A DNA stretch of 61,995 bases, filler included, from Kipferlia bialata (taxonomy: Eukaryota), in NCBI GenBank assembly GCA_003568945.1. It is 5 parts of 5 records of this genome, joined end to end, with 100 filler letters (N's around TTAATTAATTAA, not from the genome) between each part and the next. Parts side by side here need not be neighbours in the genome. Positions count along the whole stretch, not along the records: positions 14,388 to 28,650 come from BDIP01000842.1; positions 28,751 to 38,772 come from BDIP01000843.1; positions 38,873 to 53,090 come from BDIP01000844.1; positions 53,191 to 61,995 come from BDIP01000845.1; 1 more part is not named here. One strand, given 5' to 3'. The notes beneath the pieces were generated by a model. That model worked only from the letters and a program-made list of their open reading frames with translations. It searched no databases and was not told the DNA's origin. The position numbers and the translations under genes are program-made. Below, piece after piece: positions 1 to 61,995 of the stretch. Every line of letters begins with the position of its first letter. Position 1 is the stretch's first letter.

Positions 1-50
<50 letters not shown>

Positions 51-55
51 CTCAC

Positions 56-3000
56 ATTGTATTATGATGGAGGTGTAACAAAAATACCAGCGCCACAAAC
101 GGCTCCTAACTCAGGGTATAACATATACACTGCTGCACACACCTTGCAAAGTAGAGTGGCTGTGAGTGCTTGCTCCCCCCCAGGGTAAAGTTGGAGAGGT
201 ACGAGCATGCCAGTAGCACACGGGAGTTCCTCTCTGTGTGCACCAGGTGTCTGACAGAGGCATAGGAGTGGACGGCCTCGGGACCTGGGGTGAGAGAGAG
301 GTACATATCTTATCAGAACCCCTACATCACTCCTACAAATGAATATAGAACTGGGTGATACACTCTATCCTCCCACCTGGCTCCACCACGTGCTGTGTCT
401 CCAGTTCAGACTGGGTCTGGGAGAATGCATTGGCCCAGTCACGCGAGGAGGGGTCTGGGGGTGAGGGAGGTAGATGGGAGAGAACGAGTGGAGGTACCAC
501 GCTATACGATATATCATTGTGTATATCCCACCTGGCCCATCTAGCACTGCCCCTCTGAACATCAAGGTGCCTGACAGGGATATCAGGAAGAAGATACCGT
601 CTGCCCTGGCCCTGGGGGGGATCAGAGACCACTCACGCTGGGAGGCTGGGGTTGGGGGTATATGGTAACAGGGAAAAGGGAATACTCCTCCCTAACACTA
701 GAGAGAGAGAGAGAGAGAAACATAGTACCTGGCCCGACCAGAGCATTGAGGGTGTTGAGGCCCCACAGGATAGGGCCCCCGAGGGTCTTCCTGACAATAC
801 AGTGGGTGCCTGGGGTGAGGGCATGCAGATGCATGGTGTGAAACAAGGTGTATGGAGCTATTCAATAGCTTATGCAGAGACATATCCCTCACCCCTCAGC
901 TCCATCCAGACCCTCTGCCACGGGGCCAGGGTGAAGGACTTGTGCAGAAGACCCCTGGGGTGAGACAAGGGGGATCCAGAGAGAGAGAGAGAGAGAGAGA
1001 TGCTGCAGACTGGACACATACGGGTTCTAGTCACTGCCACATCTGCTATATATACCAACACACCTTGATCCAAACAGGGGGGTAGGTGCCACAAACACAA
1101 ATCCCTGCAGAGATGGCGCTATGGTGAGGTCCACCTTGTCCCCTGTGGCTGGGTCCAGGAAGGTGGTGCCCTCCTTCTGCGGTGAGACGCTCCAAACACT
1201 ATATAATGACATTGTATATACACTGACTACATCCCCCCACCTTGTTGCATGCCTCTAGGAAGTCCCTTGCTATCCTGTTGCTGTCAAAGTGCATCTTGAT
1301 GGGGAGACCTGGGATACCACTCACAGGGAGACGGGCAGCAAGGATCTGGTATGAGTATATAGATGGATACATGCATATGAGCAGGGGGAGCGGAGCATTA
1401 ACCCTTTACAGTCTATAGCATGTGTCCACACCTTCATGCCCTCCTTCCAGTGCAGCACCTTGCCCAGCACATTGGGGGGGTGGGCAGGGGACGGCATCTC
1501 AAGCAGGACGGTGCTGGCCCTGGGGTCAGACATAGAGGGGAGAAGAGGGTGGGTACGATTCATTAATACATATATCCCTATGACCCCTGCTCATACTCAT
1601 ACTCACTTGTTGAGCAGCACCAGGCTGTCCCTGCCCCTCCAGATCTGGGCATCCCTCAGCTCGTAGCTACGGCCCTGGCATAAGTGTCGGACATAAGTGT
1701 CGAAGGAAATGTATGGATGGAGATTGGATGTATGGATGTATGGAGCTGACCGAACATGTACTCACAGTACACGATCACACAAGACGAACCCCCCCTGAAA
1801 TGTAATAATGTAATAATACACATCCCCACCTCTCCCAGTCCCATTCTGACATGGACAGTGCTCATGGGATACATGGGACCCTGGGAGTGAGGATAGGGAT
1901 ATGAGCCAAATACATACAGTAGGACATGCGTCCATGTGTCACATCCACCCCACCCACCTGAGGTGCCACCCCCAGACTCCTCTTGCACAGTGCCACCACG
2001 CTAAAGCCATGGTACGAGGCCATCTGCAGGGCGCTGATACGCACCTGGGGTGGGAGACAGGGTATGGGGTTATACAGTGTATACATACAGTGTGTGTGTA
2101 TCCATGTACATTCTCATCACCCACCTCGAGCGGCCTTGTGACGTATCCCCTGTTGCGTATGACTGCCCTCCCCATCCGATGGGCCATGGACACAGAGGGG
2201 AAGTGGACACGCACGGGGACCCAGTCGGCACCTGAGGGTGAGGGGTGAGGGTGAGGGGAGGGAGGGATGGAGATGCAGTGGGAGAGAGACTGAAGTACCT
2301 AGCATGACCATGTATGGCAGGTCCCTCGGCTTGACTGGCAGAGCAGCCACGTCATACAGAGACCCCACAAAGTCAATGCCTGTTCCAGAGACACTGCCGG
2401 CCACATCACCTGGGGTGAGATATGTATACATTTGTATACCACATGCATATATATGGAGAGAGAGGGAGAATGGGAGAGAATGAGTCCATCCATTCATACC
2501 TGAGCCCTTTCTCTGGAGAGCAGACTCCTGGTCACCTGGAGGTGAGGGGTATTGAGAGACAAATATACAATATGGAAGAGAGTAATACATATGAGCGCTA
2601 TGAAAAATATCAGTACACTCTCGGAACAAACGTACCTATGGAGTGTGCTGCCACAGCTGCCACGTCAGCATTCCTCACAGACACGGCCTTGACACCGATA
2701 CGCACCCTGGGGGTCAGACACACAGGGACAAGAGTTGACATGTCATGGTATACACTAAATACATAGTACCCCACCTAGCTGCCACTGATGTGTTCATACA
2801 GTACAGAATGAGCTCCTTCTCTGTGGCAATGCACCAGCCTGGGGTGAGGGGAGACAAGGGAAATATATATGCGAGGAATAGACTTGTGTATACACACACC
2901 CCACTGTACCTGGGTAGAGTGCCTCCTCGCCCGCCCTGTATGCACAGGGGGCAGCCTCCACAATCCTAGGGGGTCAGGGGAGAAAGATGGGTATATACAT

Positions 3001-5725
3001 GTGGGTATGTATCTGTATATGCACTCACTTGTCCATTCCAGCCAGGAAGAGTCCCTCCAGTGCACCGGAGGGTACAATGAATCGGACACTCCTCTTGCGG
3101 CGCTTGGCCTAGGGGTAAGAGATAGGGATACACTAACAGTATACTATACCCAAGAGTGGACGAAGAGACACTGACTGTACTGCACCCACCTGCTTCTGTG
3201 CGGGTGTCAGCAGAGCCACGTTGGCAGAGGTGAGACGGGTGTAGAGTTCAGCGGCCTCCTCAGACTCACTGATCATCTGGGGGTCAAGGGGAGGGGGGGA
3301 CCGGGTGAGGGATCCATCAACAAGCAGTAATAGTGCACATAAAGCATATCATATAGACAATGAGAATACCTGGTCCTCCCCTGCCCTCCCTGACGATGTG
3401 GCATGGGTAGATGGTACCATGGGGCCACTGCTGCTCATAGGGGCACTCTGGGGTGAGAGGGAGAATTAGACATGAACACAGAGCAAGTATGAGACACCTA
3501 AATACATCGCACCTGGTACTGTGAGTGGCTGACCGATGCACCCATCCCCCTCTCACTAGAGGCCTCCTGCATAGAGGTGTCTCTGCCCGTGTGTCTGGGA
3601 CTACCGGCCTCAGTCCCTCCCATCAGTCTGGGCACAGCCTAGGGTCAGGGGGTAGTGCAGTCAGCAGTAGTGTATATACAACCAGCTCTCTCCCCTCACC
3701 TTGCTGTCCTGGGGTGCAGACGGGTCGTCAAACACCGACTTGACCCTCTTTCTCCTGTGCTTGACAGACCCAAACACAGACCCCCTCCCCCTCTGGGATC
3801 CATTGTCCTGGCCCTTACCCGATGCCCACCGCTGCATCAGGAGGAGGGTGTCCTCCCTGGGGGGTTAGGGGGGTATGTATAGAGAAATATGTAAATATAT
3901 ATATATCTATATACACACACCTGGGGTCACTGACTGATGACACGTCTGACAGGTCTGCATCGTCATGTCTTCTGATACGTCTGGACCTCTTGTCATCACG
4001 CCTGGGGTGAGGGTATATATACATACGGATATATACAGTAGTATATACACACACTACCACCCACTTGTTGTGCGCCCATGGTACCACACTCTTGATCATG
4101 CCGAACCCCTCTCCAGTGCCGGAGGGTAGGGTCTGGTCGGGGGTGGAGTCAGAGCCAGAGCCGGAGTCTGGGGGTGAGAGACAAGGAATGGGAGAAACCA
4201 TATATATAGGATTGTGACTCATGGTCCAATGAATAATGTCTGTTTGAACTATTTGCATTGCCCTGAGTCTTACTAGAAAATGTCGGTGTGTATATACATG
4301 TACTAGTGTGTACCTGTGTCTGAGGGGGGCGCCGAAAACTGGCTGGACTCAGCATCCTCATCCCCAGGGACCTGGGGTGGGGGGGGGGGTATGTATGCAT
4401 ACACAGAATGAGTGAACAACATATTAGAGAGAGTCCTAGTGCCAGTACCTGGTAGTCCGACCCATCTTCAGAGCTGTCCCCCCCTCTCTTGTACTCATCG
4501 TCCTTGTCCCTGCCCCACAGGAGCCCAGGGGACCCTGACCGCCGTACTGTTCCCTAGGATAAGAGGTGAGACAGATCAGGAATTCAGTATGTGGAGCAGC
4601 CCCCTGATACCTGCCCTGCATTGTGTCTGGCTGTGTCTGTGCCACTGATGCCACTGATACCACTGATACCTGAGGGGACAGGCTCGGGAGAGTGGGAGGT
4701 CTGGGGTGGGAGGGGGGGGGAGAGAGAGAGAGAGAGAGAGATACAGGGATCATCTGTACACCATCTCACCTTGAACACGTGCTTCCTGACGACCTTCCTC
4801 CCCCTCAGCCCCTTCATGCCTCTGGCCCTGCCGTTATCACCTCCCTCCACCCTCTCCCTCAGCCGGAACTGCAGCTTGCGGGGGTCCTGAGAGGTGAGGG
4901 GAGGGAGGGTAAGCGCAAAGGGAGAGAGAGAGAGAGTATGTACCTGGAACCCCGGGTGGTACTCGTCTGACACACTGGACACAAAAGAGGACCCCTCATC
5001 TGGCCCGTCACTCTCTGAGAAGCGGGTGCCGTTGGCCTCTGCCTTGCCCCTGCCGATGGAGCCTAGGCCAACGAAGAGACCTGGGGGGTGGGGAGGGGGG
5101 GAGGGAGAGAGAGACTGAGAAACACACACATGCATTCACGTACAATACATACATATACAGTCATTACCTGCGAGCCCCTTTCCCTTAGTGCTCCCCTTTG
5201 CACTGCCCCTGCCCTTGGTGGACCCTCTCCTGAGTGCCAGCATGGCCCCCCCAGGTGTGTGTCTCACACTGGCACCGTCCCCCACACTCATGCCGGAGTA
5301 GTGGTGGGACATGCTGGGGGCGTTGCTGGGCTCCTGTGCATCCATGTCACGGGGGGTGAGGTTGACAGACGAGACCTGGAGTGAGGGGGGGAGGGAGAGC
5401 TCTGAAGGATACAGCAATGGTACACACACATCCGAGTCAGTGCCGTTCCAATAACCCTACCTCTGACAGCCCAGCCAGCGATGCCACACTCATATTGGGC
5501 ACCATGCCCCTCCCCATGCCCCCTAGGGACATGTCTCTATCCCCAGACGACAGCTCAGACCTAACGGGTTAGTACTAGAGTAGTATAGGCATAGATATAG
5601 ACAGTGCCGCACCTTGTGAAGAGGGACAGGTATCTGTTGGCACACACAATCTTGAGGACAGACAGAGACTGCTCCTTCCACAGGGTGGACTGCCTAACTA
5701 GGCTGCGCTCACTCTCCTCCTGATG

Positions 5726-5763
<38 letters not shown>

Positions 5764-7975
5764 AAGACTCACCTCACTGTCACTCTCGCTCCCCTCTGAC
5801 GAGGACTCATCCTCCCTGTCTCTCTCCCCCCTCAGCTTCTTGATGTGGATATCCATGGTCCTTTCTCCCTGCCTTGGGTCAGAAAGGTTACTTAGAGAGA
5901 GAGATAGTACGAAGACATGCATCCACCCCACCTCTGGGCATCGAAGACTGAGTCTGATGTCTCACTGCCACTCATTGATATGGACATGGACATCGACATG
6001 GACTGGGAGTCGGACATGTCCCTGGGGTCAGAAGGGGGAGGGAGGGAGGGAGACACACACACCGAGACAGAGAGAGAGAGAGAGAGAGAACAGCCGCCTC
6101 ACCATGACACCGACTGGGACTGGGATTGGGATGCCTCTGCCCCTAGTTCTGCCCTGGCAGCATCGAGGGAGGCCTGGTCAGACTGGGCCATCTGGCTGGG
6201 GGTGGGTGGTTGTGACAGGTTAGACATGTACTTATGTACACAATAATACAGTCAGTATACACCCACCTGAGGATGAGGTCCTCCACACTTGGCTCCAGGT
6301 CCTCTGTGGCATCTCCATCCTCAATAGATAGGTCACTACGTTCAGAGGGGGTGTAGTGCCTGGGATGAGGGGTGTGGGTTCTATTGTATCTAGGAATACA
6401 AATCACTGTGACTCTCTCACCTAGAAGTTGTAGAACCACTCTTGCCTGACTTGGCACTGCGCTGAGAGGACCTGGGAGTGAGTATATACATATTGTGACG
6501 TGTATATAGATGACCAATCTCAGTAAAACAGGCAACCACCATACATACTTGTCCGTACCTGGACGATGTCGAGTCTGCATCGCTGGGCTCGTCATCCCCT
6601 GCCTGGCTCTCTCCCTCCCACCGCAGCACAGACCCCTTCTCACTCAGACCTGGGGTCAGGAAAGTCAACACATCGAGAATACCACACTTCCAGTACTAAT
6701 AGACAAGAGGTGGGATATATGCACATGCCGCACCTGTCTGGTGCTCCAGGTCCTGCTGGGTGGGTGCGAGGCCTGCCATGGAGGGAGTCCTCTTGATGAA
6801 CGAGAACATGGACTTGAGGGACCGGGCCAGAGACTTCTCTCTCTGGATGGAGACCCTCTCCTAAGGGTCAGAGAGGAGGGGGGGGTTCATGAGATTATGA
6901 CTATAGACGTAGAAGACTCCTACCTGGGGCAGATTCCTGATGGCATGTGACCGATAGCTGAACATGTAGTGGAAGGAACCAGAGGTGTCAGCGAAGAGGG
7001 CAGTGTCGCCTGAGGCGTGAGGGGGGGTAAGAGTAGCGTCACAGCAATACAGTGGGAGATAGCAGGCCTACCAAGCATACCTGCGATGTAGAGGTACCCG
7101 TCTATGTCCTCCTGTGCGTCCTCTGAGTCCTCGCTGTCACTGTCCTCATTGGCATGGACAGGCACATCTATGGCCTGCTGCACAGACTCAAGGGCACCTG
7201 GGGGGTGGGGGGGGGAGAGAGAGAGAGAGAAAAGGATGCAAGGTGTATAAGTAAATACAAACACATCCCCACCTGGCTCTAGCACTCTGTCCCTGATACC
7301 CCTCAGTCTGTCTCTCTCCCTGGGTCGTTAGAGGTCGTGGTATTTGTGATAAGCAGGGTATCTCATATGACAGATATAGCTACCAGTATGATTCGATATC
7401 CACCCACCTGTCTGTGACTGGGACCAGTGTGTTGGAGGATGCCACCAGCACAGTAGGGACAGACAGGGTGAAGAGGGGGACATCCTCTGTGATGTTGGTC
7501 GTCAGAATCCTAGGGGTCAGATAGCTACCAGAGACAGTATTGACACAGACACCACTCTCCCACCTGAACAGTATCTCTGCGGCACCTATTCCGGCACAGA
7601 ATGACAAACACTCCTGGATGCGTTCAGACCTGGGGGGAAGACAAGTAAGAAAGAGAGAGACAGAGAAAGACATTTAGCTAAGAAGTATGAGCACCGTCCT
7701 ACCTTGGGTCCTCTGGCTGTGCGTCGTATATCATGTCATAGAGGGTAGACAGCAGAGGCCTGGCCTCTGGGCCCCCAGTCACATGATAGACACCACCAGA
7801 GTGGGGCAGGAACAGAGACAGGATGAAGTTGCTGGAGGTCAGGGAGATTAGAGTCAGAAGGGGAGGAGGGATGGGGGGGGGGGGGGGGGGGGCACCCTAT
7901 AAATGTGATATGAATGTCCCACCTCCGGTGCTCCCTAGGACACTGAGCATAATCCTCAGAACCATGTCCCAACCA
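56..7975 (-). CDS. Large multi-exon hypothetical protein (possibly more than one gene); acidic/Ser-rich middle, weak MDR/GroES-like segment near 2300-2706; 3' end runs off the window
   Basis: Dozens of short minus-strand exons bounded by GT donors and CTCACCCCAG-type acceptors (ctggggtgag on +). In-frame joins give e.g. NFILSLFLPHSGGVYHVTGG, GDTALFADTSGSFHYMFSYRSH, VRIGVKAVSVRNADVAAV...GTGIDFVGSL. Start codon not resolved. Confidence 0.55.
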
Positions 7976-8082
7976 CTATACCGACCACACCAGAGAGTCA
8001 CTCAACACAGATACTCCAGGCCGGTGGAAGAGGTGGGCCAGACACGACCTGTACACATATGTCTACTGTAGACCCACCACCC

Positions 8083-8690
8083 CTACTCTGCCATGAACCT
8101 GTCCAGCACCTGGCTGAGGGTCTGTCTCCCCTTCTCGGCCTCTGCACCGGCCACCTCTGCTGCCACCCTCTCTCTCTCCCTGACCCCCAGGGGCACAGTA
8201 TCCAGCACCCACCTGCCACAGACAGAGGGGGTGAACTCGGGGTGGAACTGCACACCTAGCACTCTCTCATTCCCTATGGCCTCAATGATACGCTCTGGGT
8301 AGGTGCCCTCTGGCCAGAGAGGGTGGGTGCCTACCCGGCTGTAGTGGGCTGAGGGGCAGGAGGTGGCCAGGATCCGGAGGGGTGGCGACACGGCCTTTGT
8401 CTGGCAAGGGGGGGTATCAGGGCAGACCACACAGTCTGTGTGTGTCTCCACCACAGACACCCTGTGCATGTCCCCATCAGTGTCACAGAGAGACAGTGAC
8501 TCAACACCCAGCACACCAGAGGGGAGAGAGCACACCCGGTATCCAAGTGCCTTGCTCAATGCCTGGAACCCATAACAGATGCAGAGCAGTCGGAACCCGC
8601 TGTGTGCTCCCTCTGCCGTGGCTATCTGGCCCAGCCACTGCACAAGTCTCCCCGACCACGGCGCACAGCTTGTCACGCTGGCGAGGGCAC
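8083..8690 (-). CDS. Class I glutamine amidotransferase-like protein, last exon (5' part lost in N gap)
   Basis: Nucleophile elbow LCICYGFQAL and GVQFHPE (Cys-His-Glu triad); GALASV..PW motif right after an acceptor AG near 8691. Confidence 0.85.
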
Positions 8691-8805
8691 CTGAATCATC
8701 AATAATTACAGGGGATTAAAGAATATAAGATTATATATATATGAGATCATATACATAATAACGGGGGGGGGGGGGGGGGGGGGGGGGGTACAAAAAACAA
8801 ATCTG

Positions 8806-9798
8806 NNNNNNNNNNNNNNNNNNNNNNNNNNNNNNNNNNNNNNNNNNNNNNNNNNNNNNNNNNNNNNNNNNNNNNNNNNNNNNNNNNNNNNNNNNNNNNN
8901 NNNNNNNNNNNNNNNNNNNNNNNNNNNNNNNNNNNNNNNNNNNNNNNNNNNNNNNNNNNNNNNNNNNNNNNNNNNNNNNNNNNNNNNNNNNNNNNNNNNN
9001 NNNNNNNNNNNNNNNNNNNNNNNNNNNNNNNNNNNNNNNNNNNNNNNNNNNNNNNNNNNNNNNNNNNNNNNNNNNNNNNNNNNNNNNNNNNNNNNNNNNN
9101 NNNNNNNNNNNNNNNNNNNNNNNNNNNNNNNNNNNNNNNNNNNNNNNNNNNNNNNNNNNNNNNNNNNNNNNNNNNNNNNNNNNNNNNNNNNNNNNNNNNN
9201 NNNNNNNNNNNNNNNNNNNNNNNNNNNNNNNNNNNNNNNNNNNNNNNNNNNNNNNNNNNNNNNNNNNNNNNNNNNNNNNNNNNNNNNNNNNNNNNNNNNN
9301 NNNNNNNNNNNNNNNNNNNNNNNNNNNNNNNNNNNNNNNNNNNNNNNNNNNNNNNNNNNNNNNNNNNNNNNNNNNNNNNNNNNNNNNNNNNNNNNNNNNN
9401 NNNNNNNNNNNNNNNNNNNNNNNNNNNNNNNNNNNNNNNNNNNNNNNNNNNNNNNNNNNNNNNNNNNNNNNNNNNNNNNNNNNNNNNNNNNNNNNNNNNN
9501 NNNNNNNNNNNNNNNNNNNNNNNNNNNNNNNNNNNNNNNNNNNNNNNNNNNNNNNNNNNNNNNNNNNNNNNNNNNNNNNNNNNNNNNNNNNNNNNNNNNN
9601 NNNNNNNNNNNNNNNNNNNNNNNNNNNNNNNNNNNNNNNNNNNNNNNNNNNNNNNNNNNNNNNNNNNNNNNNNNNNNNNNNNNNNNNNNNNNNNNNNNNN
9701 NNNNNNNNNNNNNNNNNNNNNNNNNNNNNNNNNNNNNNNNNNNNNNNNNNNNNNNNNNNNNNNNNNNNNNNNNNNNNNNNNNNNNNNNNNNNNNNNNN
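8806..9798. other. Assembly gap
   Basis: Run of N flanked by homopolymer G/C tracts. Confidence 0.99.
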
Positions 9799-9855
9799 GG
9801 GTGGGCCTGGATCCCTGCCCCCCCCACCCCCCCCCCCCCCCACCCCTAACCCCAG

Positions 9856-10241
9856 CATGCTCCGGAAGCTCAGACTGGGTCAGTTTATGTCCAACTACAG
9901 TGCCAGAGAGATATTCCTGGTGGCTGCAAAGTCCCACACCCGGTATGGCATGGACTCTCTCTCTCTCCAAAAGTGAAGTGACTCTATCTATGAGGTCTGT
10001 GTTCTGACTCTTCAGCCACGGGGCCCCTGCTCTCTCGCTCCAGGACTTCTACCGGCTGATATACGTCGTGGCACAGTTTGTGTATGCCAGACCCGCATTC
10101 TACGAGGTAGAGCTGGTGCTCTCTCTCCATGCTGTGTTCTGTCTTCTCATGTTTGTTTGTTACCTCTCTCTCACACCAGGCCCTTGCGTCTCCTGCCGAG
10201 CGCACTGCGAGACTCGTCGACAAGCTCATCTTCCTATCCTA
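9856..10241 (+). CDS. 3' end (three exons) of a hypothetical protein
   Basis: Spliced reading MLRKLRLGQFMSNYSAREIFLVAAK...LSLQDFYRLIYVVAQFVYARPAFYE/ALASPAERTARLVDKLIFLS*, canonical acceptors ctaaccccag, ctgactcttcag, ctcacaccag. Confidence 0.6.
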
Positions 10242-10552
10242 GAGTGTAGAGAGAGGGTGAGAGATGTATCCGTTTACACAGGGAAGTCAGGGGCAACTGG
10301 GTGCTCTCTAGCAGTGTAGTTGTATTGTAGTACTGGTGTGTCTGAAGTGCTCAGCCGGCAGCACTTTGTATTATTATGGAATAGAATATAGTTTCAAGTT
10401 GAGGGTGTGTACCCTGGCTTTGTATCGCTTAGCGTGTCGATTAACACAACTCAAGTAGAGGAGGGTCCTGGCCTTCATATGTCACAATACACATTTACTA
10501 ACGCAAAACACGAAATACTACTGCAACCATCCTCATATCTCTAGTAAGGGCT

Positions 10553-13500
10553 CTAGGCAAGGGGGTCAGCAGCTACCTCCTCCTCGTCGTCTACCACATG
10601 CTCCTCTGCATCAGGTGCACCCTCTACCTGTACAGAAGGTGCCTCTACAGCGGGTGCCTCTACAGCGGGTGCTTCTGATGCAGTTACCTCCACTGGCTGA
10701 GCCTCCACCTTGGGGGCTGGGGCATCACCTGCATTGGCATCAGGGGCAGGGGTGGGCACCTGCATGCCCATGTAGTCCTCGTCAATGCCACTGGGTGAGA
10801 AAGGGATGGGTACTATAATACTCACACGTATCTATACACTACTATTATGGAACACTTCTCTCTCTCTCCCCCCATATACATATATATATATATAAGTACA
10901 CGCTGAGTGTGAGGCATGTCCCCACCTGAGGTCTATGACTGTGCCGGCCAGGGCTCCAGACACAGCGCCGTCGGCACCTGCAATACCCACGCTCCTAGGA
11001 GTGAGAGGCAGAAGAGAATGTACGGGTTACAAAACTTCCTACTGATGGAGATACACCCGATAACGTACACCACGCCGTTGTTTCCCTCGAGTCTGAGCCC
11101 AAAGGCCTTGACTGGCTCCAGGACACTCTCCTGAGGGTGGGGGATGGGGTCTTATTAATCTAGATGCTACACGCACATGCTTGGCTTCCAGTACCTGACA
11201 GAGGTTGATGACTACGTTGACGTCTCTCCGCAGGGCCTTCTTGGAGGAGCTCCCGGTCAGCTCAACACTGCAAGTAAGAGGGTGCCAATAACAGAGTGTA
11301 CATGAAATACTGGCACTGGTAGGTATGGGTAGGCAATGGTATGTGAACGTCGGGATGCACCTGGCAAAGGAGGATGTGTCGATGGAGGACAGGACGTGCT
11401 GCACAAAGAGGGGGAGGCAGGCGGGGAGGGACAGAGAGAGGAACAGGAATCTGACTGCAACCTGACATGGGCGAACGCTTATGGGGGACGAGTAGCAACA
11501 CAAGCTCAATGATGAAGGGTACAACTGATTCAACAATACACCCACCTTGGCGACAGATGCCCTCTTGAGAATAAAGGATCCAAGGAGCAGACCCAGTCTC
11601 TGGCCTGGGGGTGAGGGGCATGTGTGGACAGGCTGATGTATATTCATTATACCCTTATACACACATATATATAGAGTGTCGTACCTGCGACGTTCTCTGC
11701 CTTGCAGTGTGCAGACCCCACTATCTGGGGATAGAGCTCTGGGGAGTGCTCGATTACCAGAGAGGCCGCAAACAGAGCATGCAGGAGGACGGAGCCAGTC
11801 TCGGCTTGTGGTGAGGGGCGGAGTATAGCATCCATCGACAAATCAATGATAGAGGTCACATACCAACGTTCACTGTACGTACCATCATCCAGGAGAGTCT
11901 CCTCGTCGGCCTCATCGCCTCTCTCCTTCTCTCCCCTGATGTACCTGGTGTAAGTATACACCAAAGTGCAAGAATAGAATATGAATAGGGGGGAATTAAT
12001 GTTGATACCTCTTTCCCAGTGCCAGGCCAATGATCCTAGCACACTCTCTCTCCCTCTCAAGACCCGACTCCCTGGCACCTATAGTGTTAGGAGGCCAACG
12101 ACACACACACACACAAAGAGAGACAGAGGGTTACTATCTAGGCATATCAATGTGGTATCGACCCGTACCTCTCCCAGATAACTTCCTGAGGATGCCACAG
12201 GACACAAGAACCCCTAGGGCACGCATGCCAGCGGCCCTGACCCCCTAACGGATAAGATGCCATGAATGATATTAGAGTTTACCCTGTGTGTCGAGAGTGA
12301 GACAGTGCGTACCTCTCTCTCGTCCTGGGCTGCCTCAATAACAGCATGGTAGAGGGGCTCGGTGACAGACCTACACAGTAAGAAAGGGGTGTGTGGGAGA
12401 GGTATACTTGGGTATTACATACTACACAGCCACTATAAATAAATATATATATATATATACATATATACCTGACAATGGTCTGGGCAGCTGTGGCTAGGGT
12501 GCCGGTCACGTGGGTGCTGGGCTGAGGCAAATGGACAAGGATTCACAAAATTCAGAACAATCGACTAGAAATCAAAACACTCATGTACATATCCACCACA
12601 CGTACAGTGACCGTGCTAGGTTGACTGCCGCTGTGACTGCAAACTCCCTGGCATCTGGAGTGGCTGAGGAGGCCAGCTTCACTGCAGGTGAGCACACTAC
12701 ATTCATCCACAGCACTAGTATAAACACACACTGACTCATCTGTCACCAACTCGTGTACCTAGTGCATTGAGGGCATCTAGCACGAGCTGCTCCCTCTGGT
12801 CTGCCAGGTCCTCCTCGGACACCCTCACCCTCTCGCCGTCCTCGTCCTTCTGCTCACAGGGAATGGGCGAGGCATCTGGGGTGAGACGGGCAGGGGGAAG
12901 TGGGGGGGGGGGGTGTTGATGTGGACCTCACCTAGTAGAATGGCGGCACACTCGGAGTAGGCAGACAGGTTCCTGACCTGGGAGTCAGCGAGGGGGAATG
13001 ATGAGGAGATGACTGATTGTACCTATATATCAACACAAGACATGCCATACCGCAAATGCCGCCCCCTGGGCCAGGACAGGGTCACACTGGCGGGCCAGGA
13101 TCCTGGGGTGAATGGTGGCGGGGCAAATGTACACACAGATGAGTGTTCAAACACTTGAGAGACTGACGGGCAGTGTGCCATCAGCATGGGAGTGCCCCAC
13201 CTCATGATGGCATGGCCCATTCCGGCGGTGAGGACGGCATGCACATACTCTGGCAGTCAGTGAGAGCAAGACAGGCTGAGCTAGGGACTAGAGAGACCAC
13301 TCAATGAGACCCAGCATCATACCCCCCCCCCACCTGTGTTTGGGTCTGCTGTCATGTTGACTGTGATGCCCAACAGGTGCTGCAGACGGGAGGAGGGGGC
13401 GCCGGGCTTCCTGACGGGTTAGGACATAGCAAGTACTGAAAGAGAAAGGAGATGACAGAAATAGCCCTTCCACACTTTGCATGTGCCGTCTACCCCTAGC

Positions 13501-14232
13501 CACTGTACCTGACACTGATGATGAGCCGCTGGTCCCCTGTCTCGTCGAGGGCCTGGGGTGAGGGGTCCGTTGGGATAGGGCGGATGACACATTCACCCGA
13601 CAGGCACGAGTGCCACACATCCCCCTCTGATCCTCGTCGACTAGTATCTAGTAGGTAGTAGTATCAAGCATGTAGTATCTAGTCCCCACCTGGTTGACCC
13701 TTCTGGTCAGGGTGGTAAGCAGCCACTCATTGGCCTGGAGGGCCTTTCTGGCAGAGGTGGATGCCAGAGACCTAGGGGTCAGGGGGGGGGGGGGTAAAGA
13801 GTCAGGGGTGTGAGATCTGTTACATGGTGTCGGTTAGTGTAAGAGTCCGAGCAGCCTTGGAATGACTATGTGGATGGTGACATGAAGGGAGGGTACCTTC
13901 TGAGGAGTCTGAGGGACTCGGCCAGAATGAGGTCATCCTCTGTGTCCCTAATAGTGAGACAGAGAGAGAGGAGGGGGGGGGGGAGAGAGAGAGAGAGCCA
14001 GAAAGTATCAGTGTGTGTATATATATGTACATGCCTGATTAGGTGGAGCTGGGACACCTTGGTGTTGTCTGCATCGTCAATGTTGACACCCCTGGGGTTG
14101 GTAATCAGACACAAAGGAGAGTAAGTGACGATATACCATCCAGCATCCACCATGACTCACTTGTTCATGAGCACACTGTAGCACAGAGCGCAGGTCCACT
14201 TGAGGGACTGGCCCTGGAAGGTGAGGCCTCGC
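10553..14232 (-). CDS. Multi-exon hypothetical protein with acidic Ala/Pro/Glu-rich C-terminal tail (5' truncated)
   Basis: More than 20 short exons with canonical sites; the last exons join in frame (ESVLEPVKAFGLRLEGNNGVVYVIGCISIRSVGIAG...EAPAVEAPAVEAP...DPLA*). Confidence 0.6.
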
Positions 14233-14287
14233 CTGCGGTGAGAGAATGGGGGGGGGGGGGGGGGGGGGGAAAGGGGTTCTTTTACAC

Positions 14288-14387
14288 NNNNNNNNNNNNN
14301 NNNNNNNNNNNNNNNNNNNNNNNNNNNNNNNTTAATTAATTAANNNNNNNNNNNNNNNNNNNNNNNNNNNNNNNNNNNNNNNNNNNN
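14288..14387. other. Artificial scaffold linker
   Basis: N-run + TTAATTAATTAA (stops in six frames) + N-run. Confidence 0.97.
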
Positions 14388-14399
14388 CTGTTTCCTCCC

Positions 14400-14440
<41 letters not shown>

Positions 14441-14457
14441 TCTCAATCCAACCCCAG

Positions 14458-17400
14458 GACGAGGCCATTGCCTGGGTAGCTGAGTCAGAGTGGAGCCGCA
14501 TGGGTGACCTCTGTGAGGACCCGTGTCTCTTTGATGACTCAATCAGCCCAGAGGACATCAACCAGGTGTGTATGTATAATTATATATGTATATATACACT
14601 GTGATCAAAGGACATCAGCCGATGTGTATACAGATATATATATATATATATAGTGGTCAGTCAATACCTCCCTGGTAGTATGTCTGTCATGGCTCGTAAT
14701 CTCTCTCTCTCTCCCTCTCTCTGCCCCCCCCCCCACACACACACACCCAGGGCGGCATTGGTAACTGCTGGATGTGTGGCCAGGTGTCAGGGCTGGCCAC
14801 CCAGAACGGCAGACACGTCAGGTGGGGGGTATACATATATACTATTATATATAGTGTTTACCGGTATCGTCACTCACTCCAGGGGAGCCATCTACCCCCC
14901 TCACATCAACCCCTCTGGCATCTATGGGGTGAGGGTCTTCAGGAGAGGCAAGGTATGGGGAGTGTAGTGTATATATCCGAAGGAGATGAGAGAGTAGAGT
15001 CCCCCTTCATATCCCCCAGTGGTATCAGTCTGTGCATATGTATCACTTACCCCCAGGTACATGATCATTGGATATATTCATATGTCTATATATTTATATA
15101 TATACAGTGGTGTCAGTATCTATCTATGTATCTATTCTACCCCCAGTGGTACATGATCATTGTAGATGACCACATCCCCTGCCAGGGTCAGAGTGTCACA
15201 TCGGTCAAGTCCAAGAACAGGAATGAGTGGTGGGGGTACGCGGTATCTGTATATGGACATCCAAATAGCAATATGCACTTATCCCATTTTGTCTCTGATG
15301 TCCTCACCTATCCCATTGTCTATTCCCATTCATGTCTATGTATGTATCTCCTCTGACCCCATGTCCCTCCTGGAGAAGGCCCTGGCCAAGGTCTCTGGGT
15401 CCTACCAGGACCTCAGCGCTGGGATGGGTATCGGGTTGGAGCCGGTACAGGTGTTCACAGGTTAGGATAGTTGGGTAGGAGGCAGTGGTATACCCCATCT
15501 GTCCATTTACCATCTGTCTCTCACTGTCTAGGCTGTAACCTGTACATACACTGTTCCAACGATGCTGAGAACATATGGACATGGCTCAAGAGGTAGGGTA
15601 TATATGGAGTATGGGTATATATACTTATAGATATATATGGACATGACGCAAGGGGCAGGGCATGCTTAATGTATGGGTATATGCATTTATAGATAGCTAA
15701 ATATGCATGTGCGTATACATGTGACCCCAGGCTGTTCGATGCGGGTGTCATTGTGTCTGCTGGGACACAGGATGCCCAGACAGAGCAGACAGGCCTGGTG
15801 CAGGGACATGCCTACACAGTGCTGGGGGTGTACGAGAACACCGACCTCGACCTCAGGTGGGTGTTTCATACACATATCACATCTGCGCTCTTTGGACATT
15901 GACACCCCTCCCCTCACCCCCCAGGCTCGTGAAGATGAGGAACACTTGGGGGGCAGGAGGAGAGGTATGGGTATCTCATAGAGCGCCGAACACCCATTAT
16001 CCAGTCTCTACACCTATATATACTTATATGGACATACCTTCTCACCCCCAGTGGAAGGGTGACTTCAGTGACTCATGTCCCATGTGGCAGCAGTTCCCAC
16101 AGCTCGTAGAGGAGACAGGTGGGAGGGAGTAACTGTACTAGGACTTAGGTTGACCAGTCATCATAACCTATATAAATATATAGTTCCTACCCTAACCCAG
16201 GTGTCGAGCTGCACAGGGGTGACTCCGATGGCATATTCTACATGCCAGTAGAGGCATTCACCACACACTTCAAGGTGTGTATATACATGTGTGTCTGAGT
16301 GAGACAGAACTACTACTTGGTGTATGTGTGTATACATTTGATGAGTTACAAATACCAACCCCCCAGGGCTTCCGTGCCTTCCCGACCTGTGCGTGGCCCC
16401 CAGCTGGGGAGGACATACCCGCCTCCCTGACCAAGCCCATGCCCCAGGACTACTGCTACAGCAACGACTACAAGATACACACGGGCACAGAAGGTGGGGG
16501 TAAATGGGTATATTCTTCAAACACCATGGGAGTTAACCTGGTATATATTCGTGTGCATGTATACCCCCTCCCCTGTTCCCTACCCCTCAGGCTATGAGGT
16601 GACCACCTCCGTCGCTGTCCCCGTACCTGGTCCGAGACCTGGCCAGAAGACCACTGTGTACCACGCCTACAACCAGCCGCAGTACATGTTTGATGTCACA
16701 AAGGAGCAGGACATCAGAATCAGGGTGCAGGGTGAGAAGGGCAGCGAGGGGGGGTATCCCTCTCTCCACATTGTGCAGGTGCCAAATGATGGGTCGGCAC
16801 TCACATACAGGTACGTGTATATGTATATATAGTGTATCGCTTTGGTATGTCCTGACCCTCAGGGCCATGCGCCGTATGGATCTGGTTGATAGGGGCGAGA
16901 CTGACGGCTCCTCGAGTGTGCCCCACCACATCGGGTACTCCATGCTGACCAGCTGGATGGAGCGGCACCTGTCCATAGGCAGGTATGTCCTGGCACTGAG
17001 GCAGGGCAAGACAGACGGGTCGGCACTCACGTTGCAGGTATGTGCTGGGATGTTAATATACACGTTATATAGGTGATATACATATGTGACTACCCCCCCT
17101 TACCCCCAGTGCAAGGCCGCCACCTCGCTCTCCTTCGTCCCCCTCCCCTCTGGGTCCATGGCATGCTGTGCGGCACAGACTAAGGGAGGGGAAGTGGGGG
17201 GGTTCGCCAACCCCCAGTACTCCTTTGTAGTTGATGGGCAGGAGACGCAGAAGGTAAGTATTGGGAGACATCTTCGTATATAGTGGCTTCCCATTGTCAC
17301 GCTGACCCAGATCACAGTCGACCTCGAGTTCCCCTCTGCCGTGTATGGGGACGGGGGCGACTGCGGCTTCTACCTGGTCAAGAGACCCACCCACAAGAGA

Positions 17401-17601
17401 CTGGAGGACGCACCCGAGGGGGACGGGTTCTTTGAGGATGCCCAGGCGGACATGCCTGGGTATGTGAAGGGGGTGTGGGACCTCGAGCCTGGCATCTACG
17501 TCATAGTGCCCTGGAGGACGGAGGGGAAGGCGGAGTCCTACACGATCACAGTCGGGACATCAGCTGCTACTCTCAGCACCAAGGTGTACGGGCTGGGATA
17601 G
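14458..17601 (+). CDS. Calpain-family cysteine protease (CysPc + tandem calpain domain III-like regions), 5' truncated
   Basis: Spliced motifs DINQGGIGNCW, IVDDHIP, LLEKALAKVSGSY, GLVQGHAYTV, LVKMRNTWG, WKGDFSD; C-terminal NQPQY and GGFANPQY...LEPGIYVIVP; stop at 17599-17601. Confidence 0.93.
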
Positions 17602-17869
17602 AGTGATACCTGGGGACCGAGGGGATAGTCAGTGAGGGGCTCTGAATGGCTGTGTATGATATGAGTGAGTCGCGAGATTAGAAATGACTCCTTGTAGAGT
17701 AGAGCAAGAGTAACTGTATGATTATGTATTGGTGGCTAGAACTATTAACGGGTACAAGTAATTGATTCATGGAGAGTATGCAGTTCAGTCACAGGTTGCT
17801 GAAATGTCTCCATTGATCTATTCTGATTCTTATTCTGATTCTACACGACTTCACACACTATACCCCCTC

Positions 17870-19474
17870 TCACTCCCCCTCCACCCTGAATATGGCTGCC
17901 TTGACCGTCTGTATCATGGCCCCTGTGTTATGATACCGCACACTCTGGTGCTCAATGCCTGGTGTGGGGTGGGGTGGGGGTGATGGTGAGTGTGACACAG
18001 TACAATGGAGGAGACCAACGGTACTCTCATTCAACCACTATATATATACCCCTACCTGAGAACGCCACGTGTGTGTGTCCAAAGTACACGTCTGTTATGG
18101 CGCCAAAGTCACATGCCGCAGGGTGGGCCTCGGAGTGCAGGGAGAGGCGGGTCCCCATCCTCTTGGAGACCCTCCTGTTGGGCCAGATGACACGGACCTG
18201 GGGGTGGGGTATGCGGCACTTATGCGGCAATGGTGTACTTCTCTTCATAATAGAAGTCTATATATATACATAGAGAGACAGAGAGACTGAGTCCCGTACC
18301 GCTGGTAGCACTCTAACAGATACCAGTGCCTGGTAACCGAGGGAGGCTAGCCTACCCTTGACCTGATGGGTAGAGAGAGAGAGAGGGTGGGGAAGAGACA
18401 CTGTATGCTAACCCTGCCCACCTTGATGTCTGAGTCTGGCTTCAACTGGCGCTTGAAGGAGTGGGACCCCCTCTTCCTGCATGGTTAGAGGACTCACTCA
18501 CACCCATATAAATAGAGAGCCATCTGTGATTGACTGACACGCTAGTCCAACCCCCTCGGCATTCCCTACCTGCTGAGTGGCAGGTCCCCATGGACAAAGA
18601 GGGCTGTGCCTATAACCACATGGGTGCTATGCCAGTGGAAGTTGGGCACAGCGCCCTGGACAGTGAGGGGAGGAGAAAGCGGAGCGAAGAACGAAATGTA
18701 TCCTCATTCTTACTTATACTGAAGTGTGCATATGTGGGTGTGTTTGATACCCCCCACCTCGAGTGTGGCCAGCTTGGCTGCAAAGCCCTCCACTCCATCG
18801 TGGTTGCCCAGCACATAGTGGAACTGGGGTGGGTGGGGATACGGTACAATAGAGAGAACAGTCATTGCTACACATAATGACACTATACCATATCAAGCAT
18901 ACTGTCATGTCCATATGTACATTCATATAGTAAAAAACTCCTAATGTACCTGACAGTGTGCGTGTGCCTCACATAGCTCAGTCAGCCATGCAACTGCAGA
19001 CTCCATGGTGATCTGAGGGGTGAGAAATATACAATAGTAGAGAAGAGACATAGATAGCGTACACAGAGAATGACATAGGAAGGGGAGGGGAGAGAGAGAG
19101 AGTCACCACACCTCTAAGGATGCCTGGGCCCACTTGAAGTCGAATATGTCTCCGTTGAGGACAAAGAAGGCAGACCGGGCAGCATGTCTAGGTGAGAAAG
19201 AGAGAGGCATATACAGTATTGGAACATAGAGAGAGCAACACAGGAAGACAAGACCTTCTCTTGTCTCTAAGAACAATCCTGGTGTAGATGGGGAATACAC
19301 ATACATATACATTTACATATGCATGTATTCACTGGTCATGCACCTGTGTATGGCCCGGGTGTGCTCTGGGAGGGATGACCGCTGGGCAAACATGTGGATG
19401 TCAGAGATCACAGCCCCTCCCGTGGGAGCTTTCCGTTCGCCACCTTGATCCTCATCCTGCAGGGTCTCTTGCAT
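17870..19474 (-). CDS. Calcineurin-like metallophosphoesterase, LpxH/YbbF-like; about 9 exons
   Basis: All five motifs in order across exons: ISDIH, LNGDIFDF, YVLGNHD, FVHGD, VYFGHTH, then YHNTG. Confidence 0.88.
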
Positions 19475-19623
19475 ACCCTGACAGGAAGAAACAGTTGTCA
19501 AAATGATACTCAGCCCAACTAAAAACTTTCGGTCTGAGGCAACAAAAGGGTTGACACGTTATCACCGACCGAAAGAGCAAGCTCTCTATACCTCTTGTAC
19601 CACTTCCTGAGGGCCACACCGTC

Positions 19624-19981
19624 ATGCGTCACCTGTTACTGTTCTTCATCGCAGTATCTGCTCTGGCCCTATGTGTCCGGGGTGCCCCCTCCCCCCTCTC
19701 TGGGGGTGCTGTGTCCACTATGACCATGCAGGATAACCTGGGGGAGTACGTGACTGGGTCATCATGATTGTCTCCCCATCTTAGTACCCCCACTCCCTAC
19801 CCATTTCTCATCAAGGTCGAATTCTTGTCACACTTTCTTCTCCATTATCATTCAATAATAATTAGTTTCTTTCTCTCTCCTACCTTCTCTCGTTTATGCA
19901 GCCCACATACTCTTCTTGACATAAGGATCATTGATACTTAGGTCATAGAAACAGTACAAATGTATGCTGTCTCCCTTCTTA

Positions 19982-20063
<82 letters not shown>

Positions 20064-22033
20064 ATTTGCTTCAGTATGTTCCCTTTACCATGATTGAATG
20101 CATCCTTGCATTTCTCACCCTTCAGATGGGATACCCTATTGTGCTGCCCAAGGATGGGGGCGCCCTATGATTATATTACATTACATTGTATTATACTCAT
20201 ATACTGATTTCTTACATATTAACTATATATTATGGAATACATCCTTCCTTATCTCACCCCCAGATGGGATACCCTATTGTGCTGCCCAAGGATGGGGGCA
20301 CCCTATGATTCTATATTACAATGTATTATACTCATATACTGATTTCTTACATAATAATTATATATGATGGAATATACCCTTCCTTATCTCATCCTTCAGA
20401 TGGGATACCCTATAGTGATGCCTAAGGATGGGGGCACCCTCCGCATAGGGGCCTTGGTCAGTGTGATCGGGGGTAAGTATAGTACATACAGTGTACTTCA
20501 TTAATACCTTCGTATACGTGACAACTATCTCCTAGTTATATATATGAGATAGATAGATATATGTATGTGTCCTCCGGATAGGGGCAGTGGTCAGTGTGGT
20601 CGTGGGTATATATATTCTATATATACGATAATTGGCTTTCTATCTATATATCTGGTTAAGAAGTTATACCAGTTGTTGATTTATACACATCACTCCGTAT
20701 AGGGGCAGTGGTCAGTGTGGTAGGGGGGGGGGGGTTCTATATATGCATTAGAGTACTAAATACTATTAATAAATATTTAGTTGTGAGGGTATAACAGGTA
20801 TTGAATTATACACCTTGATCCGGAGAGGAGCCATAGTCAGTGTTGTCGTTGGTATGTAATTCATTAGTGCATAACACAGTTGTATATATATAGTTGCAAG
20901 AGGAGGTTGGGATGGAACGTATGGGCAATAGTCTTCTTTTTCTACATGAAATAGGTTTGATTCTTAAACAATAGTGAATTGTACATATTGCTCTAAGCAG
21001 TGTAGATCTATACTTATGCGTCACATCATTGTGCTACATATTCTATGCATCAGATAATGTCTCATGTGTGAGGCTACACTGGATACGATATGGGGGTATC
21101 AGTATCAGTATCCAATGTACGGTATATACTACTATGTATGCTATATATATACTATATACTACTATATATACTATATATATATACTATACATACATAATTT
21201 ATATATAAGTATATATATGTACTATATATATACTATAAATTGTAGTATCTCATGTATCAGGTTATACTGGATACGACATGGGAGAGCTGGTTGGGGCAGA
21301 CATGGCTCAACAGGGCTATGTATTGGTCAAGGTATCCTTATATATAGAATTATAACTACATATATATATATATATATATATACTGACTCTGTCTTGGTCA
21401 AGGTATCCTTCAACACACACATATATACATAGAAGTATGACTATATATTTTGTATATGGTATATATAGGTATGTATGTGTATATATAACATGTATATAGA
21501 ATATATTGACTACACCTCAGTGCTTCCTCTACAAACACAGTTCAATTTCGAGAAGACGCTCTCTCATCACAAGTGGGATACACATGAAATTTTATTAGTA
21601 TTGTTTCAAGACGATTGACTCTCATTCCTAGTGGGATCACAACGGTTCCACATCGGGTATGAATGCCACCGAGCTAGAGTATGTCTACCCTCTGACAGAG
21701 GAGACAGCCTGGATGGAGGAAGAGGAGAGAGGAAGACTAGAGAGAGAGAGGCAGAATCAGTTGGCCGCTGAGTGGAAGAACCAGGAGAAAGAGAGGAGGA
21801 GTGAGGAGGTTGCTAAGTGGGAGAGAGAGGAGAGAGAGAGACGGGCTAAGGGGGTTGCTGAGTGGGAGAGAGAGGAGAGAGAGAGACGGATTGATGAGAT
21901 TGCTCAATGGGAGAGAGCGGAGAGAGAGAGACGGGCTAAGGTGGTTGCTAAGTGGGAGAGAGAGGAGAGAGAGAGACGGGATAAGGTGGTTGCTGAGTGG
22001 GACAGAGAGGACCGGGATGGACACAAGCATTAG
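19624..22033 (+). CDS. Predicted secreted protein with C-terminal 14-aa Trp/Glu/Arg repeats
   Basis: Exon 1 MRHLLLFFIAVSALALCVRG (signal-peptide-like); internal exons MGYPIVMPKDGGTLRIGALVSVIG, GYTGYDMGELVGADMAQQGYVLVK; last exon with VAKWEREERERR repeats. Joins between exon 1 and 20400 unresolved. Confidence 0.6.
21790..22015 (+). repeat. Coding 42-nt tandem repeat (about 5 units)
   Basis: Units such as gttgctaagtgggagagagaggagagagagagacgg encoding (V/I)A(K/E/Q)WEREERERRxxx. Confidence 0.85.
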
Positions 22034-22989
22034 CATGTGAGACTCAAATGAGTGCTGTTTCATGTACTGTGCTGCGGTGAAAACGGTTGATTAGCCTGAG
22101 CCTACTAGAGAAGCATAGTGCATGTGTATGTAATAGAGCGGCCCTTAAAGGTAGGCTCGTCTTCGGAGTATTGTTGTGATTATAGAGATGACTATAGAAT
22201 AGTGATATTCATTAGTGTTTCCTCATTATTACAGGCTCAATGGTCGATCTCACGAATTCACTTCTCACGGACAACGTTGAATATCGTACGTTACTGTCGC
22301 CAGAGGTTCTATGTTGTATGTGGGTATGGAATATGCCTTACAGATGGTATCATAATGATGTGCCAGAAACTCAATATTGGGCTCCACTGTGGACTCCATG
22401 AGGAGACTTGTCATACTGGCGCGGACGCGTCACCCCTAGTCTGGACAGAATAGTCATACAATACACTATAGTGCGGCGTCTGCGAAGGGAGCGCTCTCAG
22501 TGCCCCGATCTCTGGTCCTACTTCCTGAGTGAGATACTCTGATACCCACCCTCTCCCTTCTGTCTATGTCCCAATGTAGAAGGCGCCCCCACCCCATCTC
22601 CCCATTGGGGTAGAGCAAGGCGTCGTTGATTTTTTGATTTATATTTTGTGTTATTTTGTGGAGAGAGAGCAGGTGTAGTATCTCCTATCCTCTTGGCGTC
22701 TTTCTCTCTCTCTGTGTGTGTCTCAGGCTGAGACTCTTTTCAGTGTGTGTTGTGGGGAGAGACGGCGCTTAAACCCCAGCATGGATCTGTAATCGATTGT
22801 CGCAGACTGGTTCCAAGGTCTCTCCAGGGGCATACACCAAGCAATTGAGGAATATTATTATGTATTAGTATATACTATATTGTTCGATATTCAGCGTTTG
22901 AGTTGAACTGACATGATGGTGACACACTATTACAAGAGACATACCTCCACGGCGTCTCAGAGACTTTTGCCAAATCCCCACTGATGGTG

Positions 22990-23660
22990 TCATAGATCCA
23001 AACACACCCAGTGGTAAAGACAACTAGAATCCGACCAAATCCCTGTTGTTTGCTTGCAGTTATTCATATTGTCAAGAGAGTATTCTAGTTGATAATCATT
23101 TGGTCGGATATCAACTAAACCATATAATGTGCGTTGCTGTGGTTCTCTTAAGTTCAGAGTCTTAACAATACCTGTATATATCCCTGTCACTTGACCCAAC
23201 TGTGGGGGAGGTGTCGGTTTCTCCAGCCAACCCTGATCAGGGGTGTATGTGTGGTGCTTGGACGCCATGCAGAATGCATGCATGACTCCATACACGACCG
23301 CGCACACAGAGATGTGCGGTGCTTGTCGAGGGTCGAGGTTGAGGGTGCCCTTATCGATGTCGTGGAGGTAGTTTGCACCTCCATTGAACCCAAAGTGATG
23401 ACCCACAAGACTGTCCGAAAGCACACATGATACTCCATAGTCAGATAGATATCTACGCGACATCCCACATACGTACTCGTGGATACTGTCACCCATAGAG
23501 TGTGTAAACTGAGCCGTTGAAGGCTCATACATTAACACAAAGCGTTCTTCAGTAGCAATGTCGAACTCATGCAGACATAGAACCTGGTCTCTTCTCTCAG
23601 TGCTAAAAGCCAACACCTTCCCCCCCACATTGACAAGAGAGAGCCTTCCACTCAGACCGA
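22990..23660 (-). pseudogene. Degenerate beta-propeller/Kelch-like ORF, possibly a pseudogene
   Basis: 212-aa ORF without ATG start; SLVNVGGKVLAF and CAVVYGVMHAF...HHTYTPDQGW resemble Kelch-like blades; no clean upstream exon. Confidence 0.3.
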
Positions 23661-24317
23661 TGTCTTTATGTTCATTTGTTCTATTTCATTCTATTTTATT
23701 CTATTCTACTCTATTATCTTTATCTTTATCTCTATCTTTACCAGACTGCACACAGAATGTGATACAACTGCGCCATGGCTGTTCAGACATAGTGGGAAGT
23801 AGTACGAGGTTTCAGGGTGGTCTCTGTTGCACATGCCGTTACACACCAGCAGGCATGACTGTGAACCAGTGGTAACCATTTGAACAGGAAATACCTTACC
23901 GAGACCTTGGCAAGGTATGCTGACGTCCTGCACAGTAATGGCATCAATCAGGTGTGTGTGTGCCTCATCGTAGGAGTAAACGCTATCCCTGTCTCCATTG
24001 TTTGAAACAACTTTCGCCAAAACGCCAATTAATCTAGTGTAGTATCATATATACTATTAGACATATTATATATGATAAATACCAGTGTCTCAAACTGGTA
24101 TCTCAAGTGAGGGACTTTGTGGTGCCAAGGTGCAGACAGACACATCTCTATACTCTAACCAATCTATTCTGTTCCCATCTCTTTAGACTCCAGATTAGAC
24201 AGGTATCTCCAATGTAGGGAACAGGATTGTCCTTGTTGGCCCAAGGGTGCAGACAGACAGACAGAAGTATGATACTTCTATTACTCTTCTTCATCATCTA
24301 TTCTCTGTTAACTCCCT

Positions 24318-24504
24318 TCAGACCGGAATCTCCAACGTGGGAAAGAGGATTGTCTTTGTAGTCCCAAGGGGTGCAGAGAGACTCCTGGTGCTACGCTTCA
24401 TTCTGAAAGGGGTGTAGAGAGAGACCAGCCACTCGCCCTGGCCAGAGACTAGGGAGGAGCCTAAGTGTAAGGGAAAGAATGTATCTATCTATCTATACAT
24501 ATAA

Positions 24505-24541
<37 letters not shown>

Positions 24542-27500
24542 CCAGCCACTCGCCCTGGCCAGAGACTAGGGAGGAACCTAAGTGTCAGATAACAATATTT
24601 CTTATTATAAGTCTTATAATAAGAGGAACCTGCATGTGAGGCTATTAATGCATATATACAGGAGAGAGAGAAAGATGGAGAGAGAGAAAGATACTGGTAC
24701 CTGGGGATGGGGGCCTTGATATGAGTATCTTGTCGATGTACGGGGCCAGCTCTCTGTCTGAGCGCAGTTCCTGGGGGATAAGAGGTCGAACTAGATGAAG
24801 TACAATGAATAGAATACCGTAGCATTGAATCTAATTACGTGATAATACTATGCACAAATACGTGTGCAATGAACACCCTGATACCTGCAGTGCATGTTCC
24901 ACGTTGTGTCCAGCGGCAAGACGTGCAGTAAGGAGTCTGAGGGTAAGATGAGAAGACATATATATAGATGGGAATTGAGAAGATATTGAACATAATATGT
25001 ACAAGACGGCAGAAGTGTGAGGTTGAAAGGGAAAGAGAGTGTCTTGTATTGATATTGGCCTTATCCACCCATATCAACCAATATTGTCTTATCCATACCT
25101 CACAACCAGGTGCCTCTCGTCTATTGGGCATGTGATGGACCGGCCCTTGGACATCTTGAGGGCCCTGGCAGGTTAGATATATATATACTTTTTTGCATGT
25201 ACCCTATATGTACTAATATATGCAGTTATACTATATGTCAGATGGACCGGCCCTTCGACATGTTCAAGGCCAAGGAGGAACATTATATAAATATAGAATA
25301 CATATAACTAATATAACTACATATAACTAATATAACTACCTGCTCAATAGTGTTGCCGCCGAGCTGTAGTGCCCATCTCTGTATGCAGCCATGCCCCCAG
25401 CCACGTTGGACACAGACTCTAATCTATGGTAAGAGAGGGTAACGTATATATATATATATATATATATATGCATATGTACATATAGTAGATATATAGTTAG
25501 CCATGCCCCCAGCCACGTTGGACACAGACTCCAGCCTAAAGGGTAAGCGTATTGAAGAATACCTTCAACATTGATTCCTTTAGAGTGAATATACACGTAT
25601 ATCTATATATACCTGGTTACGTCCTTGAATGGCACCCTAGCCCCCTTGAGAGTGTTGCACACCCTGACCATGCCATGACAGAGGGAGTCATAACTACCTG
25701 AAGATTAATATGTATATACATATTTGTGTGTAAATGCAATATGTAGAAAACATACGTAGAGAGGTGTATGAATGTAGACCATGGCCATGAGTAATATGGA
25801 ATCACAGCTGCTTCAAGAATAGTGTGTATATGAAATAGTATATATTCTTCTTTATATACGTATACATATCTGTACAACGTTAGTGTATTACGAGGTTCAA
25901 TACCTTGCTTCTCCTTGACAAATGTGTCCAGCCCACCCATCCCGTTGAAGATGGCTGTGCAGTGCAGGTCGACCAGGGAGGCAGCACGATCTGGGAGGTT
26001 GCCTAATGGTCAGGAATGTATGTGTACATACATTGCGGACTATTTAGGACTATGTATTTTTGTAGAAAAAATGGCTGTGCAGTACATGTCAACCAGAGAC
26101 GCAGCTCTGTCGGGGAGATTCCCTGACAGCAAATATCCGTTACATGTGAGAGTAATGGTAGACAAAACATCCTTGTATATATCATTCACCTTGGGCACTC
26201 ATATATATATATATATATATCACCCACCTAGCAGTAGCTCCAGGCACTTGGACTGCACTGCATCGGAGTCCTGGGGTTAGAGGGTCAATGATACAACGAT
26301 TATTCACAAAACTTTCAGTAGTATATATAGACAGATATGTAAATATATAAATATATACATAAATATACTTGGACTGCACAGCATCGGAGTCCTGGGGGTG
26401 AGTGGGTTCAGACGAAGTAGAAAGGATGCGAATACTGTTTCAATGTAAAATACTACATTACATTATCATAATATTGACTCTTTGACTATTGGTCCGTTGT
26501 CTCAAGGGGGTATATAGGGAATCCTAATATCATGAATGTCCTCATTCACCCTTGCAGCACTGTCTGCTTCCATGTCTGTATAATCAATCTCTCTCTCTCT
26601 CTCAATAAATATATGCTAACCTTAATATCATGAATGCCCTCGTTTGTCCTTGCAGCACTGTCTGCTGCCATGTCTGTATAATAATCTCTCTCTCTCTAAA
26701 CATATATAATTTCTCATTCATACCTTAATGTCGTGAATGCCCTCATTTACTCTAGCAGCACTGTCCGCTGCCATGTCTGTATAATCTCTCTCTCTCTATA
26801 TATATATACAAATATATATATATCTGTGTGTGTGTGTGTGTGTGTGCTAACCTTAATGTCGTGTATCCCCTCGTTTGTCCTTGTCGCACTGTCTGCTGCC
26901 ATGTCTTTTATATAATATTCTCTCTCTCTCTCTCTATATATATAGTATTAATATATATACATATATACCTTAATGTCGTGGATCCCTTCATTCTCTCTGG
27001 TAGCACTGTCTGCCGACATGTCTGTATAATAATCTCTCTCTCTCTCTCTCTCTAAATATATATTAATATATGTGTGTGTGTGTGCGCTAACCTTAATGTC
27101 GTGTATCCCCTCATTGACCCTTGCAGCACTGTCCGCTGCCATGTCTGTATAATAATCTCTATCTCTCCCTCTCTCTATATATATACCTTAATATCATGTA
27201 TCCCCTCGTTTGTCCTTGCCGCACTGTCTGCTGCCATGTCTGTGTAGTGGGACAGAGATGGTAGTCTAGCCACCATCAGAATGTCGTCAATGTCCTAGGG
27301 TTAATGATAATATAACTACAAATGATATATGGATCAATACCTGTCTCTCCGTGATTGTGTGTCTGCTACACACACCCATGGTGGCAGTCTCTCTCTCTCT
27401 CTCTCTCTCTAGGTATATATATATCTGTGTATATATATATACATACCTGTCTCTCCGTGATTGTGTGTCTACTGCACACTCCCATTGTGGCAGCTCTGAT

Positions 27501-27982
27501 ATCCGGGTAGGGAGGGGGGATGGAGCCCAGACGGTCAAACCTAAGAGTGAGGGTACAGCAACACCTACAATACATCTTCATATATACTGTACTAACACAT
27601 AATAATGTATATACATACCTGGCCAGAGGGTACCGCGTCTGGAGGGATGCCAGGATGGATAGACCGATCCTGGGGGTAAGAGACTAAGTCTGAGATGGTT
27701 CCAGAAGACTCGAGAAAATAGAAAGATCCAATATACTATCTAAAGTAATACAAACAATTGGACGATGTCAGGATGGATATGCCGATCCTGGGTGTGAAAT
27801 CATAATGTATCCAACATATATAGTGTACCTCCGCAGGTGGATATATATATATATATGTGTGTATATGTATAAATACCTAGGCATGTTGAGGTGTGTGCAC
27901 ATCTCAGAGGCAGCGAGACCGGCCATCAGACCAGCCGTGATGTTCCTATAGTTAGAATAGGATATATATATATATATATATA

Positions 27983-28031
<49 letters not shown>

Positions 28032-28563
28032 AGCCAGACCGGCCATCAGACCAGCCGTGATGTTCCTGGAATGAGACCATTGAGGCATACAAACAATAAT
28101 ACCCTAGAGAGGATAATGCGAAAGCTCCCATCGGACTAGTATAGATATTACCTCTTGTCCCTAATGTTTGTCCTGTGCGTATCTGCCGCATTCATAGTCA
28201 GTTGCACAGTCAGCAGTGCCAGCATGGTCTCCCCTGAGACAAGGAGGGCCTCAACGGCAGAGGGGATGTCCTGACGTTACATATATATATAGAGAGAGAG
28301 GGAGTGCCAGCATGGTCTCCCCTGACACTAGCAGGGCCTCGACTGCAGATGGAATATGCTGACGTTATATATATATATATACGCGTGTATATATATATAT
28401 ATATAGAGGGAGTGCCAGCATGGTCTCCCCTGAGACAAGGAGGGCCTCAACGGCTGAGGGGATGTCCTATTGTAAATAAGTAACATTGAATAATGTGGAA
28501 TGATATATGACATGCTATGGGATATTCAGACACTAGCAGGGCCTCAACGGCTGATGGTGTATC
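24318..28563 (-). CDS. WDR17-like protein, C-terminal helical region (5' truncated by scaffold end)
   Basis: About 11 exons join in frame: SAVEALLVSGETMLAL...DIDDILMVARLPSLSHY...CLELLLGNLPDRAASL...GGMAAYRDGHYSSAATLL...ITCPIDERHL...SAPLGTTKTILFPTLEIPV*. Resembles my recollection of the WDR17 C-terminus; no search run. Confidence 0.55.
26523..27239 (-). repeat. Array of seven ~53-nt copies of an exon 3' half (one intact exon, six intronic echoes)
   Basis: Copies at about 27187-27239, 27092-27144, 26969-27021, 26852-26904, 26724-26776, 26621-26673 and 26523-26575, separated by (TA)n/(GA)n/(CA)n tracts. Confidence 0.92.
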
Positions 28564-28650
28564 CTAGAAAGTGAGAAAGAATGGTATAAAGACAGAGAAA
28601 TAGGAGGCGGGGGGGGGGGGGGGGGGGGGGGGGAAAAGGGGGGGCCAAAC

Positions 28651-28750
28651 NNNNNNNNNNNNNNNNNNNNNNNNNNNNNNNNNNNNNNNNNNNNTTAATT
28701 AATTAANNNNNNNNNNNNNNNNNNNNNNNNNNNNNNNNNNNNNNNNNNNN
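28651..28750. other. Artificial scaffold linker
   Basis: N-run + TTAATTAATTAA + N-run. Confidence 0.97.
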
Positions 28751-28757
28751 GCGGGGG

Positions 28758-28796
<39 letters not shown>

Positions 28797-28804
28797 GGCA
28801 GTAC

Positions 28805-29164
28805 TCATTTACTAGCATCGATGTCCACTTGGATGGCCACACATCCGTACTTGGCTTCGTCTGCGTGGGAATAGAACTCTCTATACACGCTCACACCCTC
28901 CTCAACACTGGATACCCCTGGGAGGGTGCTCTCTAGTCCCTCTGCTACCAGATACTCTTCTATAGAGCTGTATCGAGTGACTCTCTTCACCATACACGGA
29001 AGTGTCTCCCCAGCACACACAAAGGTAAGAGTGTCAGAGGGAGAGATGTGGGAACAGATCCCCTTATCCAGCCGACCCTCCACCGTCTTCTGACCCTGGG
29101 CAATGGCATCATACCATCGACGTTGCACATTTAGTATCAGGGGGAGGGGTGGTGTGTTACTCAT
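28805..29164 (-). CDS. ASCH domain protein (PUA-like RNA-binding fold), intronless, 119 aa
   Basis: LNVQRRWYDAIAQGQKTVEGRL (GxKxxExR), YSSIEEYL, PGVSSVEEGVSVYREFYS, KYGCVAI. Confidence 0.9.
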   Translation of the reverse strand: MSNTPPLPLILNVQRRWYDAIAQGQKTVEGRLDKGICSHISPSDTLTFVCAGETLPCMVKRVTRYSSIEEYLVAEGLESTLPGVSSVEEGVSVYREFYSHADEAKYGCVAIQVDIDASK

Positions 29165-29529
29165 TAATGCTGTATTCGGACGAAAAGACAGAGCGAGTCG
29201 TGCCACGAGTCAGTCGTGGGAAAAGGAAGAAAGGGTTAGTTAGCAGCTAAGGCTTATTACGGTTAGCAGTGCTAACCGTTAGCAATATAGATATACATGT
29301 CCTTATGACGGTATTCAACAGTTGTAGTTCCCCTGTGTGTTCCAGTATTCTGCCACAAATGGTATAGTAGAGAGTCAAAGGAGGACATTGTGAAGCAATT
29401 ACAACACCGCGTAATTGTCACAATTGAAGTACAAAATGAGACCCGACTGCACATATATCCGATAACAATGTGTACACCATCTATACGAGTACACCCCATT
29501 GCCAACCGATGGGACTCCCATGTCATCCC

Positions 29530-31197
29530 TCACATCCCGATCTTGAGTGTGTGGACCTGCCCTGAGAAGGGGTCCAGCAGACTGACACACCCCGTGCCCT
29601 TGTAGGATGGCACAATCACACACGTCATCTCATGGTCCCCCACCATCACCGTCTGCCTCTCTCCCACTGTCACCTTGGGGTCCCCAGAGGGTGCCACCAG
29701 CAGGGAGGGCAGCACAGGCTCATCGTCAGCCCCCTTGCACAGGCAGAGGTTGTCTGCTGGGGCAGGGAACATGTCCAGGGTGTCTGGGGCAGTGGGGGCC
29801 AGGTGGCAGAAGGAGGCGAGGCGGCACAGGGCCTGCATGGGGGTGAGGGGGGTCTGGCCAGCAATGTCAGCCACCACCTCCTCCCCTATGAAGGTGACCC
29901 TGGAGGACAGGGAGAGAGGGGCACAGGCCACCTCGGCAGTGCAGGGGTTGGTGCCCAGGTGCATGTTGCCAAACCTAGACGCAGAGGGAAGGAGCACCCT
30001 GGAGTTAGAGGTAGTAGAGAAGGACACACTGCAATAGGAACACTATACATATACAAATCACACATATATACTACCTGTTGATGGCAGGCTGTGGGAGGCC
30101 CCTGGGGACTGGGTCCTCTGTGGAGGGCAGGGCCAGCACAGGGAGGTTGCCAGTCAGGTTGGCCAGGAGACTGTCCAGGGCCTCCACAGGGGCCACAAGG
30201 CCTGAGGTGGGTGACACGGAAAGGTATAGGGAAGTCATAGCATATACATATCCAGATTACCTGCGAATGTGACTGCCCTGCTGACATCTGCCTCAGAGAG
30301 GGCCTGGCGACCTGTCTCAGACCTGGGGGTCAGATTGGTATCGCTATACGAATACCCATATCAACTAAACATAGAGCGTGGATGACTCACTCTTCGGGTG
30401 GGGCCAGCATACCGCCCATCAGCACTGTGGCCTGTACCCGTGACAGCAGAGGCCGCAGGGCTGGGGTGAGACATATATAGAGGGAGTAGTGGTGTGTGTT
30501 CCTAGATAGAAATAGCTAAATGGTTAATCTTGGTCCCCTCACCCTCTGGGCATGGTGCCACCCCCGTGACTATGTTGCTGAGCATGGTGAGGGGGGGAGG
30601 CAGGGCAGAGGCCAGGCTGATGTGGTTGAGGCACAGCAGCAGTGGGGAGGGGGCGGTCCCGTCCTCGACAGGGAGTGAGAGAGAGGGGGGTGCCGGGGTG
30701 GCAGAGGGGGTAGGCAGGGGTCTGGGGTAGAGCGTGTCCTGGACCAGGAAGGCAGAGTCACTCGTGACACGGCCCCTCAGTGCCACCACCACCCCACACG
30801 GCATCTCGTGCAGATCCACACCCTCCTCCCCCTCCTCTGTCTCCATCTTCACCTCCTGTGCCTCCCCCTCCTCATGGCTGTGCAGTACAATGATGGACTG
30901 GGGGTCACACAGAGTCACCACATCGCTCGTCTGGTAGTACTTCCCCTGGCGTTGGCGTGATATATGGGTATCAGTGAGAGGCTATGACACCAAGGGCGTA
31001 CCTCAAGCAACCTAGGCAGCTCAAAAGCATCTAGGGAAGCGTATGTGTCTATCACCGTCTTCTTCAGACTGAATTGCTTGGCTACCACTCCAATCAGAAC
31101 CTGGTATTAGCTGATGGCAACGAAACCCGGTGGTGACTCAGAGGTTGCAAATATGATTACGTGGCTCTTCAAAGAGTATTGCAAGGGAAATGCATAT
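29530..31197 (-). CDS. POLD2: DNA polymerase delta small (B) subunit, 5' end in gap
   Basis: VLIGVVAK, CGVVVALRG (OB fold), LPSTEDPVPRGLPQPAI, TNP, HLAPTAPDTL, VIVPSYKGTG. Confidence 0.85.
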
Positions 31198-31253
31198 AGC
31201 AGAGGAATGGGAGTATGGGGGGGGGGGGGGGGCCCCCCCGGGCGGTTCGCCGG

Positions 31254-31764
31254 NNNNNNNNNNNNNNNNNNNNNNNNNNNNNNNNNNNNNNNNNNNNNNN
31301 NNNNNNNNNNNNNNNNNNNNNNNNNNNNNNNNNNNNNNNNNNNNNNNNNNNNNNNNNNNNNNNNNNNNNNNNNNNNNNNNNNNNNNNNNNNNNNNNNNNN
31401 NNNNNNNNNNNNNNNNNNNNNNNNNNNNNNNNNNNNNNNNNNNNNNNNNNNNNNNNNNNNNNNNNNNNNNNNNNNNNNNNNNNNNNNNNNNNNNNNNNNN
31501 NNNNNNNNNNNNNNNNNNNNNNNNNNNNNNNNNNNNNNNNNNNNNNNNNNNNNNNNNNNNNNNNNNNNNNNNNNNNNNNNNNNNNNNNNNNNNNNNNNNN
31601 NNNNNNNNNNNNNNNNNNNNNNNNNNNNNNNNNNNNNNNNNNNNNNNNNNNNNNNNNNNNNNNNNNNNNNNNNNNNNNNNNNNNNNNNNNNNNNNNNNNN
31701 NNNNNNNNNNNNNNNNNNNNNNNNNNNNNNNNNNNNNNNNNNNNNNNNNNNNNNNNNNNNNNNN
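31254..31764. other. Assembly gap
   Basis: Run of N. Confidence 0.99.
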
Positions 31765-31875
31765 GGAAGCCCCCTAAAAACACCCCCCCCCCCCCCCCCC
31801 CCCCCATTTCCCTCTTTCTCTCTCTCTTTCTCTCTCTCCCAACCCCGATATCTTTGATATGTGTCCTCACCCTAG

Positions 31876-34800
31876 ACACATGTACCAGACACTACGCCTA
31901 GACCCCTCTGGTCTATACTCATTCACACTCAACGACATGGCACCAGAGGTGTATTTAATCACAGCAGAAACAAGTGATCCTACCCCTTTGCTTTGTCTCT
32001 CTGTCTCTCTGTCTCTGTCTCTCTGTCTCCCCCCCCCCCCCTCATAGCAGGTGCTGTGCCGCCTTCTGGTCATTGCCCACACCTGTGCCACCTCTCTGCA
32101 CATCCAGGGCCAGAAGAAGGACAAGGCGTGGGACAAGGAGACGGAGGCATACCTCTGGAGGGTGCACTATGAGTCATACGTGTCAGAGGCTGACATTGCC
32201 AGACTCCGTGCCACCTGTCGTGCCCTCCACTCAGAGCTAGAGGCACTGGTCTTCGGGTTGGTGGCGGACACGGTATCTGATCAAGACCACTCCCCCCTCC
32301 CCCTGCCCTCCCTCCCACAGTACAGGGTTGGGCCGGCTACTAGGGGTACGGAGACAGAGCGCAATTTGCTCCTCTATGTGACCCTATTATTTAGTCCATC
32401 TAAACTCACCCCCAGATGCCCTGCTGCCCCTGCTGTCCCTGTGGGCTGAGGTAAGGAGAGTAGTTGTTCTTCTACATATTCACCCACTACTCCTTTACAC
32501 ACATAACTACTCACCTTCCAGCTGGAGCCCATCAACTACCTAGAGAGATGCCACAGAAGCAGACTTGACGTGCACCTCAGACGCTTTGCTGGGAAGCATC
32601 AGGAGGCAGCAGGTGATATGACACGCTCTCTCTTGCCTCTCCTCTCTATCTCCAGGACCATATAGTCTGACGTGTCCCCCTCACCCCCAGACCAGGTCTC
32701 TACCTTCTCGCAAAAGCAGTCCTCTGAGGCTGTCTCAGTCCTAGAGAAGAGGTGTCGCAAGGTGGGTGGCAGACTGAGGGGCAAACACAGAGCGACTTGC
32801 TATGACTCCAGTCCCTATCTCTCACCCACCCTCAGCTGGCGGGTGCCTTCTATGACAAATCGGGTGGAGCAGAGAGACTGCACAAGTGCTACCAAAAGTG
32901 AGTTAGAATTCGAGTTATACTGTGCCTATGTTTTGTATGTACATAAACAACAGCCATTCCTCTCCTGGTGACTCCACACTCACATAATCTCTCCGTAGTG
33001 CCCCTCCTTTACCCACTAGGCACCTGGACTGTCTCGTGTATGGCTCCTTCAGTGGCAGGGCAACTGCGGCATCAGTGTGCAACCCCACTCTATACAGAGA
33101 CTGTGACGTCAGGTGGGTTCATATCACCATACTGCAAGCTGTAATCTACAGTGTCTCCCATTTCTATCCTGTATAGTACCCGACCCACCCCAGACCCTGC
33201 CTCTCCAACCCCTCCCACTGCCCCAGGTGGACTGTACACTATGCCACACAGCCACTGCCTGGGTTCCCAGGGGAAGAGTATGCACAGTGGCAGATACACA
33301 CATATACCTACGACCACCAGTTCATTCTGAACCTATCCTTGGCTGACATCCCCCTACCGCTTACCCCAGACGCACCGACGACACCCCATCTCTGCCTGAC
33401 TGCAAGGTGGGGCACACATCCACTTCAACGCCATAGTGTATACATCTCGTCCTCACTGAGGATATATGCATGTAAGTATACCCTACTCACCTTGCAGCGT
33501 ATCTTCCGAGACTGGATGCGGTGTCTGCACTCATCTATGGCATCGGGCAGGGCAGACGTCACCCTGGTGATCGGAGACTGTCTCGATGTGCTGCTGGGTG
33601 AGTTGGGTATTGAGAGTGTACATGAGTAATTGCGTGTTACACTTTCATCACTTGCTGTGGCATCTGAGCGTCTTGTGTTATATATTTAGTATATATATCT
33701 TATATAGGAGAACTTCCACTTACTAACCCAGAGCGCAGCCTCGGCCCCAACCCCCACTCCTACTCTACCACCGTGGCCTCCGACCCCCCCGAGCCCTTCC
33801 TGTTCGACCACATAGAGTGCTCTAATATAGCAGACTATGTAGGGACACTCACCATTCTGACTGTGGCACCAGGTTGGTGTCGTGATATTGAGTTTAGAAA
33901 CCCGTGCCTCATACATCATACGTTGACATCCAGGCTTCCTGCGCACCCCGGGTGTCTCCTGCCTGGTGCTAGTCCTCATGCTCACCAGGTGCTATGGCCA
34001 CGCAGGCTCCATATCTGTATGTGTGCTTAAGTTGCACAACATGATATAACAGTGTATATTATACATTTACCCCAGGCATCACTACATGAGTGAACAGGCC
34101 TTTCTGCAGGCTGCTACAGGTGTAAGGTGGGTGGTATCGTGTACATTAGGTCACATTATCTCTGAGTTGTATATATATGCGTACCTCGCAGGCATGCTCC
34201 TACTGACTATTCTGTCTGACCCTCAGGGTACGTGATCTGCCCCATGTGTTTGGGGTCAGGTGCGTGGGGGGAGAAGAGGAGATTGACAGGGGCTCCACTC
34301 TGATGAGCACGTCTCTGCTGCCCTACAAGTGCAACATACCCAGTGGCCGGACGGGCTGGACGCAGGTATATGTACCATAGGGTACATGGGTATGGGAGAC
34401 GATGCAGAGGACTCTGCCACTCACCCTCAGAACGCACTTGGGGGTGCCACCAACCATCAGTACACCCACCTAGTGTTCACCCGCACCCCAACCCCTTCCC
34501 CTCCTCCTTCCATTGAGTTACACCCCGGTGGCATGAGCGGGCATGTGCACAAGTGCCTCATGGGGCTGTTCCACAAGTGTCTCCCATACACACCAGAGAG
34601 GATAGTGGGGTAGGGGTTCTGAGCACATCTATGTTCACTTCCTCCAACTGCTTATCTCACCCCTCAGTGCATGCATACCCACCATGGCCATGTTTGCGGC
34701 AGTGGTGGCTGTCGGCTGTCGGCGGGGTCTGTTCGCTGCCCATATGAGGGAGGGGCGAGTGTCAGGTGGGTGATGACACAACATGTCATATAAGTATCTC

Positions 34801-37585
34801 TTCAGAACTCATATTGCGACCCCTTCCAACAAGTCAGGCCAGCACCTTATGGCCATCCCAGAGCGGCTGTCCACCAGCTACGTCCATGTCCTAGGGGGTG
34901 TGCGAGTGGAGCGTGTGGGGACAGGCAGGGTGGAGGGATGGCAGGGGGACGGGGCATGTGTGTCTCTCTTCCCTGTCTCCCTAGCCTGCCCCTTTCCAAA
35001 CTGGATCAAGGCTATCTCGAGCGGAGTGAGTGAGCTATAGGAACTGTACTCTTATTTCAATTGCGTAGTTCTGTTGTTATCGCCATTCTAATGACTGACC
35101 TAGGCCTCAGACAAGTACGGCTCCATGCTTACCAAGCTGGATGCCTCATTGCTCCCATCCCTCCTTGCCACTCTCACTGAGTATGGGATAGACACGAGGT
35201 ACAGGGCTGGAACATATCTCTCTGATGGCCAAGTAGGTCAGCACGTTAACCATCATCTCATCAGTCAGGTCTGCCGGTCCCCCGTACACCCTTACGGTGG
35301 GTAGTCTGGAGATTAGACCCACCTTAGCCCTGAGTCGCAAACAGTCAGTGTGCAACATAACCATGGTCCCAAGGCACATTGTGTGTGACGAGGTTGACTT
35401 GTATGACGATGCTCTGTACCCAACGCGGGAGGCCTTTGCAAGGGGAGAGGGGATGTCGCAGGTGGGACTGCATGTAGACGCATTGCATATTGGCGATAGT
35501 TAGTTGACTCTCTAACACTGTAGGCGTGCAGTCATTTGCTGGGGAAGGCCACAGGGAAACTTGGTCCAATGAGTGGCATGTTCAAGACTACCAGCCCGAC
35601 CTTACAGGGCCGACTTGTCACAGATGGTTCAGGGAAGGATGTGCTGCTGGGTGCCTCCCGGTCGGTACACGAGGGGTATGCCCACCCCACTGTGACGCTG
35701 TACGGTGTGGGTCAGAATGTCATGGACCCGCTGACAGAGGGCACTCTCTCCCTCAGACTGACCATGTGGTCACCCCTGATAGGCGATGGCAGGATGTCCA
35801 CCATTCCAGGCGCCATAGACCCCATACTCGGTATGTGGGGGTGTATTTGTCTCAAGGATCTAATTGGAGTGTCTATACATAGGACTCCTGCCACTCACCC
35901 CCAGGCCCACTGATGCCCGTCTCATCTGATGCCCAGCTGGAGTTGGGCAGGGTGATGTGTGCCTCACCTCGCATATTCCCCTCTGCCACACCCCCTGTCT
36001 CTGGGGTGCATGGACTGCAGTGGGTAAGAGGGGCCAATGGAGCCCTGACCCTGGCCTGTCAGTGTGACATACCAGCCTCCATACCCAACAGGTACACGTA
36101 CCTACTGGTTTCATATATACCTCTCGCATATATCTCACCCAAGCATTGTGGTAGACAAGTCCAACACCCCTTGCCTGGTACCCCTCAGTGACCCCCTCCA
36201 CACTGTATCGAGTACTATGGATGCCTATGTCAAGTCCTCAGTGGCAACTGTAGACCCCACCACCACCCTGTCCGACACATACCAGGTGGCACTGCGCCTA
36301 GGGGGTCAGGAGGTGGCCACCCTCACCTCACCCATCCCACTCCACCCCAGTGACGGGGTGCGTCTCCAGATATCAAGGACCAAGAGGTTCATCAGGGTCA
36401 GTGTACGCGCTGCACCCTACACGGTCCCTGCCCATCTAGCCGGAGCAGTGGTCAACCTCAGCCAGATGGGGCAGCCAGTGAGGGCAGGGTCAGAGGATCT
36501 GGAGAAGACAGATGTACGTTGGCCTGCTCCTGATACATATTCATAACATACCTCTGACTCTTACGCTTTGTCACTGCCTCTCACATCAGCTCCTGTACCT
36601 GTGGGGTGACTGTGGCATGAGGCAGATAGAGGTCATGAAGGGACCGGGGTCAGCCAACCCAATGCCGGAGGAAGGCAGGGTGCAGGTGCGATGGGGTCAG
36701 TACACTTGCTTCTCATTGTCATCTTCTTGTCTCACCCTAGGGCCGTCTAGCAGAGTGTCTTGGTATGCCCCAGGCAGCACGGGCAGCTGGTATGGGTGCC
36801 CTGGGCCAGATAGGGTGGTTCATGAACCAGGCCATCGGGACATACGTGGGGATGGGAGTGAGGCTGGTGCCTATCAGAGGTCCATCAGGTGAGGATGGCT
36901 CAATATCAAGTATTACTCGATAGCAAAAATATATACTGTCTGTCACATCCATGCGCTATCCTGCACCAGTATTTGAATCCTTTGGACTGATCTCAGGCAT
37001 AATCGCTGCCATGTTATTCCACGACTTCTATGTCTGTGACAAGTCGTGTGTCGTGGACATGTCCTTTGTCGTCTTCAAGGGGATGCCCCAGAAGGATGCG
37101 AGTCCTCTGTCCAAGGCCCTATCCCAGTGTGCCCCTGGAAGCAAGGAGTTCCCAAACTTTGTTGTCTCCTCCCCCCACAGCCTCACTGTTCTGACGCAGT
37201 GTCTCAACCATATGTCCAGGTACTAGGGGTCGTGTCAGATATATAAGGATGGATATACATGAACCAGCACCATTCCCTCTCAGTCCTCACCCCAGGTACA
37301 CCCTGAATGCCCCTGTGCACAGTGTGGTCAAGAGGAATGTGCCACAGGTACAACTGTGGTGTTAAGTGTTATGTTATAGAACCATATCTTTCTACCGTGA
37401 GGTCTCACCCCTAGCATCTACTCAAGTATGTGGTCAGGGTAGGCATGCGCCCCCTCCACCCTGTCATGATGTTACACGGTCAGCAGGATAAGGCCGCAGC
37501 CAAGGTGGGCCCCCTACTGGCCCAGCTGGGTGCTATGGGAGACAGGCCTGGGTGGCTGAAGACAGAGGCGGTGGGGTATATGTGA
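31876..37585 (+). CDS. Large multi-exon protein resembling DUF4470/MYND-associated proteins (5' truncated)
   Basis: Spliced motifs VCNPTLY, RIFRDWMRCL, VTLVIGDCLD, PFLFDHIECSNIADYVGTLTIL, VRVGMRPLH; more than 25 canonical introns; no MYND Cys pattern seen at the C-terminus. Confidence 0.6.
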
Positions 37586-38209
37586 GGGGAATTGCGCAGG
37601 TAGAACAGAGAGAGAGTCATTCTCATTCACTCACACTCATAGAATCTATATGATAGAAAGTGTTAGGTAAATATCAATGTATACGGTTACTTGCTGCTCG
37701 TGTTCGTCCCAATACTTGGGATTCCCAAGTGGGGTCCCCACTGGGGACCATGGTTGGTACGAGTTAGTCAGACACTTATGCCCTAGATTGAGTACCTAGT
37801 AGGTACTACCTACTCTCCCTGGCAACTATGTAGGTAGAGTGCCTCCTAGTGGCCAGCATCCGTTGCTCCATCTTGCAAAGCCATCAATGAATCATCATAA
37901 TCTGTGGGTGGGTAGAGGCATATGCCTCCACTCCCTGATACACAAACAGCAAGAATTACCTATATGTACTATATACACATGACTGTACATTATGCAAATG
38001 TTACTAGTGCATCACTAGTCAATTATTGGTGTGGGATACAGTGTATCATACACAGATACACAAATGACTAGAGAAATTCATAGTTTGGACCTCAACATCT
38101 TGATAAGATAGATGACATTCTGGGTCTGTAGTTGTTTCTATCCTATACCCTTTTGCTCGATCCCTTCGCAAAACCTCGCTGTTTCTCTCCAGTCTGGATT
38201 TACCAGAAG

Positions 38210-38401
38210 ATGGCGGAAATGAGAGATGGGTTGTCTGACGCAACCATGGAGGACGCATTAGAAGATGTATTGGATTGCAACCGCCGTGCACTGGAGGAGC
38301 TGGGCGAGGAGTGGCGCGAGGAGCCGCTAGAGGCCCCTGACACCCGGACACAGTGTGCCTCCGTCACTGAGTACCCCTCCTGCGGCAATCACATATTGAA
38401 G
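38210..38401 (+). CDS. Short acidic exon-like ORF, unknown
   Basis: GC-rich MAEMRDGLSDATMEDALEDVLDCNRRALEELGEEW... ending at a gtgggg donor. Confidence 0.3.
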
Positions 38402-38772
38402 GTGGGGCCTGTTTTGTGTGTCTTCATTATCTTTATGCGCCACCTAGATGAAGGGGTGTCCGTGCTGATCATTAATGAAGGCACTTTGATACTAAAGTAC
38501 TATTCCCTCTCTTTGTACCTGTATCTGCTGACCCTAGTCTGTAATTGCTGTCTTCTGTGGCAAGGCTAGGCCAGGCATCCTCTGCATACCTCGGGGGCAC
38601 TTTGCATATGCACTCACAGACACAGACGCGGAGGTACAATAACCCAACGTATATGATATGTGTATAGAGAGTTCTTTATGTGTACATCACAACACATATT
38701 TATACATCGAGGTATACACACAAGGTACTGTGAACTCACGGACGAATTGATGTGGGGATACCCCCCCCCCCC

Positions 38773-38872
38773 NNNNNNNNNNNNNNNNNNNNNNNNNNNN
38801 NNNNNNNNNNNNNNNNTTAATTAATTAANNNNNNNNNNNNNNNNNNNNNNNNNNNNNNNNNNNNNNNNNNNN
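38773..38872. other. Artificial scaffold linker
   Basis: N-run + TTAATTAATTAA + N-run. Confidence 0.97.
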
Positions 38873-39290
38873 TACTCGCTCTCAAAGCGGGCGATGTTCT
38901 CCTCACGCCTCTTACGGGCCACCACAGCTCGGATTTATTTGATTGAGCTTTAGAATTAATTTTAATTCTCAGTACAGAATTGAGATCAATTGGAATAACC
39001 CTCTCAAACCCCCCAGTCGAGTTCCACCTCTCTATCCATCTGTACAAGGTAGACAGGTCCACAATGAAGTGCTTGGCAACCAGCTTGGCCTTATGGTTGT
39101 AGATGACTACAGACCACACTGCTCTGGCCTTGGTCTGGGCCGTAGCCTGGCCGAACTTGTGGCGTTTTGGCTTCCTCTTCTTAGCCTTCTTCTCTGGGGG
39201 TGAGCAGTCAATATGTGTATTGTGTAGGTTGGCGGTATAAATTAGAGCTGGTTAGAGGTTACCTACTGCCTCAGGGGCTGAGTTCTGCAT
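38873..39290 (-). CDS. Helix-turn-helix protein resembling a Tc1/IS630 transposase N-terminus (3' truncated)
   Basis: Two exons: MQNSAPEAV/EKKAKKRKPKRHK (NLS-like)...KARAVWSVVIYNHKAKLVAKHFIVDLSTLYRWIERWNSTGG. Confidence 0.6.
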
Positions 39291-39306
39291 GATGATGGTG
39301 GTTACA

Positions 39307-39338
39307 AAACAGCAGAATTCTCAAACAGCAGAATTCTC
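39307..39338. promoter_or_regulatory. 16-bp direct repeat in a 142-bp divergent intergenic region
   Basis: aaacagcagaattctc twice in tandem between ATGs at 39290 (-) and 39433 (+). Regulatory role is inference. Confidence 0.35.
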
Positions 39339-39432
39339 GATTTTCTTGTGATTCGCATTCATTTTTCTAGACCCAATAAGTCCGACAATTCTGGTTCTCA
39401 GAGTGTTGAGACATGACAGTGTATTTATTAGG

Positions 39433-41588
39433 ATGCTTGATGTTCAGGGAACCATTGCAACCGCGAATGCAGCACTTCAGGATTTAGTGATGGAGTCAAG
39501 GTACGTGAATGTGGGGATCACCTACAATTGTATCAAGTAGAATATTCCAGTCATATCTTTTAATTACAAGCCGCGCACCATGTGGAGAGCACCATAGGTA
39601 TTATGGACGTGTATATCGTGGATACCGAGAGACTTCACATGATCTGGTAGCTGCGATATGGGGAGGTGCATGCGTTCCTCTTCGGGGGTTGATTGGTCTT
39701 CCCCCCCAGCCAGAGCCCATGCCCACCATAGAGGCGGAGGGTGTGTCACCATTCCAGCGCCTCTTTGCAGATGCCGAGGCTGATATGTCGAAGCGGCAAG
39801 GAGATTCCCCCCAGGAAGATCGTGTCCAGCACCCTGAGGCCAGGAGGAGACACGTACTCACTGCGCTTGATGAGATATGGATACCCTCCCTTGAGGATAA
39901 GCCCCACGCCCTCGTACCACTGCCACCAGGCCTTTGTATTAGGGAAAAGGGCCAAGTACAAGAGTCAAGAGACGACGAGCCATCATTTTGCCAAACCCCG
40001 CATCCGTATGAGGCCGAGGTTCGTGCTGCATTCCCCAGTGACACATCTCTGAATTGCTTACGTAACCTGTCTACAGTCAATGAGGAGGTTACAATTGCGG
40101 CAAGAGAGGCCAGGCAGGGGGTTAACCGCGAGGGAAGTGGTGGTTACATATCGCGAATGGATGCTGTATCTCTTCACAGTGGAAAGGGCATGGAAGTGAA
40201 CGTAGGGGAACTGAAGGGGGTAAAGTATCTCCCAGAAGGCCACGCTCCAGCGGTGTATGGGCTAAGTGTGCTTGATCAGCCAACCGCTGTTAGTAGGCAC
40301 AGCAGTCTCATGAGGTCGGTCCTCAGCACTCCCCTCGTGCGAATCCGTGATAGAGTGGGGTTGGAGATGTTGGTGTCGCATCTGTCTGGGCAGAGTGTCA
40401 TGGCCATGGACCTGGAGCATGCCAGACATTCGTTCCACGGGGCCACCTGCTTGATGCAGATATCGACTCCTTCTGCAGACTTCATTGTTGACACTCTTGC
40501 TGTCTGGTCACACATGCACCTCCTCAGATCTGTATTGGCAAACCCAACAGTGACCAAGGTGGATAGATCTGGCCACTACTGTATATGTGAAAGGGTTTTC
40601 ATCTTCTCTCATCTTATGTTAGGTTGTACACGGTGCGGACATGGATGTGCAGTGGTTACAGCGGGATTGGGGGCTCTATCTTGTGAATGCACTGGATACG
40701 GGTCGGTGCGCCCAGGCCCTAGGGCTGCCCCGTGGACTTGCCCGGCTGACCCATGCACTGCTTGGGGTGTCTCTTGGTAAGGGGCAGCAACTCTCTGACT
40801 GGTCCTTGCGCCCCCTCTCTGCCTCACAAGTCTTATATGCACGTATTGACACACACTGGCTCTTGCTTATGTGTGGAATCTTGTTGGACAGGCTAGGTAG
40901 TCCGGCACTAGCTGTAGAGTGTAGCCGTCCCGTGTGCCTGGGTGTGTACCACCCGCCATCTCAGCTGTCTCTGCTCCAAGGAAGGGCCAGTGTACTCGCT
41001 GCCGATCCAGATTTTGGTGGGATAATACGGCGTCTACTCTTGTGGAGATTCTCAGAGGGTTTCCGACTGAATATTCCTCCTGAAAGTGTCGTGTCCGAGG
41101 CGTGTCTTGTGTTGGTCGCCCAACAACGACCATCTAGTGTTGCTGCTGTTGCCTCCTACCTCGGAAGCACGTCTTTAGCACCTGACGTTTACGAAGCACT
41201 CTGGTCGGTAGATAGGGCTTCAGACGGCAATGTGATGTTGTCAGATTGTATGGAAGTGGAGAGGGTGTCAACCGGTCCCAATGAGGGTCTTTTTCCTCCT
41301 CCTGTACATGTTGAGGTGGGTGTTGTATGCCCACCTCGTTTTGGGAATGATCTTGGCTCCTCAAGGTTTTCTCTATTATATGAGAGCGCGCTGTGTGGTG
41401 GTTGTCCCAAGCCCGTTCAGACACAGAATACTAACAATACTTCTCAGACAGTTCCTCAGAAGAGGCGTAGTGAGGGTGACGGACCTGTGAGTAGTGTTGG
41501 GCAGGTGAAGGGAGCATATGTGGCGACACCAGGTGCCAAGAGGGTAAGAGAGAGACCTCAGACCCTTACCACGCCTGCTGGGTGGTAA
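39433..41588 (+). CDS. RRP6: Exosome-associated 3'-5' exonuclease RRP6/EXOSC10
   Basis: HPYEAEV, AMDLEH..SFHGATCLMQIST, DFIVDTL, VHGADMDVQWLQRDWGLYLVN..DT, QLSDWSLRPL, YARIDTH, HRDC-like tail; introns near 39501-39570 and 40559-40623. Confidence 0.93.
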
Positions 41589-42003
41589 ACCGTAGCTGCT
41601 ACGTGACAACATTATGTTCTATTCTTCACCCCACACTATAGACAGAGAAATTGCATATTTATCATGGGCACGATCAATACCAATACCACATCATACGTTG
41701 TGTAGGACGGACGGGTATATATAGGGTTCTCTGGGGCCTCTGTTGGAATTATTTATGGAGACATGCTTCTACACCGGTTGCATCTATATACTCAGCTATC
41801 ATCTGGAAGGCAAAGATACTATCTCAGACTACGGCCAAATATCAAAAGACATGGTAACTCCTGCCAACAGATTCACACTAGTCACCAAGTTCTCTTAACC
41901 GCCATCTCACAACCTCAGTGTGCTGTCAATCAACAATAGTAGTCGACGTTGAGGGGGACTCGGTAGAGAGCCAGGACCGTGCTGCCCTACCTAGGTACCA
42001 GCT

Positions 42004-42892
42004 NNNNNNNNNNNNNNNNNNNNNNNNNNNNNNNNNNNNNNNNNNNNNNNNNNNNNNNNNNNNNNNNNNNNNNNNNNNNNNNNNNNNNNNNNNNNNNNNN
42101 NNNNNNNNNNNNNNNNNNNNNNNNNNNNNNNNNNNNNNNNNNNNNNNNNNNNNNNNNNNNNNNNNNNNNNNNNNNNNNNNNNNNNNNNNNNNNNNNNNNN
42201 NNNNNNNNNNNNNNNNNNNNNNNNNNNNNNNNNNNNNNNNNNNNNNNNNNNNNNNNNNNNNNNNNNNNNNNNNNNNNNNNNNNNNNNNNNNNNNNNNNNN
42301 NNNNNNNNNNNNNNNNNNNNNNNNNNNNNNNNNNNNNNNNNNNNNNNNNNNNNNNNNNNNNNNNNNNNNNNNNNNNNNNNNNNNNNNNNNNNNNNNNNNN
42401 NNNNNNNNNNNNNNNNNNNNNNNNNNNNNNNNNNNNNNNNNNNNNNNNNNNNNNNNNNNNNNNNNNNNNNNNNNNNNNNNNNNNNNNNNNNNNNNNNNNN
42501 NNNNNNNNNNNNNNNNNNNNNNNNNNNNNNNNNNNNNNNNNNNNNNNNNNNNNNNNNNNNNNNNNNNNNNNNNNNNNNNNNNNNNNNNNNNNNNNNNNNN
42601 NNNNNNNNNNNNNNNNNNNNNNNNNNNNNNNNNNNNNNNNNNNNNNNNNNNNNNNNNNNNNNNNNNNNNNNNNNNNNNNNNNNNNNNNNNNNNNNNNNNN
42701 NNNNNNNNNNNNNNNNNNNNNNNNNNNNNNNNNNNNNNNNNNNNNNNNNNNNNNNNNNNNNNNNNNNNNNNNNNNNNNNNNNNNNNNNNNNNNNNNNNNN
42801 NNNNNNNNNNNNNNNNNNNNNNNNNNNNNNNNNNNNNNNNNNNNNNNNNNNNNNNNNNNNNNNNNNNNNNNNNNNNNNNNNNNNNNNNNNNN
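42004..42892. other. Assembly gap
   Basis: Run of N. Confidence 0.99.
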
Positions 42893-43010
42893 TTGCGTAT
42901 TTAGGTAGTGTCTGGCCACCAATAGTGTTATGACTAGCCATATTTGAGTTTTGATATTTTGGTCTTGTTTCCAAAAATAGTAGACTTACACATCAGCTAT
43001 ATTCGCCACG

Positions 43011-46000
43011 TTGCTGGTTCTGGCATCTGCTACGACCCCAACATACGAGCTTCGGAAGAAGGAAACTGATCAGGCTGATGTGGTTGGTGTCAGCAACACC
43101 CTGTGGAATCTTGTGGACACCTCAACCGATGAGGATGTTGTTGTGATCCCTGCAGGTATTGTTGGGCACGATTCAGACTACGAGGTCCGCGCCGTTGGCA
43201 GCCTTGGTGACTACAGTATTCGCCTCAATGTTGAGGCAGGTAACGTGATGCCTGAGGAGGGAGAGGCCTTAACAACCGGTTACATCCCCAACCTGGTCTA
43301 TCCTGACGAGAGCATGGGACACAAGATCACGTTCCTTCTTGACGATGACACTGAAGTTACCGTTGGTGTGTGGACTGTGTTTGACATTGACGTGACCAAG
43401 TCTGAGATTTCCTTTGATGGGGAGAACATTCTGGATGGGACATCCCCTGTACTCTCCCTCGTCTCCGGAAGCATCTACACCCTGAAGGTTGCTCTCAACA
43501 ACCACAATGGCGACAACTTGCTTCCCATTCCCCTCATGACCACCTGGGGCCTGTCATCCCTCGTTGAGTCATTCATCTCTATGTTGTCTGGATCCGACGA
43601 GAGCGCTGCCGAGATCACCCTTCCCGATATGGACGCTGTCCTTGAGGCCATTCAGGCCAAGATTGATGAGAGCGGAGCCACTTACGGTGTCAACAATCCC
43701 TCCTACGACTTCTGTTCCCTGGTTGATGGGGCCTACGTTTGCTCCGAGGACACCTCTGCCCTCGAGGACGTCATGGACGACTTCGACTATGACTTCCCCT
43801 TCACAATGGAGATTGGCATGGAGACTGACGACGACGGCAATTCCTCGGGTGGCTTGAAGCTCCCCCAGATCGAGTTTGAGGGCGCCCTCGCCGTGTCTTT
43901 CGAGGTCCAGCTCATGGGAGACATGGAGGGCTACTTCAAGGGAAGCTTTGAGTACTTTGACTACACAACCTTGTCCTGGAAGGATACTGAGGGAGACGCC
44001 AACCTTGTTGCTCTCGAGGGCCTTTGGATCGAGGACATTGCCGACGAGGTGCCATCCATGACCGGTGCCATGCTCGATCTCTGTGACGACGACATGTGCG
44101 TGACCGTCACCTTTGACAAGGACATATCCGTGCCTTCCTCCGGCGATGACTCTTCCTCATTTGGCTGTGATGATGTGTTTGCCTCCAGTGATGGGTTCTC
44201 GATCCCAGGGTGGACGTGCTCTGTGTTGGACTCCAACAAGCTCGTAGCTACCATTCCTGAGGTGTTCCTTACCCCTACCCTGCTGGACGGCGGTGTCGTC
44301 AGCTTGAAGGAGGATGCTGTTGTGGGTAGCTACGCTATGGTTGACCGCTCCGACAGTGCCTCTGGGACTATCGAGGTGAACACTGCTGCCGTTCCCACCA
44401 CTGAATCAGTTACCCTGCAGTTTGCAACCGGCTTCACCACCGCCCCCGGAGTAACAGTGACAGAGTGGAGTATCCCGACCACCATGTGTGGGGCAGTGGC
44501 TGCCGAGTTTGGACTCTCCAACATGAACGGAGTGTCTCCTCTCTCTGTGGAGATTGTTGCCATCAAGACCGGTGATGCCGATAGTGATGGTACCGTCATT
44601 GGCTCTTCTGTGTCTGGCACATCTGTTGTGGCATCTTTTTGGGAGGGCTCCTTTGATCCTCGCACCATCGACAACACCTACTCTCTCAAGGTTAGGGTCG
44701 AGACTGTGATGGGCGTTGGTTACTCCGCCGCTGGTACCGTTGAGTGGGACTCCTCAGACCTCGCTGGTCTGTCTTACGCCAAGAGCATCTCCCGAGGCAA
44801 GACCCAGTCTGCCAAGTCCTTTGCCCTTCCCAACGTCAGCAGCCTCTTTGTGTGCCAGAGCACCAAGGTTGTTGGGTTCTCTTCCGATGATGACCTACCT
44901 TTGGGATTCAGCCTCACTGGAGAGGATCTCTTCCTCACCGTTAACCCAACCCGTGCTGCAGCCGGTGATCACGTGGTCGTGCTCACAGCCACCATTGTGC
45001 CCGATGTCGTAGACCCTGTCGACGACCTCCCCTCATACGAGGTGGACTTCACCTACAACGTGACCATCGTTGATACTGAGAGTGACGGCGTGTCATTCCT
45101 AGGAGAGATTGATGGCAATGACACTGATGGGTATCTGCCCTCTGACGGCATGGTGTTCACCCTCAACAACCTGAGCCCCGCTGACGCCGCTGTCAAGTGG
45201 GAGGTGAAGAATGGCAGTGAGACCATCAAGACTCAGGACTCTGCCGACGCCACGGATGCCGCTGGGGCCACTTTCGACAAGGCTCTGCTCAAGTGGACCT
45301 ACGATGAGCTGGTGCTGACCTCTCTGACCGACATCTCCGTCACCGCCACGCTCACTGACGCAACAGACTCTACCGAGACTCAGGTCATTGAGTACGACAC
45401 CGATGGGATGGTTGTCATGGCCGTCACTCTCTCTGACTTTACCGCTGAACTTGTGGACGCCTCCATCACCTCCGATGAGTCCTTTGATGTCAAGATGGAC
45501 TTCTCCATCGCTGCCGGTGAGGAGGACTTCTTCTTCGGCGACGCCTCCTCTGCCCTCGAGACTGTCTGGTTTGTGGACATGGCATTCGGCGATGTCGTTG
45601 TGACGTCCGAGGCCCTCTCCCCCTTTGACCTCCTGGTTGAAGGCGACTACGTGTACTCTATGGACGTCCCTATGTGTGGCGCCGACGAGGTGACCGCTGA
45701 GGTTTCCCTTCTTGTCCTCACTGGTGGTGTGGTTGTTTACGATACGGAGGCTGCTGCCGCTGCCTCATTCGCCTTCACCATCCCCTGCCCCACTGTGGAC
45801 ACCGATGACCTCGAGGATGTGTCACTTGAGACCCTTGCCCTTGTGGTCAGGGCTGATTCCGTCAGTGCTGAGGATACAGCCAGCGTACTTGACGCTGGTG
45901 TTGACCTCATGGCTGATGCTCAGGCAGGAGGCACTCTCGACCGTGCAACTGTGTCTGCCTTTTCAGGCATGATTGCTGAGGGAGACGCCGAGTCTCTCCC

Positions 46001-46874
46001 CGACACTGAGGCTATGGAGTCCTTCACTGACATTGTCTCCACCATGTACGACGACATCGACGAGGACGTCCAGGTGTCTGTCGAGGAGGCCGAATCGGTG
46101 CTTCTTGCCGTCACTCAGGCCGCTAGCGAGGGTCTGGTTTCTGCAGAGAAGGCCCAGGTTGCTGTCCTCTCTGTGGCCAAGGCCTTCCTCCAGTCCCGGG
46201 CCTGTGACCCCGATGTTGATATGTCCACTGAGTCGGGAAGCTTCACCACAAAGGCCTCCTTCGTCACCCCTAGCAACTCTGAGATGGAGATTGGAGGTGT
46301 CACCGTCACTCTCCCCGCCTCCTTCTTCGAGGACCTTGAGCTCGGGTGCGTGCCTGCAGTTGGGGACTCCACCGTCCCTGAGTCTGATAGCTCGTCCATC
46401 GCTCTGGCCAAGGACACCAGTGACGCCAGCGATGTCATTGCTATTACCAGCCAGGGCGGCATGTCTGTGGCCTCTAACACCATCAGTGCCCTCTCCACTC
46501 TCAAGGACGCAGTGACGGTGGCTCTTCCCTTTATCGATGGAGCATCCACCTCTGAGTCAGAGACCGACACCACTCGCACATCTATCAAGTGCATGACCCA
46601 GAACTCTTCAACTCTGCTGTGGTCCGCCTCCGGGTGTACTACTGTGGTCGGTACCGATGGTGTAGAGTGTTCCTGTGACAGCCTCGGTCGTTACGGTGCC
46701 TTTATGGTGACATCTGTTATCCAGCTGGTGCCTTCCCTTCCTCTGTTGGGTTTCACTGGTTATGCAGTGCTGGTTGCTGTTGTTGTGTTTGCTCTGGTTG
46801 GCATGTGTTGCTCATACTCTTGTATTAAGAAGGCCCACACCAGGGTGAACAAGAAGCCAGCTGGAAAGGTTTGA
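43011..46874 (+). CDS. Large acidic type I membrane protein with GAIN/GPS motif and one TM helix (N-terminus probably in gap)
   Basis: 1287-aa uninterrupted ORF; KCMTQNSSTLLWSASGCTTVVGTDGVECSCDSLGRYGAF, then hydrophobic YAVLVAVVVFALVGMCC and a short basic tail. Confidence 0.8.
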   Translation: MLVLASATTPTYELRKKETDQADVVGVSNTLWNLVDTSTDEDVVVIPAGIVGHDSDYEVRAVGSLGDYSIRLNVEAGNVMPEEGEALTTGYIPNLVYPDESMGHKITFLLDDDTEVTVGVWTVFDIDVTKSEISFDGENILDGTSPVLSLVSGSIYTLKVALNNHNGDNLLPIPLMTTWGLSSLVESFISMLSGSDESAAEITLPDMDAVLEAIQAKIDESGATYGVNNPSYDFCSLVDGAYVCSEDTSALEDVMDDFDYDFPFTMEIGMETDDDGNSSGGLKLPQIEFEGALAVSFEVQLMGDMEGYFKGSFEYFDYTTLSWKDTEGDANLVALEGLWIEDIADEVPSMTGAMLDLCDDDMCVTVTFDKDISVPSSGDDSSSFGCDDVFASSDGFSIPGWTCSVLDSNKLVATIPEVFLTPTLLDGGVVSLKEDAVVGSYAMVDRSDSASGTIEVNTAAVPTTESVTLQFATGFTTAPGVTVTEWSIPTTMCGAVAAEFGLSNMNGVSPLSVEIVAIKTGDADSDGTVIGSSVSGTSVVASFWEGSFDPRTIDNTYSLKVRVETVMGVGYSAAGTVEWDSSDLAGLSYAKSISRGKTQSAKSFALPNVSSLFVCQSTKVVGFSSDDDLPLGFSLTGEDLFLTVNPTRAAAGDHVVVLTATIVPDVVDPVDDLPSYEVDFTYNVTIVDTESDGVSFLGEIDGNDTDGYLPSDGMVFTLNNLSPADAAVKWEVKNGSETIKTQDSADATDAAGATFDKALLKWTYDELVLTSLTDISVTATLTDATDSTETQVIEYDTDGMVVMAVTLSDFTAELVDASITSDESFDVKMDFSIAAGEEDFFFGDASSALETVWFVDMAFGDVVVTSEALSPFDLLVEGDYVYSMDVPMCGADEVTAEVSLLVLTGGVVVYDTEAAAAASFAFTIPCPTVDTDDLEDVSLETLALVVRADSVSAEDTASVLDAGVDLMADAQAGGTLDRATVSAFSGMIAEGDAESLPDTEAMESFTDIVSTMYDDIDEDVQVSVEEAESVLLAVTQAASEGLVSAEKAQVAVLSVAKAFLQSRACDPDVDMSTESGSFTTKASFVTPSNSEMEIGGVTVTLPASFFEDLELGCVPAVGDSTVPESDSSSIALAKDTSDASDVIAITSQGGMSVASNTISALSTLKDAVTVALPFIDGASTSESETDTTRTSIKCMTQNSSTLLWSASGCTTVVGTDGVECSCDSLGRYGAFMVTSVIQLVPSLPLLGFTGYAVLVAVVVFALVGMCCSYSCIKKAHTRVNKKPAGKV

Positions 46875-47705
46875 ACACACTCTCTACTAGTGTGATATTG
46901 CGTTTTCTGACTTGTAAGTGTCACTAAATTGTTTGGATGGAATTAGAGTGTGCTGTCAGGCTGGGGTACTACTACAGTATCTATATGCCTGTAGCTTGGA
47001 AAGACGATATACCAATTTCTCCTCTTGGCATCGTGATAAGTATGGAGACACCGTATATAGTGGTGATTCATGAGTGGTTGTATTCCGACCTCATATATAC
47101 TAATGAATGAGGTTTTCTAATGTTCACATTGACACAAAAGCACAAAGTGATACACCATTTACACTCTGCCATGCTCACAAGTAAGAAGCAAAGTTTGAGA
47201 CTTTTAGCTTAGCTCTAATGCCTACCTACGCTTTGTTACTAGTAGCGATGATTTTCGTCTATTATACGACATAAGACAACGATATGACTCCTAAACAAAA
47301 ACGCTAAGAGACGCCACACCCTTAATTGTAACCGGTGTTTATAATGGGTATAAACAACCACCAAACATAGATTCTTCTAAACAACCACCAAGAGCAACCT
47401 GATTGTGGAGAGGAAGTGGTCTGATACTTGACAAGCCTCGCCAATAGGCCCTTAGGGGCCTACAAGCAACGCCCCATTAATACGCCAATATCTATATATA
47501 ACGCATAAGGGGCTAGGCTTGATAGCCGCCAAAAACAAAGATTTCTCACCCTATTGTCAATATCGTACTAAAAACTGCGAGAGTATATTTTCTTTTTCTG
47601 ATTGGAAAGGGTTCAGTGTCAGAAACAAAAAAAAAAAAAAGTACATCAACCAGACTGGTGACTCTACCAGTGCCTATTTCATCGTGGGAGGCTCCGTGCT
47701 CCTTA

Positions 47706-50276
47706 ATGGACCGGCATTCTCTCGCATCATCCTTAATTGAGCAACTTCCCATAAGGGAGGGACAAGCCATTGTGACCCAAGGGTTTGAAATCCAGAGAGC
47801 AAGTCATTCTGTTCTCTGGAATATTGCTCACAGTGTTGTCAGCCGGATCCGATCAGTGGACTGGGTTCTGCGTTTGATTTGTGAGGCCTATGAAGCACGG
47901 TGTGTTGCCATGAGAACAGCGTCAACAGCCTTTCATCTACCGGTATGTCGATGTCGATTCATTCTATGTACCTTGCATATGAGTCAGGGAATTCTAGGTT
48001 TGAGTGTAAGTGGAAAGTGGTATGATCCGACTGATACTAAGGAGACTCCGAACTCTGAATGGATATGTGCCTGGCTTCAGCAGCGCTTTGGAGTGAAGAC
48101 CATAGTTGATCAGACAGTGGCTGACCTTTATACGTCTTCTTGTCACTATAAGAATTCATCCCTCTACCCTGAGATCGAGCTATGGGTGGCCATCATGGAG
48201 GACCGGTTGGCGTCCGCAGATTTGTCGTTTGTTGCAAGAACTCGCCATACCATCCTGCAGGACCCAAACTCTAATCCAAGGAAAGTAGTCTTGTTTTCGA
48301 CATCAAGAGTACTACTAGTAGTTTCTAATCTTCAGTAGGACTCCTGGATCTCGTCTCCTCGGCCAGAGGAAGAGTTGTCCGTCGCTCTCGAGCATCGAGG
48401 TTGCCCAGGTTTCTCTTCCTACCGTAGTGCAAAACCTCTTCTCATTCGCCGTTCCTTGCGTTCCCAAGGTGCTAGCCAGGGCAAGATACTACAGTAAGGA
48501 TCGGGAAGTTGCCATTTCAGGTCTTGAGCTTGCCAAGCTAGGTCTCATTGTGCTACATCAGGCCACGGGAGATTCCCCACTGTTCCCTCAGCTGGAGAGG
48601 GCATCGAGACCATGCCGAGACTCTGACATCGGCTCAATTGTTTCTGTGCCCCTAAGGGAGATGTGTGAGAAACGCAAACCATTTGTGAGAGAGGATCTCG
48701 TTGGCAGGGGGGGTCTGTCTGATGTTGGAAGTGGGTTGACGGGATCTAGGCTAGACAACAGTGACAATAGCTCTATGCCTCTTTCCAAGGGCACAGCGAT
48801 TCATGCACGACCAGTGGGTCTTGTGGAGCATGGGGAAGGCGTCACGCTGGGAGCAGTATCATCAGTAGAGCCTGCCAAGGTCAGCTGCCCCCTATACAAT
48901 TTGACGAGTGGAGGAGGCTGTTCTCGTTCTGGGGGACAGCTTTACAGAGAGCTGGTGAGGAAAATATTGGAAGATATGGTCTTAGACGCTCATTCACACC
49001 GGTACCGGTATTTGAAGGGACAGGTTTCTAAAAACAGTATCACGACATTGAGGAGTACACGTTCACAGGTTCAACCAAATGGGGAACACAGCTCTCAAGC
49101 AGCCCATTCTGGAGGAAACTCGGACACCAGGAGCGATGTAGAAAGGTACAGTGTGGGAGACACTGAGTCTTTTCGGAGTCCGCGCCGAGTTCCACAAGTG
49201 ACTCGACAGCGGCAGCCACATCAAGACGGTGTGGGTGTTCTGTTGGAGCATCCGTCTGCCAGCAATAGCACAGATGAGAGTGAGTTTGAGTTTCCTTCTG
49301 ACACTCTTAACCCAGTTACCTCTATTCCTGTCTCAGAAACGTCTGAGAAACCCGTCACTGACTGTGGCTGGGACCTCAGGAAAGGTGACTCTAGCTCCAA
49401 GGGACAGATGGGTTCAGTTCGAGGGGTAGAGAAGGATGGGACGGCGTGGAATACAGGGCCAAGTAAGCCTAGTTTGTCGTCCCTGACCGATTCTTCTCTT
49501 CGGAATCCCGAAGGACCAGAGACAGATTTGGGTCGCTTGGAGTCTGGGCATCCATTGAGCAGAGGTGGGTATGGACATGTGTCCTCTAGTTCTGTCTTCT
49601 GTTTACTACTAATGTTTCAGGGAGCGCTGGGTCACAAACCGAAGAAGAAGGGGGTTCATCTATGAAACGGCGTCTGCTTAAGGCCATACAGCGGAGGCAG
49701 GCACTGGCTGATGGTGATAGAATGGACATTGTCAGTGTGGCCCCAGTGGAGGTTCCATCAGGTGGCACCGCTGTACCAAATGAGTCTGAGGGTTACTGTC
49801 AGACTCAGTCGGCCACCCGTGATGGGCCGTGTGCAACGTGTTCTGAGCTCATCAAGCCCAACGCCAGGAATGCCGTATTGGAGGCCACCATCTCTGCGTT
49901 GCAGGCGGAGGTGAAGAGACTTCAGTCTCGGACTGATTCTGGGTCCAGCTCTGCCGCGTCATTATCCCAGCCTCAGTCTCTGAACAGTCAGTGGCAGTTC
50001 GTAGCCATGCCCTGGTGTTCAGTCATGCAAAAGCCTTTTCCTCACGACGAGACTGAAGTTCCGGTCAGACTTATATCGGGTAGGCCGGAGGTCTGCGTTT
50101 TCCGCCCAGTCATGGACAGACAAGTGTTTGTATGGAACCATAAAGATACCCATATATATGTGACCAAGGCCCAGGTGTACCGTGTTCAACCCACACAGCA
50201 GCAGCTTGTGAATGATCACCCGCCGGTAAAGGAGTCTCAAGGGAAGGGACATGGAATAGAGGTCTCTCTCTTGTAG
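47706..50276 (+). CDS. Hypothetical protein, several long exons; helical N-terminus, Ser-rich middle, short coiled coil
   Basis: Three consecutive + ORFs (240, 412, 204 aa) joinable by short introns; WLQQRFGVKTIVDQTVADLY, LEATISALQAEVKRLQ. Confidence 0.6.
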
Positions 50277-51359
50277 GAGAGGGTCCAGTATGATAGTGAT
50301 ATGAGTCAATGGTGGAAATCCCATGAAGTCATAATATATATATGAAGTCATATATATGTGTGTATAAATCCCATTCAGACGGGTCCAGGCTAGATGTCAT
50401 GCGCTGTCTGCTTCTTTGGTTTCTACCGAGGCATTGATCGCGATACCGTGTTAGTCGGAGTCATGCGAGCAGAGGCTGTGGTGAAGACTTCATCGATGGT
50501 TACGAGGGATGTGTGCCAGACGTGACATGACTTGAATTAGCAGTCGCTCGGTTTCCCTTTACAAATCAAGTGTTCACTTTAGAGACCATTGGACAGGAGT
50601 CCCTGGGGGATGCAGAGACTGGGTTGTACTGCCTGTTTCAGCTGACTCTGGATACTCTAGTAGTGTGAAACACATTGTGATGGATATTCTAAGGGTTCGT
50701 GTCAGCAGTGTTCAAATTTTTGGTTACTGTGGCCAAATAGTTTTGAGCCCAATTTGCGCCCAAAGGTACGCCAAAAATAGCATTTGTATACGATACGATA
50801 TAGAGTTAATATCATGATATAGTTAACACTAATGCAGAGGCTGTGTTGGCCAGGGGATCAAGAATCGAGTCCATTTTCGAAAATGTGGTAGACGTACCCA
50901 ATAGATCTATTACCAAGACTATGCTAGGTACAAACACTCCTAAAGAGAGCAGAGTTCGTCTTCTTCGTCCCTAGGCATACTCATATTGGAATAAGAGCGA
51001 GTTATAATTATCTATTTAATGATACTGATTTAATGATACTGATTGTCATATATATAATAGTCATAAATATTAGTATTCTGAAAATGCAAGATTTTTGGTA
51101 GATATATATAGATAAGACTTGATGTAAATGGGTGACTCATAGTGCACATGTTTCTTTGGCAAACTGATATATATGTCAATGGCCAAGAACACCGAGACTG
51201 ACTACCTTTCTGTGAGATCCTGTTATGCAAACCCGAATGGTATGTATGACGCCATTATGTCTTGCTGTCAGACTCTCTGAATACGTGGACTTGACAATAC
51301 TAGTGTATACTGTGACCTCGATGACCTGAAGAGGTGGACACTAATTCACTAATACAGGG

Positions 51360-51780
51360 GTGGATATTAGTGTTCCCTTCACCGTGTCTCTTGACGCTGA
51401 GATCCTGAGGCCAGTAGTTGATGCACAATGGAGGCTGGTGTACATGTTTGACATGGCCCAAACTAGGCTTGAAGTTTCCCTCGCAGACTGTGCTGTTGGC
51501 AATATTCCATGCGGACCTGTCTCTGTCAACCTTGACTGTCGGTATGGAATGGCCAATTTGCTGATTAATTATAATAATGATTATGATCTATGATTGTACT
51601 GATTCCAGTATCGATCCTAGTGGGATTGAGAGAAAGGTTTTACTCAACTGCGGTCTTCTTAGCGTAAAGCTGTTCTCTGGGGAGGTGGAAGTGGCTTGTG
51701 TGAACCTCGTTAACGAGGTTCAGAAGAGGAAGAATGAGAATGGGACCCGTGTTTATGTTAGAACCACTTGGGGTGTGTGA
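51360..51780 (+). CDS. Small protein with ASF1-like beta-sandwich pattern (5' exon unresolved)
   Basis: PFTVSLDAEILRPVVDAQWRLVY...VGNIPCG...IDPSGIERKVLLNCGLLSVKL...EVACVNLV parallels the ASF1 strand order; intron about 51542-51609. Confidence 0.45.
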
Positions 51781-53042
51781 ATTCTCTTCTCTGACTTCAC
51801 ACATACGACTGCCGAAGAAGCCGAGAAAGCACTAATGCACTTTTAAGGATACTTCTTCGCATTGTTCACACATATGTGCATGCTCAAAATTCTAGTCCAC
51901 GAATTAGGTTTTGACTTGTAGTTCAAGAGTGCTATATTGTCCTAGATCTAATAGGCTCTTGTAGATGTGTGTTGTTGGGTGTGTGCTGGGTATTTGCTGA
52001 CCATCGGTGCAAGGTTTTTGTATTCTCAGGTCTATTATGTCCCTGAGCCCTTTTGAATGAGTTGTATAGTGACTTTGACAGGGCCAGAAATGTGTGTATT
52101 AGAGTGTAGATTAGAGTGGGGAGAGGGAACACATGATTAATACCAAGAACCTTAAACTACCCACAGACATGCCAGTCAAACCATTCAGTCATTGTATTGA
52201 AACTATGTGTGATTCGTTAGCCCAAACTTTGGTACTAGGCGGCCTAGTAGCCTAGAACCTTGAAATACATATACACCCTTCCCATAGCTATGGATAGGTT
52301 GATCTATTAGTGTTTCCCGCTATCCATTCTTTGTACTAGTAGTGTCCTCCTACTACGGGTCGATGTCGAACGTCAATTATTGGCCGTCAATTTCTATTTT
52401 GACTGTCACGTGAGTTTTTGCCCACACCCTTTTTCACTTACTTTCTACTCGTAGCTATATACCCCAATGACCTTTTTCGCGAAAAGTGCGTATTATTCCG
52501 TACTAGGTGGGTCACTCGGCGACTAAAATCTATAGTGGGTCCCGAAGTCATAAAAATGGGGGCGTGTACCAAAAACAACATGCCTGACTAGTACCCCACG
52601 GTCTGTGGTAGTACTAGTGCCCCCGGGCGGGTAACAACAGTTGGTCCGGTGTAGCAACAGGAGGTTGCAATTGTAACTAGCATATAAGTATGATGACAGT
52701 GATTGACTGTGAAAAGTTTACTGGAGAGAATATATAAGCCTCACGGCCTATAGTATATAATCTATATACTAAACTAGTAATTCACTCGAAAGAAAATATA
52801 CTTATTAATAAAGAAAGTATACTTTATTAAGATATTATTATTTATTATTAAGATATTATTATTTATTTAATAGAGATAATACTATATATATTAGTAAATA
52901 TATACTCTTAATAATAATATGCTATTAAATATTAATAATAATATAGCTATTAACCTAATAAATAGTAATTGACTTCTAATAACTAAAAACTAATAACTAA
53001 TACTAGAATAACTAATAACTAATACTAGATATAGACTATCTC

Positions 53043-53090
<48 letters not shown>

Positions 53091-53190
53091 NNNNNNNNNN
53101 NNNNNNNNNNNNNNNNNNNNNNNNNNNNNNNNNNTTAATTAATTAANNNNNNNNNNNNNNNNNNNNNNNNNNNNNNNNNNNNNNNNNNNN
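53091..53190. other. Artificial scaffold linker
   Basis: N-run + TTAATTAATTAA + N-run. Confidence 0.97.
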
Positions 53191-53321
53191 TTCCCTTCTT
53201 ATATGGGTTTCCCCCCCCCCCCCCCCCTCGGTTCTCGTCTTCCCTCTCTTTCTCACCTGTGCCTACTATAACAATATCACTCTTGTATACCCACACCACC
53301 CATCTCACTCTCTCATCCTAG

Positions 53322-54268
53322 GAGTTCACCAGGACCAAGTCCCATGTGGGTCTAAAGCCAGGTTAGTGTTAGTATGTGTCTAGTTGTGTCCGTATATACG
53401 TCTGTGTATATATATCTGACAGATACCTATCCCTTCACCACTCCACTACTTCTTCACCGGTGTCTCTGATTGCATTGATTAGTGTGCATACTGAGTATAT
53501 TGTGATGTCTCTGACTTCAGGCCAGTACACGCTGTCCTACAAGCTCCGCCACACCCAGTCCTCTGGTTCCTCCTCCACCCTCAACAAGAGCAGGACATCC
53601 ACCACCAGACCCACCACCCTGCGGCGACTGGACGGGAGCATCCCCTTCAGACACGTCTTCACAGCCGAGGTGGACGTACCAGGCAGCGCACTCCCCGACA
53701 TCCAGGTCCTGATCTCCCCCTTCTCCTCCACCTCTCTCTCGCGGCCTGAGCCTGTGTGTGAGGGCCTGATATCCCTCGGGGGGTGCCATCTGGATGGTGT
53801 GATGAAGTGGGACGTGCACACATCGATGGAGAGCGAGGGCAGGGCGGTGGGGTCGGTGCATGTGGAGGTGGGCATCACGGAGACAGTCACTGACTCACCG
53901 GAGGCAGGGTTCATGGCACTGGGGGGGTCCTTCCAGGACCTGAATGCCAACCCATACTCTGTGGGGCTCGAGACCATAAGCCGCAGCCGGAGTACAGGTA
54001 GGGTGTCTCTTTCCTCTCTCTCACATCCCCCCTTCCCTCCCCACACACACACATCGCATTCTTTCTCTGACTAGCTATACACCCACCCCCAGGCAACCTG
54101 TCCCAGCCGGACATGGACTCCTCGCTCCTCCGTGTCCCAGGTCCCCTGTTGAGACAGAGCACCCTGGGCAGGAACAGCCTGAGGCGGCAGAAGAGAAGGG
54201 GTGGGGTGCAGAGACTGGGGGACCTCTTTGCCAGCATGTCGGACCTGTCGGCATCGGACAGGTGGGTA

Positions 54269-54300
<32 letters not shown>

Positions 54301-55410
54301 GTATGATACAGATACGCACATATATATGTATATATGTATATCTCTTTGCCAGCATGTCGGACCTGTCGGCATCGGACAGGTATATACATACATTTATATT
54401 ATATATATATAATGTATATAGATATATGTTACTGATACACTATATATATATATGTGTGTATATATCTCTCTTTGCTAGCATGTCGGACCTGTCGGCATCG
54501 GACAGGTATATGTATAGTGTATATGTATATATATATATATGATACTGATACACACATATATATGTGTATATCTTTGCCAGCATGTCGGACCTGTCGGCAT
54601 CGGACAGGTATATGTATAATGTATATGTATATATATATATATGATACTGATACACATATATACATGTATATATGTATATCTCTTTGCCAGCATGTCAGAC
54701 AGGTTGGGGCATGTGTATTTATACATATGTGTGTGTGTGCGTCTGTGTTAATACTAGCTCCTGACCCCCCCCCCCCTCACCCCCCAGGTCAGACTGCGAG
54801 TCCGTGGTGTCCAATGCCCCCCAGTCTGTGACTGAAGAGATTAATGACATCGTGTCTGTGTTCAAGGATAGACGCAGTAGCACCTCCTCTGCCGCCGGGG
54901 AGGGGGGTATGGGCACCTCCCCCCCCAAGGAGGTCTATACACTGAACGACAGTACAGCCAGTGAGGACAGTGACTCTGACTATGAGCAGGCCATGAACTC
55001 TTGTCTGCCCTCCACGCAGAGGCGGGGGGGGAAGGCCTTGGGTCCAGCTGTGGCTCTGCCATACGGGGTGACTGCGGGGAGGGATAGGGATGTGTCCAGG
55101 CAGAGAGGGTCCGACAGAGACAGTGGGGGGTACTCCGTGGCTGCTCTATGTGCCTCCCTTCCCTCCCTCCCACCTGCATTCTTCCCAGACGGCTATCCTC
55201 TGGCTGCATATGCTGTTATCAAGCTCAACCAGACGGTGCCGGGGTCGGGCCAGTCTAGGTGAGGGGCTGCCCACTACATTCACTGTCTATATTCACTCTC
55301 TAATAGGAGTGCCACACTCTCACTATGCTCTCAAAAACACTTATCGACAGGTACTGGTCGTCTGTGCTCTCTGCCATGAGAAGCACCATCCTAGGAGACA
55401 CATCAGGTGG

Positions 55411-55444
<34 letters not shown>

Positions 55445-56480
55445 CCCCCATCCCCCTCACCCAGGTTCCAGCCACTGGACGTGTGTCTGCCTAGCTGTGC
55501 TCTCCCACGTTGTCAGACTGAAGGGTGACTGCAACCTGGTCATGGCAGACGGCACTGGTACAGCAGCCAGGCCCTGCCCCCTCTTCCTGTCAGTCAAGCC
55601 GGGTCTCTCCTCCTCCGCCCACTTCCCCCTCTCCCCCTCCTCCTCTCTGCCCACTGTCTGTGTGGAGCTACTCCTAGACGCACTGGACAGACTGTGCGTG
55701 CACACAGTAGGTGCCCTGGCCCCCAAGGTGGACCCTGACTTCCTTGCCCCTACTACAAGAGAGGCCATTACGGCACTCATGAGACCCCTCTCACGCACGG
55801 TGCCGTCGGGTATCTACGCGGTGCTCTGCTATCGCGTGTGTCGGTTCCTGGCTGCATCCCGCCTCCCCCTCGTGATGTACTCCCTCCCCCCCATGACGCT
55901 CTCTCGCTCCTGGGCCCAGCGATCCTTGCTCGAGCTGGACTGCATCGTCAAGGACCTCGTCTCCCTCACCCCCTGCCTCCCCTCCAACGTACACTCTGCC
56001 ACTCCCTTGTCTGTCAGGAAGGAAACGGTCTCCGCTGCCTCCCTGGCAGGCATGTGTGAGCTATACGACGCCCTGTCCCTCGCCAAGTGTGACCTCTCAG
56101 TCGGGGGCGCCCAGGCAGAGGCCGTGGTGAGGCGGTACAAGCACCTCAACGCCCTGCAGACCGACCACCTGATTGGCAGACTGGCAGACAGGGTGAGCAT
56201 GGCCGTGGGGGCCGCTGCCAACCTGAGGGTGGCACTGGAGTCTGTGTCCCTCCAGTCCTGCAACGCCAGTCTGCGGATAGACCCCCATGTGTTCCCGACC
56301 ATGACTGTGTCGCTCTCACCTCTCCCCCTTCCCACCCTCTCCCGAGGGGTGCTCCAGCGCGACGTGGTTGATGCTGTTGCCCTCATTAGCCAGGGAGGAG
56401 CCGTGGACTGGCTGTATGGGGGGTCCATTGACATTCCCGATATCAGTGGCAGCTCCCTAGACCTCGAGTCCAGTGACTGA
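53322..56480 (+). CDS. Protein with N-terminal C2-like domain and C-terminal Dilute (DIL)-like domain
   Basis: Beta-rich IPFRHVFTAEV...CEGLISLG...VGSVHVEVGI; helical C-terminus LCYRVCRFL...LAGMCELYDALSLAK...YKHLNALQTDHLI; canonical introns. Confidence 0.55.
54224..54702 (+). repeat. Exon 3' end plus donor repeated five times in a (TA)n-rich intron
   Basis: ctctttgccagcatgtcggacctgtcggcatcggacag|gt at 54224, 54342, 54468, ~54571 and a shortened copy at ~54680. Confidence 0.92.
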
Positions 56481-56836
56481 GGGTCCCATTCCAACGTGTA
56501 TGTATTGTAGCACCATCGCTTTATCTGGTGTCAACCTCCCAAAGTCTTCGTAAGATAGACAGTATTCTTCTCTTCTATGATGTGGATATTGCAAATGAGA
56601 TGAGTCACACTATTGGGTATGGATAGTACTTTGCATCGACACTTTCTGGAATTGTGGAGCCATTAACACTGTCTGAATTGATCTCCCTGAGCTAATCCTC
56701 GTCACCGTGGGCTGTTGGTAGTTATATATGGTCTTTGCGAACTGATATTCGAGCATTGATAACTCGCAGTGTAATTTTTGGATCTAGACCCTTTACTGTG
56801 CCAAATGATCTGCAGCTAAATCTCAGATGTGTCTCG

Positions 56837-59800
56837 ATGCCTATCACTTCTCTACTGATCCATATTTATGGGATCATTCTCGATATGGCGATTTCCGTCT
56901 GTGCTGGCGGGTCTCCTGCTTCTACTAGGGATGATTGGTCAGGTATGGAAGAATGTTATGCGTATACAATGCATACTAGTATATTCTCTTTGGAAATTGA
57001 ATCCATGTGCCATGACCCTGTATCAACCTCCCTAGTCAATTCAATGACAAGTATCGACTCTGACTTAGACTACGGGACACTAATGTTGACAGATCCCCCC
57101 CCCCCCCCTTCCATCACCACTTCGAAACTAGTACATACACACATTTCATTCAATGACACTAACCCAGATCTCTGCCCTCTCAGACCCCCGGGCCACATCC
57201 TTCACCCTCACCACGCCCACACTGTACCCAGACAACCCCACCTCCATCTCCTGGACTGTTCAGGACTCAGGGGGTGTCACTGCAACCAGCCAACTCTACC
57301 GCATTGAGTGCCGCACAAGTGAGTCTGACGCCTGGGTCATAGCCACCTATGACTCCGACACCCACGTCTACTCCCTCCCCGACACAGTCACCATCGCCTC
57401 CGGCTCCAGTGTCTCCCAGGTGACCCTCTACGTCCAGTTTAGAGATACAGAACCGATACCTGACATCTACTACGATCTGGGGTCACAGACCATCGACGTG
57501 GTGCCTTGGCCCGCCGCTGTCTCTTTCACCGTGACGTCTGGGGACATTGCCGTTGGGTCTGGCGACTCCCTCACCTTCACCCTCCAGGACGCTGACGGCA
57601 AGGACACAGCCTTCCGGGGGACAGGTCTCCTTGTCCTGGCCAGGATCGGTACTGGTACCTGGGAGGTCGATGTGCCATACGATGCCGCTACCAATACCTA
57701 CACCAGTGGCCAGGACCTTGACTCGAGCCCCACTGGGGAGTTCACTCTCTACGTCCAGACTCTAGATGTGATTCCCATGGATGATGTCTACACACCCCTT
57801 GGCTCCCAAACCATCACGGTTGTGGCTGGGCTTCCGTACCCCGCCAACAGCCCTACCCCCACCTACCCTTCTGGCGACCAGGTGGCCGGCGTCGGGTTCC
57901 AGACCACGATGCAGCTGAGCGACATCGACGGCAACATCATCCAGGACGAGATGATACTGTGGCAGGACATGACCTACAAGAACCGCTTTGGCTCTGACGA
58001 AACGACGACACTCGTTGCCACTTTCGACAGCTCCACCAAGGCGTACACCTTCACAAGCACTGCAGTCGTCCACAACCTCGCTCAGGTGTACACAACGCGT
58101 ATCAGGGCCCAGGCCAATAGTAGCAGCGCCTCCTGGCTGACTGGTCCTTCCATCACCGTTGTCGCTGCCTCTCCCGACTACGACGAGAGTCAGCTGCAAC
58201 TGTCCAGGAACGCCATACCCTACGCCAACACAGACACCGCCTGGTACTACGGGGTGACCCTTGTGGACGAGTACGGGAACCCTGTGTACGCCGAGACGGC
58301 TGTCTCTGCGGTGTTCAAGAAGGGTTCTGTCGAGACCAGTGTGACCATGGTACAGGTGGGGCAATACTGATATGTGTACAAGTTATGTATATACAGAGTC
58401 TCTGCCGTCTTTCTCTTACCTCAGGCCCAAGGAACCAGCTCTTACTATGGCAATTACTCCACCGCTGTGGTCCTAGATGCCGGCGTGTGGGATGTCACTG
58501 TCACATGCGGCTCCAACACCGACTGCACCACCACCTGGAGCTCCTACCCTAGCTCCATCACAATTAGTGACCCCCCTGCCGCTGTGTCCTTCACCCTCCT
58601 GGACACATCCATGACATCCAGCGAGGCCACCTCTCTGTCCTTCACTCTGCAGGACGCAGACGGGGGTGACACAGGTGCCGCAGCAGGGGTCGAGCTGCAC
58701 TCCGCCATCGGCACCGGTGACTACAAGGTCAACGCCTTTGACTGGAGCACCAACTCCTTCTCAGCTGAGTTCACAGAGACCCTTGTCGGCACTAAGACCT
58801 TCAAAGTCAAGTTGCACGATGAGGACGACCCAACCAACGACACCCCCCTCGGCACAAGTAGCGTAACAGTCCTGCCTGGTGCCCCCTATCCAGCTGCCGG
58901 TCCTGCCCCCACCTATCCCCAGGGGAGCCAGACTGCCGGTGTCTCGTTCGATATTAGTATGGGTCTCTGTGACTCCCAGGGCAACTCCATCAGCGACGAA
59001 GAGACCCTGACCCTGACCTACTCCACTAGTGGACAGGCCGATGAGACAGTGACAGCCTCCTTCGATGCAACCTCCAAGGTGTACACCTTCACCAGCCCTG
59101 CCTCTGTCCACAATCATGCCGCAACATGGACCACTGTCATCAAGACCCCTGCCAACACTGACTCTGCCTCATTCAGGACAGGGGGGAGTGTGACAGTGGT
59201 GCATGCTACACCCTCTGTGTCTGGTAGTACCATTACAGTGCCGACCTCCCCAGTGGAGGCCGGAAATACCGTTGCTGTCAGTGCCAGTCTCGTAGATGCC
59301 TATGGGAACACTGTTGACTCTATATCTGGGGTGAATGTTAGTGCAGTCTTCACCATGGGTACACAGACACTCTCCGGTGCATTCATTGGAGCCAACTTCA
59401 CTTGCAATGCCCCCACTGGTGTGTCAGAGACTGCTGGTGTCTGGTCCGTGGCTCTGGCCATAGGCAGTGACACATCTTCCGTCACTGAGACTGTGACCGT
59501 TATCCCAGCAGAGCCGGACTCTACCACTTCCTCTCTCACGGTGCCCACTGTCGACCTGGTGGCTGGTACCACCTTTGAGTTCGCTGCTGTGCTACGCGAT
59601 GCCTATGGTAACACCTGCACCGAGCAGCAGGTCCTCAAGATGGAGGCCGAGTACCGTGTAGGCAGCCAGTGGGGCAGCACCGAGCGCACCATGGCCTTCA
59701 ACCCCACCACCTATGCCTACACCATAACCTGCCCAAGCAACACCTGCACCACGGCTGCTGCCTGGTCTGTCTCCTTGGACATTGACAGAGTCAGTTTCAT

Positions 59801-61550
59801 GAGAGGGTATTCCTACACGGTGGTCGCAGCTGGCTTGGATGTCACTGAGTGTGAGCTGGACGTACCTGATAGTCCTGTGGTGGCTGGGACCCCAGTCTCT
59901 GTTGCAGTGGGTCTCTATGATGCGTATGGGAACGCTAAGGGAGAGGAGACCGTCTCGGTGTCCTTCACTGCTCCTGGAGAGTCCCCCGTCTCCTTCTCTG
60001 CCACCTATGATGAGAGGGAGGAGGAGTACTACGCGGACACCACTGATGCCGTCCACAACACACCCGGTGTCTACTCGGTGAGTGCTGTGGTGGGTAGTGA
60101 CCCATCCTTCCTGACTGACAGTGTCACAGTCATCGTAGGTGCCCCAGACGCAGTGGAGTCCTCCCTCGACCTTCCCGCCTCTGACGTTGTGGCTGGTACT
60201 CCATTCTCGGTTGGGGCTACCCTACGCGACGCGTGTGGTAACCTGATCACAGCCGAGAAGACTCTCTCTGTGCAGCTCTCATACGATGTGTCCGGTGTTC
60301 CCACAGGGGTTGACGAGACCGAGATGGTCTTCGACTCTCCCACCTCTACATACTCCTTCTCCAAGGTGTACACCGTCGCAACCCTGTGGCAGAGCGCCTT
60401 CTTCCTGGTCGAGGGCGGCACTAGGACACTCCTGGCCAACGGTGACAATGTCTACGTAGTGCCTGCCGCAGCCGCAGCTACTAAGAGCACCATGTCTGTG
60501 CCCCAGGGGGAGCAGGAGGCAGGGACCTCCTTCGATGTCACTCTCTCCCTCCGTGATGAGTATCGGAACAAGATATCCCAGGACACTGTCACTGTCAGCT
60601 TTACTCCTGCAAGTGGTGCACCAGTCCCTGTGCCTGCTGTGTACAGTGCAGTTACTGGTCTCTACACTGCCACTAGCCTCGCTTCTGTCCACAACACTGC
60701 AGGTGTGTACACTGTGGAGGCGACTGTTAGTGGGGTCCATGCCTTTGCCACTGACACTGTCTCTGTCAAGGCCGCCCCTGCTGACCCTGTCTCTAGTACT
60801 GTTACGCCCACAACCAGCACCAGACCCCGCAGAAGCAGGAGCAGTGTCTTCTCTGTTGCAGTCCAGGTATACTCTATATCTTATACTACTAGTCGCAGTC
60901 CAGCTACACACTCCCCGAACTCTCTCTCTTCCACCTCTTTTCACTCACCCATCCAGGACAGCTATGGAAACCCCGTGACCTCTACTGTGTCAGCATCGAA
61001 GGCTGTTAGCAGTGTAGTTGTGTCTGTGGAGGGCGATGGCTGGATGTCGTCTGGTGTAGCTATGTACGATGCTGCTACCTCTCTCTACATGGCTGATGTC
61101 ACAATGGAGGGCTCAGGCACCGCCCGTGTCTTCCTCACCATCGATGGTGTACGTGCCCAGCATGGTACCCTAGATGTCGCCCGTTCCTACTTCTCCATTG
61201 TCTTAGTTATCGTGTGTCTCGCGGCCCTTGTTGCCGCAGCTGTTGTGGGTATCTGCTTCTGGCGCCAGATAGTGGCATGGGTACAGGGGGACAGGAAGAC
61301 GGAGGAGTCCAAGGCTGACTGTACCATACCCCAGGCGGGTGAGTCCCTCCCCCAGCCCCTGCCTGTGCTTGTGGTGCCTGTGGAGCAGATCGACCCCATG
61401 CCCATGGCTATGCTCCCCACCACATCCACAGTCGCCCTCATGCCTATGGCCACCGACCAGGTGGAGCTGGAGGTCGGAGAGAGTCATGGAGATGATGAGT
61501 CCTCCTGTGGTATCCCAGTTTCTACCTCAGACCCCAGCAACCTGGTGTGA
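56837..61550 (+). CDS. Large Ser/Thr-rich type I surface protein with about 9 Ig-like (filamin/invasin-type) DxYGN repeats
   Basis: Hydrophobic N-terminus; repeats LSDIDGN, LVDEYGN, LCDSQGN, LVDAYGN, LRDAYGN, LYDAYGN, LRDACGN, LRDEYRN, QDSYGN; TM IVLVIVCLAALVAAAVVGICFW; introns near 58355-58424 and 60867-60956. Confidence 0.8.
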
Positions 61551-61995
61551 GGGTCAAGTTACCATTTCACTCGCGATTTGCATCTGTGCTCAATGGCAGA
61601 TGTGGTCGCAAGTATTGTATGGAATATTGTATGAATAGATTGTATGTATGAGTGTAGGCATTGGGCAGGCGATACTGATCCATTCATACTAGGCCTAGTG
61701 GAACTGTTGGGTGAATTGTGTACACATGGTTCACCACCATTTGGTGGGCTTTACGCATGTTGGGATGCCCTGAAATACATGTGTATTTGTATCTCGTTTG
61801 GCGCCGGCGGGACCTTACCGCGTAGTCAGTAACAGGACAGTAGTGAGAATCCTAGATATAGTCTAAGGGACACGACATAATGGGCTGAGTATGGGAGGTG
61901 CTAGAGCACATCAGACGTCGAGTGGTATGATGGGTGTGGTAGTTGATCAACTACCAGCTGACGGTACGAACCCCGGTGTGCGCACACCAACTGGT

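Follow-up and report, generated by a model that had tools for sequence, protein, structure and literature searches.

The window analysed here is a stretch of 61,995 nucleotides, filler included, from Kipferlia bialata, in which the original prediction had placed truncated copies of exons, or echoes, in the introns next to the intact (live) exons. Such partial copies were found: the window contained 64 short-range self-matches, compared with 0, 0 and 0 in three block shuffles. The echoes are direct head-to-tail repeats that take in a splice site, and their polarity was as described before, with upstream copies carrying the acceptor and the 5' part of the exon and downstream copies the 3' part and the donor. 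AG or GT was intact in 24 of the 28 echoes that have a splice site. The scored set comprised 29 ungapped echoes; five gapped, more decayed echoes, two of them in the gene here called W, were kept outside the counts. Differences in all 29 fell at the three codon positions in the numbers 25, 14 and 101 (dN/dS 0.12).

Echoes had been described as window-wide. They were instead crowded at 20.1-28.6 kb of one scaffold, with a few in a putative calpain gene and one array at 54.3 kb. Five other predicted genes, comprising 111 exons, had an echo at 0 of 212 exon sides. The claim that breakpoints usually abut (TA)n or (GA)n tracts was not sustained either: under a strict rule, microsatellites lay at 5 of 18 independent breaks versus 17% of intron windows, with no significant enrichment (P=0.19).

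Gene W lies on the minus strand (24315..28270) and has 13 GT-AG exons. The end of the scaffold cuts it short on the 5' side, and the portion inside the window is the C-terminal part. Its open frame passes over all of the echoes and contains the NCBI hypothetical protein KIPB_004087 (P0001, 345 aa). A dead half-copy was present in an adjoining intron for 11 of the 13 exons, always on the minus strand. Exon 1 has three upstream 5'-half echoes (28303-28358, 28411-28466 and 28529-28563, within 28303..28563), which form two silent haplotype classes alternating with the live exon. The exon 2 upstream echo (28030..28065) carries one silent change in 36 nt, and its intron flank is unrelated to the live flank. 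Upstream echoes were also seen for exon 3 (27764..27787), exon 6 (26367..26391), exon 7 (26068..26122; eight silent and three non-silent changes), exon 9 (25499..25535), exon 10 (25241..25271; acceptor lost) and exon 13 (24533..24577), the last with its full codons unchanged and its break at a CT run common to the exon. The exon 8 upstream echo (25777..25811) is decayed, with indels and a lost acceptor, and was outside the counts. On the downstream side, the exon 4 echo (27341..27387) has only silent changes (4/4), and exon 5 is followed by a mosaic array of six 3'-half echoes (26523..27151) in which GT is lost in the most distal. The stop-bearing end of exon 13 has two downstream echoes (24090..24247), one at 24195-24247 and a decayed one at 24090-24134, outside the counts. 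Five further candidates (exon 11 upstream, exon 12 downstream, a second exon 13 upstream, exon 6 downstream and exon 2 downstream) failed against shuffles and were rejected. Unit length in gene W was narrow, at 116 ± 6 bp across nine single echoes; an anticorrelation between echo and spacer (r=-0.87) is an arithmetic consequence of this, and the narrowness is the finding.

A dead duplicate beside an exon that alone is constrained already gives a dN/dS of about 0.5. The neutral-duplicate null proposed originally was therefore too weak, and under the stricter one the three other echo-bearing genes are unremarkable. Gene W echoes compared with live exons gave dS 0.52 and dN 0.043, a ratio of 0.08 (bootstrap 0.05-0.13, 18 echoes). 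Silent changes made up 81 of 107 differences over all scored gene W echoes, where 44 were expected under the live-only-constrained null, and 41 of 53 for the nearest echo per exon side, where 23 were expected with the live exon alone constrained (P=5e-7). None of 5400 simulated plain duplicates matched the silent fraction of gene W (maximum 0.64 vs 0.77). Differences between echoes were also silent-biased, with a pN/pS of 0.15 in the exon 5 array and 0.10 in exon 1 (pairs not independent), so that the live exon alone cannot have produced them. The earlier suggestion that both copies were under coding constraint through most of their separation thus holds in gene W at a ratio of 0.08. The broader statement that changes are synonymous in four genes stood for this gene and failed for the plus-strand gene, the calpain gene and the 54.3 kb copies.

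The exon 5 array contains at least three codon classes, and its units carry 3-14 differences in 54 nt. Distances from the live exon, in order along the array, were 8, 14, 3, 11, 3 and 10, and four gametes were present at 17 of 36 site pairs; these patterns indicate that the copies are not one lineage's time series. Four-gamete patterns can also arise by repeated mutation at saturated sites. Divergence in gene W was overdispersed (chi-square 52.6, 17 df), as predicted by local resetting. The most distal array members were more decayed, with a ratio of 0.19 vs 0.08 in a descriptive comparison of 5 and 12 echoes.

Intron flanks rose above the unrelated-exon background in 2 of 17 gene W echoes and 8 of 11 echoes in other genes, and gene W flanks were unrelated even where the exon halves were 97-100% identical. 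If a plain tandem duplication had simply spanned the splice site, and the silent bias came only from constraint on the live exon, the flanks should be homologous; the silent-bias tests also reject this explanation for gene W, short of a much lower mutation rate in echoes than in live exons. We consider it extremely improbable as the general explanation, although it fits the calpain gene, the array at 54.3 kb and the majority of plus-strand gene echoes, which have homologous flanks; the nearest echoes outside gene W showed 7 of 14 silent changes vs 5.6 expected. Most echoes at these three places look like ordinary splice-site-spanning tandem duplicates.

In the plus-strand gene, a neighbour of gene W, the live exon S2 (20400..20472) has two upstream echoes (20126-20166 and 20264-20304, within 20126..20304) that end at exon base 41 and have homologous intron flanks, and three downstream echoes (20571..20851) that start at exon bases 39-41. 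Live exon S3 (21261-21331) has an upstream echo at 21073-21094 and a downstream echo at 21387-21402 (21073..21402). Silent changes numbered 16.5 of 30 in this gene vs 12.8 expected (P=0.16). The calpain echoes, also on the plus strand (14606-14629, 15017-15075 and 15635-15654, within 14606..15654), appear to be ordinary decayed tandem duplicates. The first is borderline, only equalling the shuffle maximum, and in the one scored echo both changes (2/2) are non-silent, one of them a stop. The array at 54342..54700 (plus strand) repeats an exon 3' end, donor and intron start in four near-identical copies, and is probably a young tandem array; its three scored copies carry one difference altogether. 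The gene names given previously fared less well than the echoes. Calpain is weakly supported by a PF00648 match from a single exon (E=0.002, under the curated cut-off), no in-frame join was obtained for the opening exon of the plus-strand gene and the label 'secreted' is therefore not established, and neither 'WDR17-like' nor 'C2/DIL' was supported by the searches run.

Internal gene duplication, including across introns, is described by Gao & Lynch 2009, as cited in PMC4974935, and in PMC2891723. The process resembles the echoes in giving short intragenic copies, arranged head to tail and containing a splice site; gene W differs in that the intron flank is unduplicated, the dead copies look recently constrained and there is no new intron. 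Intron gain by exonic tandem duplication (Rogers model) was rejected, as the echoes lie inside existing introns and are passed over by both the open frame and the public protein. The 37-bp VNTR of human F7 intron 7 has silent 5' pseudo-sites and a first unit across the exon-intron boundary (PMC1557585). As at S2, the most upstream F7 donor is used and the downstream donors are silent. The pseudo-sites are described there as identical, unlike the deeply silent-diverged W arrays, and gene W has upstream acceptor echoes too. Near-identical units of this F7 type were present at 54.3 kb but not in the exon 5 array.

An assembly artefact, in which pieces of different haplotypes were stitched in tandem, would yield exactly such silent bias if the haplotypes were functional. 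Units are close in length to short reads, the published draft was assembled with SPAdes from short reads (PMC5874029), and the one junction checked directly lies in the plus-strand gene, not in gene W. Across that junction, the break at 20304, a DNA contig of run X1 nevertheless runs without interruption, reaching 44 and 49 letters to the two sides with 0 differences and a depth of 354. Outside simple sequence, the scaffold lacks exact repeats of 45 or 55 bases on which an assembly graph could loop, and some echoes are decayed with stops, indels and lost splice sites and thus cannot derive from working haplotypes. X1 also contains 0.96 of 935 sampled words from 19900-28600, a stretch in which break-spanning words make up 5.8%; this is suggestive only, and X1 may be the window's own source. 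We regard an artefact as very unlikely. In the main text of PMC5874029, the strings 'duplicat', 'heterozyg', 'ploid' and 'clonal' occur 0 times.

The contig comparison covered 20070-21120, in the plus-strand gene, with 8 of 30 bins reached by X1 and 2 of 30 by X2, in filtered records. Contigs at 80-99% identity were absent from it, although with filtered records such absence and the uncovered parts prove nothing. Depths of the three X1 contigs were 121, 268 and 354, which have no baseline and are not copy numbers. X1 and X2 come from one sample; no run is recorded as RNA, and the RNA nature of X2 is a guess. The RNA-type contig of X2 joins two exons over a 788-nt GT-AG intron, splicing past four echoes, among them the three downstream of S2. 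It uses the donor of live S2, the most upstream one, leaving the downstream copies silent, and matches the live S2 3' half with 0 differences in 32 letters. The X2 word share was 0.13 vs a live-exon share of 0.136, a match that is mostly unplaced and was not counted as evidence.

This contig bears on whether the echoes are under present selection, either because they serve as a local store of sequence for conversion of the live exon or because half-exons are joined at the RNA level in some unknown way. The low dN/dS, the 24 of 28 intact splice dinucleotides, the narrow unit length and the meeting of upstream and downstream S2 echoes at exon bases 39-41 would fit such a role. It is distinctly unlikely, however, because distal echoes decay, the variation is mostly silent and conversion would alter the protein little, and in 13 of 14 cases an echo splice site, if used canonically, would disrupt the frame or introduce a stop. 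The last result and the skipping of four echoes in the single RNA-type contig also disfavour the splicing use suggested originally. Mutually exclusive or tandem duplicated exons were rejected on similar grounds (each copy is half an exon with a single splice site, and its use breaks the frame or adds a stop in 13/14). Silent cassette gene conversion operates in trypanosome VSG genes, Borrelia vls and chicken Ig pseudogenes. Those cassettes, like the echoes, are unexpressed partial copies with coding-like, mosaic sequence; here the variation is mostly silent, the copies are intronic, and transfer into an expressed exon would be hypothetical.

The anatomy, silent bias, unrelated flanks and mosaicism observed in gene W led us to a reading to which we give roughly even chances: the half-exons may be dead leftovers of repeated, exon-anchored, one-sided recombination with deeply diverged working versions, probably alleles, followed by unequal exchange. 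Diverged versions would match in exons only, and an exon-internal break would be repaired by copying the other version. Past the splice site, copying would enter the unrelated intron of the donor and rejoin without long homology. In gene W similarity does end at or near the splice site, as expected if donor introns are unalignable. The new half-exon and its splice site would become the live ones, and the former half would stay behind in the intron together with its own splice site. Unequal exchange and conversion among live halves and echoes could then assemble the mosaic arrays and bring some echoes back to near identity, while old echoes would decay. One-sided invasion in double-strand break repair, reportedly set out by Belmaaza and Chartrand in 1994, is said to be known from repair assays. 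The echoes resemble it in having one homologous, exon-internal junction and one non-homologous junction, although here the process is inferred from standing sequence, is repeated over 11 exons, and has a donor that protein and metagenome searches did not find. In a class of protist loci, exon/intron units are multiplied by unequal crossing over; those units are whole coding exons in fixed phase, as opposed to half-exons outside the reading frame. Our literature search, with most subscription papers outside its coverage, found no published report of this echo pattern.

The unrelated flanks and mosaic copies in gene W favour a diverged donor, as in the replacement proposed originally; that the donors were alleles rather than paralogues is the inferred part. 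An allelic dS of about 0.5 would require extreme diversity, old balancing selection or introgression. One-sided capture from paralogues or homeologues, present or past, at other places in the genome would give this dS without extreme allelic diversity, and would account for the single affected region and the two silent classes alternating at exon 1. We hold it possible but rather doubtful, since several donors would be needed for the at least three codon classes of the exon 5 array and protein-set searches found no second protein; the P0001 cluster has a single member, on one contig. When longer, shorter and 50%-representative protein sets were searched, P0001 was either the sole match or there was none, proteins of 190-604 aa without the last exon being covered solely by the 50%-representative set. 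Among metagenome contigs there were 104 pattern matches, of which 0 were confirmed; all of these searches are weak for unannotated DNA. P0001 had no match in Pfam and one among PDB sequences (E=6.6); no WDR17 hit came from Pfam, the longer and representative proteins or PDB sequences with the C-terminal part of the gene, the part that lies in the window. An atlas search gave weak helical/TPR-like leads, and a single-sequence fold model (mean pLDDT 40.8) was too poor for structure search.

Recombination with diverged alleles does not explain the narrow unit length of 116 ± 6 bp. A more specific form of allele capture, restricted to this locus, would take from foreign alleles a measured ~116 bp, half an exon together with most of an intron, and copy it into exon breaks, renewing splice sites and introns at each turn and leaving an ordered archive of past working alleles in the introns, able to flow back into the live exon; we think this unlikely. 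The end-joining proteins Ku70-Ku80 and DNA-PKcs are missing from metamonads, which presumably depend on homologous repair (PMC8516963). If recombination with diverged alleles did shape gene W, one genome records an otherwise unseen pool of long-diverged working alleles. It would be rare evidence for recombination with diverged lineages in a free-living fornicate, and a concrete route to intron and splice-site replacement at a fixed intron position in a group reported without classical end joining. Gene W is also a natural test of a spliceosome ignoring intact decoy acceptors upstream of the true acceptor.

The echo pattern, in which partial copies of an exon sit in an adjacent intron, is strong in one gene, gene W (minus strand, 24.3-28.3 kb). 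Its last exon matches KIPB_004087 (P0001; NCBI hypothetical protein, Kipferlia bialata), and this public protein is contained within a gene model of 13 GT-AG exons that reads through in an open frame once all echoes are skipped. According to the available text of PMC5874029, K. bialata is a free-living fornicate with an intron-rich genome (124,912 introns). The window consists of five scaffolds separated by spacers. A short-range self-scan of it gave 64 matches versus 0, 0 and 0 in shuffles, and a splice-site-anchored scan gave 41, 69, 70 and 40 overlapping matches versus 1.8-3.4 expected. Echoes were seen for 11 of the 13 exons of gene W and in 9 of its 12 introns. The original prediction described echoes as window-wide; the pattern proved local, with none on the 212 exon sides (111 exons) of five other predicted genes. 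Intron GC was 0.36 in gene W versus 0.46-0.49 in echo-free genes, and dinucleotide runs in introns were 0.155 versus 0.01-0.08.

The proper null for silent bias is a dead copy next to a constrained exon, which gives a dN/dS near 0.5. In the silent-bias counts, which leave out five gapped echoes, 81 of 107 differences between 18 ungapped gene W echoes and their live exons (the intact exons in frame) were silent, with 44 expected (dS 0.52, dN 0.043, ratio 0.08). With one echo per exon side, the bias persisted (41/53 silent against 23 expected; P=5e-7), and not one of 5400 simulations gave so high a fraction. The null was not beaten by the echoes of gene S (plus strand, 20.4-22.0 kb; 16.5/30 silent, P=0.16), the calpain gene (0/2) or gene D (53.5-56.5 kb; 1/1): the claim that echoes differ mainly at synonymous sites was confirmed for gene W and for none of these three. 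If both copies were constrained until echo death, gene W echoes have been dead for at most about 9% of total divergence. A decayed echo of W exon 8, scored by eye from its alignment and outside the counts, had roughly 4 changes that are silent, 3 that are not, and 2 indels.

Similarity in gene W was limited by the splice site. The 40 intron bases past it were closer to the live flank than unrelated flanks were in only 2/17 echoes, and the intron flank was unlike the live flank even where the exon half was 97-100% identical; in other genes, 8/11 echoes had the closer flank. Differences among gene W echoes were also silent-biased. The exon 5 array was mosaic, lying 8, 14, 3, 11, 3 and 10 of 54 nt from the live exon, in order, with four gametes in 17/36 site pairs; at exon 1, two echo classes alternated. 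Decay was greater in the most distal array members. Together, splice-site-limited similarity, silent-only divergence and mosaicism point to donors that would be working, long-diverged versions of gene W with unalignable introns.

An exon break may be mended by copying from such a version. The copy would rejoin in the donor's intron without long homology, putting a new half-exon in place together with its splice site, and the old half would stay behind as part of the intron. The arrays could then be built and reset through conversion and unequal exchange. Copying from a diverged donor is plausible because metamonads have neither Ku nor DNA-PKcs and are believed to rely on homologous repair, as stated in the available text of PMC8516963. 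No donor of the half-exons was found among the annotated proteins and metagenome contigs searched, which leans weakly towards alleles absent from this assembly. Capture leaves unaccounted for both the restriction to one region and the narrow unit length: nine single gene W echoes (24-55 nt) recurred at 116 ± 6 bp, and the median of all 29 echo spacings was 118.

Precedents exist for splice-site-spanning internal duplication, for boundary VNTRs and for one-sided repair. Calpain, gene D and most gene S echoes fall in the ordinary class of plain splice-site-spanning duplication, whereas two features defining that class are absent in gene W. No description of the gene W pattern was found in the literature searched. 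At exon S2 of gene S, upstream echoes stopped at base 41 and downstream echoes started at bases 39-41.

Sequencing run X1 (DNA contigs) contained 0.96 of sampled words across 19900-28600, and one contig spanned the echo break at 20304 with 0 differences; X1 is possibly the window's own source, so this bridge tests the assembler rather than a second sample. At 20070-20353, three X1 contigs had depths of 121, 268 and 354, the lowest adjoining a long C run; extra echo-unit copies may be collapsed there, the depths having no baseline. In run X2, a contig guessed to be RNA matched the last 32 letters of live exon S2 and ran into live exon S3, skipping a 788-nt intron that contains three downstream echoes, of which two keep their GT. 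This agrees with the first-donor rule shown for human F7 (available text of PMC1557585). The skipped intron also holds an upstream echo with a weak acceptor; no case of skipping an intact upstream acceptor was seen. Canonical use of gene W echo splice sites would disrupt the frame or introduce a stop in 13/14 cases; acceptor use at the exon 2 echo (28030-28065, minus strand) would insert 120 nt and keep the frame open, the sole such case.

In calpain (plus strand), two successive exons share a short terminal motif together with the donor (16787-16810 and 17014-17037; alignment score 22 versus a shuffle maximum of 13), and the second, in-frame copy is possibly an echo turned coding. The exon junction at 15235-15360 lacked a clean acceptor in the manual model, and the automatic model picked other boundaries. 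At the end of gene S, a 133-codon open frame (21632-22033, plus strand) with 45-nt tandem repeats encoding Glu/Arg-rich units is a candidate part of that gene. Between genes S and W lies an intronless 231-codon open frame (22990-23685, minus strand); neither frame had a Pfam match. Two long near-intronless plus-strand stretches (~43000-46870 and 57170-61550), unusual for this intron-rich genome, look from their sequence as though they encode large proteins that are secreted or membrane-bound.

Follow-up and report, generated by a model that had tools for sequence, protein, structure and literature searches.

How can a fragment of coding sequence that is skipped by the spliced message come to differ from its source mainly at silent sites? 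The question is raised by a partial copy of exon 7, hereafter an echo, that lies in an intron of KIPB_004087, a gene of Kipferlia bialata identified by protein search. Divergence biased toward silent sites is usually taken as proof of translation, and here it is found on fragments that the mRNA contig skips. We considered this echo within the window, by which we mean the whole stretch of 61,995 nt of K. bialata DNA that was analysed. Paired N-runs around a 12-base linker at 14288-14387, 28651-28750, 38773-38872 and 53091-53190 divide the window into five pieces, and pieces abutting across these linkers are not genuine neighbours.

The part of KIPB_004087 that falls in the window is described by a 13-exon model, with AG at all acceptors and GT at 12 of 12 donors, which contains the KIPB_004087 protein exactly. 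The gene extends past the end of its 14,263-nt piece (14388-28650): its first exon in the window begins at about position 3095 of the RNA contig described below, about 3.1 kb of further mRNA lies outside the window, and the full protein would probably have about 1,390 residues. No Pfam family was matched by the protein and no relative was recovered among 1.84 billion representatives, its own cluster having one member. In a paralog search of the annotated proteins the sole match was the gene's own protein and none of 222 shorter candidates scored; these negatives pertain to annotated proteins, and the comparison with the contigs described below would miss a diverged copy less than 85% alike that lacks the echo sequence. 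A single-sequence structure model is mainly helical with a mean pLDDT of 40.8; Foldseek searches with it gave no match with an E of 0.001 or below, only weak rows that are TPR-like, and the Atlas also offered weak TPR-type look-alikes, a resemblance that may serve as a weak lead only.

The focal echo repeats the 5' end of exon 7 and differs from it at 13 of 56 nucleotides. The coordinates, sequences and translations given for both in the first-pass annotation are correct, and our recount agrees with its tally of 10 synonymous against 2 replacement codons: nine whole codons are synonymous (CGT/AGA among them), the tenth such change is in the Gly codon split by the intron, and the replacements are L>M and H>Y. 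The last echo codon (TTC/TTT) stands at the entry to a T-run and may match by chance, in which case the count becomes 9 synonymous and 2 replacement. As had also been noted, the echo stops mid-exon with no donor at its end; its acceptor AG is kept, and its frame runs into a stop in the spacer, the last 30 nt of which are unlike the echo's own flank. Its differences from exon 7, of which it is the only echo, run along the whole length, and this argues against a recent conversion of exon 7 by the echo. Under a null matched for the number of differences, with free mutation in the dead copy and silent-only change in the live exon, about 6 replacement codons are expected against the 2 seen (P 0.002-0.007, or 0.007-0.015 with strongly AT-biased mutation). 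Taken alone this P value is marginal, the echo having been picked as the best of 18, and it is therefore the pooled test, given below, that carries weight.

Two runs from one sample cover the locus, both as contigs rather than raw reads. The second run, which we guess to be RNA, contains a 4227-nt contig (record 9) with GT-AG joints, the pieces of which match the positions of the 13-exon model base for base; between its pieces for exons 5 and 7 the gap fits only the 43-nt exon 6. This contig uses each exon's own AG and GT, and the echoes sit in existing introns or beyond the stop. RNA depth is 0 in the bins that cover the focal echo and in those covering most of the exon-5 array, and no alternative echo copies occur in mRNA, both as judged from the contigs of one run, from which rare forms drop out. 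The earlier view of the focal echo as apparently non-coding is consistent with its absence from this one spliced contig, and the echo is no lone case but one of 18 in the gene.

These 18 ungapped echoes are found at 10 of the 13 exons and are nearly always intronic (Table 1). Ten are acceptor-side, seven donor-side, and one repeats the end bearing the stop codon; all are direct repeats near their source, on diagonals of 88-664 nt. Silently changed codons total 76 and replacement codons 19 over all of them, or 49 and 19 when each variant is counted once, with individual echoes differing from their exons by anything from 1 in 56 to 15 in 60 nucleotides, and the three echoes of exon 1 alternate between two codon types. 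No premature stop is present in any of the 18, and the splice dinucleotide (AG or GT) is kept in 15 of 17; use of the echo's own splice site would give an in-frame, stop-free insertion in only 1 of 17. A nineteenth copy at 24090-24135 (-), in which the gene's final codons and stop are repeated but part of the interior is deleted, does not enter any of these counts. Among other candidate interpretations, echo sites as alternative splice sites were ruled out by frame and stops, and recursive splicing or a lost intron at the echo end was rejected as an echo seldom begins with GT or has GT next after it. Echo frequency was measured within the window, where a translated self-scan with 36 hits added no convincing echo to those of the known arrays.

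Table 1. Features of KIPB_004087 and its echoes, in window coordinates.
Feature	Position	Strand	Basis
KIPB_004087 3' part: 13 exons, 362 codons + stop	24318..28270	(-)	protein match, RNA contig, exon model
Three acceptor-side exon 1 echoes	28303-28358, 28411-28466, 28529-28563 (span 28303..28563)	(-)	sequence
Acceptor-side exon 2 echo	28030..28065	(-)	sequence
Acceptor-side exon 3 echo	27764..27787	(-)	sequence
Donor-side exon 4 echo, 4 synonymous, 0 replacement	27341..27387	(-)	sequence
Six donor-side exon 5 echoes, apparently mosaic mutually, within one 916-nt intron	26523..27151	(-)	sequence, RNA contig
Acceptor-side exon 6 echo	26367..26391	(-)	sequence
Exon 6, 43 nt, spliced directly to exon 7	26228..26270	(-)	RNA contig positions leave no room for echo
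Focal echo: first 56 nt of exon 7 copied, AG in front, no donor	26067..26122	(-)	sequence; RNA depth 0 in bin 26072-26212
Spacer, 64 nt, ends in used acceptor, carries in-frame stop	26003..26066	(-)	sequence
Exon 7, 99 nt, AG/GT, used in mRNA	25904..26002	(-)	RNA contig, exon model, match to P0001
Acceptor-side exon 9 echo	25499..25535	(-)	sequence
Acceptor-side exon 10 echo, AG lost	25241..25271	(-)	sequence
Acceptor-side exon 13 echo	24533..24577	(-)	sequence
Echo of exon 13 coding end, downstream of gene, stop changed to different stop	24195..24247	(-)	sequence

The pooled test used the 11 nearest copies of the 18, one per exon side, which differ from their exons by 41 synonymous and 9 replacement codons. 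With constraint on the live exon alone, about 30-32 replacements would be expected, and 0 of 4000 simulations reached 9; with the focal echo removed the remaining ten copies show 32 silent and 7 replacement codons against 24-26 replacements expected, again with 0 of 4000. The null was run with three different transition ratios and with two AT biases, and a one-sided null is rejected for KIPB_004087 with or without the focal echo. By codon position the differences in the 11 nearest copies number 10/155, 3/157 and 44/157, a third-position divergence of 0.28, and the observed pN/pS of the echoes is about 0.13-0.18. When echoes are compared with one another, the minimum changes stand at 14:7 silent to replacement for exon 5 and 9:2 for exon 1 (under neutrality, P is at most about 0.001). 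AT-biased decay was rejected as a candidate, third-position changes not being one-directional (33, 25, 27), and a crowding of differences toward the splice end (45, 41, 32 and 24 by quarter), which is confounded by end trimming, was left unused. The first-pass annotation had seen in the focal echo a long coding constraint on a fragment. The null tests uphold constraint at the protein level on the echo's lineage through most of its divergence from the exon; this constraint does not require that the fragment be translated in place.

The surroundings of the echoes present a different picture from their coding parts. In 16 of the 18, the 30-nt flank matches the exon flank at or below the 95th percentile of unrelated introns, and flanks are unrelated even beside copies with a single coding difference in 25-56 nt; introns here diverge rapidly through slippage, so that flank scores overstate age. 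Near-identical coding parts beside unrelated flanks point to copying from working alleles. Among the seven versions of the exon-5 end (the exon and its six echoes), the four-gamete test fails for 17 of 36 site pairs, a failure that can arise from saturation too; adjacent sites share partitions (P 0.007-0.02), and an adjacent-incompatibility test of mosaicism gave no significant result (P 0.16-0.44).

Based on these features we propose, with a confidence slightly above even, that the echoes are tandem duplications that splicing hides and that working alleles, in a population of high diversity, have renewed through gene conversion or recombination. The silent bias of the focal echo is accordingly likely to have come from working alleles on other chromosomes rather than from translation in place. 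The units seen suggest an origin in tandem duplications of about 90-140 bp that straddle a single splice site, frequently terminate at a microsatellite and were plausibly produced by break repair with microhomology. Splicing, in the one mRNA contig seen, picks the innermost AG and GT round each exon, and as a result the extra half-exon remains intronic and leaves the protein as it was; only duplications with this outcome would survive. The coding part may then remain alignable while the introns scramble, with gene conversion or unequal crossover repeatedly overwriting the echo with exon sequence and allelic recombination uncoupling echo from exon. Each echo would act as one more allele of the population, and its differences from the exon would mirror allelic polymorphism, which is mostly silent; for this, silent diversity near 0.25-0.3 and frequent haplotype exchange would be needed. 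Copies that leave the exchange would decay, and the outermost exon-5 copy, with its donor lost and 4 replacements, appears to be decaying.

On one chromosome only one of the two copies is translated at a time, and hence about half of the divergence is expected to be neutral. This agrees with a toy two-locus simulation at N=250, in which each of 18 settings was run once. With conversion confined to one chromosome, pN/pS came to 0.51-0.81 in 6 of 6 settings, and with weak haplotype exchange (Nc 2.5) to 0.34-0.59 in 4 of 4, while haplotype exchange with Nc of at least 10 gave 0.03-0.27 in all 8 settings, with pS near the allelic diversity. The third-position divergence of 0.28 was matched only with diversity near 0.25. 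Within the toy model, then, the observed pattern is obtained only with exchange between haplotypes. Several considerations count against refreshment from alleles: the diversity it requires is extreme, and the focal echo, with silent changes in 10 of its 19 codons, lies toward the upper end of the range; conversion usually requires a few hundred similar nucleotides (PMC3924837), whereas the echo tracts, at 24-60 nt and up to 25% diverged, fall short of the usual conversion lengths; and the echoes of the neighbouring gene fit the ordinary null, while the proposal does not account for the enrichment in KIPB_004087.

The alternatives can be weighed against the same body of evidence. An assembly chimera of two haplotypes or strains might be suspected from the fragmentation of the draft assembly, in which the gene runs off the scaffold end, but an independently assembled 1283-nt contig of the DNA run (record 3) crosses echo, spacer and exon over 25502-26775 with 0 differences and 0 gaps, although that run, also held as contigs and with some records filtered out, may be the window's own source. 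The junction is thus spanned, in place of the unsupported joint and complete echo elsewhere that would have told against the first-pass reading. Depth over the two bins covering the echo and the 5' part of exon 7 is 425.6, precisely that of this single contig, which indicates that no other record of at least 85% likeness lies on the echo; neighbouring DNA contigs have similar depths (389-436, apart from a single contig at 289), the DNA contigs over the locus list no variant letters, and we deem a chimera very improbable. We likewise see little chance that the echoes are ordinary dead tandem copies, whether in the form of a protected live exon beside a neutral echo or of exon silent sites changing far faster than the echo. 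Such decay fits the neighbouring gene's echoes, but for KIPB_004087 it is rejected at all three transition ratios and both AT biases, conversion on the same chromosome gives it no rescue in simulation, and its fast-exon form demands that the exon change about 8-16 times faster than the echo, though the intron touching the echo is already unalignable.

Use of the echoes in place, either as DNA donor cassettes or by alternative or non-canonical splicing that is rare or confined to certain stages, would put them under direct selection, and would agree with the retention of AG or GT and the lack of premature stops as well as with the divergent spliceosome of K. bialata, for which 87 spliceosomal proteins and no snRNA candidates are described in PMC6679479. 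We nonetheless hold it to be quite improbable: the spliced RNA contig skips the echoes and RNA is absent over the focal one and most of the exon-5 array in the contigs of the one run, the single in-frame and stop-free case among 17 excludes the focal echo, which hits a stop, and exon 7 shows no recent conversion by its only echo. An unlikely, if somewhat better placed, proposal is that each echo was captured once from a diverged and since-lost working copy, be it a member of a gene family, a homoeolog, or a sister species or hybrid partner. Capture of this kind would account, with no continuing conversion, for the bias toward silent change, for flanks that are unrelated and for the retained splice dinucleotides, and the two alternating codon types among the exon-1 echoes suit it too. 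Yet the full-length paralog of the echo for which the first-pass annotation recommended a search is missing from the annotated proteins, in which the gene's cluster has no second member, and from the DNA contigs on the echo at 85% likeness or more; the range of divergence and the six exon-5 copies, all distinct and apparently mosaic, would call for many donors; and near-identical coding parts beside unrelated flanks are a poor fit.

Beyond KIPB_004087 the scan of the window picked up arrays at 20.1-21.4 kb and at 54.2-54.7 kb and, in weak form, near 15 kb, and nowhere else. KIPB_004086 (20090-21410, +), the first two exons of which are at 20400-20472 and 21261-21331, has seven echoes, among whose variants 11 are silent and 10 are replacements, for the most part conservative; the ordinary null is not rejected for these (P 0.14-0.32), a result that counts against the generality of the silent bias. 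At its first exon an acceptor-side and a donor-side echo end at one point, as a single break site would give. In another gene on a different scaffold, four near-identical donor-side echoes occupy 54224-54707 (+), with flanks alignable in the three scored, and this array likely represents the young stage, or birth, of the echo process. Short, more decayed echoes surround exons at 14590-15660 (+), on the same scaffold as KIPB_004087, in a gene that we take to be calpain-like. Between the two echo-rich genes, the stretch at 21500-24100 has few evident introns and a 231-aa open frame (22990-23685, -) with no Pfam match, and is possibly a mobile element remnant. Elsewhere in the window Pfam matches comprise a glutamine amidotransferase (8083-8715, -), a 3'-5' exonuclease with an HRDC domain (39509-41588, +) and, weakly, a DNA polymerase delta subunit OB-fold (29530-30981, -); long open frames of 1296, 412 and 1059 aa at 42984-46874 (+) and 57132-61550 (+) look like surface proteins, the latter two frames carrying repeats of about 100-110 residues.

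Published work supplies some context for refreshment from working alleles. The K. bialata genome paper reports 124,912 introns, and duplication, heterozygosity and ploidy go unmentioned in its main text (PMC5874029). Metamonads lack Ku70/80 and Ku-dependent end joining, fornicates have two Dmc1 with Rad51A absent, and metamonads keep key meiotic genes, sex not having been directly observed (PMC8516963). Synonymous diversity in Paramecium is among the highest in eukaryotes (PMC11334263); for Kipferlia and its close relatives our literature search returned no figures on diversity. If refreshment from alleles is true, the echoes in one genome would report allelic diversity and haplotype exchange, and with them indirect evidence of genetic exchange in a lineage in which sex is unobserved (PMC8516963). 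More tentatively, and at appreciably less than even confidence, the introns of KIPB_004087 could be a self-refreshing archive of population alleles, with half-exons captured and renewed from other haplotypes and able to feed silent and conservative variants back to the exons. Were that so, a single genome would contain a sample of many alleles, and would document silent diversity near 0.3 and recombination, sexual or parasexual, in this free-living metamonad. KIPB_004087 also offers 15 natural decoy splice sites with which to ask how a divergent, intron-rich spliceosome chooses the innermost pair.

A full-text literature search, with most subscription papers beyond its coverage, returned no description of such an echo pattern, and we therefore set it beside the systems that it most resembles. 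Tandem mutually exclusive exons of the Dscam type are adjacent exon copies with silent-biased divergence; in contrast, each echo has one splice site, none is in the mRNA contig, and only 1 of 17 is in frame and free of stops. Silent donor cassettes are known from the chicken immunoglobulin pseudo-V genes, trypanosome VSG and Borrelia vls, and the echoes share with them the character of non-expressed partial copies that keep frame near an expressed site, but their variation is silent or conservative rather than diversifying, and exon 7 has no long tract matching its echo. The immunoglobulin case is mentioned alongside interlocus conversion and concerted evolution between gene and pseudogene, which predicts polymorphism shared between copies (PMC3924837); common to it and the echoes would be mosaic copies and a likely exchange of a silent copy with a working one. 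Here, however, the unit is a half-exon of 24-60 nt that recurs at most of one gene's exons, and the echoes keep their silent divergence rather than becoming homogenised. Intron gain by tandem genomic duplication was reportedly described by Gao and Lynch in 2009. This form of internal tandem duplication (PMC3443670) shares with the echoes a short intragenic duplication, an extra copy that is spliced out and an unchanged protein, and both a direct repeat near its source and, in the one spliced RNA contig, removal of the extra copy from mRNA are found here. It differs in that the echoes neither create an intron nor reuse an AGGT: each duplicate spans a splice site that was already there, and lengthens an intron already present or the 3' flank. 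The neutral decay of a dead copy (pN/pS of about 0.5 or more against the live exon) is not seen, with 9 replacements against about 30 expected, and the two-sided silent bias is not predicted in the passages on intron gain consulted (PMC3443670). The echo pattern is a dense, unusual feature built from known processes, the cause of its silent bias being what we infer.
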